From NCBI GenBank assembly GCA_002245135.1, contig NGBS01000888.1, forward strand, positions 62,001 through 126,000: DNA of 64,000 bases, written 5' to 3'. The stretch's first letter is position 1. Every line of letters starts with the position of its first letter. The stretch is from Proteromonas lacertae. Its lineage: Eukaryota. Below the pieces are notes generated by a model, which saw only the letters and a list, made by a program, of their open reading frames with translations, had not been told where the DNA came from and made no database searches. Below are positions 1 to 64,000 of this stretch, piece by piece. A program made the translations under genes and the position numbers.

Positions 1-1716
1 TAGAGCTTTTATTCCTTTGTAATGAATACTATTACTTCTAATATCTATTCTTTTAAGATTCGTAAACTTACATAATTCTTCTGATAATAATATCATTGAT
101 TCATCATTTAAATTCATTTCTTTAAGATACAACAGATCATCTTTGTTGATTAATAAATGCATATGTGGAAGCAATAATTTGAATCCTTTTAAACCAACTG
201 GGTTACCTAATTCAATATAAACATTAAACAGAAACAATAAATACAAGTAATGTTAACATATTTTAATTTCATAAAAAATGGATTTGTTTTAATCAATGAT
301 TTAATGAAATGAGAACTAACACTACATCTTGATAATTCTAATTCCTGTAGATTCGGTAATTGAGAAAATAAGGATAGAAATGATAATTGATATTGGATTG
401 GAATTGTAAAATTATCTATATTAATAAAACTATTAAAATTATACTGCATTTAAGTTTTGTAGGATTTATAAGCTTCAATATTCGGAGGAAAAAATTCCTT
501 TTTTCTTCACATAAACACATATTCCATGATTTAATTAGAATTTTTTCATTTTCTTTTTCACAAAATATTAAAATCATTTCATCTAAATAACACTTTTCAC
601 ATTTTTCACATTCATGATGAATATGATACTCCATCATGCCTATTCTTGCATCTTCATTGCACAATCTCATCATTACTATTACAGATAGTATTCTTTCATT
701 TGGCTCATTATTGTTGTAATTTTTTATCAATTCGTATAGATGTTCTATTAATATTATTATATTTTATTTATACTTTTCCATTTGTCACTTTTCACATAAT
801 ATTTTGTTTGACATATAATATATGGTGAAATTTCTATGAAATAATCATTATTATATAATATTACTTTTCTATCTTCACATATCATTAAATTATTATTCTC
901 ATCTCTCATCATTTCGCTCATTTTCATCATTTCTTCTCTCAGCTCTTTTAAACTCAATCTATCCTCACTTTTCCCTTTTAACATTCTTTCTATCACCTCT
1001 TTCATCCACTCATCACATTCTACATCAATACTGTATTTACATCTCGCAATATTCTCTTTTGTTTTACTAATATTATCATCTTCAGAAAATGGTAATTTCT
1101 TGTTTATTATTTCATATAATATACATCCAACTGACCAAATCACACTTTTCTCTTTGCATTCTAATCCATTCAATTCTTCTGGGCTTTTAAAACACATATC
1201 ATATAATCTCATTTCCTCTTCTTTTCTCAATAGATCTAGGAACAAATCACATAACTTTACATCATTATCTCTTTCATATATTATATTACTACTCTTCAAA
1301 TTACTTATTTTTATATCATATTCACTCAATATTATCAATATATCACATATACTACATATCATATAAACAATTTCAGCATTTGAAAGAACTTTACTTCGAA
1401 TAATCTCTTCCATATCTTGAAAGTAATATTTTCTTTCTAATAGCAGCATACTACCCCCGATTAAGTGTATTTTAGATGGTATGATCATAGATAAACAACA
1501 ATCTAACAGCAATGAGATATTTTCTATCTTTTTCAATACTTTTCTCTCATTCATTTCATCAATATTTATCACCTTCAGCATTTTCTTTTCATTCTCTTTT
1601 TCTACGAAGAAATTTAACTCATTTTTACTCTTTTCTCTTCGTTTAATTATCTATTATATAAACATTATACTAGATACTTTCAAATTTGGTATATTACATG
1701 TTACGAATTTGTCCAT
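1..1716 (-). CDS. Pseudokinase (NEK-like fold) fused to RNI-like leucine-rich repeats; 3' end runs off the window
   Basis: ORF 757-1581 has kinase subdomains (NLKSSNII, VKLCDLF, SPEE, IWSVGCILYE) but HRD->ISN and DFG->DLF. GT-AG introns join it to ORFs 416-730 and 207-449 (LPNLQELELSRC LRR). Probable start MDKF at 1716. Confidence 0.7.
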
Positions 1717-2145
1717 ATCATGTATTTGAGAAGAAAATATCATTCTTGAAAATTTAGTCGTTTCTATGGAATGTTCTATTCTTCTTTTTTTATTTTATTA
1801 CCCATTTTCTATATTAATTCAACATCCATCATGTTTCAACACTCTTATATTATACTGTTGATGTAATTTCACTTTAACTATGTGATAACTCATTTCTTCT
1901 AATAATTTGATATGCAGTTAGTGCATCACTTTAAATACTAGCGCATTATTGATATATCAATTTAATTGCTTAGAAAATAAGAAAAATAATTTTGTTTCAA
2001 AATATTGATTCGTTTCATATTTTCAATTATTATTTTTTAAATATATTTTAATTATCTAATTATATTACTTTCATTATTTATATATATATATTTATAATTA
2101 ATATACAATAAACATCAAAATACATACAAATTTTATATAATGTCA

Positions 2146-4385
2146 TTATTGAGTTAAATAATCACTCACTTCACTATCAGATACTACTATCTTCTTCTTT
2201 CGACTATATCTTGACTTAGAACTCTTCTTCTTTATTGATTTTTTTTCTTTCTCTTCTACAACACTCTTTAATTCAGGATTTATTATTTCTCCATCAACTT
2301 GTTTAAATTTTTGACTTTCTTTATCAAAATATAATACACTACTACCTAATTCACCATTAAATCTATTCTTCTTTATATCCAATATCTTTTTACCTTCCAC
2401 ATATTGAAGTATTATTATATTATCAGCTTCTTGAGTTGCTTTTGCTGAACCAAATACAGAACTGATATTTAATATTGATCCATCAGCTTCTTTTCGAGGA
2501 TGAATTACTAAGGTTATATGAATATTGTGATTTGAACTAAATTTTCGAAATGAATCCAAAGCTTTATCCATCATATCAAATTTTTCATATCCATAGATAT
2601 AATTGCTCATCATAAATTGTAAATTATCGATTATCTATTTGTATATTAAACAATGCATATATATATATATATATATACTATATGTTGCACATCATATGTA
2701 TAAACAGCATAATCCATCGCATCTAATACTTGATTCAGATCAGTTGATCCATAGAATTTCAAAAATCGAATTGGTAATAATGAAAATTTTTGGCATAATT
2801 CTAAATAATTATTCTTATCAACTGTTAATGGTTTTTCATTATATTGTTGTAACATCTTATTTATTAATCTTCGATTAGTTATTTCAAATGAACCCCATAA
2901 TGTTTGAACTCCTTTCTTAGCATAATCAATTGATATTTGACTTAATAAAGTTGTTTTACCACATCCTGTTGGACCTGTTAAGATAGTCAATTCACCTCGT
3001 CTTAATCCTTTTATTGTCTTATTGATTATTGGTAATGTTTCACATTCTATTCCATTTAATTTATCTTTGTTTAATAAATCATAATAAATATCATCTTGAA
3101 TATCATCAAATGATAAGATGGATTGATGCTGAATAGGTTTTGCCATTTTCAATATATCATTCATATTGTATTTATTTAATAAAGCATCGTGTGGTGATAT
3201 TGGAACAGTTGGAAATTGATCATTTGGAAGAGGTTTGATATTTTTACATCTTTTATAACCTAACTTCTTAATAAAACTTTCAATTGATTCTTGAATTATT
3301 ACATCATTATCCATCCAAAATGTTATATTGTTGAAGTTCTCTAAATGAGGAAGTAACTAGATAAATATATTATATATAATTTAATATATTTATATACACT
3401 GACAGGGAATTGCATATTATTATAAGATAGTGAAACAACAGGCAACTTTGTTGATTGGTATATTGATAATGCATTCAATTCAGTATTTGTAATAATCAAT
3501 GAATTAGATGATTTTATTACTATATATATATATATATATACAAATATAATAAATAATAAATATATACGTTTTGTCCAACCAAATAATCCTTCAGATCCAC
3601 TATTAATTACATATTTCTGATGAGTTTTATCTTCAATACTAACTAATCTCATTTTCTTTATATTATAATTATTATAATCAATATATGGGTATAAAACACA
3701 TTTTTCTGTCACTTTTTCATTATTTTTGTAGAATGTACCATTACAAGCACCAACGGAATATTTGTTCAATGTATCTGGAGATATTTTACATTCATCTACT
3801 AAATATTCTAAAACACTTTTAAATTCATCTTTTTTCAATAATTGATTATTGAATAACTCTATATCTTCGTTGGTTATTTTTATAAATTTATTGTAATTTG
3901 TCATACTTGATTCACTATCTATTCACATAAATATTACCAATTTATGAATTAATACTCTTAATATCTCCAAATGCTTGTTTTAAATCATACCATGATCCAT
4001 TTGTACCACAACTACTACAACTAAATGACCCAGTAGTTTTGTTAATAGATCTAAATGGAGTTATTCAACCAATTATACAATTTAAAACTAGATGATCTTC
4101 CTTTTCTTACACAAAATGGACCTATGCTATATATAAATATATATACAATCTCTAATGATAAAACTGTTTGGAGTAGAAGAAAGTGACATATTCTTTCTAT
4201 CTAGATAGTTTTTTATATCTATATCGGAAATCTATAGCAATATATAATGCATATATATACTTGAAAATGTTTAGAAACAAAAGTAGAGAAACAATTAATG
4301 GATCTCATGTGCTTAAATCTATTAGCATATCTTAAGCTTTTCTATAGATAATAATTTATGATTATACATTCAATATTCTTAACAT
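2146..4385 (-). CDS. TWNK: Twinkle-like mitochondrial primase-helicase (SF4/T7 gp4 type)
   Basis: Spliced model: basic N-terminal presequence-like MLRILNKSLRYANRFKHMRS, CPFC..CSSC zinc domain, GLFGW, WMDND, Walker A GPTGCGKTT, IIDNLQFM, HPRK, FGSAKATQEADN, KNRFNG. Confidence 0.93.
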
Positions 4386-4731
4386 TATCAATTCAGTAAA
4401 TTTCTGGGGGATAAAATATTTCGAAAATATTTCGATTAACCAAGAAATTTAAAACATTAAATGTAAGGAATTTGTCTATTCAAATAAAAAGAAAGTTTAT
4501 GAAAGTTCATTCAAAATACTGTATTATAAATAATCTCTCTTTATTAATGACTCTTCACATAAAAGAGTGAAATTATTACTAAATTGTGAAAAAAAAAGAG
4601 CAGATAAAGATAAATGAATTATTAATTAAAATATTATAGTTATCATCATAACTTTAACTACTACTTCTTAGAAAATAATCTCTTTTTCTATTCAATATAT
4701 TCTTAATATATACTCAACCATATTCATCATT

Positions 4732-5919
4732 TCAAATTTTCTCTTCATATTTAATGGTGGGCTTACATCTTGACTTTGATTTACTACTAGTAATGACAGT
4801 ATATATATCTATATCTATATATATTTATACCTGATCTTAATGGTATTTTATATGCTTTTTCACATCCTTCATATATATTATAATAGAATAAACCATCACT
4901 TGATTTATTCTCATAATTATATAATGTCTTTTGTTTGTTGAAAGGTTGAACATAGAAATATTTTGATTTATCATTTGGGTCAGGGAAATGGAATGTTGGA
5001 TATACATAAGGCTAATAATACATAATAATAATAATAAATACTGGACAAACAGGATGTAATTCATTTACTCTCTTTATTATAACTTCTTTTTCTGATGTTT
5101 TCTTTTCACATTTTTCTTCATTTACTTTGATTTCTTTCTTAATATCGTTTTCTTCTTCTTCTTCTTCTTCTTCTTCTTTTATACTACCATCTGAATCACT
5201 TACTGATGATATTATCTTTTGTTTTTTTATTGTCTTTTCATTCTTTCTTACAGCAACTGTAACAATATCAATCCTTTTTTCATCTGGAGAGTTAAATTGA
5301 ACATCATATTGTATCAATGGTAGATTAGAATCATATATAACTGGCTTATGAATTATTAACTTTGATAATATTGGAGTGCTAACAAATATATATGACATAT
5401 CTATTGATTTATTTAACATGTATTCTTTTATTTCATCAAATGTTATATATAAAAATGGTCTGTGTTTTGAATATAACTGAGATACATGACTTGTAATTTC
5501 CTATTTAAAATAAAAGAATGAATAATTATTTATTACCATACTCTATGTATTGTTTCTATAATACCCATTTCGTGATATAAATCTGCAGATATGGGTATCT
5601 TTACTTTTTTCTACATATATGTATGTATCTTATGTTGTATACAATGTTATGCAACTCAGGACTTATGTTATATGTTCCATCTTCAGAACTTTCTATCATA
5701 CCAAACTCTAAATGTTATTAAAAAATAATAGTCACATACTTTCAGCTACTTTTAAAATAACTTTCCAATCTGGAGCATTAGAAAAGCCTATTTATATAAA
5801 AAGAACCAAATGACACTATCAAAATAAGAGACTTGTATTTTCTGATTTTTAGCAAATACAGCATCAAGTTGATATATAGAAGAATCAACTTGGAAGTAGT
5901 TTTGCTTTGTTGAAGTCAT
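4732..5919 (-). CDS. Hypothetical multi-exon protein with acidic tract
   Basis: Continuous reading frame through about 5 GT-AG introns from ATG 5919, including ORF 5012-5419. No family recognised. Confidence 0.55.
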
Positions 5920-5964
5920 AATACAGAATACAAATGTATTTGTTGTATTTCTAAAATATTCTAA

Positions 5965-8063
5965 ATGAATTTGAATGAGAATAAAATTGAACTAATAACT
6001 CAATTGAATGAAGATTATGACATAGATGAAGTAAATCCTTTACCTAATGAAACTCAAAATATAATTTCACAACAATTTGGTCAAATAAAGTTTTTGCATG
6101 CTTTAGCTAGGTATGGAAGCAATTGGAGTGACATTATTAAACTAATGCCGAATATAACTATAGAAACAGTATAATTGATTGATTTTAATATGAATAGGCA
6201 AAAGAACTAGCAAAAGCATCTATATTAAATATGAACATGGAAAGTAAAATTTCTTTTTTGATAATAAAAAGACAGTATATGTATTTGCAATTTTTAGAAG
6301 AAGGAGATTCTAAAACAAAAAGTGATATAGAAGATATTGACAATGAAATATTGTTAATATTATGTGATTTAAAAAGAGCATCCTCTGCAAAGAGTAAAGA
6401 AATATTAGAAGAAGTAGTTAATAATACATTTTTTTATTATTCAAAAAGCAGTTTGATTTTGTTTTATTTATATGATCAACAGTTAGGTTCTGTTCCAAAA
6501 GATTTCCTTTTAGAACATCAACATAATATGGATATATTCTTATTACCAACATCTTATCAATACGATTTTCCTGATGATATTCCCTGTATGAGTGAAAATC
6601 ATTATAATTATCACTTTTTACAACAACATAAACAATCAATTCACAAAGAATTAAAGAAAGTGAGAAGATATATTGATTATCCATTATATGGTAAATCAGT
6701 TGTTGTTGAACCAGTTGTTGTAAATAATAATAATGAATATAATGAAAGTACAATAGCATCTTCAACCTTCATTTCAACACCATCATCACCTCAATCATTT
6801 ACTCCACCTAAAACAACAACAACAAAATCAAAAACAAAAGATGAAGCAATATCTCGATTAGTTTCAATTGACAATAGTATAGCTTCTATCAATAATAATG
6901 ATGATAATAATAATGAGGTGAAGAAAAAGCCATTCTATATAAGACCACTGAAAGACTCTATATCTAATAATCATAGTGATATTATAGAGAATAATTATAT
7001 TCCCACAAATGTTGAAAATAATAATAATAATAATAATAATAATTTCAACAGTAGTAGTAGTATCGATGAAGATGATTTAGCAACATCATCTTCTGATAGT
7101 TCAATTATGAGTAGTTTTGATGCTAATGATAATAAAATTCATGATAATGTATGTAAAGATGATGCTGATGTTGATGATATAAATGACGATGATTTAGTTA
7201 AATATGCAGATGATTTACAATATGCATCAGATTCAGATTTAGACGAGGAAGAGAAAATACAGCTTCAGCTTGATCTACAACAGTTAAAACAAAATCAGCA
7301 ACTACAGGAGCAAGAATCTAATTATGAGAATGATCAAAGTATAAATCAAATAAATAATAATAATAATGAACCTCAAAAACCAGTAAAACAGCGTTTATTA
7401 ATGCCAAAATATGATTATCCACAACAACAACAACAACAACAACAACAATATCCTCCACCACCACCATCTCAACAAAAACAACTTAAAGTATCTTCAAATC
7501 AAACACCAATTCCAATACTACCATTACCATTTGTAAATCAATCACCACCATCAAAACAAACAACAGCAACAACAGCAACAACAAAACAGAAAACAATACC
7601 ACCACCACCACCACCATCACCACCACCACCACCACAACAACAACAACAATCATATCCTCAACATACAATGAGAAATACACATCCATATCAAAATGGAAAT
7701 GATTATTATCATAATAATAACTACTATTATAGAGATAGATATGAAGTAGATGGTAGTAATGAAGATAGTGAAGGATTTGATCATGAACATATTAGTAAAG
7801 ATGATTTAAATGATGAAGATTATGGGAAAATAAATAATAATGTAAAGAAAAGAAAAAGAAGAACAAAACAACAGATAGAATATGAAAAAAAACCTAAAGA
7901 ACAAACAAGAGAGAATAAAGAAAATAATAATAGTTATGGTACATTAAGACAGTTTATGATTGATGCTAATATTCCCATGTATACTCCAAGAAATCAACCA
8001 AATGTTAGGTATATACCAATTCTTTTTTCAACTCCAATATTTTGTATAAATGTTAGTAAATAG
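5965..8063 (+). CDS. SANT/Myb-like domain protein with N/Q/P-rich low-complexity region
   Basis: QIKFLHALARYGSNWSDIIKLMPN resembles a SANT repeat. One GT-AG intron near 6169 joins it to the 610-aa ORF. Basic NLS-like KKRKRRTK. Confidence 0.65.
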
Positions 8064-8158
8064 TTTATATTAAAAAGTGTTTTGACATTATGTTTAGTGT
8101 TTTTTGTGTATTTAAAACGAAAGAATTAATGAAACGATCATATTTTTACTATTTAAAA

Positions 8159-9973
8159 ATGAAGCAAAAGATTCTGTTTACCAAAATTATTTTACCTTCG
8201 TTGTTAATAGTATTATTAGGCTTTATATATGGAGGAGGTTTAAATTACACTATCACAGTAACAGGATCTAAAAATTCAAAATATAATGGAGTATATGTTA
8301 TGGCTAATAAAAATGGTTATGGATACGTTAAATTAGATAATAGTCAAATGTTCAGAAAGATTGAGGAAAGAAATTCCTTATATAGACTTCAAAACAACCT
8401 GTACCTATCTACAAATCATCAATATACCAATTTTGCTGCTTCATCACCAACCATAGTTGGAAGTCCTAATGAAAAAGAGTATAAATGGACATTATCAGAA
8501 GAGATGGCATGTGAAGGTAATAGTCCGTCCATTCCAAAAGAAATGAAATGTGCAGATGGATCAATACTTAAAATAGCAAAATATGGTATTAGATTCCAAG
8601 ATAAGCAATTCTTCACATCCTATCCAATAGTGACATACATAGTATATTGTCCAGTAACATGCATCATATTTTTAATATGTGTATTATGGCATTTAAAGAA
8701 ATTCGATGAAGATTTAGATGATGGTCCTTATACAATGAGTTATGAAGATTGTGTAGTAAAAGGTGAGTATATGAGATTATTCTATGCAGCATTTTCTCAT
8801 GGAGGGTTCTTACACATTGCATTTAATATGATGTCATTCTGTTCATTGTATATAATCGAAGAAATGTATGGAAGTTATTATTATTTAAGTTTATCATTGA
8901 ATTTGATAGTTTTAACAGGTGTTACTGCGCTATTTATGTCATATATTTTAATATATTATTTTGATTTTACTTCTTATTATTATCAAAGATCTTTAGGTTT
9001 TTCTGGTGTATTATTTGCTTTAATGTCATTTTTGATATTGAAATCTGACAATTATTGTCCTATACCAATGTTGCCATTCTGTTTTAATACTTATCATATT
9101 AATTTATATTTCTTCAAGTATTTATATATATATATATTTTTTTTTTTCATTATTATTATTAGATTACCAGTATCAGGAGCACCATTTCTAACTTTAATAT
9201 TATTACAAATATTAATACCAAATGTTTCATTTATTGGGCATTTATCTGGAATTGTATTGGGATATCTAACAGGTTGGGGATGGTTTGACTTTATTACTGT
9301 TCCATTAGCATTTTCATTTTTAGCGTGTCTATCTCTATATCATTTACCAACTGATAGTTCAATATATAAGATACAAGGATTGTCAGATGCAGATGAGAAT
9401 GTGATTGAAATGAAATTTCCTCAGAAATATATTAGTGCATCTCTTTTGTTTATTGGGACTTTACCAATTTTGTATTTTAATGATTATGCAACAATGATAG
9501 CTACTATGTTTTTATGTAGTTTGTTCTTCTATACAATTGTGAAGTATTTTAGATGTATTTAATATTATATATATATATATATATATCATAGATCATAAAC
9601 TAGTGGAATGTAATTTCTATATGAGAGCATTCATTATTGTTGGATTTACACTATATATTACTATGTGCTATGATTTAGGATATAATCTTGCATTATGGCC
9701 ATATTATACGTATATTTATATTCATTTTTATTGTAGATTTAATGAATTATTTTCTAAATATTCAATTATTGGGTATTTATCTCAAGTGATTTATTTGGTG
9801 TTACTGTTAATTGTGTTGGTTTGGTCATTAGATCTAGTTATGGGAACTTCCTACGGTAAATCGACATTTAATTCTCAATTCACCGAAAGTATTTTTATTC
9901 TAATTCATCTATAATAGTGTTTACTTATCATCCAAGACAAGTCATTCGAAATGGAGTAATTAGTCACGTATAA
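8159..9973 (+). CDS. Rhomboid-family intramembrane serine protease (RHBDD1/RBL-like)
   Basis: RLFYAAFSHGGFLHIAFNM, catalytic GFSG and SFIGHLSG motifs, multiple TM helices. Terminal exons joined by GT-AG introns, stop at 9971-9973. Confidence 0.88.
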
Positions 9974-10167
9974 TCTTTTAATTACCCATACTTATTTGTA
10001 TTTCTTTCTTGTTTTTTGTAATAATGAAGTGGTGGACGAAATAGAAAAGATTAAAGCATTTAATTAATAAAATTGAACTAACCAATTAAATAGTCAGTCA
10101 AATGATAAAAATATCCAAGCCAAGCCTTCTTTTGTATTTCGATTTTCTTAATCATTAGTGAGTAACA

Positions 10168-13100
10168 ATGTCTGCAAACGATTCGGAAAATGAAGAACAC
10201 CAAGAAGAAACTGGCCTTCCTATTTGCTCCCTCAAACTCGTGTCAGCTATCTCTGGAATAGATGAAGCTATTGTTAATATCTCAATGAACATACAAGGTA
10301 ACAAAGAAGGAAACATTTATAGGTTATATGGTCAACAATGTATAGTTCTGATAATCTCCTAGGTTATAATCTGAATGACGCTTTAAAAAAAGAGGAAGAT
10401 TATCAGCTCCTTCAAGTTATCGGTAAGAACTTATGTGGAGATAATGAAGAAGTAAATATTGATATATCCTTTGAATTTCTCTAATTACAGATATTTTCCT
10501 TAATTTAATATTTACTTACAAGCATTCAACTGTTTATCAGGTAGACAGTACAGATTGCGAGTTGCTTATGTAAATGGTGAAAAGGAAGAATATATTAGTG
10601 ATGAAACTATCATTAAAACACCAGCTGCACCACCACAAAAACCAACCAATGTCATTGCTACTGCTACTACCAACACTTCATTTGTCGTATATCAATTAAT
10701 AATCTAATTTCTAGTTAAAATGGGGTATGGAGAATGATAATGGTTCAATAATCACCCATTACAAATTAGAAGCTAAAGAGTCAGATGCTTCAATGTATAT
10801 GACAATCTATACAGGAAAAGAAGATTCATTTGAGTATAAGAATCTCAAACCATCCACTACCTACTGTTTCAGAGTAAAAGCAATGAGTAGTTTAGGCTGT
10901 TCAGAATATTCTAATGTCAGTGAAATCAAGACTTATACAAGTATTACCAATCCACCAAGAAATCTCACCATCAGTGACCTTAACAGTGGTGGATGTTATT
11001 TAGAATGGAAAGAACCTGAAGGATATGATGAGAAGGACTGTCCCGCTAACTATATGGTGGAAATAAGTGAAAATGACGATTGGTATTCAATCTACTATAA
11101 TGGGCCAAAGACACGGTATATTTAATATATATAATATGAATAGTTGTGAATTTCGAAACTTATTATCTAATACTGAGTACTTTGCAAGAGTTAGTTTTGT
11201 TAATTTAGATGAATCTTTAACCACTTCAGACAAAATCACATTTATATCATTTTTATAAAGAATATATATATATATATATATATAACGGTTTATTTAATTT
11301 AAATATTTCACAGAACTGAAGAGATGTTTCCATCGATTTGTAATCCTCCAATAATATCTGATGAAGAAGGTGCAATGAATGACAATAACCAACTAGAATT
11401 AACTTGGTCAATCGTAGATGAATCAATAATTGGAGTATATTATCAATTAGAAATGTGTTTGGATGATGGAAATAACAACTTCACTGCCATTTATAATGGT
11501 CAAAACACATATTTTGATGTGATTGGATTAAATGCAGGTGAGACATATTTGTTCCGTGTTTGTGCTTATAATAATATTGGTAGAGGTCCTTACAGTTCAG
11601 TATCACGATATACAATCGAAGCAGTTCGACGTAGTACAATCAGTGGTGTAAAAATCACAAGTATTACTCCAACAACAGTATCATTTGAATGGGATGAAGT
11701 AGAATTTATTGATGCTCCAGTTTCAACTTATCAATTGTTTTATAAATTATTAGATGATTTAAGAGGTGAATATAATAATAATAATAATAATAATGAGATG
11801 AGTTATTATGAATATAATCGTCAAATGATAGAACCTGGTGAACTTGTTGAAGTATATATATATATATATTATTATTATTATTATATAAATAGTATTTTGT
11901 AAAGAAAGGAATGTATCGTAAAGGTATATTCAACTATGTAACAGATGATAAATATTATTATTTAACTGATTTATATACTAAACGATCAATGTATAAATAT
12001 CGATATCAAATCAAGAGAATCATGAAATATAAAAGTGGTTATATCAACAAATTTGAAAATAGAATATCTCCAGTCTTTCGTAAAGCATTCGATACATTAT
12101 TAACACGTTGTACAGTAAAGAAATTACTAAGTGGTCATCATTATGCCTTTTACATATTTGCTAAAACAACGAATGGTCAAAAGAAATCAAGTGAAACAAT
12201 GTATATTTCTACTCCAATGAATGATGTATTTAAACCAAATCCACCTGAATTGAAATATAAGACAAGTACAAGTTTAACCTTAAAATGGAGTGATGATGGA
12301 AGTATAGAAAATGAAAATCGAAAAATTGTGGTTTGGATATTGACTATTGATAATTATAGTGATAAAAATCCAGTAGTTTATTCAGTATATATATATAATA
12401 TTGTTTTAAATAGGGAACTGATACTGAATATACAGTAAATGATTTAAGTCCAGGAAGAGCTTATCGTTTTATTTTATTCTGTAAAACTAGTAGTGGTTAT
12501 AGTGAAGGAAGTGATACAATTGGTTATTGTACATTATCCTCAGTTCCGTCCAAGACCAAATCCTCCAATGATAAAAACTGAATATGAATATGATGAAGAA
12601 AATGAAGATAATTATAATAATAATAATAATAATAATAATGAAAACTCCATAAAGTTGGAATGGTCATTTCCAATGATAGATAATGGTCATCGAATTGATA
12701 AAAATATCTTAATGATGAGTGAAGATAATAAAAATTGGAAAGAAATCTTCAGTGGTCGTGAAACAGAATATGAAATGAAATCTTTAGAAAGTGGTAAAGA
12801 ATATTATTTCCAATTATTTAGTCATAATTTAAAAGGTAAAAGTGAAGGAAGTAAAATTGTGAAATATAAAACAAATGCAAATACTCCATTAAGTCCATTA
12901 GCTCCAATCTTAAGTAGTCCTCCCAGTGCAAATTCAATAAGTTTACAATGGAATAAACCAAAAGATAATGGAAGTGAAATTCAATATTATATAATCGAAA
13001 ATGATAAAAATGAGAATTGTTCAATAATATCAAATACGAAATATACAATCGAAGATTTAAAAAGTGAAACAAATTATCGATTTCGTGTATATGCTGTAAA

Positions 13101-13732
13101 CAGTGCAGGTAAATCATCACCAAGCGAATGGTCTAAAGTTATAAGAACCTTACCAAAAGTTCCATCAAAATTACCTCCAATTACATTTGACAAAAGTAAA
13201 TTACCATCGATTAATAGTAAAATGGAGTGATGGCAATAATAACTGTAGTATCGATTATTATGTATTAGAAATGAGTGTTGGTTTAAAAGATACATTCATG
13301 GAGATTTATAGCGGTCCAAATCAAAAGATTTTATTATCTGATTTAAAACCGTCAAGTACTTATTATTTCAGAGTAAAAGGAGTGAATAGTAATGGAAGTG
13401 GTGAATTTTCAATTCCAACTTATATAAAAACAGGAAGTGATGATAATAATTCAAATAATAAGAATAAGAAAGAAGAAAGAAGAAGAAAAGATATAAATGA
13501 AAATGAAAATAACAAAAATGAGAATGAAAGAAAGAATAATAAAGGTAACAACAACAAGAGTAACAATAATAACAACAAAAATAAAATTAAAGCTGTGAAG
13601 AAGAATGTGAAAGTAAATCGAAAGAAAGAGAGTGGTATAATCGAAATAGGTTTTGATTGGAAATTCATTTTGTTAAGTTTGATAATATTATTATTGGCTT
13701 ATTTATTTCGACGATATCAGAGTTTGATATGA
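10168..13732 (+). CDS. Multi-fibronectin type III protein with C-terminal TM anchor (FNDC3-like), paralogue A
   Basis: Repeated LKPSTTYxFRVxAxN / W..P.DNG motifs and hydrophobic tail FILLSLIILLLAYLF. Contains two AT-AC introns. Apparent frameshifts near 12548 and 13205. Confidence 0.85.
10464..10515 (+). other. U12-type AT-AC intron (52 nt)
   Basis: 5' ATATCCTTTG, branch TTCCTTAAT (10496-10504), 3' TTTAC. Removal gives in-frame EVNID|LQAFNCLSGRQYRLRV. Confidence 0.9.
11244..11311 (+). other. AT-AC intron (68 nt, contains TA repeat)
   Basis: 5' ATATCATTTT, 3' TTTCAC, no usable GT before the in-frame stop. Removal gives SDKITF|RTEEMFPSIC, colinear with the paralogue's SDILNFSTFQSVPAKC. Confidence 0.82.
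12395..12547. repeat. 153-bp inverted repeat, partner 15245-15397
   Basis: Identical by eye between the two FN3 paralogues, including part of an intron. Confidence 0.9.
12646..13133. repeat. 488-bp inverted repeat, partner 14693-15180
   Basis: Identical translations on both strands (101-aa ORFs 12818-13123 and 14703-15008). Coordinate sum is constant at 27826. Confidence 0.93.
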
Positions 13733-14133
13733 AATATATATTATTATTATATAAATTGAAATGACTAAATATATATTATTTTGTTTCTTTATTTGTTTTC
13801 TCAAAATAGTTCAAAATATTAACAAAGATGATATATCAATTGAAGGAAAATGATAAAACCAATATGTCAATACAACCACAAAAAAAAAGGTGGTTCTGGA
13901 AATTAATTTTGTATATACTGTGGATAGAATGGATCTGCATTTCCAGCATAAGCTATTATATCCTCAGGTATTTTGTTCATAGCAGTCAATAATTAACAAA
14001 ATAACTCATTGAATTTATAGTCGTTAGTTACATTTTTAAAAAATGAAGAAAACCATATATATATCTTTTATTATTCTATATATACAACTAAAACGACAGA
14101 TAAACATATTTATCTATTAATATTAAACAAATA

Positions 14134-17100
14134 TTAAAAATGTCTCTTCAAATTTGGATCATTTATTGAAGTAAGTAAAAAGAACATATATCCAAATAAT
14201 AAAATAATCACAACAGCTGTACTAATTCTATTGAACCAATTAATCTTCTTTCTATTCACAATTTCTTCAGCTTTCTTTCTCTTTTCTTCTTGTTTCAATA
14301 ATTCTTCTTTTGTTGGATTCTTTACTCTTTTTGTTAATGATTTTTGAGTAGGAACTTCCTTTATAACTTCTGGTTCATCTAATGTAGTAATTGCTACAGG
14401 ATTAGAAAATTTACTTGAACCTACTACATTCATTCCACAAACTCGAAAATAGTAAGTACATGATGGTTTTAAATCATTTATTACCATTTCAGTTTCTTTT
14501 CCCTTGTATATTTCTTTATAATAATCTTTTATTGAATTACTCATCTCAACTGTATATCCTAAAATATCATTATCACCTCCATTAGTCCACTTTATTGATA
14601 TTGAATTCTGAGTTATTAATTTGGGGTTAAATAAAATTGGGGGAAGTTTTTTGGGTGGTTGTGGTGGTTTTTCGGCTGTTCTAAATACATCTGACCATTC
14701 GCTTGGTGATGATTTACCTGCACTGTTTACAGCATATACACGAAATCGATAATTTGTTTCACTTTTTAAATCTTCGATTGTATATTTCGTATTTGATATT
14801 ATTGAACAATTCTCATTTTTATCATTTTCGATTATATAATATTGAATTTCACTTCCATTATCTTTTGGTTTATTCCATTGTAAACTTATTGAATTTGCAC
14901 TGGGAGGACTACTTAAGATTGGAGCTAATGGACTTAATGGAGTATTTGCATTTGTTTTATATTTCACAATTTTACTTCCTTCACTTTTACCTTTTAAATT
15001 ATGACTAAATAATTGGAAATAATATTCTTTACCACTTTCTAAAGATTTCATTTCATATTCTGTTTCACGACCACTGAAGATTTCTTTCCAATTTTTATTA
15101 TCTTCACTCATCATTAAGATATTTTTATCAATTCGATGACCATTATCTATCATTGGAAATGACCATTCCAACTTTATGGAATTATTACTCTCTGTATTAT
15201 TATCTTCATCAATCTTCTTTCGAGTTGGAGGATCTGGTCTTGGTGGAACTGAGGATAATGTACAATAACCAATTGTATCACTTCCTTCACTATAACCACT
15301 ACTAGTTTTACAGAATAAAATAAAACGATAAGCTCTTCCTGGACTTAAATCATTTACTGTATATTCAGTATCAGTTCCCTATTTAAAACAATATTATTAT
15401 ACATTCATACAGTATATAGTATTTGTTCTTTACTTGAATATGTATCTAAACACAATTTCCATTCACTAAGTTTATCATTATGAAAATCAATACCTTCATC
15501 ACTCCATTTCAGTTTTATACTTGTTTTTGTATTACAAACAAATTGTGGTGGTAATGGCTTTGATGGAGGTGAAGTATTTGTTCTAACTGTAATTATACAA
15601 CTTGGTTGACTACCACCTATCTCATTCTCTGTAATTATGTAAATAGAATATTCATGACCAGAATATAAATCGTTAATCTATAAAAATTAGAATAATACAA
15701 TATATACAGTTGTATTAGTGTCTTTTGTTGAAATTATTTTTGTATATTCTGTTGGTGCTTGAAGTATATTGTTATTTTTTGGTTGAGTTTGTCTTTTTAT
15801 TTTCCTAACTTGTGATTCTTCTTTATAAATTGGGTATTTTGATTTATAATCAGTAATATAACACTGATTATCTTCACACATGTAATTGAAAATACCTCTT
15901 TTATATTGCCCCTTCTCAAATAAATACTATTTCAATTATATAACTTTAAAAAGAATATTTAATATATATATACTTCAATCATTTCACCAGTATTAAGTTC
16001 ATTTTCATTTGTCTGTTTATCATTCTTACTTGTACAAATCACATCTCCAATATGTTTATAATACACATTATAACCTTTCAATTCACCTCCATTCATATTT
16101 GGTCTTTCCCAAGATAAACTAATTGAATTTAGAGTAACACTTGTCAATAGAATCACATCAACAGAATTAGGAATATCACTCCTTGTTGTAAACTTTGAAA
16201 CTGAACTGTATAATCCTTTACCTACATTATTATAAGCACAAACACGAAACAAATATGTTTCACCTGCATTTAAACCTATTACATGAAAATATTGATCCTT
16301 TCCATCATAAACTTCTTTATATTCATCATTTTTATCATCTTCTCTCTTCATTTCTAATATAAATCCTTTTATATCAATCTTTTCATCATTATCAATTGAC
16401 CAACATAAATCTATTTCATTTTTCATTACTGTTTTATTCTTCTTCAATATTGGATTACTACATTTTGCTGGTACTGATTGAAAGGTAGAAAAATTTAAAA
16501 TATCTGAATATTGTGAAGTTCCAGCTGCACTTTTACAATTGATTCTCAATCTATAACTTGTATTGGGTTTAAGTTTATTTATTTTACAACTATTACAAAT
16601 TAGATAATATTATATTATATACTTTAAATTTGCACCATTATAAACAATAGCAAAACTTTCATTTTCTTCACTTATTTCTACAACATAATTCTGTGGCATT
16701 TCTCCATTAAATTCTAATGGTTCTTTCCATTTCAAATTACAGCCATTTGAAGTAATATTATCAACTACTAAATTATGAGGAGGAGAAGTAACAGTTGAAT
16801 TAGTTTTTATTTCACTTATTTCTGAATAATCTGTACAACCTAAATTACTCATCGCTTTAACTCTGAACTGATATATTACACCAGGTTTTAATCCTTTGTA
16901 CTATAATAATAATAATAATAACAATTTTAACAATATGAATATATATAAATACATTATAATTATTCTCACTTCCTTCATATATAATTGAGAATTTATTATC
17001 TTCTTTCTGTTTTGATTCTAAAATATATCCTGAGATTGTAGCTCCATTATCATTAATAATTGACCATTTTACTTTTAATGCATTTTTACCTCCTTTCATT

Positions 17101-17618
17101 TGATTTACTGATTCAGGAGGTTCTGGAATTGAAGGAGGAATTTCAATCTTCTTTTCTTCACATATAAATTCTTTTTTACCTTGCTCATCTACATATTCTA
17201 AGTGTAGCCAATATGGTCTTCCAGATAAACAATTAATTTGGTACTGAAACTGTTAAAGAAAATGAGAATTACTTCAATTAAAATAAGATATATTTATGAC
17301 AACATGTTCTTTATCTTCACATTCATAGCTTTCTATTGTTCTAATTATTGCATATCTTTCAAGTTTTTTCAGTTTATCACTTTTATTATAATCTAAGAAA
17401 TGTTAAACTTGCCAACAAATACCTTGCTTTCCAAATAAATGGTAGAAAAAAGTAGGATTATGACCATCCAATGTAATTTCAATATCAACAATAGCAAACT
17501 TGGTAGTTGAAACAGCAGATATCATTTTTATTGATGCTTTAGGTGGTGGTATTTGTACAATTTCTGCAGCTTCTTCATCAGAATCTGGTAACTCTTCCAC
17601 TCGAGGATTTGGCTTCAT
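14134..17618 (-). CDS. Multi-FN3 protein with C-terminal TM anchor, paralogue B
   Basis: Same domain order as paralogue A, start MKPNPRVEEL, TM AVVIILLFGYMFFLL. Confidence 0.87.
17241..17291 (-). other. U12-type AT-AC intron (51 nt), same position as 10464-10515
   Basis: Minus strand 5' ATATCTTATT, branch TTCTTTAAC, 3' CAGTAC. Removal gives HVVIN|QINCLSGRPY. Confidence 0.85.
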
Positions 17619-17747
17619 AAAAACAAGGAAAACAATAATCAATAAGTTTGATGAAGTTTGATAGATTTAGACCTTTCATATAACACAAAAAAAAACATAA
17701 ATTACTTAATATTTTCTTAATCACTTAATTATTTATCAATCTAACAA

Positions 17748-18247
17748 CTAAGAATAAACTGGCTTAAGATTTCTGTAGTTATTATCGATTTTTTCCCACT
17801 TCACTTCAGACATATTTGGAATAGTTTTAAATTCCATACATACACTAAATAATTGTATATATAAGAATAATACTCTCCAATTTTAGTCACAGAAGCATAT
17901 TTGCTCAAATTAAGTAGCATTTGATTTTGATACATATATGCATTTCTAAGTTGTAACTAGTTATTTATATACCCTGCTTTTATTGCTAACATATCTCCTT
18001 CTTCAATTTGATTTGAATTTATGTTCCACATTGTTAACTATATGCTTTTTATAATACTATAAATATACTTCAATTGAACCAGATGAATCTGCTACTAAAT
18101 AGTGGTTGATTACATTCCCTAATTTGTCAGTTTGGATTGTTCCTGTTAACATTATGACATAAAATAAATACTTTTTTCTAAAACTATTACTGTACAATCA
18201 ATATTATCTTTGAATGGTTCTAAATCACTGATTTTAAAAACTGGCAT
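17748..18247 (-). CDS. NABP2: SOSS complex subunit B / single-stranded DNA-binding OB-fold protein
   Basis: Five short exons give ISDLEPFKDNIDCTVIVLEK..LVADSSGSIELTMW..GDML..KIG.VCMEFKTIPNMSE, matching the hSSB1/NABP pattern. Not in the ORF track. Confidence 0.85.
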
Positions 18248-18348
18248 CAAGCTTTCATGTTTGATAAAATTTAGTCCTTCCATAATAAAAACAAAAATTC
18301 AAAATAAAAAATTATCACTTATTTACATTTAAAAATAATTTAAAAACA

Positions 18349-20218
18349 CTAACTGTATGCAGTGACAATACTTCCACTTCCATATGTGCTTACTGGGATA
18401 GTAATATCACTTATTTCCCATTTATGATTACATATATTATAGCATTCCATTTTATTTATTGTATTTTTACCATCATGACCACCCATAATAATGATTGTAT
18501 CATCAATATAACCGCAGTTCATTGTGGCTCTCGGAATATTCATGGATTCAATTTCAGTCCATTCATTTAAGTCAATATTATATCTTTCACAGCTGTTTAA
18601 TACAGATTTTCCATCAAATCCACCAATTACATAAATTTCATTTTGAATTATACAGCATGCAGCTCCATATCTATTATGCTTCATATTTGATAGTTGAGTC
18701 CATGTATTAGAGGAGATATTATAACATTCTACTGTGTTTAAAATTCCTTTAGAGCTTTTTCCACCTATTATGTAGATATTATCTCTATAAGAAATGATAT
18801 TTCCACTAGATCTATAACTGATCATTTTTCCACCTTCCATCCATATATCTTTTTCTGAATCATAGATTTCAAAGGTGTTTAATCTTTCTTCACCACATTT
18901 TCCTCCAAATATATATAATTTATCTTCTATATACAAATATTAATAATTATTATTATATATATATATACTGATAGTAGTCATCATTCCACCATATCGTGCT
19001 TTATTCAATGGACAAATATTCTTCCATTTGTTTGAATAAATATCATAACTTTCAACACTTTGTAAAAAACTATTTCCATTTTCTCCACCAGCTACAATTA
19101 TTTGATTATTCAATGAAGCAATAGCAGGTGATCCTCTTGGAATATTAAGTGGAGATAATTCAATAAATGTGTTAGTATCCAATGAGAAAGATAACATTGA
19201 TTTAATTACTGAATTTGGATTTGTATAACCTCCTATTATGTACATTATAGGTAACATTGAGTGAAGACGAAGTGGAGGTGAATTTGAAGGGTTTGATTTG
19301 GCTTGTAGGATTGAATTAGAAGTAGAGGTTGAAAATGAAGAAGAAGAAGAAGATGATGATGAGGAGGAAGAATAAGAGGTTATATTATTATCATTTAATA
19401 TTATTAATTGCCAGTTGATGAGATTATAAAGTGAAGATTGATGTGTTTGACGATTCTTAACATCAAATGATATCCATTTATTGATTGTTGATAATAAGTA
19501 ATTTTCATTTTTGTATATTAAATTGATTGATTGTAAAAATAGTTTGAATGTTTCCTATTCATATATATTATAATTAATAAATATACAATTGATATTTGTA
19601 AAAACGGATAGTATTTTGAACATTCCATAAAGTTCTTTTCAATATATTCTTTTATTTGTCTTTCCATTTCTTCGCAGTATATTTCATTAGTTATAAATTC
19701 ATATAAGATAAAGGCATTGCTGTAAGATAGCTTTTCGAGTATGAATGATTTGCATTTTTCTAATAGATTATCAATTTGATAATAATCAGCTACTCTCATT
19801 ATTGAACATACATTATCTTCATCAATTAATATGTCATTTGTATAAATAAAGTGGATAACTTTCTCAAAAATTTCATATGAAACATCATCAATCTATATAA
19901 CAATAACATAAAGTATTTATATAATACATAAACAGTGTCTTTATTTTCTGTGAAGTGACGGTTTGAAAACAAGGCATGCCAATACTTACTGAAGGTTGCT
20001 AAGATGATTTTGTGAGCTTTAATAGTTTTGTCTTCACAAACCATTTCAACATCACATAAAATTTGTTGAGATTGCAGGGAATACAATGATTCTTGTAGTG
20101 AGTAAGATTGTTTTGGTATTTTTCGACGAGATGGTTCGGACAAGGTTTCTGTTGCTCTATTCTGTAAATATAATTGAAGTCCATTAGTTTCTATCCTTCT
20201 ACGCTTTCTTTCTTTCAT
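18349..20218 (-). CDS. BTB-BACK-Kelch (KLHL-like) protein
   Basis: LCDVEMVC..IKAHKIILATFSKYW BTB, ADYYQIDNLLEKC, Kelch repeats with GG and W motifs. Start codon uncertain. Confidence 0.88.
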
Positions 20219-20867
20219 ATCTTTATTAGAATTTGACAATCTATTGAAATATTAGATATATTTAAATAGTAAGAATAGATTCATAGTTAATAAAGTGCAT
20301 ATAATAAGAATAAACTTTAAAATCCTTTACAAGGATGTATTTTGCGATTAAGATATTCATTCTTGAGAATATATCCACAAGAATGTGTAGATATTTGAAT
20401 TATATAGTGAATAATACATACGTGATAGTACTCATGGCTTATATTAAGAACTTCGATTGAAATTTGGGATGAAGCAACAGTCTTTTTTGATTTTTTAAAT
20501 TCTAACAGTCTATTTTTCATATTTTCTAACGGTGAAACTGATTAATTTGAATATGAATAGATAAAACGTTAATATGAGTCAATGGATAGATATTGCATAC
20601 TAACTAGACATAAATATAAAGTCCTTAACCTTCCCATTTGCACAGATATTGTTTTATAAGAATAAAAACAATCTTGAAAAACCATTTTTAGTCTTAGAAT
20701 CGCTATTAACATGATATAGATTAATATGCAGATGTACTGTTCAAAATTTTCTAAATTGATCATTTATTCTACTAATTTTAATTATACAAAATAATTACTT
20801 GATAAATATAGAAAAATAATATACGCAAATTAGGCAGCAAAATAATCAACTAAAATTAAAAAAAAGA

Positions 20868-20949
20868 TGCAAACCGCGGGATTCGAACCCGCGAGTGCGA
20901 ACACACTGCGACCTGAACACAGCCCCTTGGACCTCTCGGGCAGGTTTGC
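20868..20949 (-). tRNA. tRNA-Leu(CAG)
   Basis: GCAAACC/GGTTTGC acceptor stem, anticodon loop TTCAGGT, long variable arm, GGTTCGAATCC T-arm, A discriminator, downstream T-run Pol III terminator. Confidence 0.95.
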
Positions 20950-21061
20950 ATTACAATTTACTTCTGATTTTAGGCATATAACCAGATTCAAACACAAGCC
21001 AAATCAGATTTTTGATATTTCTGTCTTTTTCTTCTTATATATTTTGTAATTTAAGATATAA

Positions 21062-21836
21062 ATGTTTTCATTCAAAGGAAAAGTGGTTGTAGTTGGTGAT
21101 ATGGGTGTAGGCAAAACAGCACTTATCGCTAGGTTTATAGAAAACAAACCACCTAAAGATAAAGGATCTAGTATAGGAGGTATAAACTATGAAGATATAA
21201 AAAATCTAATAGTTGCATATTCGACAAAAACTATAACTGTTGATGAAAAGATACAAGTGAAGTTTGATATTTGGGATACTGCAGGTCAAGGTATATGCCA
21301 ATTTGAAATTGAATAATATGTAGAGAGATTTAGAAGCATTAATTCCATGTATTATAGAGGAGCTGGAGCAGCTATAATAGTTTACGATATAACCAGTGCA
21401 GTATAACATTGCATTATAACCACATAGAAATCATTACAAACTGCTGAAACGTTCTGGGTTTCTGAATTAAGAAAATACGGTGCTCAGAATATAATTATAG
21501 CAGTTGTAGGTAATAAATGCGATTTAGTAGCAGAGCGTCAAACTGATATTAATGAAGTGCAAGCTTGGGCTCAAGATAATAATTTAATATATTCAGAAAC
21601 ATCAGCTAGAACAGGTGAAAATATTAATGAGTTGTTTAATTCAATTGCTAGACAGATTCCAACACAAATACAAAAGCACAATGATGAAGAACAAGAGTGT
21701 GGTTTTCAAGTTTGTGAAGTAGCTTCTAGAAAGAGGTATAGAATATTTATTATTATTATTTAGAACTACTAGTAGTATTATAATAGATAATATTCAAAAA
21801 GAAAAAGAAAATTTTTGTGGAAATACGAAATGTTAA
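21062..21836 (+). CDS. Rab GTPase, Rab5/Rab22-like
   Basis: GDMGVGKT, WDTAGQERF, MYYRGA.AAIIVYDIT, VGNKCDL, ETSARTG. C-terminus ..FCGNTKC. Confidence 0.9.
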
Positions 21837-21972
21837 TTAATTTGTCATTTTTTATTAAATTATGTATTTTTTTATACATTTGTATACGTTTTAAATGAAT
21901 ATGTTGGTTTTTATATCTTTATTATAGAAGTTATTAAAAGAACAAAATTCGAGCAAAGCTTGACAAACGTAA

Positions 21973-23950
21973 ATGAAGTTTTTTCATTTTTTCTTGATTA
22001 TAAGCATCACATTAGCAGAATGTCCAAATTCATGCAGTGGACATGGACAATGTACAGCCGATGGAACATGTATCTGTAATAAACAACCAGGATTAGGTAT
22101 AAATCAAGGAGACTTCTCTTCTTATTTATATCAAGGTGTTGATTGTTCTGAACGTATAAATATTGCATATTATATATCAAAAAATAGGTACATGTCCAGG
22201 TGATATATCTTTTGGTTCAATTCCCGTGACTCCTTCTACTTCTTCTAAGAAAGAATTATTTTCTAATGAGTATAGTGGGACTAGAATTACAATCTCTAAA
22301 AAAACAAACAGATTTTTGGGAGAAGAGAGAGATTTAGCACCTACTGAAGATGATGTTACTGTAGCTCCATCAGAAGAAACAACAACAACAACAACAACAC
22401 CAATTGATGAGTATGAACCACCACAAAAGAATATAACTAAAGTTGAAATTGAAAAACCAGAAGATAAAAAGAGTGAAGAAGTATATAATAAATTAGTTTC
22501 AAATAATAATTTTGGAGGAATATTAAAATGTACTGGCAATGGTGATAAAGTATATACTGTGACTGTATATGGAGGAGATAATGATACTTTGACTGTTACT
22601 TCAGATGAAGATATTGGTAGTGAAACATTATCATGTTATCCAACTTATATAAGAAATGATTTATCTTTATATGATACTATTGTATTTAATAAAAATAAAA
22701 CATCATTTAAAGAAATATCGAGATGGTATAAAGTAGGAAAATCAATGAAGAAGTATGGATTTATAACTGGAATTGATTATATTGTTAATTTAGCTTGTGT
22801 TCATAATAAAAAGAATAATATAATAAAAGAAGAGATTGGAATAGCTACTTTAAATAATGATGGTGATAATATAACATTCAATTATAGTGATAGTAATAAT
22901 ATTCCTGATTTCTGTTTCTTATTATCATTAGGAGCTAATGGAAATGAAAGTGAAAATGTGAATAATATTGAAATGATGTCATCTGAATTAAGTACTTTTA
23001 TTGGAAATGACAAAGATAATAATTACTATTATATGAAACATATAGATTATTCTCCAGTAATAAGTACAAGTATCACAATATCTGTAAATGAAACTAGTAG
23101 AAGAAGAATGTTATTTGAAGATGGAAGAATATTAGCTGATGAAAATACTTTATTAGGAAAAGAATTACATCATGAAAATGATAATACGAAGATGATATTT
23201 GCTGTAGATTTTAAGAAAGATTCATCATCAACAGTAAGTATAAATGAAATAATCAGAAGTTTAGAAGTTGGATTTAAAGCAAATGTGGTAAGTTATACTA
23301 AAATAGATGATAATAAACAAATATCAGGAATTGATCAAGTAATAATAACTGAGAAACCAAAGAATGTGAAATGTGATAATATAGAAAATCCAGGAACTGA
23401 TGGTAAACAAATAGAACCAGCATCTGGTAATCCAACTACATGTTATTTGATTTATGTTGATACAAATATTGATAATGCTGATTCATATCATATTGTATTA
23501 TCTCAATCTGGTTTTCATCCAATTTTAGAATGTAGCGGTCAAGGATATTGTAATAGAAATACTGGAATATGTGAATGTCTTCCTGGATATGAAGGAGATG
23601 CATGTCAAAGATCATCTTGTCCTAATGATTGTAGTAATCATGGAATATGTCAAGAAGTTCAAAAAGTGTTAAGTAATCCAAAAGAATATCCCAGTTATTT
23701 TGGACATGAAAGTGATAAACCAAGTAAATTATTTGCTTGTAAATGTGACAAAGGTCATCGTGGAGCAGATTGTTCTTTATTAGAATGTCCTTCTTCAGAA
23801 GATCCAATTTTGAAATCTAAAGGAGTAACTGATAAATTGGACTATCGAGACTGTAGTGGTCGTGGTATTTGTAATTACAACAGTGGTTTGTGTGAATGTT
23901 TTGATGGCTATACAGGAGTTGCGTGTGAGATAATGGTTAGTATGAAGTAG
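21973..23950 (+). CDS. Secreted EGF-like/tenascin-repeat protein resembling stramenopile Sig1/tubular mastigoneme proteins
   Basis: Signal peptide, N-terminal CPNSCSGHGQC..GVDCSE..CP, three C-terminal EGF-like units (ECSGQGYCNRNTGICEC, CPNDCSNHGIC, DCSGRGICNYNSGLCECF). Confidence 0.75.
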
Positions 23951-24079
23951 TTGAATTAAATAAATATTATAATTATTATTATTAAAATATTCTGTCTATA
24001 ACAGATAAAAAATGATAAAAATTCAAAATTCAAACCATCAGGCTTGAGATTTTATATTTTTAAAAACGTTATTTTTAGA

Positions 24080-25517
24080 ATGAATAGTGATGATGAAGAT
24101 GATGATTTACAAGTTCCACAACAGGAATATGAAAAACCTCCAATTTATATGAATTTAATTGTCTCCGATTGTCCATTTAAAGTATGTGTGGGAAATGGCA
24201 ATCAAACAATAAAATGGCTAGCTATTTTTGGAGCTACACTGTACAATGACATGAAATCAAATGAAAAGCCACAGAGTAAAACACTAAGAACTGCATTAAT
24301 AAAAGATAAAGGAACTAGTCATCAAATATACACTCCTTCAGCTGTACGTTTTTCAGAAGGAACTCATAATATAATTCATCCAGATATACATATCAGAGAT
24401 ATATTTCCTCAAGGTGGAACTGTATTAATCGAATTACAAAAAGAAGCTCCATTAAATGAATTTGGAGAACCAATATACTCATTATGGAGAAGAATAGCAT
24501 TTAATATAAGTGAAAATACAAAACAAGAGTATGAAATTAACATAATTGTTTTATTTTTTTAATAGTTTACCAGATATTGCCACATTAGACTTACAGGATC
24601 GTATTATTTACAGAGATTTTGATCGTCTAAGTTATGTTTACAATCCTATACAAACTCCACAAGAAATTGCCTATGCAATTCAACAAGATTTCAAAAGAAT
24701 TCATATAGAGGATATTGTTAGTACATATGAAGAACTGAGAGTAATAACAAATGCATTTTTAAACAATTTCTTATATCTTAACAAATTATTTGAATTATAT
24801 AGTTATCCAAACCATTTTATATTAGAAGAACATTTAGATTCATTGTTTAGTAGATTAGAAAGTACAGACATACCATTTGACTATTATAACACTGTAAGAA
24901 GAGGTGAGATGGAATATATCGATAATAAATATTCAAGATATGAATTTTTTGAATTAATTATTCGATTATTCTACCATCAGAATATGATTAATGAATCAGC
25001 ACCGCTAGTACAGTTGATAGCTGATGGTATTAAGATATTTGTGAAATCTATTAAAAAGATATTCAGTTCAATGACATTAGATGCATTATTTTCAAATGTA
25101 TATTTATACTTTTATATTTATTTATTGCAATAGAAAGTACAACCTGTGTTAATTAATCAAATTGATAATTTGAAGAGATGTTATGAACATTATTCAAAAA
25201 CAAGTAGTAAATATATAACCTTAGGAGAATTTGCTAAATTTATTAACGATATTGAGCTCAATCCTAATCATCAAGAAGATATTGCTCAAACGATGAGAAA
25301 TTTATATGATAGAGATACATCTCATTCTATTATCTTAGATAAGTTGATATATCCTGATTTTCTTGAAGCTTTCGCAAAGTATTTTTATAATCTATTTTTT
25401 ATTGTAATAGATGTTGTATAAACAAGTCAATGAAAGTCACTGCTACTATAAAGTGATAAAATTGTAAATGTGCTCAATGATTTAGAGAATTTTATTATAA
25501 AATTGAAAATTGCATAA
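24080..25517 (+). CDS. Hypothetical protein with degenerate EF-hand-like helices
   Basis: Three GT-AG introns join the ORFs. Motifs SRYEFFELIIRL, ITLGEFAKFI, YPDFLEAF. Probable 1-nt indel near 25451. Confidence 0.6.
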
Positions 25518-25592
25518 TTGTATTTCTTATTATTTGTTATATATACATTTACATCACTTTTATAAAAACATTTTCTTAAAAGAATTATTAAC

Positions 25593-27532
25593 TTATCTAG
25601 TTTTCTGATGAAATCTAACTGCATTTTTCTTTCTTCGAGGTGGAGGAGTTAAATAATCAACTAATTTACCAAATCCATACAATATCAAAAATCCACCAAA
25701 TATAATAACTACAGTACCAACACTAAAGAAGTTGTTATACATATCAAACCATTCAGATATAAATAAACTCCATTCAGGAATTGCCAATTGTTTTTGAAAT
25801 GACAATAAAACAGCTTTCTCTCTCCACCTTCTTGTATTGACTGTTAATCGATAAGTTTCTCGATTTTGAAATTCTAAATGAATAAAATTATCACCAAATT
25901 CTTCATATTTTCGAAATATATATGAATAATATTCTGCTGTATCTTTCTACATAAATTAAAATATTTTAAATATATAATCATTATACTTCATCTCCTTGAT
26001 ATTTATTCACTAAATACTCTGAATGTCTTACTATATGTTCACCTACAATTCTTGTTATTAAATATGGTATTTTATATTTCTCTAATGACTGTATTATTCC
26101 ACAATTCGCTAATTCATCATCAATATTTATATCAATAGGAGTCATTTTATTCTTTCCCCACTAATAATAATAATAATTTAGTGTATATATATATATATAC
26201 ATTTCTAATTTGATCTTCTTTCATATATATTCCATTCTTTATTTTACTTGCTTTCTCTAAGTATATTTGACCTTCCTCTTCTTTTCCTAGCTTAATTAAT
26301 AGTATTCCTAATTTCTTAGAAGTTATATAATCATTATTATCTTCATTCAAATTATCTCTTAATATTTTTTCTTCATTTATCATTTTATTAGCATAATCTC
26401 CACCTGATATTTCCATCCAAACATTATTATTATTTATTATATTTAATATATACTCACCATCACTTTTAGTGACTAAAACACAAGGAATATTGATATTTAT
26501 TTCATGATTATCATTATTATATTCATTATCTTTATTTGGAATTGTCATTGCTTCTAATTTCTCTTTATCATTAATTATTATTAAACCAGATGCACCTAAT
26601 TCTATAGCATTTATTGCTTTAGTTATAAATGGACAATTACCACGTTTCATTACCAATATTGAACCTGTTATTTGATTTTGTAACGAATCTATTTTTTCTA
26701 TTTCATTAAAACAACCATCAATTGGATTTGATAGTATTAATGGCGATTTTAATGACTTATTTGTTTGTAATAATTGTCCAAATTCCCCTGAAGTACATTT
26801 TATTGATTTTTTATATTCTTTTGGTTCAATTATTTTACAAGTTCCGTTAAAAACTGAACTTAACTTGGTTGGATATTCTTTCTCAAATATATTGTATCTA
26901 TCTGTTGGTACATATGAATTTAACTCTGGATTGTTGATATACTTACTATACAGATAAAAAAAATATATTAATTAATTAATTGATTATACTTGTATAAATT
27001 TACTAATCTTTCATGTGTCTCACGTGGTACTGCTTCCGTAGTAAATCGACTAATGCCAAAATCTTTCAGAGATTTATAGAATGAGTGTAATATTGAGATT
27101 TCCCATCTTGTTGTTTTATTTATATATCTATTTTATCATAAACACATTAATTATTATATATAGATACGGTAATTGCAATTTATCATTGATCTGCAATGAA
27201 AAATGAGTTAAATATGCTGTAGTTGGATCTAAATCTCTCAGCGAATGTGAAATTGCGTTAGATGTCTCTAAATTATTCAAAATATCTAAATAATATCTTG
27301 AGCAGTATTGTGTTTTGTAAGTGTGACTAGAATTAGAGAGAATACAATACAAATATTTGAAGATATTTCTATAATGAGTATCATTTTCAACATGACGAAT
27401 AGCAACTTCGCCTCTTCTTCTAGTCCACACATAATCAGCAACTAGTTGGTCATACTCTGGTATATTTCCTGGTTTCAAATCAGCTTTAACAAAATTCACA
27501 ATCCATATTATTAACAATATAAATATCCTCAT
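25593..27532 (-). CDS. Signal-peptide, protease-associated (PA) domain, C-terminal TM protein
   Basis: MRIFILLIIWIV signal peptide, VMKRGNCPFITKAINAIELGASGLIIIND PA motif, TPR-like helix, TM VVIIFGGFLILYGF. Confidence 0.75.
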
Positions 27533-27608
27533 TTTGAAAGATAAATAAGAATTTGATTTTATATAAGCTCGAATTCCTATTTTATCAAGCCATTTTTTCT
27601 TTTTAAAA

Positions 27609-28104
27609 ATGCAAGACGTTACTTCTGTTAATGTAGTTAGAAATATACTGAGACAATCAATTATGCTATCAGATAATATCTTAAGTGTTTATAGAAACAT
27701 TCAACTACTTGAAAGTGAAAATCTTTGTGGAGAGATTGCTTCAGAAACTTCCTACTCTCAAAGTGATGAATGTATGTTGTATGGTAATAATGAATGTCCT
27801 ATATGCTATGAAGTGGTTGATGAGACGAGAATAAGTTACACGTAGATATATGCTATTTTAGTGTTTAGAGAATGTTGTAAACATATAATTCATGAAGATT
27901 GTTACTATAAGTTGCTGTGTTTATCAAAGAACAACAGACAATGTTGTGTTGTATGTCAAAGAGAATATGTGTATGATAATACAATCAAGATTAAAAATGT
28001 TTGATAAATCTATAATATATATATCATTTTAGATGAATAAAAGGATGAAAGAGAAGAACAGAAGAATTATAGAGTATTTAAAGGATGATATGGATTTTAT
28101 CTAA
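27609..28104 (+). CDS. Small RING-finger protein
   Basis: CPICYE..CCKHIIHEDC..CVVC after removing two GT-AG introns. Confidence 0.75.
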
Positions 28105-28149
28105 ACTGTCACACGCAAAACATATATAAATTAGATTTTTAAATTAATT

Positions 28150-29452
28150 TTAAGGTGTTGAAGATGATAATTTTTGCATTTTGGATATTTTTGAAGCAAT
28201 TTTCAAATATCTCTTCACATGAGGCTTTTCTGAGTTATCTTTAACTTGTCTAATTATTATTATATACAACTATATACAAATAATTCATCATTCTAACATC
28301 ATTTTCTTGTAAAGCATGCTTCAATTTGTCATTTTCATAATCAACAAATACTTCATTTCTTCTATTTATATTAATATTTATAACTATAAACAATACAGAT
28401 CTTCATATTCTGACTCATCAAGAAAATTGCAATGATGAAACAATGATAATCTTCTTAATTGCATTATTTTGTATGAATAATCTCTCGAAGATGATTGAAT
28501 ATGCTTTTCTTTCTGATCAATAAAGAATCTCTTCAATCCTTCTCTTTCTTCTTCACTTATATACCCTTTTTCAACAAAAATTGATTTAGGTTGTGTTGAA
28601 TCTGGAATTTCATTCTCATTATTTGTAGAATAATGGTGATGGTGATTATGATGTAAATATCTTCTCATTTTTATTTCATCATTTTCTTCTTTTCTTATTC
28701 CATTATATTCTTGGTGTAATGCATCACTTCTATATATATATATAACATTAAATATAATAATAATAATTATTATTATACACAAATTTTGGAACACCAACAC
28801 TCACTGGCATATATCTAGCAGGTAAACTATCATTTCCAGTTTTTAGCCTTTCATAATATTTTGTATAATCATCAAATAATACATCATATTGAGCTCTTTT
28901 TGCTTCTAATAATCTTAATAAATATTCACTTGATTCATATAAAGTGTTATCAGTTCTATAAAACAAATAATTGATATATATTATTACTTTTCTAAATCTT
29001 CTGTTGTTACATTTATTGCTGCTTCTATAACAGATATCCATCTTTCAAATTGTACAACTGTAGGAGCTCTAAATATATATGAAAATTCTGTATTAGGGAT
29101 TCCCAGTTCAAAGCATTTACCATAGTTCTTTTTACTCTTTGAATTATAAACTGAAAAATTCACTCGCTCTGACACTAATGTTATTGCACCACGCTCTTTA
29201 TGACCTATTATTCCTATTGGTGTTTCATGCTACATAATACTTAGAATAAAGAAAATGTACATTATCTTTGAACCATCTCATTTCATAATATGTTTTGATT
29301 GGACTGTCTGAGGTACACTCCTTTGTACATTTATAACTACATTTATGTTAAAGTTTCATATACACCATGCAATACCTCTTGTCCCAGCTTTTCCAAAACA
29401 CCATATTACTTTGACGTTCTAACCAACCTTCGAATATAACTGGAGGAGACAT
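28150..29452 (-). CDS. PH-domain protein
   Basis: IFEGWLERQS..KSWDKRYC..YIFRAPTVVQFERWISVI. Confidence 0.8.
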
Positions 29453-29588
29453 TTTTCTCTCTAATTATTAAAGCAGTTTGAATTTTAAAAAAATGTCAAT
29501 TATATGTAATATTTACCAAACATAGTTCGACTGTTTATTTTTTATAAATTTGTTTTTTGAAATAAATAGAAAGGAAGGTGTGATATAA

Positions 29589-31497
29589 ATGTTTGCAAGA
29601 ACACCAAGAACCCCTTTCAGACAAGACTTAAAAGATAATACTGGTCTATCAATAATTGATACTTGGACAACTAACTATAAAGAAGAAGGTAATAGCCTTC
29701 GATTAGCATATAATCATGGAATACCATCTATACAGTGTATAGATGTTTATTTATATTTGTTTAGCTATCTACAAAAGAGAAGCAGGTGGGCCAGAATATG
29801 ACGTGAAATTAGATTTTATAAGTACTCATCCTTCTTCTCCATCACCTCGATTTCATAAACCTAGAGAACCGCCTCCATTTATTAAGAAGGGAATTCCAGG
29901 TCCAGCAGATTATCATCCTATTGAAAGATCGACATCACCTGGATTTACATTTAATTGGGATGATATATCAAAACATGGACCAGATCACTACGCTGAAGAT
30001 CCAGGTCCAGCTAATTATAAACCAAATGCAAACTTTCATCCAATAGGAAAAGCTTATGAATTTCATCACCCATCTCCAAGATTTCAAAAAATTTCATTAA
30101 TAGATCCAGTAAGAAACAGAGGCCCAGGTGCTTATGTAAAAGTAGAAATGGAAGCTAAAACAATAACTCATTTTCCACTATCACATACTAAAAGAGATTG
30201 TTGTCAACCTTCATTTTATAAGAATAAAGGAACATTTAAATATAATACAAAAACAGATTTTGTAGAAAGAAACAAAGAAAATAATGTAGTTTTAACATCT
30301 GAAACAAAACTACAGACAATCGAAATAAAGAGTCAAATAAAAGAAGAAAGAATGGAAAAAGCCAAAATTAGAGCTGAAGAAGCATATAAAGAAAAATTAG
30401 AAAGATATCATCAGTATCAAGAAAAATTGAACTTTAAAAAGAGAAGAGAATTGAATTTTAAATTCAAATCAAAATGGTATAGATATTTATCTCATCCAAT
30501 ACTTTTGAATAATTTAAGATATATTTTAGTTACAGAGTGTAAACAAAGAGAAATGGATTATAAATTAAATGAAATTGTTAAAAAGAGAGCTATTATAATG
30601 GGATTTATACATAATATATATCTTTTTGTTTAATCTAATAGAAATTTGTTTTCATTAACATTTTATAAGATATTAATGAGAAGAATTCGTAAAATTCAGA
30701 ACTTTTTGATTAAGAGACATAGGTATAGATGTAGAAAAAGACTAGAAAGAAACGCATTAATAATAAAACCATTTGTTATGCAAGTAATCTTGAAGAATAA
30801 TATAAAATTAATACATATAAAAATGGAAGTATTAAGAAAATGGCTTTCTAGATGGATTTACTGTAAAAGAGAATGTTTTAAGTTATTTGAAGATTTAGGT
30901 GTATATTTGAATTCAATGAATAAAGAGAAAATAACCAAAAAAATTCTTAAAAAATATGAAGGGAAGAAAAAGCCAATGTTTAATTATATGGGAGAAAAAA
31001 TAGCATCAAATCCCAAAAAGAAGAAGAAAATAAAATTGAATATAACAGAAGAAAAGGTGTTTGAAATATCACATAAAATATATGATAATTTAAAAGAGCA
31101 AAATAAATATTCACAGATAATCAAAAGAAAAAATTCTGAAAAGAAATATACCATATACAGAATGGGAACATTTCATCCAAAAGTTGAATTATATTTATCC
31201 GAATTCTATGATGCTTATTTTGCTGACTATAAAGAATACAAACGAAAAGAAGCTGAAGAAGAAGAAGCAAATAGACCCAAACCCAAACCACCACCTTCCC
31301 AACCATCATCAAGAAGAACTTCACAGATTAGTGATGGAAATAGAAAAAGTAGAATATCAATTTTGAGAAGGAAATCTAGAATATCAACAGCATCTAAAAG
31401 AAATTCTGAAATTGTGAGTGATAAAATACCTGAAACTATTCAAGAAGAAGAATCAATTAAGGATGATAATAATAGTAATAAGATAGTTGAAGTATGA
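29589..31497 (+). CDS. SHIPPO/ODF3-like PGP-repeat protein with basic, IQ-like C-terminal region
   Basis: PGPADY, PGPANY and GPGAY repeats; IRKIQNFLIKR IQ-like segment. Confidence 0.65.
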
Positions 31498-31549
31498 GAT
31501 AGATAAGTATATTTAAATATTTATTGATAAATTTTAGTTTTAATATTTT

Positions 31550-32006
31550 GAATTGTATTGATATTTCTTTATTTACATACATTTCCATTCTATGCATATC
31601 ATTTTCGGTTTTAATTTCGGATATATACGTAAAAGGAATAGATATTGAAGGTATCACTACTATTGAACGAGATTTACAACTTATCAAATCCATTAAATGA
31701 GTTTCTGCTATTGACTCCAGAGTAGATCTATCACAATACAAATCACTACTATCTAGAATCTATTCAAATGTTATATATTTTATTATACGATTGGATTTCG
31801 AAGTGATCGACTTTAATAATATGTATATCTGATTTTGAATAAGATTTTAAATAACACTATTAAATCATAATATTCATTATACAGTATAAGAAAGACAATA
31901 TAAACAACACAAAAAAGACGTACAATTCTTCAGGTGTAATATATTTGGGTAAAACATCTATACTTATTAAGTTTTTATGACTTGAAACTCCGAAATCAAA
32001 GTTCAT
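31550..32006 (-). pseudogene. 3'-truncated copy of the RING-finger gene at 36238/53254
   Basis: Matches up to EISIQF, then diverges into unrelated sequence. RING domain absent. Confidence 0.75.
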
Positions 32007-32405
32007 TCGTTATAAAAATCAAAATTTAATATCAAACTATGTTTGAACTTTCTGAAACGATATAATTTGTTTTATTCTTATAACTCAGCCATTCTTTATC
32101 AAACACATTATATTATCATCATTAACAAATACACAAACATTAACATCAACAAAACTTAATATTTTACTTACTTTTATAATAATTACCCCATTTACCACTG
32201 TTTTTACTATACCAATCCATTGGATAAATTGCTTTATATTCACATTCACCAATACAACAATAAAACTCATAGGGAGTTAAAACTGGTTTGGAAAAGCCAG
32301 TTCCCCAATCTATACACAACCTTGGACAAGCTATTTCTATCCAATAATCAACATCATCAAATAATGTCAACTAGATATTATACACATAATAGAATATATA
32401 TATAT
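31550..32405. repeat. 856-bp segment repeated directly at 52798-53653 and inverted at 35887-36694
   Basis: Constant offset 21248 to the right-hand copy, with only a few substitutions seen. Confidence 0.92.
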
Positions 32406-33450
32406 ATTTATTTATTTATACTTTTGAAGGAAATATTTCTGATAATAAAATGATAAAATAGTCTTTATTGTGATTTTTTAATAATTCTTCTATTCTTTTT
32501 AATACAGAGGGATTTCCCTATTTATATATTATATATATTTTTTATATATATATTTACTTGTTTTCCTAATGTGCCTACTACTATTCCCACTTTATTACAT
32601 TTGTTAGCTTTCATTATCATTTTATATCTTGTATCTAACATCAATTCATGATTATATTCTTCTACTGTAAAAGATTTACTATTGCAATAATATTAAAACT
32701 ATTGAATATACTCATATGGATTATATCTATAAGATTTGGCATGTGGATTCTGTATAATTGCAGATTCTATATGAAATCTACCATCACTAACAAATATAAG
32801 AGTATTATATTCATTTAATTGTGGAGATGTACAGCCTAACACTTCACCACCACTTAATGGCTTTTCTTGAGGTATAATTATATTTGAATATTTATCTTTC
32901 AATATATTTAAGGCTTCATTTATTGATTTTGTGAATTGAACTGTACTTAATAAACAGATTTTGTTGTTTGTTGGAATATTCTTTTCGATTGTTTTTACTA
33001 AATGATCAACATCTATTTTTATTCTTACAAATACATATAATGTTTTTATTGACATATATTGAACTGGAACTAAACAGCTATGTCCATAATGAACTAACAA
33101 ATCACAACCACAGTTTTTACTTGTATAATCATCAACACAACAAGCACCATATGTTACATCACCTAAAATTACTGTTGAATATTTGGTAAAATGTGTTAAT
33201 ATATCACTAATAACACATGAATATCTATTTATTGTTATATAAAAAAATACATTATAAGACCTTCTGGAAACTGAAGACCTACACATTTGTATTTATTTTT
33301 AAGTATTGTATGTATGGTTTTAGGAATTTCAAAATCATAATTTGAAGGTAATTTCTCTAATGCTTTGTTCAAATTGTCATTATCAACAATAAAGTTAGGT
33401 ATTCTGTTCGATATCGTCTGAACTACTCTTTTCTGAGTGGATTTTTCTTA
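32164..33450 (-). CDS. DPH1: Diphthamide biosynthesis protein 1 (full-length copy; exact start unresolved)
   Basis: [66 protein letters not shown]. Confidence 0.93.
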
Positions 33451-33623
33451 AATCATATATTCACATTATAATATGCTCATAATCACATTACTAAACTAGA
33501 ATATAATAATAGTATTGTATTTATGTTTATATATCAACAATAGAATCACATTTTAATTTTTGGGTTATTCAAAATTTTGATAAAAATCCAATTTCGTTAT
33601 TTTTGTTATATATTTACATAAAG

Positions 33624-35747
33624 ATGATAAGAAAAGTGAATAAAGAAATAAGAGAAGAGGGGTATATTTTATATTTATTTTTATGATAGATTATGCAGAT
33701 TATTGGTCGAAAGTGGTTTTGGTGATATGGAAGTGAAGATTGGAGATAATCGAATAATGTCAATCAAATCAATTTTAGTGAATGGAAATGGAACTTTGAG
33801 GAAAATCCTGTTAGATCCTCAGTTTGTTGGAGTTTTAGAGTTATATGAAGAAATCGAAGAAATTGGCTATTATGAGATGGAGAAATACTACAGTGGTGGT
33901 GAACTGATAATGTGTAAAGAGAATGTGTGTGAAGTGTTGATGTTTTGTTTATGTTATTGTGAAAAAGAGATAATAAATGATTGTTATGAATTTGTGAAGA
34001 ATAATATAGATGATGAAGTATTAATGAAATTAATTCATATCTGTAATGTATTTGGTGGATGTTTGAGAGAGATAGAAGACTTGAAAAATATGGAAATAGA
34101 AAAGCGAGGATATAAATATTTATATAATAATGAATATTTGTTGAGATTAGAAATGAATAATTTGATTGAGATATTAAATATGAAAGATGTGATAATAGTG
34201 AATGAGTTATGGTTATTAAATCGCTTATTGGAATGGTATAAATTCCAAAAGAATGAGAAAGATAATAAAGAGATAGAAGATGATTTTAAACAATTGATAG
34301 AAGAAGATATCGATTATGAAAAGATAAAAGAGAATGAGATAGAAAAAGAGAATAAAGAAATGTTGAAAGAAATGAAAATAGAGTTAAAGAAAAATGAATG
34401 TAAAAATCATATAGAAATATATTTAATAAAAGATGAGAGAATTCAAAATGTAATAATCAACAATTACAATGAAGATAATAAAGAAGAAGTATTTAATGAA
34501 GAAGAAAGAGGAATATTGGATAGAATGAAAGAAGAAGAGTTAAATGATGTAATATTGTCATTATTTAACATGAATAATATAAAAATGATAGAAATCGCAT
34601 CAATGATAATGAATTACAAAAATGAGAAAATCGAAAGTATAAATACTAAAAATATATTTAAATAGAATATATCTCAAATATCGAAAAGAGAACTATGTTA
34701 AGTAAAATATGTATAGAATATAATGAGAATAAAAGAAATCGAACAATGAAGTGTTTATGTTTATTTATTGAAAATATGAAAAACATCAAAACTATTCAAA
34801 ATCATTGTGAAAAAGAAATTTTCTTTAGAATATTGAATGAAGATAATTATTTAAATTCCAAATCAAAAGAATTGTTAATCGAATATATTCAAGATATGAA
34901 ACTGAGTTTAGAAGAAGAAGAAGAAATGAGTGAAATAATCAATGATAAAGAGTTATTGAATGAATTAAAAACAAAAGAAATCACATCATTTTCATATCCT
35001 CAATCAGAATATTCATTTATATTAGATGAAGAAATGTCAATAATTCCTTCATTTGATGGAAATCGATGTGATTTTTCAATTAATCCTTCCTTACAATATG
35101 GAATAATATTAGATAAAAAAAGTGGAATAATTCATGGAAAAGTATATAAAGAAATTGAAAATAGAGAATATGAAATAACCTGTAAGAATATTGTAAGTGA
35201 AAAGAAAATCAAAAAAACATTAGAATTTGTGGATGTGAAATTTGAAGAGTTAAACAAAAGTAAAAAAATATCAATATCAAATAATGGGAAATTAATTACA
35301 AACACAAACGGTGGTAGCAGTCATTGTTATTTGAATTTGAAAATGGAAAGCGGAGTTTATTATATCAAATATAAATTTCATAAAAATGGAAGTTGTGATG
35401 ATGAAATGATGTTAGGATTATCAACTGATAATACATATTCTGGTTATCATATTTGTGATAAATCAGCAACATGTAATTATGCTGCTTCGAATAAAAAAAG
35501 TCAAGATATAACTGATGATTGTCATATTGGAAGAATTGTTAAAAATAATCCAAATTTTAAAAATCATGGAAATGGTTCAATTTATGAAGTAATTGTTGAT
35601 ATGAATAAAAGAGAATTCAAGATTAAACATAACAATTCACATTACTATTTACTTGTTAAAGATTTACCATCTCCATTATATACATATGCTATATTAGGAG
35701 GAATTTACACTTCAATTGAATTATTATCAGTATCTCATCAAAACTAA
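33624..35747 (+). CDS. BTB-like + putative Ig-like + SPRY/B30.2 protein
   Basis: GFGDMEVKIG BTB-like start, FSINPSLQYGIILDKKSGIIHG Ig-like motif, C-terminal SPRY-like region (YEVIVDMNKREF, PLYTY). One-nt A-run frameshift near 34662. Confidence 0.6.
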
Positions 35748-35886
35748 ATAGCATTTTGATATGATTGACATTAAATATCTTCTATATACTCTACTTATTC
35801 ATTTTTTATAATTAAATTCGATAATATATTTTTTTAAATGTTTTATATATTAAATTTACATGACTATCATAATGGATATCTATTCA

Positions 35887-36080
35887 ATGATGTTGATTAT
35901 TGGATAGAAATAGCTTGTCCAAGGTTGTGTATAGATTGGGGAACTGGCTTTTCCAAACCAGTTTTAACTCCCTATGAGTTTTATTGTTGTATTGGTGAAT
36001 GTGAATATAAAGCAATTTATCCAATGGATTGGTATAGTAAAAACAGTGGTAAATGGGGTAATTATTATAAAAGTAAATAA
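35887..36080 (+). pseudogene. DPH1: Orphan DPH1 last-exon fragment
   Basis: [18 protein letters not shown] with no upstream DPH1 exons. Confidence 0.88.
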
Positions 36081-36237
36081 AATATTAAGTTTTGTTGATG
36101 TTAATGTTTGTGTATTTGTTAATGATGATAATATAATGTGTTTGATAAAGAATGGCTGAGTTATAAGAATAAAACAAATTATATCGTTTCAGAAAGTTCA
36201 AACATAGTTTGATATTAAATTTTGATTTTTATAACGA

Positions 36238-37398
36238 ATGAACTTTGATTTCGGAGTTTCAAGTCATAAAAACTTAATAAGTATAGATGTTTTACCCAAA
36301 TATATTACACCTGAAGAATTGTACGTCTTTTTTGTGTTGTTTATATTGTCTTTCTTATACTGTATAATGAATATTATGATTTAATAGTGTTATTTAAAAT
36401 CTTATTCAAAATCAGATATACATATTATTTAAGTCGATCACTTCGAAATCCAATCGTATAATAAAATATATAACATTTGAATAGATTCTAGATAGTAGTG
36501 ATTTGTATTGTGATAGATCTACTCTGGAGTCAATAGCAGAAACTCATTTAATGGATTTGATAAGTTGTAAATCTCGTTCAATAGTAGTGATACCTTCAAT
36601 ATCTATTCCTTTTACGTATATATCCGAAATCAAAACCGAAAATGATATGCATAGAATGGAAATGTATGTAAATAAAGAAATATCAATACAATTCTTTTAT
36701 GGAGTTGAATTTAAGAATGTTACTCATTATATTGATAGAAATGAAAGAGTAAATGTAATAAAATCAGTATTGAAACCATTGAATGGATATACTGATGAAG
36801 AAATATTATTACCATTAATATGAAGAAGATAATTATAAAGACAATCCGAATATCTCAAAGAGAAATAGGTGGAATGGAAGTAATACCATTGGGTGTAGTA
36901 AATGAAGAAAATTCTCAATCTAATAATAATAATAATAATCATAGTAATAGTAGGATGTTGATTAATACAAGAGATGTATTTAATATAAATGTAACTGATC
37001 CATTGTGTAATAGTCATTCTACTTCTCCATTATTGACTAATTCACTGAGTGTAATTGATAGTAATAATGATAAAGTCCAATCATCTGAAAATAATAATGT
37101 TACATCAAGAACAACAGTAGGAAATATAAATACAACTGAAATAACACCTCCAATAATAATGACAACTACTGAAAGTAAAACTGAAACTAGAACAATAGTT
37201 GAACCAATAGTAACAAAGAGTGAAGAAAAGAGAAGTAGTAAAACAGAGAAAGATGATGATTGTATAATTTGTTTGACAAATAAAGTAAATACAATATTTG
37301 TAGGTTGTAGACATAAAATCATCTGTGATGAATGTATAAAAGAAGTAGATAAATGTCCAGTTTGTCGAAGTATGAATGAAGCATATTTAGTTATATGA
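36238..37398 (+). CDS. C-terminal C3HC4 RING protein (IAP/MGRN1-type RING)
   Basis: CIICLTNKVNTIFVGCRHKIICDECIKEVDKCPVCR. Frame break at ATGA 36820-36823. 5' exons uncertain. Confidence 0.7.
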
Positions 37399-37932
37399 TT
37401 ATTTATTAATATTTTTGTAATGAAACAATATTCAAACAATTACAAATGTGTAATTTATGTAATTCTATATATAATCATGTTCTTTTGAAAAGTCAAAAAT
37501 GAAACGACTAAATATTTTGAAACAAAATTGTTTTTCTTGATTTCTAAGCAAATAAAATGATATAATTAATCTTACCATGATTACTCAAAGATATGAAATA
37601 ATTTATTGGAATAGACGAAATAAACAGAAGAAATGAGTAGAAATGAAGTAGGTTTATAATTGCATCAACAATATGCGGAAGTATATCATGGATGTTGGAA
37701 AAATTTAAAATATGGGTAATTAAACAAGAAAAGAAGAAAAAGAATATTCAATAACTGAAACGACTCAATTTTCAAAAATGTTAATTTCACCCAAATTTCA
37801 TTGTATGGAAGAGTTATTGAAATATCACATACTGAAATTGGAAGTATTATTATTTAATATATCGGATAGATAAAAGAGCGGGTAGTAAAGAGTGATACTG
37901 AAGTAGATTTTGAAGCAAAATATATAAAAGAT

Positions 37933-39597
37933 ATGAAGAAGATGAAACTACTTACTATTAATGAGATACTAGAGAAGAAGATGTTAAAATACTGTGAAAA
38001 CAACAATAATATGATGGATTATTGTTCATCTTCTATTTATCCGTTTCAAACACAAATTATAGCAAATATCATAATATTAAGTGAATATGGCTCATCAAAT
38101 AGTAATTTGAAGCTTTATAATATAATGCGTGAAAGAGATGACAACATCTATAATAAATCGAAAATATATAGTTTCTACTTAAATGTATTGAAGAAAAAAA
38201 TGATAAAAATGAGTAAAATAGCAAAAGGTTCAGATCATAATCTAATGAAATATAATGAAAGAAAAGAAACATTGCATAATATTGATTATAGTATTGTTAG
38301 ATTTCCAATAGTTTATCCATCCCAATATTATCTCCAAAGTTATAAATATGATGAAAATCGAGATGCTTTAGTTGAATCATACAACAATGAACCAAACGAA
38401 AGAATATTATCAATATTATTGATGATGAAATTGTATAAAGAAGATGAATCTATAAAAGACAAACTAAAGTTTCAAAAATATCATAAATGCAGATATGGAG
38501 AATGTTATTTGGATGAAATGATATTCAATGTTAATGTATATAGAAGAGATAAGGAAAGAGTAAAAATAGATTCAAAATGTGTATGTTTATGCGAAGAAGG
38601 AATTAATTTCTGTTTAAGAATGCTAAAACTAATAAATCCAACAAAACTCAAATTTGGTATAAATATTCCACTCAAGTATGAAAAATTATTTTTCTCATAT
38701 TTTACTCAATTATTAAATCTTCGAGAATTAGATTTATCGCATTGTAATCTTACTTATCGTTTTGTTGAATCCTTTACAAAATCAATTCCATTAATGAAAT
38801 TGGAATATATTAACCTTGAAAGTATATATTGCTTATGCTATTATGAAATAGATAATCCAATTAGTTCAAAAGGGTTTAAATTAATATTACCATATCTACA
38901 TTTATTGATCAACAAAGAAAATAAACTAAACCTTTGTCAAATGAATTTAAATGATGAATCGATGATATTATTATCACAAGAATTATTAAAATATCCAAAA
39001 CTTAGAAGAATAGATATTAGATATAACCATAGTATTCATTCCAATGGATTAAAAACCTTATTTTCCAAATTTCCTATATCTAAAATAGTATTTGAATTAA
39101 ATGGAAATAATAAAGAATTACTGATTGATAAAGAAATTCCAGAATTACTCAAATATATCAATTATGGTCAATTGAATCTGAATAGTTTAGAAATGGATGA
39201 TGATTTTTTTAAATCCTTCATTTCTATTAGGTTTAATGAATTTAGAGAAATATGGAAGATTGATTTGAGCAGTATAACATAATATGTTATATATTGTTAG
39301 ATAATAAACTTACATATGAAAGTATAGAAATATTGATTAATAATTTATTATCATTAACATATCTTGAAGAGGTTCTTTTAAGTGGAAATGAGATAGGAGA
39401 TGATGGAATGAAAATATTATCTCCATATTTGTATTTATTAAAAGATGATAAAAATAGAATAGATTGTTCTAGTATATTAATTATATTTAATTATAATAGA
39501 AATGGGGTTATCTATAATTGGATTAAAATGTTTTGTGGATGGTTTAAAAAATATTAAGGAAAAGGTAAAACTCAATTTAAGTGATAATCATATATGA
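37933..39597 (+). CDS. Degenerate pseudokinase-remnant + RNI-like LRR protein (paralogue of 1-1716)
   Basis: Shares YNNEPNERILS, CYLDEMI and LKLINPTKLK with the gene at the window start. LRRs LRELDLSHCNL and LEEVLLSGNEIGDDG. Confidence 0.72.
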
Positions 39598-39855
39598 GGT
39601 AGAGAAGGGGATAGGACAAAAGGAGGATATAGTTCCAGAAGGAGTCTTTTCTGTAACCAGGAATATAATAATCTAAATTTATTGATATTGTTTTTTGAAA
39701 AAAATAATAAAAACATCAAAGCTGTACTCTGAAGTTTTTATTAGAGTTAATTATTTGCTGTCAATAATAAGAACATAGTATGAATAGATGCATTATGTAA
39801 TTATGTAATGTATAGTGAAAATAATAGACTAATGGAAGATATTAACATACATACA

Positions 39856-41389
39856 TTAATAATTAAAATAATTAAAATGTTCACATGAATATAAATACGA
39901 ATAGAATAGGGACTTATTATTGCTATTATCTGGAATTGGTAATAAATCTGAAAAAATTTCATCTTCTTCATCGGATAATAAAGTAACTTGTCTTGCGAAT
40001 GAATCATTATCATCAATTATGAATTCAAAATAAGGAAAATCATCTTCTGTTTTTGAACTAAGCTTTATTGTGTTTTCCTCTGCTATTGATTTTACACAAT
40101 TGTAACATATATATTCAGATTTTACTTTAAATTCTTTTGATATTACATTACTTGAAGATAATTCTGTTATTTCTGTTTGTGATTTAAACTCATTTACTTT
40201 CGCTTTCTTTGCTGGATTGTTTTGACAAATGTCATTATCTATTTTTCTTTTATTACTATTTCTATTTTCATTTAAACTTTCATTGTTTTTCTTTTTTAAA
40301 AATTCTTTATATCCGAGTGGAAGTTGCATTTCACTTAAATCTGGATATTCATCTATGTATAACTGATTCTCAAAGTAATATCTAATCTTATCTAAGTAGG
40401 AAAATTCTTCATATCTATAAAGAAGAATGAATAATGTTATTATATACTTTTGTTTCTTACAAGCTGACATATTATTCCATAATTTACCAATAGTCTTATT
40501 TATACTACTCTTATCTTTTAAATCGCCTGTATAATACTTTTTTATTATTTCTTCTCTTGAGTATTTTGCATATACATTAAATGCACATATTGGTGGAGAT
40601 ACTAATCCCTTAGTCATTGGCTTTGATTTATTCATTAAATAATTAGAATATTCTCGAATCACATTTGTTATGATAAATTCTTTTATAATTTTTTTTTCCA
40701 TTTTATATAAGGAATAAAAACAGCTTTCTATATTGTTTGAATTATTCTTGACAATCACATTATAACTGTTATTTTTCTCATCAAATATCTTATTGTTTAT
40801 TATTTCTATTATCTTTTTCGATTTGTTACTACTTCCTTCAATCTTGTTTATCATTGCTGACCATACTTTCCTTAATGACCATATATTACTTTTACTCTTA
40901 TTAATCTTTTTGTATGAAAAGTAATATAAATTTGATGATAAATCTTTAATCTTATATCCTTTTGATGAATCATATTTAACCTTATAAACATTGTATCCAT
41001 TAGATATTATTATTGTAAAACTAAACATATAATGTAGAGATTTTACTGAGTCAATGTAGAAATTAAGTTATACATTTCTGAACATAGCTTTCATAATTGA
41101 TATTCTTGCTAAGATACTCGAAATGAATAGATTCATTTGATATTAACAACGTATTCTCATTAGAATCTTTAACAATTGCAATAAACATCCCATTTTCACC
41201 TATTCCTATCGTTTTAAATTCATTTACAATAACCTAAACAATAATGCAATAATAATGTCTTCTATATACTCGTTCTTTAGGATCAATGTAAAAATCATTG
41301 TCAATAGTATGATTTCTATTTGAATCTGAGTACATAATTTGATAATCTACTGTTTGACCAATATTTACATTCAACAAAATTGAGCTCAT
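39856..41389 (-). CDS. HMG-box protein
   Basis: PPICAFNVYAKYSREEI..INKTIGKLWNNMSACKKQK|YEEFSYLDKIRY. Upstream exons start at ATG 41389. Confidence 0.78.
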
Positions 41390-41640
41390 GATGAAATCGA
41401 AAATTTAGCAAAAATTTAGCTGAGGCTAATTTTTTATGAAATTTTTATATAACGAATGAAAATTAATTTAGACCTTTCATATATTAAGAAGCTCGAGCCA
41501 AGTTTTACAATTGTTTTATCTAGACTGCTATTTTTGTTATTTGATAGTTCTATAGTATTAAAAGGCATACATCTTCTTAAGTATATCTCATTATGGTAAT
41601 TTGGATAGAAACTAACATCTTATTTTAACATTTTTACAGA

Positions 41641-43431
41641 ATGATGATACATAAAGGAGGTGGTCGTTCAATAATAGGCGAGGGTAATATATCAAACATA
41701 AATGTATCAATGAAAAGGCCAAGTAATAAGATTCTTCAGCCGCTCTACCCACCAATTGAAGTAATTGTACATCCAATTACTTCAATTATTGTATATTTAT
41801 ATAGTAATGGTATAAAATATTTATAGGAAGAAATAGAAGAATCCGCCAAGTATGATAAATTACCTGAAAGCGATTATATTTATGGTGAAAGTCTGTTCCA
41901 CAAATCTACTGCTAAAATAAATCACACAAAGATAGAATATAATAATGAAACAAATGTGAAAGAATCGGAAAGAAATTTTAATAATGATAATATTATTACA
42001 ATAGAATTAAGTGATATACAGGAATATCCTGATGAAAATTATTTCATAGAAGATTATATTGTATTTTTTATAACTTATTTCATATGTTTTTAGAATAGAT
42101 TAAAATGGGATGAAGAAATCTATGGAGCTGAATCATATTCAAGATTTTGCCCAATAAAGATGAATTCAGAAGTTGTTAATTTAAATAACACTGGTAATTA
42201 CACATTACAATCCAATAAAACAACAATCATAGATTCAAGGTGTTATAAAAAAAGAAAGACTGAAACAGATAGAATTATAGAAATAGTGCAAAATTATCAA
42301 GATTGGCATTATGAATTTAGAGATAATGAATTAATATTAGAACTAGAAAACTTATTAAATGGTCCAAAATCTAAAATATTAATCAGAATAAAAGAAAAAA
42401 ATATTACAATAATTAACTCAATATTTCCAAAGCATGGATATTTCTATGATTTAGTAAATGCACAAATGATTTCACATGGACTTAAACAAAATACTCAACC
42501 AATATCAAATTTTGAAAATGTATTCATTCAACTAAATGTATTAGTTAAAGAAGCAAGTGACTATATAATATTAAAATCCAACCAAATTTTTGATGTCATA
42601 TAAACTTAATTTATATAATTTAATTTTCACTTTATTATTTTGAACATAAATTATATAAAAATTCACAATTTTTTAGATTATATAGATTTACATAGTAATA
42701 TTATAAATAATTAATCTTTTATTGTATTAATAGATAATGAAATAACTGAATATGGATGGTATAATTTTATTCCCAAACATGGTTGTTTTGAGAATCTTGC
42801 TTATCTAAACATCTCCTGTATTTCTTAATTTTATTTAATATATATTTATATTAGCAACTAATTTAAAAGATAGATGGATGCGAATGTATATTGCATTTAT
42901 TAGAAGAAAATGAACTACCAAACTTAGAAGAATTGTATGTTGATTGTATGTATTTGAGAATAATCGTATAAAATAATAGATAATAATATAACTGATATTG
43001 GAGTAGAAATACTCTGTGATGGTTTTTCATTGGGAAATAGTTATTCAATCTGTGTATTATCATTAGTTGGAAATAGAATCTGTGATCCAGGTGTTTCAAT
43101 ATTAAGTGATATTTGTATAGAAGGATTATTACCAAATCTGAGAAAATTGAATTTAGGTGAGAATAAGATTTCCAATGAAGGAGCAATAAAATTATGTGAA
43201 TATTTAGAAAGTAATAATAGTAATACATTAGAAGAATTGTATTTAAACGATAATTCAATTGGTTATGCTGGAGGTAAAATAATAAAAGATTGTTTAATGA
43301 AAGGTGGAGGATATTATTTAAATAATATTGTTTTACATCGAAATTTATTAACACCAACAATGTTAAATCGATTAAAAGAAGCAATAATGATGAGAAGAAG
43401 AGGTTTCTCAGTAGAAGAAACAGAATTATAA
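41641..43431 (+). CDS. RNI-like LRR protein (full-length copy, crosses the inner arm boundary)
   Basis: GT-AG introns 42557-42676 and 42695-42733 give VKEANYIDLHNNEITEYG. Further LRRs include LRKLNLGENKISNEG. One A-run indel near 42866. Confidence 0.68.
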
Positions 43432-43489
43432 AATTTAAAACAATTACCGAAAATATATTCGTTTCATTTATTTATTTTTGTTTGATAAA

Positions 43490-43752
43490 ATGCCAACAAC
43501 TCATATTTGTCTTGATAATATCAGATCATTTGAATTAATTCACTTTGATATATCTCCTGATGGTGTTCATTGTTTAGTTGGAGGAAAGAATGGTATTGTT
43601 TCTTACTTAATGACTTGATCTAGTGTTAAATTACATTGAATTTGAAAGTAACAGTAACTGGAAAATAAAAGATAGAAAATCTCTGCGAGCCTCCAAAAGA
43701 CAAACAATAACAAGTATTTGTGATATAAAATGGAATCCAAATGATAGTATGA

Positions 43753-43789
<37 letters not shown>

Positions 43790-45415
43790 TATGGATGTAT
43801 AGATTCTGTAGTAGCAACTGCTAGTCACTCAGGACAAATAATATTTTGGAATGTTCATTTATCTGGTTCAAACTATGGTTCAAATATATGTAAAGATAAT
43901 TGTGATAATGTAGCCTGTATAAAATGGTGTAATAGTGATATAAATAGATTATATACAGGATGTAGAAATGGTCAAATCTACAGTTTTGATAAAAGAAATC
44001 TATCAAGTAATTTAATCTATTGTAATAAATATAACAATTGCATTAGAACCATTGAAACTGATCCATTTAATAGTAATAATATAATATATGGAACAGATGA
44101 TGGAATAGTGATGATATTTGATATTCGAATGAATAAAGATAGTGGTTTTGAGAATAAAAGTCATAATGGTCCAACATTATGTATAAAACACAGTAAAATA
44201 AATCCCAATATAATAGCAACTGGTGGAAGAGATAAAACTGTAAATGTATGAATAGTAATTTAATATTATTATTTAGATATGGGATGTGAGTGATTTTAGT
44301 AATTTTAAAAGAATAAATACATTATATGCTGAGAATAGTGTAATATCGATGGATTGGAGACCAAACTATGAAAGTATTAATATTTATAATATCAATAATA
44401 ATAATGAATAGATCAAATAGCGATAGGTTCAATGTTATCACCAGATACACATATTTGGGATACAAGACAAAAATATCGATTTGAATATATAATTGAAACA
44501 AATCGATTTAAATCAACTGAATTGAAATGGACTGGAATTCCAGGTGATTCAAATAATAAAAGTAAAGAAGATTATATAATAAATATTGGTGAAAGTGGAA
44601 ATTCATTAGAAGTTAGCAAGATAACTGAATCATTATCTGTGAAGATTATTCTACCAATGAATTGTTTGTATTATGATAAATCAAACAATCTCTATAATTA
44701 TAATGAAGAAAAAGATAGAGATAACACAATTAGAACAAGAAGTGCAGTATGTGAGAATATAAAGATATATGAATTGGATAGAGAATTGATAGGTTTACCT
44801 GAAATAGAAACAATAAAATATTTAGTGAATAATTATAAAATAGGAAATACAATAGAAATATTAAATCACAATAGTAAAATAGCTGAGAAAGTGAATCGAA
44901 ATGATATAAGTGAACGTTGGTCAATATTAATATCAATAATTCCATTAAAATGTGAGATATTCAATGAAAAAGAAAGATTAGATTTAATAAAAGAGTTGAT
45001 ATTGTATTATATAGAAGAAAGTGATATATTTCATTATATATTTATAGTGTTGTGTTTTCAAGATTATTGTCTTAAAATATTTAATAAAGAAATATTAGAG
45101 AATTGGTATAGTGAATTTATAGATTTGTTAAGATCATTAAATCTTCATACTGAAGCTACAAGAATGTGTTCTTTGGATGTACAACCAAATCTATTTGGAA
45201 GAAATCATGATCATGAACAATCCAGTAGAATTGATCAAGTAAAAGGGAAGACAATATGTATGTTTTGTCATTTACCAGTAATTGGTATTTATATTTGGTG
45301 TAGTGTATGTCATCATGGTGGTCATATGAAACATTTTACTAAATGGTTTGAAGATAATGATAAATGTCCTGAATGTGATCATGTATGTAGAAATATGATG
45401 AAAATAACATCTTAA
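43490..45415 (+). CDS. WDR24: GATOR2/SEA complex subunit WDR24 (Sea2/Rtc1)-like
   Basis: WD40 repeats with ATGGRDKTVN|IWD and DWRP. C-terminal CMFCHLPVIGIYIWCSVCHHGGHMKHFTKWF..CPECDHVC zinc finger. Confidence 0.8.
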
Positions 45416-45520
45416 TGTATTTATATGTTGTGTAATAATTGTGTTTTATGAATTGTAATAAATAAAGCCGTTTCTATTTTTCATTTTAGATTTTAAAATC
45501 TTTGATTTTCTTAATTACAG

Positions 45521-45801
45521 ATGTCTTCAGAAGCTTCACAAAATAGGTATTGAGTTATGTTATATTTACATATAGTTGGCCAGATTTAGTTGGTCATGAT
45601 GCTGATGAAGTAGTAAGACTAATCAAAGAACAAAACCCATCTTTGAATGTAGTGAAATTAGGTGAAGTATGTTATTAAAAGAATGATATTTAAATTAAAT
45701 AGAATCAACCAGCTACAATGGATTATCGTATGGATAGAGTTCGAGTAGTATTTGATAGTGCCAATAATGTAGCTAATTCCACCAACAGTTGGATAGATTG
45801 A
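45521..45801 (+). CDS. Potato inhibitor I (MEROPS I13, eglin/CI-2) family serine-protease inhibitor, copy 1
   Basis: Three exons: MSSEASQNSWPDLVG..IKEQNPSLNVVKLGE|NQPATMDYRMDRVRVVFD. A 1-nt insertion near 45773 shifts the PPTVG tail. Confidence 0.85.
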
Positions 45802-46093
45802 ATGAATAATTATGTTTTAGTGAAATAATAATAGTTATGAGAAATTCATAATTTTATTTCGTTATAGAAGAATTTCATCATCATAATATAAAATAAATAA
45901 TCATATATTCTATTAAAGAAATGATAACTAAAGTGTTAATTGTAGAAATAACACTTTAACTTACTATTCAAAATTCTCACTAGTTAAATAATATATAAAA
46001 AAATAATTCATTCTTCTTTATGTGCAAACTATGGTGAGTTATGTAAAATAAAAATTCAAGCTTAAGCTTGCTCATTTTCTATTTTTTGTAAAT

Positions 46094-46762
46094 ATGGATA
46101 ATATAGAGACTTTAGTGATTTATTATATTGATGAATTAATTAAAATTAGTGAATGTAGCCCAAACCAAAATCAATTTACTAATATGCTTTGGTCTATGAG
46201 TAAAGATGACTTAAATAGAACATTTAGTGTATTAAACAGATATGGAATGTGGAGAAAATTCCAATATCTTGCGAGATGTTTAATTCCTATCCTATATGCA
46301 AAGATTGTCTTACTTCAACAATATAATACTGGTTTATGTAATGAATGTGCTGAAGCATTGATTATGTTGTTAAAATATCCAATAATAGACTCAGAAGTTT
46401 TGATTAGTGTTAATTTTATTAGTTATTTGTTGTCAATAATAAGAACATAGTATAAATAATATATTATGTAATGTATAGTGTAAATAATAAACAAATGGAT
46501 GAATATATAAAAAAGTTGATAATTTTGACAATGCAAAGATTACCTTTATACCAACAAAATAAATTATATTCAGCTATGTACATAGTATATTTTGATGTTA
46601 TATATATATGAAATAGAGATACTTTAATTCATCACCATTGGTGGATTTATTCTATTTACAACCTCAAAAATCACATTATCCAAATGGATTATATGGTTCT
46701 GCACTTGAAGATCGTATTTTCATACATACAATACCATGCGATGATGATAATATAGCTTATTT
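46094..46762 (+). pseudogene. 5'-only fragment of the USP gene at 59821-63394
   Basis: Lies inside the inverted duplicate and is cut 5 bp before the right 6.8-kb arm. No catalytic domain. Confidence 0.8.
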
Positions 46763-46767
46763 CAATG

Positions 46768-47851
46768 CAATAAAAGATTAATTATTTATAATATTACTAT
46801 GTAAATCTATATAATCTAAAAAATTGTGAATTTTTATATAATTTATGTTCAAAATAATAAAGTGAAAATTAAATTATATAAATTAAGTTTATATGACATC
46901 AAAAATTTGGTTGGATTTTAATATTATATAGTCACTTGCTTCTTTAACTAATACATTTAGTTGAATGAATACATTTTCAAAATTTGATATTGGTTGAGTA
47001 TTTTGTTTAAGTCCATGTGAAATCATTTGTGCATTTACTAAATCATAGAAATATCCATGCTTTGGAAATATTGAGTTAATTATTGTAATATTTTTTTCTT
47101 TTATTCTGATTAATATTTTAGATTTTGGACCATTTAATAAGTTTTCTAGTTCTAATATTAATTCATTATCTCTAAATTCATAATGCCAATCTTGATAATT
47201 TTGCACTATTTCTATAATTCTATCTGTTTCAGTCTTTCTTTTTTTATAACACCTTGAATCTATGATTGTTGTTTTATTGGATTGTAATGTGTAATTACCA
47301 GTGTTATTTAAATTAACAACTTCTGAATTCATCTTTATTGGGCAAAATCTTGAATATGATTCAGCTCCATAGATTTCTTCATCCCATTTTAATCTATTCT
47401 AAAAACATATGAAATAAGTTATAAAAAATACAATATAATCTTCTATGAAATAATTTTCATCAGGATATTCCTGTATATCACTTAATTCTATTGTAATAAT
47501 ATTATCATTATTAAAATTTCTTTCCGATTCTTTCACATTTGTTTCATTATTATATTCTATCTTTGTGTGATTTATTTTAGCAGTAGATTTGTGGAACAGA
47601 CTTTCACCATAAATATAATCGCTTTCAGGTAATTTATCATACTTGGCGGATTCTTCTATTTCTTCCTATAAATATTTTATACCATTACTATATAAATATA
47701 CAATAATTGAAGTAATTGGATGTACAATTACTTCAATTGGTGGGTAGAGCGGCTGAAGAATCTTATTACTTGGCCTTTTCATTGATACATTTATGTTTGA
47801 TATATTACCCTCGCCTATTATTGAACGACCACCTCCTTTATGTATCATCAT
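46768..47851 (-). pseudogene. 3'-truncated copy of the LRR gene 41641-43431
   Basis: The arm ends inside an intron, so the downstream LRR exons are absent. Confidence 0.7.
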
Positions 47852-48102
47852 TCTGTAAAAATGTTAAAATAAGATGTTAGTTTCTATCCAAATTACCATA
47901 ATGAGATATACTTAAGAAGATGTATGCCTTTTAATACTATAGAACTATCAAATAACAAAAATAGCAGTCTAGATAAAACAATTGTAAAACTTGGCTCGAG
48001 CTTCTTAATATATGAAAGGTCTAAATTAATTTTCATTCGTTATATAAAAATTTCATAAAAAATTAGCCTCAGCTAAATTTTTGCTAAATTTTCGATTTCA
48101 TC

Positions 48103-49636
48103 ATGAGCTCAATTTTGTTGAATGTAAATATTGGTCAAACAGTAGATTATCAAATTATGTACTCAGATTCAAATAGAAATCATACTATTGACAATGATTT
48201 TTACATTGATCCTAAAGAACGAGTATATAGAAGACATTATTATTGCATTATTGTTTAGGTTATTGTAAATGAATTTAAAACGATAGGAATAGGTGAAAAT
48301 GGGATGTTTATTGCAATTGTTAAAGATTCTAATGAGAATACGTTGTTAATATCAAATGAATCTATTCATTTCGAGTATCTTAGCAAGAATATCAATTATG
48401 AAAGCTATGTTCAGAAATGTATAACTTAATTTCTACATTGACTCAGTAAAATCTCTACATTATATGTTTAGTTTTACAATAATAATATCTAATGGATACA
48501 ATGTTTATAAGGTTAAATATGATTCATCAAAAGGATATAAGATTAAAGATTTATCATCAAATTTATATTACTTTTCATACAAAAAGATTAATAAGAGTAA
48601 AAGTAATATATGGTCATTAAGGAAAGTATGGTCAGCAATGATAAACAAGATTGAAGGAAGTAGTAACAAATCGAAAAAGATAATAGAAATAATAAACAAT
48701 AAGATATTTGATGAGAAAAATAACAGTTATAATGTGATTGTCAAGAATAATTCAAACAATATAGAAAGCTGTTTTTATTCCTTATATAAAATGGAAAAAA
48801 AAATTATAAAAGAATTTATCATAACAAATGTGATTCGAGAATATTCTAATTATTTAATGAATAAATCAAAGCCAATGACTAAGGGATTAGTATCTCCACC
48901 AATATGTGCATTTAATGTATATGCAAAATACTCAAGAGAAGAAATAATAAAAAAGTATTATACAGGCGATTTAAAAGATAAGAGTAGTATAAATAAGACT
49001 ATTGGTAAATTATGGAATAATATGTCAGCTTGTAAGAAACAAAAGTATATAATAACATTATTCATTCTTCTTTATAGATATGAAGAATTTTCCTACTTAG
49101 ATAAGATTAGATATTACTTTGAGAATCAGTTATACATAGATGAATATCCAGATTTAAGTGAAATGCAACTTCCACTCGGATATAAAGAATTTTTAAAAAA
49201 GAAAAACAATGAAAGTTTAAATGAAAATAGAAATAGTAATAAAAGAAAAATAGATAATGACATTTGTCAAAACAATCCAGCAAAGAAAGCGAAAGTAAAT
49301 GAGTTTAAATCACAAACAGAAATAACAGAATTATCTTCAAGTAATGTAATATCAAAAGAATTTAAAGTAAAATCTGAATATATATGTTACAATTGTGTAA
49401 AATCAATAGCAGAGGAAAACACAATAAAGCTTAGTTCAAAAACAGAAGATGATTTTCCTTATTTTGAATTCATAATTGATGATAATGATTCATTCGCAAG
49501 ACAAGTTACTTTATTATCCGATGAAGAAGATGAAATTTTTTCAGATTTATTACCAATTCCAGATAATAGCAATAATAAGTCCCTATTCTATTCGTATTTA
49601 TATTCATGTGAACATTTTAATTATTTTAATTATTAA
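48103..49636 (+). CDS. HMG-box protein, duplicate
   Basis: Mirror of 39856-41389 with an identical 390-aa ORF. Confidence 0.78.
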
Positions 49637-49894
49637 TGTATGTATGTTAATATCTTCCATTAGTCTATTATTTTCACTATACATTACATAATTACATAAT
49701 GCATCTATTCATACTATGTTCTTATTATTGACAGCAAATAATTAACTCTAATAAAAACTTCAGAGTACAGCTTTGATGTTTTTATTATTTTTTTCAAAAA
49801 ACAATATCAATAAATTTAGATTATTATATTCCTGGTTACAGAAAAGACTCCTTCTGGAACTATATCCTCCTTTTGTCCTATCCCCTTCTCTACC

Positions 49895-51559
49895 TCATAT
49901 ATGATTATCACTTAAATTGAGTTTTACCTTTTCCTTAATATTTTTTAAACCATCCACAAAACATTTTAATCCAATTATAGATAACCCCATTTCTATTATA
50001 ATTAAATATAATTAATATACTAGAACAATCTATTCTATTTTTATCATCTTTTAATAAATACAAATATGGAGATAATATTTTCATTCCATCATCTCCTATC
50101 TCATTTCCACTTAAAAGAACCTCTTCAAGATATGTTAATGATAATAAATTATTAATCAATATTTCTATACTTTCATATGTAAGTTTATTATCTAACAATA
50201 TATAACATATTATGTTATACTGCTCAAATCAATCTTCCATATTTCTCTAAATTCATTAAACCTAATAGAAATGAAGGATTTAAAAAAATCATCATCCATT
50301 TCTAAACTATTCAGATTCAATTGACCATAATTGATATATTTGAGTAATTCTGGAATTTCTTTATCAATCAGTAATTCTTTATTATTTCCATTTAATTCAA
50401 ATACTATTTTAGATATAGGAAATTTGGAAAATAAGGTTTTTAATCCATTGGAATGAATACTATGGTTATATCTAATATCTATTCTTCTAAGTTTTGGATA
50501 TTTTAATAATTCTTGTGATAATAATATCATCGATTCATCATTTAAATTCATTTGACAAAGGTTTAGTTTATTTTCTTTGTTGATCAATAAATGTAGATAT
50601 GGTAATATTAATTTAAACCCTTTTGAACTAATTGGATTATCTATTTCATAATAGCATAAGCAATATATACTTTCAAGGTTAATATATTCCAATTTCATTA
50701 ATGGAATTGATTTTGTAAAGGATTCAACAAAACGATAAGTAAGATTACAATGCGATAAATCTAATTCTCGAAGATTTAATAATTGAGTAAAATATGAGAA
50801 AAATAATTTTTCATACTTGAGTGGAATATTTATACCAAATTTGAGTTTTGTTGGATTTATTAGTTTTAGCATTCTTAAACAGAAATTAATTCCTTCTTCG
50901 CATAAACATACACATTTTGAATCTATTTTTACTCTTTCCTTATCTCTTCTATATACATTAACATTGAATATCATTTCATCCAAATAACATTCTCCATATC
51001 TGCATTTATGATATTTTTGAAACTTTAGTTTGTCTTTTATAGATTCATCTTCTTTATACAATTTCATCATCAATAATATTGATAATATTCTTTCGTTTGG
51101 TTCATTGTTGTATGATTCAACTAAAGCATCTCGATTTTCATCATATTTATAACTTTGGAGATAATATTGGGATGGATAAACTATTGGAAATCTAACAATA
51201 CTATAATCAATATTATGCAATGTTTCTTTTCTTTCATTATATTTCATTAGATTATGATCTGAACCTTTTGCTATTTTACTCATTTTTATCATTTTTTTCT
51301 TCAATACATTTAAGTAGAAACTATATATTTTCGATTTATTATAGATGTTGTCATCTCTTTCACGCATTATATTATAAAGCTTCAAATTACTATTTGATGA
51401 GCCATATTCACTTAATATTATGATATTTGCTATAATTTGTGTTTGAAACGGATAAATAGAAGATGAACAATAATCCATCATATTATTGTTGTTTTCACAG
51501 TATTTTAACATCTTCTTCTCTAGTATCTCATTAATAGTAAGTAGTTTCATCTTCTTCAT
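49895..51559 (-). CDS. Pseudokinase-remnant LRR protein, duplicate
   Basis: Mirror of 37933-39597. Confidence 0.72.
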
Positions 51560-52093
51560 ATCTTTTATATATTTTGCTTCAAAATCTACTTCAGTATCAC
51601 TCTTTACTACCCGCTCTTTTATCTATCCGATATATTAAATAATAATACTTCCAATTTCAGTATGTGATATTTCAATAACTCTTCCATACAATGAAATTTG
51701 GGTGAAATTAACATTTTTGAAAATTGAGTCGTTTCAGTTATTGAATATTCTTTTTCTTCTTTTCTTGTTTAATTACCCATATTTTAAATTTTTCCAACAT
51801 CCATGATATACTTCCGCATATTGTTGATGCAATTATAAACCTACTTCATTTCTACTCATTTCTTCTGTTTATTTCGTCTATTCCAATAAATTATTTCATA
51901 TCTTTGAGTAATCATGGTAAGATTAATTATATCATTTTATTTGCTTAGAAATCAAGAAAAACAATTTTGTTTCAAAATATTTAGTCGTTTCATTTTTGAC
52001 TTTTCAAAAGAACATGATTATATATAGAATTACATAAATTACACATTTGTAATTGTTTGAATATTGTTTCATTACAAAAATATTAATAAATAA

Positions 52094-53254
52094 TCATATA
52101 ACTAAATATGCTTCATTCATACTTCGACAAACTGGACATTTATCTACTTCTTTTATACATTCATCACAGATGATTTTATGTCTACAACCTACAAATATTG
52201 TATTTACTTTATTTGTCAAACAAATTATACAATCATCATCTTTCTCTGTTTTACTACTTCTCTTTTCTTCACTCTTTGTTACTATTGGTTCAACTATTGT
52301 TCTAGTTTCAGTTTTACTTTCAGTAGTTGTCATTATTATTGGAGGTGTTATTTCAGTTGTATTTATATTTCCTACTGTTGTTCTTGATGTAACATTATTA
52401 TTTTCAGATGATTGGACTTTATCATTATTACTATCAATTACACTCAGTGAATTAGTCAATAATGGAGAAGTAGAATGACTATTACACAATGGATCAGTTA
52501 CATTTATATTAAATACATCTCTTGTATTAATCAACATCCTACTATTACTATGATTATTATTATTATTATTAGATTGAGAATTTTCTTCATTTACTACACC
52601 CAATGGTATTACTTCCATTCCACCTATTTCTCTTTGAGATATTCGGATTGTCTTTATAATTATCTTCTTCATATTAATGGTAATAATATTTCTTCATCAG
52701 TATATCCATTCAATGGTTTCAATACTGATTTTATTACATTTACTCTTTCATTTCTATCAATATAATGAGTAACATTCTTAAATTCAACTCCATAAAAGAA
52801 TTGTATTGATATTTCTTTATTTACATACATTTCCATTCTATGCATATCATTTTCGGTTTTGATTTCGGATATATACGTAAAAGGAATAGATATTGAAGGT
52901 ATCACTACTATTGAACGAGATTTACAACTTATCAAATCCATTAAATGAGTTTCTGCTATTGACTCCAGAGTAGATCTATCACAATACAAATCACTACTAT
53001 CTAGAATCTATTCAAATGTTATATATTTTATTATACGATTGGATTTCGAAGTGATCGACTTTAATAATATGTATATCTGATTTTGAATAAGATTTTAAAT
53101 AACACTATTAAATCATAATATTCATTATACAGTATAAGAAAGACAATATAAACAACACAAAAAAGACGTACAATTCTTCAGGTGTAATATATTTGGGTAA
53201 AACATCTATACTTATTAAGTTTTTATGACTTGAAACTCCGAAATCAAAGTTCAT
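52094..53254 (-). CDS. C-terminal RING protein, duplicate
   Basis: Mirror of 36238-37398. Confidence 0.7.
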
Positions 53255-53411
53255 TCGTTATAAAAATCAAAATTTAATATCAAACTATGTTTGAACTTTC
53301 TGAAACGATATAATTTGTTTTATTCTTATAACTCAGCCATTCTTTATCAAACACATTATATTATCATCATTAACAAATACACAAACATTAACATCAACAA
53401 AACTTAATATT

Positions 53412-53653
53412 TTATTTACTTTTATAATAATTACCCCATTTACCACTGTTTTTACTATACCAATCCATTGGATAAATTGCTTTATATTCACATTCACCAA
53501 TACAACAATAAAACTCATAGGGAGTTAAAACTGGTTTGGAAAAGCCAATTCCCCAATCTATACACAACCTTGGACAAGCTATTTCTATCCAATAATCAAC
53601 ATCATCAAATAATGTCAACTAGATATTATACACATAATAGAATATATATATAT
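53412..53653 (-). pseudogene. DPH1: Orphan DPH1 last exon with partial intron
   Basis: Homology to the DPH1 locus stops in the intronic (TA)n tract. WGTG->WGIG change. Confidence 0.88.
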
Positions 53654-53868
53654 TAAGTAAAATATTGATAGACATTGATTTTCACAAAACCTTATTGGAT
53701 TTTTAATTATTGTGTCATTATATAGGTTTATGAATGTGTGAAAACTACAAATAAAATGACAAAAGTCGAAAAGTATGTCATTTGCCTAACTAAGGTTTTA
53801 ACAAAACACAAATATAAACCACAAACCTTTTTATATAAAATAAATTCTAAATTCATAATACTTTTTCT

Positions 53869-53910
53869 TTATTGTTGTTGTGGTTGAAAAAATGGAGGTT
53901 GTTGTAATGG

Positions 53911-53942
<32 letters not shown>

Positions 53943-55700
53943 GATCAATTACAGGAATAGGTAAGTTATTATCTGGTTGTACTGGTGTAAATGGTGGTGG
54001 TATAAATCCTGGCTGTGATTGTTGTGGTGGTATAAATCCTGGTTGTTGAGGTGGTTGTGCATCTCCTGATTGTGGTATAAATGGTGGTGGTTGGTTATTT
54101 GGTGGTGATTGTGGTGGAATATATCCCATTGGTTGATTTGGTACATATACACTTCCACCAGGATAGATATATCCAGAAGGCATACCAGGAACTGCACCAG
54201 GCATTGCACCAGATACTGGATTAAATGGCATGTTTTGAGCTGTCATTGGAACACATTGACATATATATTCCCAAAATTGTTGATCTTCAACTATATTCAA
54301 ATTTAACAATCCTTCTAAACATTGAAAATCATTTGCATAACATACCTGCTTTAATCTTTCACACATTGTAACAGCATCTTGTTCTTTTAATACACCATAA
54401 TATTGCAATATTGTTACTAATTTTGCACTTCCTAACTTATCTCTTAATGCTTCTGCATCTACACAAATATAAAAATAATTGATTAAATACATTTCATTGC
54501 AAACAGTAAAAAACATTCTAATACATTGTTTTCTGTATAATTCAATTGATGATCTTTAGTTACTTTATCATATAAAATTATAAGTCTAGTAAAACTGTCA
54601 ATAAAATCTTGTGGTTCTTTGAATGGTTCTTCAATTTGACATTCTAATAAAATAGTCAAACAATTAATAAATGTTTTATCATTTGTTTCTTTATCTGTTA
54701 CAATTGGTAATATAAGATCAACTAGATTTCCTATTTTCTGTAATGTCTCTTTCATATTCTCAGGTAAATGAAAAGCATTTTTATCACTGTTATATAATTC
54801 AATCAAACAATTATTAATACTATCAGTAGAACTTGGTTCTATTCAAATTACATTATATATATAATATACTAAAATAAACTCTATTTACTCTTGTAGATTC
54901 ATCAGTATCTTCATACAATCTTAAACGATATAATTCACGAATACAATCATCTCCATAATGTATATATTTTATTATATTCTTTATATTCTCTGTAAATTCT
55001 TCAGCTTCATCACCTGAATATCTTTTTCTCATTTCATTATAATATTGTAGAATTCTGTCCAACAAATACTTTTCTGATGGAATGATCATATTTTCGATTT
55101 GACAGATATAATACAATTCTTGAACAGATAATAGATAAATATGATCTAAAACAATAAAACAAATGATTATACTGTTGTCAAAATATATATGACCATGTTG
55201 TACTAAATATTCTACCATTTTTTCTTCTACTCTATCAACGTTTGTTAATATCTCAAGATTCTTCAGGAATTGAGTAACAATTTGTTCATTGATATTAGCA
55301 ATAATAAATCTACAATTAAAAATCATGATTATACTCTGAGGTTTTACTACTAAGTATATCTATTTGGAGTACAACTGCTGCAACTAGTAATTCTATACAA
55401 TTTGCTACAGAAATATCAACTTTTGCTCCACCTAATAATCTCATACATTGTTCAAATGCAGCAGGTGATACTCTTTCAATCATAATTTGATTACTACCAT
55501 TAGATGAGTCAATCATGGCTTTTAAATATGAGTTAGTGATGGATATAAATTCTCTATTTCCTTTAAATATCTTCCCATTAACAATAAACTCGACATTACC
55601 ATAACCATTGTTTATTAACTCATATATATATCTAATACATTAGCAGTAAGTAATAATACCCATTTATAGGTCTATCAATTACAACATAACTATCAGACAT
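53869..55700 (-). CDS. BTB-like protein with P/Q-rich C-terminus
   Basis: GYGNVEFIVNGKIFKGNR..YLKAMI..AFEQCMRLL..NCIELLVAAVVLQID BTB pattern. Exons joined by GT-AG introns. Confidence 0.7.
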
Positions 55701-55939
55701 CTATAAAAGAAGAAATTTTAAAAAATGTGAAAAAATCTTCAATTCTATTTTGACAATATTACTTATTTACATATCACTTTTTACACCACTGCTACATTGA
55801 TTAACTCAAGACAAATACACTATTTATGCTTAGAATATGCTAATTCATATTTCATTTATCAATAACAACATATTCAATAAATTAAAAACGAAATTTACAT
55901 TAACTATCAACTAATTTCTTTATCCATATTCATTACATA

Positions 55940-57258
55940 TCATTCATTAAGATCTAATTTATTCATACAAGCGATATTATCATTTTTGTTACTTAAAAGT
56001 GTTGGAGTAGCAGCAATTCTAGAAGTGAAACCAGCTATATTATCTGAGTTAGATCTTTTGGGTGGATTAAAGCGTATAGGAGAAGAATATTTTCTCATAT
56101 CACTAGAATTCGACATTTGATTAACTGATTGAGTAGATATTGGACTGACATTCTTTTCTAATGATTCTTTCTTTCTGTGAAGTTTGCATGAGTTTAATAT
56201 ATGTCTAAACAAATAAAATTGATAAAAATACCCTTCTGGAGTAAGTTCTGAATCTTCAATCTTATAGTGATGATTTCCTAATGCACATAAAACATAGATT
56301 CCCTTTTCATTGACTTTCCAATCAATACCAGAGGAAAGTAATTCTTGTGCAGTTAGTTGAGTGTGTTGAAGCAACTTATCTAGCAGTTTCACAACTTTTA
56401 ATGACATATTGAAGCTTTATAAATGAGATATGATAAAAAGAAAAAAACAAACGATTATGACACACTAATGTAAATTACATGTCAGATATTTAAAAACCTT
56501 AAAAACACTCAAATCAAATTAATACATCTGTTTAGATAAATTAACCAACAGATTCACATAATTTGGATATAATTTAATAGTATTAAATGAAGTGATCAAT
56601 CCATTCAATAAATGAATATTTTTTGGTTTAATAATTCTTTGTAACATATTAATAGCATCACATTGAATAACTTCTGGATATTGAAATATCATTATGACAT
56701 TATCTCCTAATACATTTACCATTTCATCACAATAACTATTTTGTAAAAATAATGTAAAACAGAAGTAAAGGTGATTCATGCATATATTATTTGGTTTATT
56801 ATTATAAACATATTTCAATCTATCAAATACTACTCTTTCTATATTATTGATCACTTTTAGTTTTAATTCAATTGAAAAACTTAACGCTAATAAATATATT
56901 TTATCATCTACATGTTCTTTATCCAATTTTAATAATGAAACTATATTGTTATGAGTAGAACTATCTTTTGATAAAATATTGAAGTCTTCTTCTATTCATT
57001 ATTACTTATACAATAATTATACTTGATAAATGATATTTATCTTTATTCTCAGTTCCACACATATTAATCAATATCTTGTCGATTGAATTGTAATATGGTT
57101 CTAAAATAAAAAGTGAATATATATATATATATATATTATACGATAAACTATTCTTGGAATTATTATATTCATATTTGAAGCATTATTATAAACTTCATTC
57201 CATATTCCTTAAACCCATAATTAAACACATCAGGATAGTGAATTAAATCTATTCCCAT
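55940..57258 (-). CDS. Hypothetical protein (model unresolved, apparent indels)
   Basis: ORFs 55940-56407 and 56519-56926 plus intron-like gaps. The junction at 56410-56520 cannot be put in frame cleanly. Confidence 0.4.
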
Positions 57259-57294
57259 TGAAAATTTATAATAATTACTATAATGATTATGTAG

Positions 57295-57781
57295 TATACA
57301 ATGGTTATGTACAGAAAGATTGTTATTCAGCCAATCCAAAACCAGAATTTATAAGATATATTTGTGATAAAAAACATATCATTTTGTTATATCTTTTTTT
57401 AAAATAGATTCGTATTAGCATTGTTTTAATTCATTTTAAGCAAATAAATCAGTAGAATATGAAGTGATCGATAAACCTTATGCAATATCAAACAATGAAA
57501 GTATTTGTGAAGTTAAAGTAAGTGGATCAATATTGCATGTTAAGAAATTGAGTGATAAAACATCAAAATTGACATTAAAATTTAAATGTAAACTAAATGG
57601 AACTGTGAGAATAGATGTGGTATATAAAATTGGTAGAAGAGATAGAATTAATAACTCAACTACATTTTCGATATTGAAAGATTGTTACATAAAAAAAAGA
57701 GAAGTGAATGAGATTCACTATTTTGCTATTCCTTCATTGGTTTTAGTTGTTGTTTTATATATTTTATTATTTATTATTTAA
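57295..57781 (+). CDS. Hypothetical protein with hydrophobic C-terminus
   Basis: ORF 57464-57781 plus a probable upstream exon. Start not found. Confidence 0.4.
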
Positions 57782-57869
57782 TAAAGTACTTTAAAATGTT
57801 TTTATACCTCTAATAACAATAAAAAAATATAAATATTACTTTATTACAACTAAATCAATCACAATTATA

Positions 57870-58220
57870 GAATGAGTAATTGCAGAGTTTAAATATATGA
57901 AAAGTGGTAATGTATAGAATATAAACATATGTGATTTCAGTGTCTAAAAGAACAAAATAAGAATATACAACATAAACTCTTAAAAGTCCTGAAGAATTGT
58001 GTGAATTAGAATGTAATGACAAATGTGTAATAATATTACACTTCTCTCATTCAATTCTAATCCTTTATTCCCTCAAAACTGTTTAATAGTATATTATATT
58101 CTCCTATCACAATCTTTTCTGTTTTCTGAAATCACATATCTTTAACTTATAATACACATTATCATTCTTTCAAATATTTAAGAACTCAATCTTCTCCATT
58201 CTACATCCAATAAATGTGAA
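57870..58220. pseudogene. Two decayed pseudokinase fragments in opposite orientation
   Basis: Plus strand ICDF..KSPEELCELECNDKCVI; minus strand KLKICDF..KGLELNERSV; compare KSPEELNGLECKEKSVI in ORF 757-1581. Confidence 0.6.
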
Positions 58221-58660
58221 TGATACAACTTAGATTCTACAAAAAATGCAAAAATACTTATGTATTTGTTTATTGTAAGTCCAACTTTCTATTTGTATTA
58301 CAATTATTAGCTTTATCAACCATTTACACAACCTCTACACTGAAATTCAAATGATTAAACTCAAGCTTTTGAATAAAGCTTGAGTTTTTTTTTCGATTTT
58401 AGAGTGTTATGTATGGGAAATAAAGTAAATTGAATTATGTAGAAAAATATGGTTTTAATATAAATATTTAATTAAGTAACATCTTGATCTTCAATCTCTT
58501 AATTTTCTTCTGTCATCTGTAGTGACAAAACAATCTAAACAGATATATCTATTCTTTTAAATATATCTCACACCATTTTCGTCATATTCGAATCATTAAA
58601 ATGTATTTTGAATAAAAACATTTCATAATAGATTTGAAAAAAGATATTTTATCAAAAATC

Positions 58661-59787
58661 ATGTCTGATTGCATGCCATATTGCTTTTTAGGTAATACAG
58701 GGTTGAAAGTGTCCAGAATTGGATATGGAGCGTGGGTAAGTTTTGGAAGTCAAGTAGATGAAGAATTAGCGTATAAGATAATAAAGAAAGCAATTGATAG
58801 TGGAATAAATTTCTTTGATAATGCAGAAGTGTATAATAAAGGTGTAGCTGAAACTATAATGGGAAAAGTGTTTAAGAGATTGAATTTAAGACGAAGTAGT
58901 TATGTAATTACAACCAAATTGTTTTGGGGAAATACTGAAGATGAAAGTTATCCAAATGACTTTGGTTTATCTCGAAAACATATAATTGAAGGATTAACAG
59001 AGTCTTTGAAAAGATTACAATTAGACTATGTTGATGTGGTATATGCTCATCGTCCTGATATGTATACGCCGATGGAAGAAACTGTAAGAGGTTTTGATTA
59101 TGTAATTAACAAAGGAATGGCGTTATATTGGGGAACAAGTGAATGGAGTGCTGAACAAGTAAGAGAAGCAATAATATCTTTTTTTAAAATATGAATTTGA
59201 TAGTTTTCCTTAATAGACTTGTGTTTAAGAGATTAGTAAGAGATTGGGATTAATTGGTCCAATAGTTGAACAACCACAATATAATATGCTTCATCGTGAA
59301 AAGGTAGAAAAAGAATATTTACGTTTGTATGAAACAGATAAACTTGGTTTAACAATTTGGTCACCTTTAGCCAGTGGTGTATTAACAGGTAAATATAATG
59401 ATGGAATTCCTGAAGGAAGTAGATTGAATTTAAGTGAAATGAAATCATTAAAAGATTCAATATTAGATGGTACAAGATTTGGTAAATTTGAAGATGTTCA
59501 GAAGTTATGCAAAGAGTTAAAGGTGATAAGTGATAAAATAGGATGTAGTGAAGCTCAATTAGCTTTGGCTTGGGTATTAAAGAATGAAAATGTGAGTGTA
59601 ATGTTACTTGGAGCTTCAAAAGTAGAACAGCTTGAAGAAAATATCAAATGTCTTGAAGTATTACCAAAATTAACAAAAGAAGTAATGGAAGATGTATATT
59701 CAATTATTTATTTCATTTTTATAGATTGAAAAGATATTAAAGAATAAACCAACACCTTTCCCAGATTGTAGAACATGGAATAATTAA
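58661..59787 (+). CDS. Aldo-keto reductase, voltage-gated K+ channel beta-subunit (KCNAB/KAB1) type
   Basis: LGNTGLKVS, FFDNAEVY, TTKLFWG, GLSRKHIIEG, AHRPD, YWGTSEWS, EQPQYNM, WSPLASGVLTGKY. Confidence 0.93.
59174..59228 (+). other. U12-type intron with non-canonical AT-AA ends (55 nt)
   Basis: 5' ATATCTTTTT, perfect branch TTCCTTAAT (59206-59214). Only this 3' end restores the family-length helix VREAI|EISKRLGLIGP. Confidence 0.75.
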
Positions 59788-59820
59788 ACTTAATCGCATT
59801 TTATATTTTTATGTTTTCAT

Positions 59821-62800
59821 TTAAAATGGATAAAAATACTTACTACATTTGAGACATCTAACAACATTGGTTGATGGAACTGGAGGATAATTTACAGAGA
59901 GTAAAGGAATTTGTGAAGGATATGGATGATCAGCAAAATATTCATCATAACCAACTAAATCTTCAGGATAATACTTTTCATATTCTTCTAATCTAAGTGA
60001 TTTATTCATCGGCTGAATATAATTTAAACCATTATGATCACATTCATTAAAATCATTATGTTTACTCAGAAATACCATTTTGATTGTTGTTAAAGGAGTA
60101 AATAATAATTCTTTTATAATTCTTCCCCATGAAGACTTCTCTGTTCTATCATCATTGCAGTAATACCAAGGATTATTTTCATCATCATATTGTTCCATAT
60201 TTCTACTATTACTTCTTCTAAAATAACATGTATAATGACCAGCTTCATAAGTACCACAATGCAAAATCACACCATATAAATCATACTTATATGTTTGATT
60301 ATGATTATTACTTAAATTCACATTTGTTGTTAAATTGATAAACTATTTTGATAAAAACGATTAATATAGTATATACTCTTGTTAACTTATTCATATCACC
60401 TGGAATTACAGATTCTATATTCACTAATAAATATTGAGGCATATTATCTGATACAAACATATTTGAATCTAAAATATATAGATGTAAATATTACTAAAAA
60501 TATATACAAACATATGATAAAGTGTTATTTTTACATCTTTTACATTCTCTTTCACTATTTTCTATATCATACAAGCATGATGTGATGATATCTTCCAATG
60601 AGTAACTTTTACTAACATATTCATAATATCTGTTCATAAACAAATATTTATTGTCAATATATTTCACTTGATACATTTCTATATCTTTCATCTTTAAACT
60701 CCCTATTAATTCATTAGATGGTGAATAAACATCCAATTTATGTTTCTCATTTGTGTTTTCTTTCAAATAATTATAAGAATATATATTTCCTTTTTCATAA
60801 TAATCAACTGTTAAGTTTTTATTATCATTATTGTCAATTACTATTTAATAAATATATTATTTATACTAGCAATCATTTTGTTCATATAATAACCGATATA
60901 TCCAATTGATGAATATTTACATTTTGTAATATCTATTCTGATATTAGGTACAGAATAAGATTCATAAATTGACGAAGTTTCATTATTGAGTGATAGTGGA
61001 AATATTGATTTAAAAGAAATACTTGCAACACTATCATAATTCAATTTATGAATATGCAATAAATTTCTATTATTTTGAAATTCAAATAATAATCCATTAC
61101 ATTTACCATTCACATTTGAAAAACTAAAACCATAATTATCTTCATCACCTGATATACCAAATACACCTGTATAATTCTCCATTGTCTTGATATTATTATC
61201 ATAATAATTAAAACAGATTTCATATATTCTACATGGCTTATCAAATCTAATTCGATTCTTTCTATCAAAACTAAAATAATATTCAACACCACATTGAAGA
61301 GGAAGACTATAATATTATAATCTATACATAATAACATACATTTGATTGTAATTCACTATTTCATATCCAGGTAGAACATCTTTCTGTTTATGTAATATTT
61401 TAATGTCTGATGGGATTTTTGAGTATTTTATATTCTTGTTTTGATTGTATATATTCTGCTTTCTATAATATTCTTTTGATATTTCATTTTCTGTTAAACA
61501 ATTTGGTATTATTGGATAATTCTTTTTATAATATAAATACATCTATAAATAATAACATTAATGTTAATAGTTATACATAATCATGTAATTCACATGAATA
61601 TTCATAACCATTTGGAGTTACATTATTATTCTCTAAAACAATTAAATCTGTAATTGGTTCTTCATCATTTTTATAACTACAATAGATTGTTTTACCATTA
61701 AATCTAATCTCTATATCACTCTTATGCTTTCTTTTATCACCAATATATGTTAAATACTTTTCTTTTTTTTCTTTACTTCTTAATACACATAATGCTTCTT
61801 TTATCTAGTATTTTTATAAATCATTGTTAATATTATACATCTTTTTCATAAAATGAACTACAAACATCGAGATATTCTTTATTATTATTATCATTATTGT
61901 TCATAATAGTCAATCTATTTTTTTATTTCTTCCTATTTATAATATATATATATTCATAATTAAGATATACAAAACTCAAGACAATTACATCATATATTGG
62001 AAAAAAATTCTTTGGTAAACTACTATCAAATATGTATTGTTCATTCGCATCATTACTCCTCATATTCCCACATTCCATACAATACACTGATTGACAAACA
62101 TTACTACATAATAATGAAGATATTTCTTTACATGTTGATGGTAAAACATCAGAAACTAAAAATTGAATAAATTCTGATGAATCTTGTTGATTATTCTTTG
62201 TAAATCTATCACCCCCATTTATATTTTTAAGACTTTCGATTATATTATTCGGTAATACACTTGAATATCCTATATCTAATTCATGAAGAACAATAAATAT
62301 ATTCTTTATAACTATTCAAATAATAACATTACTATACAATCATTTGAAGTATTTACTATGTATGATAATTCTAATATTTCATTAGAATGGTATAATGCCT
62401 GTAACGCACTAATCATATAACATGCATTTTGAACTCCAGGTGCATTTGCATTCTTAATACCAACTCTATGATCATTATAATGATTATATATTATTGGTAT
62501 TTCAATTGTTGATCTTTCTTTCTCATTTCCAGTATCTCTTTTACTATTGTTCAAATATATAACAATATATTGATTATACTTTTCATGAAATATCATTTAT
62601 CACCATTTTCTTTTACTTCCAATAAACTTTTGGAATTATGGTCAAATTTACCTTCATAACCATAACGAGTAGATTTTTTTATTCTACCTTTTATTACTTC
62701 ATTTGTCATTAAATAACATCCTTCAAATAAGCTATATTATCATCATCGCATGGTATTGTATGTATGAAAATACGATCTTCAAGTGCAGAACCATATAATC

Positions 62801-63394
62801 CATTTGGATAATGTGATTTTGAGGTTGTAAATAGAATAAATCCACCAATGGTGATGAATTAAAGTATCTCTATTTCATATATATATAACATCAAAATATA
62901 CTATGTACATAGCTGAATATAATTTATTTTGTTGGTATAAAGGTAATCTTTGCATTGTCAAAATTATCAACTTTTTTATATATTCATCCATTTGTTTATT
63001 ATTTACACTATACATTACATAATATATTATTTATACTATGTTCTTATTATTGAAAACAAATAACTAATAAAATTAACACTAATCAAAACTTCTGAGTCTA
63101 TTATTGGATATTTTAACAACATAATCAATGCTTCAGCACATTCATTACATAAACCCAGTATTATATTGTTGAAGTAAGACAATCTTTGCATATAGGATAG
63201 GAATTAAACATCTCGCAAGATATTGGAATTTTCTCCACATTCCATATCTGTTTAATACACTAAATGTTCTATTTAAGTCATCTTTACTCATAGACCAAAG
63301 CATATTAGTAAATTGATTTTGGTTTGGGCTACATTCACTGATTTTAATTAATTCATCAATATAATAAATTCACTAAAGTCTCTATATTATCCAT
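59821..63394 (-). CDS. Ubiquitin-specific protease (USP/C19) with N-terminal extension; several apparent indels
   Basis: Cys box NACYMISALQAL, QQDSSEF, His box YDLYGVILHCGTYEAGHYTCY, WYYCNDD. Confidence 0.8.
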
Positions 63395-63688
63395 ATTTAC
63401 AAAAAATAGAAAATGAGCAAGCTTAAGCTTGAATTTTTATTTTACATAACTCACCATAGTTTGCACATAAAGAAGAATGAATTATTTTTTTATATATTAT
63501 TTAACTAGTGAGAATTTTGAATAGTAAGTTAAAGTGTTATTTCTACAATTAACACTTTAGTTATCATTTCTTTAATAGAATATATGATTATTTATTTTAT
63601 ATTATGATGATGAAATTCTTCTATAACGAAATAAAATTATGAATTTCTCATAACTATTATTTCACTAAAACATAATTATTCATTCAAT

Positions 63689-63962
63689 CTATCCAACTGT
63701 TGGTGGAATTACTACCTTATTGGCACTATCAAATACTACTCGAACTCTGTCCATACGATAATCCATTGTAGCTGGTTGATTCTATTTAATTTAAATATCA
63801 TTCTTTTAATAACATACTTCACCTAATTCACTACATTCAAAGATGGGTTTTGTTCTTTGATTAGTCTTACTACTTCATCAGCATCATGACCAACTAAATC
63901 TGGCCAACTATATGTAAATATAACATAACTCAATACCTATTTTGTGAAGCTTCTGAAGACAT
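63689..63962 (-). CDS. Potato inhibitor I family protein, copy 2
   Basis: Has the canonical ..NKVVIPPTVG* tail, but a 1-nt deletion in exon 2 near 63827. Confidence 0.82.
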
Positions 63963-64000
63963 CTGTAATTAAGAAAATCAAAGATTTTAAAATCTAAAAT

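Follow-up and report, generated by a model that had tools for sequence, protein, structure and literature searches.

Genes in the 64-kb stretch of DNA analyzed here (the window) raise the question of how coding sequence is continued where the reading frame breaks and no GT-AG intron offers an acceptable solution. We found four firm sites of this kind (s1 to s4), and introns of 51 to 68 nt that start with ATATC resolve all four breaks exactly. The original prediction that such introns best resolve these junctions was borne out, given that the best GT-AG options are poor or absent and that the frames are open and homology is restored once the ATATC introns are taken out. Together with two probable sites (s5 and s6), this amounts to 4 to 6 ATATC-starting introns in 64 kb, a local density about 10 times the usual. 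We consider it probable that the ATATC segments are real spliceosomal introns, bounded by AT-AC or AT-AA and likely removed by the U12-dependent (minor) spliceosome in an AT-rich protist that is probably related to Blastocystis.

The gene models of the window hold 126 GT-AG introns, 95 of which qualify as good under a splice-site PWM score of at least 8 and a length of at most 60 nt. These 95 reduce to about 85 distinct sequences of 21 to 56 nt with a median of 32 nt, and the major-intron length mode in the window is roughly 29 nt. It had been predicted that most introns would be GT-AG introns of 22 to 40 nt, and 70 of the 85 fall within that range. At least 79 of them start with GTAT, and the local major consensus is GTATAW...AATAG, with ATAG at the 3' end. 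The 22- to 27-nt introns of myxozoans and dicyemids, whose splice sites are described as reduced to GTa and AG (PMC13644364; PMC6543705), differ in this respect, as the window retains both GTATAW and ATAG. A myxozoan or dicyemid source for the window was rejected on this basis and because its DPH1 exon groups with Blastocystis-type stramenopiles. The AT-starting class makes up about 4 to 7% of local introns and is separate in size. Its lengths are 52, 68, 51, 55, and 51 nt for s1 to s5 and 56 or 65 nt for s6, with four of the six in the anticipated range of 51 to 55 nt. A length of at least 50 nt is reached by all six candidates but by only 3 of the 85 distinct good GT-AG introns, and the four firm introns alone differ from the U2-type introns (median, 32 nt) at a Mann-Whitney P value of 5e-4, which supports the proposal of a size class of their own. 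The expected dominance of AT starts was also seen, with all six candidates beginning with AT and no long GTATC-type intron found in the window.

Two of the firm introns interrupt the same FN3-repeat gene. The first, s1 (10464..10515, plus strand), is a 52-nt AT-AC intron in phase 0 with the 5' site ATATCCTTT and the branch site TTTTCCTTAAT 11 nt from the terminal AC, and it fits the strict U12 pattern exactly; its best GT-AG option is 88 nt long and scores -4.5. The second, s2 (11244..11311, plus strand), is a 68-nt AT-AC intron, also in phase 0, with the 5' site ATATCATTT, a (TA)n run in its interior, and a weak branch site, TTTATTTAAT, located 13 nt before the AC. A search for frame-keeping GT-AG introns of 16 to 90 nt at s2 showed that none exists. 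An inverted paralogue of this gene on the minus strand is uninterrupted at the s2 position, and the two align without a gap once the 68 nt are removed; the presence of s2 in only one of the two paralogues is a hint of recent gain. The paralogue carries s3 (17241..17291, minus strand), a 51-nt AT-AC intron in phase 0 with the 5' site ATATCTTAT and the branch site TTTTCTTTAAC 11 nt from the AC, where the best GT-AG option scores -5.7. The position of s3 (amino acid 99) is homologous to that of s1 (amino acid 91), and the pair have kept the 5' site, the branch site, and the terminal TAC while their interiors diverged. Two of the four firm introns, s1 and s3, are a single event copied by gene duplication.

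The remaining firm site lies in a Kv-beta-like aldo-keto reductase gene. Here, s4 (59174..59228, plus strand) is a 55-nt AT-AA intron in phase 0, with the 5' site ATATCTTTT and the branch site TTTTCCTTAAT 14 nt from its end. The Pfam profile continues across the junction, from positions 1 to 149 and then from 153 to 288. Exon 1 aligns with the homologue P0080 up to residue 162 and exon 2 aligns from residue 164, leaving one residue for the last exon 1 codon and, thus, no gap at the junction. The best GT-AG option (59159-59231; 73 nt; score, 0.3) would cost six conserved residues, and an AT-AG end placed at 59231 would remove one. Homology does not fix the exact ends of the introns; at s4, moving both ends one base upstream gives an identical mRNA. 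A bacterial origin of this gene, from which de novo gain of s4 would have followed, was rejected, as a quick tree places it away from the bacterial cluster and next to long-branched fungal and oomycete sequences.

Segments that are short, AT-rich, and located within coding sequence could also be sequences eliminated at the DNA level, like ciliate IES with TA borders, seen in a germline-type assembly, and s1 can indeed be drawn so that both of its borders are TA. However, s3 and s4 have no frame-keeping TA-to-TA excision at all, the window uses the standard genetic code, and DPH1 from the window groups with stramenopiles and not with ciliates. It also counts against this explanation that a ciliate genome survey reports no detected minor-spliceosome snRNAs and describes ciliates as being without U12-type introns (PMC13685798). 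We give it very little credence.

Beyond the firm sites, s5 (30618..30668, plus strand) is a probable 51-nt AT-AA intron in phase 2 with the 5' site ATATCTTTT and the branch site TTTTCATTAAC 9 nt from its end. Its excision takes out the single in-frame TAA that separates two long open reading frames (ORFs), and it has a rival in a 42-nt GT-AG intron (30628-30669) with the atypical donor GTTTAA and a score of 3.0. At s6 (57376..57444, plus strand), one AT-starting intron is probable, with the weak branch site TTGTTTTAAT and two boundary options that fit equally well: 57376-57440 (65 nt, donor ATATCATTT, AT-AG, phase 1) and 57389-57444 (56 nt, donor ATATCTTTT, AT-AA, phase 2). The best GT-AG option at s6 is 89 nt long and scores -6.4. 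The two extra candidates named by the original prediction therefore both stand as probable, s5 alongside a GT-AG competitor and s6 with its boundaries in two versions. These two sites also bear on the alternative that some or all of the sites are not such introns and reflect wrong gene models (weak GT-AG introns or two adjacent genes), pseudogenes, or assembly errors. The two ORFs at s5 could be separate genes, and s6 lies in a small gene for which no Pfam family and no homologues were found. At s1 to s4, in contrast, the flanks score well as coding, the GT-AG options are absent or cost conserved residues, and excision of the exact segments yields stop-free, collinear proteins. Errors would also not be expected to produce correctly spaced U12 motifs on three occasions, and we regard this alternative as improbable.

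Canonical U12-type AT-AC introns of animals and plants have the 5' site ATATCCTT and the branch sequence TTCCTTAAY 10 to 15 nt from the 3' end, with AT-AA as a variant, and s1 agrees with them at every position. The U12 5' site [A/G]TATCCTT is matched exactly by s1, and the other candidates have one mismatch each, located at position +6 (ATATCTT in s3, s4, s5, and s6 and ATATCAT in s2). The occurrence of C, T, or A at +6 is in line with the relaxed 5' consensus that had been suggested. The branch sequence TTCCTTRAY is matched in s1 and s4 (TTCCTTAAT, 11 and 14 nt from the end) and, with one mismatch, in s3 (TTCTTTAAC, 11 nt) and s5 (TTCATTAAC, 9 nt); the branch region of s2 and s6 offers only TTTAAT or TTTTAAT. 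In three of the four firm introns, the U12 branch site is therefore close to consensus (TTCCTTAAT or TTCTTTAAC) and lies 11 to 14 nt before the AC or AA end. The terminal dinucleotides (AT-AC in s1, s2, and s3, AT-AA in s4 and s5, and AT-AG or AT-AA in s6) are within the U12-type repertoire, in which AT-AA is reported as the commonest noncanonical terminus among known minor introns (PMC10639083). Across the window, the paired motif ATATCYT-N15-45-TCYTTAAY occurs three times compared to 0.49 expected (3 of 100 shuffles reach three), and all three matches fall exactly at the frame breaks of firm sites. The 5' motif ATATCYTT alone showed no enrichment in the window (30 versus 24 expected). Among 268 candidate ORF-pair junctions, only 4 have ATATC plus a branch site, and the best GT-AG option scores 3.0 or less in each. 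Pairwise similarity among the introns was only marginally above that of shuffles, which does not support a common origin.

The same features bear on whether real AT-AC and AT-AA introns could be spliced here by the major (U2-type) spliceosome, making a minor spliceosome unnecessary. Rare U2-type AT-AC introns occur in animals and retain the 5' and branch consensus of major introns. The window introns share their AT-AC termini, and the local major 5' site, GTATAW, is only two positions from ATATC. In addition, s2 and s6 are without a convincing U12 branch site, and TTRAY 8 to 15 nt from the end, present in all six candidates, is also found in 11 of the 85 distinct good GT-AG introns. Rfam scans of the 64-kb window found no U11, U12, U4atac, or U6atac gene, and no U11/U12-specific protein domain was seen among the window ORFs scanned with Pfam. 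However, the 5' sequence of the candidates is ATATC[CTA]T, their branch motif is of the U12 type, and they are at least 50 nt long. They depart from the local major consensus both in TTCCTTAAT and in the C at position +5, which all six candidates share but only 2 of the 85 major introns have. TTCCTTAAT or TTCTTTAAC 11 to 14 nt from the end occurs in three candidates and in none of the 85, where TCYTTAAY 8 to 15 nt from the end is likewise absent. The separate length class is a further point against splicing by the major machinery, as is the report that a minor spliceosome operates in the nearest named relatives (PMC5608401). We consider removal by the major spliceosome unlikely, though less so than the faulty gene models discussed above.

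Judged from sequence only, then, dependence on U12 is likely. Under this reading, ATATCYTT would be recognized through base pairing by U11, and TTCYTTAAY would be recognized in the same way by U12. The distance from the branch site (9 to 14 nt) would determine the choice of the 3' site, and U4atac/U6atac.U5 would perform catalysis. Given that the branch motif ends 40 to 42 nt from the 5' end in four introns, the data suggest that these introns are near the lower length limit of the minor machinery and well above the major mode. Several additional U12 candidates that came from a permissive gene model were rejected. The candidate at 61968-61897 is really a major intron (GTATAT...AATAG), that at 19040 is antisense to a Kelch gene, and those at 36181/53311 and 53626 have no branch site and belong to an element that is present three times and has poor coding character. 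A 28-nt major intron better explains the candidate at 48375-48471 (GTATCTTA).

U12-type introns of animals and plants make up less than 0.5% of introns, are mostly GT-AG, disfavor phase 0, and are usually far longer than those described here. The window introns differ in that all start with AT, most are in phase 0, their length is about 50 nt, and they vary at +6. A closer match is found in Blastocystis. In the DPH1 tree, which is a single-gene tree, the nearest named relatives are Blastocystis (SH-aLRT, 92 and 90), and together with a GC content of 25% and canonical stop codons in the window, this tree suggests that the host is probably a relative of Blastocystis, possibly Proteromonas. The pattern had been treated as unprecedented, which proved incorrect, as 346 U12-type introns had already been reported in Blastocystis ST1, where they are typically AT-AC and coexist with major introns of 30 nt (Gentekaki et al. 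2017; PMC5608401). A later account describes 253 pipeline-identified minor introns in Blastocystis, of which 77% are AT-AC, 49% are in phase 0, and the median length is 39 nt (Larue and Roy 2023; PMC10639083). All four minor snRNAs are present in Blastocystis (PMC5608401; PMC10639083). The window introns are a further example of the kind already described in Blastocystis. In both genomes, tiny major introns (mode of 30 nt in Blastocystis) are accompanied by a separate class of minor-type introns that are also short. AT starts are found in 6 of 6 candidates here, with AT-AC dominant there, and phase 0 is common in both (4 of 6 here, a rough figure at n = 6). The lengths of 51 to 68 nt beside a major median of 32 nt, equally rough at this sample size, complete the resemblance.

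The differences from Blastocystis are also clear. The minor-type introns are longer here than the 39-nt median reported there, two or three of the six end in AA or AG instead of AC, and the local share of about 4 to 7% compares with about 1% (346 of 35,412) there. Even at a Blastocystis-like density of 1%, however, one would expect a few windows in each genome to contain four minor introns by chance, and s1 and s3 count as one event, such that the local share need not reflect a lineage-wide expansion. The window also differs in its GC content, its canonical stop codons, and its missing signal for the Blastocystis polyadenylation motif TGTTTGTT, which was not enriched in the window (5 occurrences versus 5.9 expected). 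The snRNAs shown in Blastocystis have as their counterpart here one window that lacks them. Within the literature collection searched, no paper linked Proteromonas with U12 or the minor spliceosome. Physarum polycephalum offers another comparison, with more than 20,000 minor introns genome-wide, RNA-seq support, and coevolved snRNAs described by Larue, Elias and Roy (bioRxiv 10.1101/2020.10.12.336362). On that description, the likeness lies in a high minor-type share, an altered consensus, and the hint of recent gain at s2, and the difference is that the count here comes from one window and from sequence.

Extrapolating from this one window, we tentatively suggest, as a combined picture that we would not expect to hold in full, that the lineage, perhaps Proteromonas, is flagellated, AT-rich, and related to Blastocystis and that minor-type introns make up about 5% of its introns. 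This would amount to thousands per genome, second only to Physarum, all starting with AT and often ending in AA, with a fixed distance of about 40 nt from 5' site to branch site and with gain or loss ongoing, as in the paralogue-specific s2.

As a rule, minor introns are rare and old, and most are of the GT-AG type. Lineages in which they are frequent, dominated by AT-AC, and rich in phase 0 are the best systems for studying intron gain and minimum intron length, and these have so far been Blastocystis and, in a different manner, Physarum. On a practical level, gene callers limited to GT-AG introns would break each of the genes described here. If our reading is true, a second, more intron-variable relative of Blastocystis with canonical stop codons would make minor-intron turnover datable inside one clade and would allow a test of whether the ~50-nt class represents the physical lower limit of the U11/U12 di-snRNP.

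The original prediction held that four reading-frame junctions in the window are best resolved by introns beginning with ATATC, and this was supported by our analysis, given that the GT-AG options at these sites are absent or poor. We considered all coding-frame pairs that require a 16-90-nt deletion to join (268 pairs, some GT-AG option being present in 128). In the plus-strand FN3-repeat gene, the best GT-AG alternative to s1 (10464-10515) is 88 nt with a score of -4.5 on the local splice-site matrix, and s2 (11244-11311) has no GT-AG option among 16-90-nt deletions. The best GT-AG score at s3 (17291-17241, minus strand), in the inverted paralogue of that gene, is -5.7, and at s4 (59174-59228, plus strand), in a Kv-beta-like aldo-keto reductase gene, the best alternative is 73 nt and scores 0.3. 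The combination of ATATC and TYHTTRAY 6-18 nt from the intron end was found at only 4 of the 268 pairs (s1, s3, s4, and the weaker site s5), and the GT-AG options were poor at all four.

Homology across the junctions is consistent with these introns. Exon 1 at s4 aligned to the homologue P0080 through residue 162 and exon 2 from residue 164, which leaves one P0080 residue for the last exon-1 codon and thus no gap; Pfam profile positions 149 and 153 lie on either side of the junction. The GT-AG alternative would delete VREAIE, which is aligned with IRQAYD. The FN3-repeat genes are tail-to-tail inverted paralogues (10168-13730, plus; 17618-14136, minus), and once the proposed introns are excised, both proteins are stop-free and can be aligned from the first methionine. 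They are about half identical across the N-terminal 500 residues, and one tract is 89% identical in DNA (12258-13133 versus 15534-14693), a sequence pattern that suggests gene conversion. s1 (aa 91) and s3 (aa 99) occupy one shared aligned position and have in common ATATC, ATTTTCYTTAA, and a terminal TAC, the remainder having diverged. s2 is private to the plus-strand copy; the minus-strand paralogue is unbroken there, and the alignment is gapless after removal of the 68 nt. The surplus length of s2 is largely a (TA)n run, and (TA)n or (TAA)n/(ATT)n microsatellite runs lie inside many introns of both classes (11262-11284, 9568-9587, 2650-2675, and others). The paralogues share two GT-AG introns, with one further GT-AG intron private to each. 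Given these private introns of both the GT-AG and AT-AC kinds, intron turnover followed the duplication in both classes.

The ordinary introns of the window were modeled with codon log-odds from the 16 longest ORFs, a matrix for splice sites built from 61 seed introns, and exon chaining by a simple Viterbi model. This gave 126 GT-AG introns, 95 of which scored at least 8 and were no longer than 60 nt; ten of the 95 are copies within large repeats, leaving 85 distinct sequences. The 31 others were excluded from the count as weak or long, several being plainly spurious (antisense models). The distinct introns are 21-56 nt (median, 32), and 70 of the 85 fall within the 22-40 nt noted originally for most introns. 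At least 79 start with GTAT, the 3' end is mainly AATAG or TATAG, and phases 0/1/2 number 36/25/24. A candidate 20-nt GT-AG intron at 8044-8063 (plus strand; GTATAAATGTTAGTAAATAG; score, 14.8) would link a 621-codon low-complexity ORF to a 500-codon rhomboid ORF and, if real, is among the shortest in the window; the chained model chose a longer, weaker option there.

Compared to these 85 introns, the AT-starting class (s1 to s6) differs in its splice signals: C at +5 occurs in 6/6 versus 2/85, TTRAY 8-15 nt from the end in 6/6 versus 11/85, and TCYTTAAY at the same distance in 3/6 versus 0/85. Only 3 of the 85 reach 50 nt, and the proposal that the AT introns form their own size class was borne out for the firm four (Mann-Whitney, p=5e-4); the six-intron value, p=5e-5, has s6 wrongly entered as 50 nt. 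s1 matches the textbook U12 signals at all positions, and s4 (TTCCTTAAT) and s3 (TTCTTTAAC) carry near-consensus branch motifs. The motif lies 11 nt (s1, s3) or 14 nt (s4) from the 3' end, and in s1, s3, s4, and s5 it ends 40-42 nt from the intron 5' end. The termini of s4 and s5 are AT-AA, reported as the most frequent noncanonical terminus among known minor introns (PMC10639083). The class has the 5' site and termini of U12-type introns and, in part, the branch site. The paired motif (5' site plus branch) was observed three times in the window versus 0.49 expected. The 5' octamer alone was not enriched there (30 observed, 24 expected), and the 5' motif alone is therefore little proof. An Rfam search of the 64-kb window found no snRNA at E up to 1.

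Two further candidates had been proposed, and both are probable. An AT-starting intron is needed at s6, given that the best GT-AG intron there is 89 nt and scores -6.4, and two donors 13 nt apart are each workable. s5 (30618-30668, plus strand; AT-AA reading; branch site TTCATTAAC) would take out a single in-frame TAA separating ORFs of 296 and 287 codons and has a GT-AG competitor, a 42-nt intron with an atypical GTTTAA donor that scores 3.0. The first 18 nt (ATATCTTTTTTTAAAATA) are identical in s4 (59174-59191) and the second donor of s6 (57389-57406), although the two introns belong to separate genes at a distance of 1.8 kb; their overall similarity is marginally above shuffles (p=0.04).

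GC content is 23-28% across the window, and standard stop codons are used (59 frames free of stops reach 120 codons or more, and the longest has 621). The Pfam domains are an ordinary eukaryotic set: FN3 repeats, BTB-BACK-Kelch, EGF, rhomboid, kinase, Ras, DPH1, USP, and aldo-keto reductase. In the s5 gene, the N-terminal ORF (29743-30630, plus strand) has recurrent PGP..Y motifs; its sole Pfam match, a sperm-tail PG-rich (SHIPPO) repeat, was not significant (E=0.88) and gives a weak hint of a flagellated organism. ARAGORN predicted a tRNA-Leu(CAG) at 20866-20950 (minus strand), where the Rfam match was weak and tRNA-Sec-like (26 bits, E=0.64). Two inverted arms of 6,848 nt (35881-42728 and 46764-53611) with 99.93% identity and a 4-kb spacer include entire genes (RING, LRR, and HMG-box ORFs) and could be a true palindromic duplication or an assembly artifact. 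Further copies are 45483-46765 versus 62722-64000 (inverted, 99.0% identity) and 31550-32405 versus 52798-53653 (direct) and 35881-36694 (inverted), at 99.4-99.7%.

The nearest relatives of the best-conserved exon in the window, DPH1 (32702-33292, minus strand), are P0198 and, after it, two Blastocystis strains. In quick maximum likelihood trees of this single gene, the window and P0198 were sister to Blastocystis among stramenopiles (SH-aLRT, 92 with LG+G4 and 90 with LG+C20 PMSF). From this gene and genome statistics, we infer that a Proteromonas-like organism fits the window. In PMC12129017, P. lacertae is listed at 27.0% GC, 52.2 Mb, and N50 93 kb, without public annotation; tortoise Blastocystis is given 21-23% GC, and its introns are described as longer and more variable and its stop codons as canonical. 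The Blastocystis TGTTTGTT signal was not enriched in the window (5 observed, 5.9 expected). Blastocystis minor introns are the nearest known case: they are reported in the hundreds beside tiny major introns, are short, predominantly AT-AC, and rich in phase 0, and are accompanied by all four minor snRNAs (PMC5608401; PMC10639083). By their sequence signals, the candidates here would operate like those of Blastocystis and canonical U12 introns. Our literature search did not find Proteromonas linked to U12 or the minor spliceosome.

Set against the 85 good GT-AG introns, the four to six of the AT class amount to 4.5-6.6% (exact 95% limits, 1.2-13.8%), or 3.3-4.9% against the 126 modeled introns minus the ten repeat copies. 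Minor introns usually make up less than 0.5% of introns. The local share, from a single window flagged for these introns, is far above that figure and also above Blastocystis ST1 (346 of 35,412; PMC5608401). In this one-window sample, s1 and s3 represent a single event, and s1 and s2 share a gene; by a Poisson estimate, at least four AT-class introns would be expected in about 1.6% of such windows if the density were 1%. The interest of these introns would be much greater if a share of about 5% were true genome-wide.
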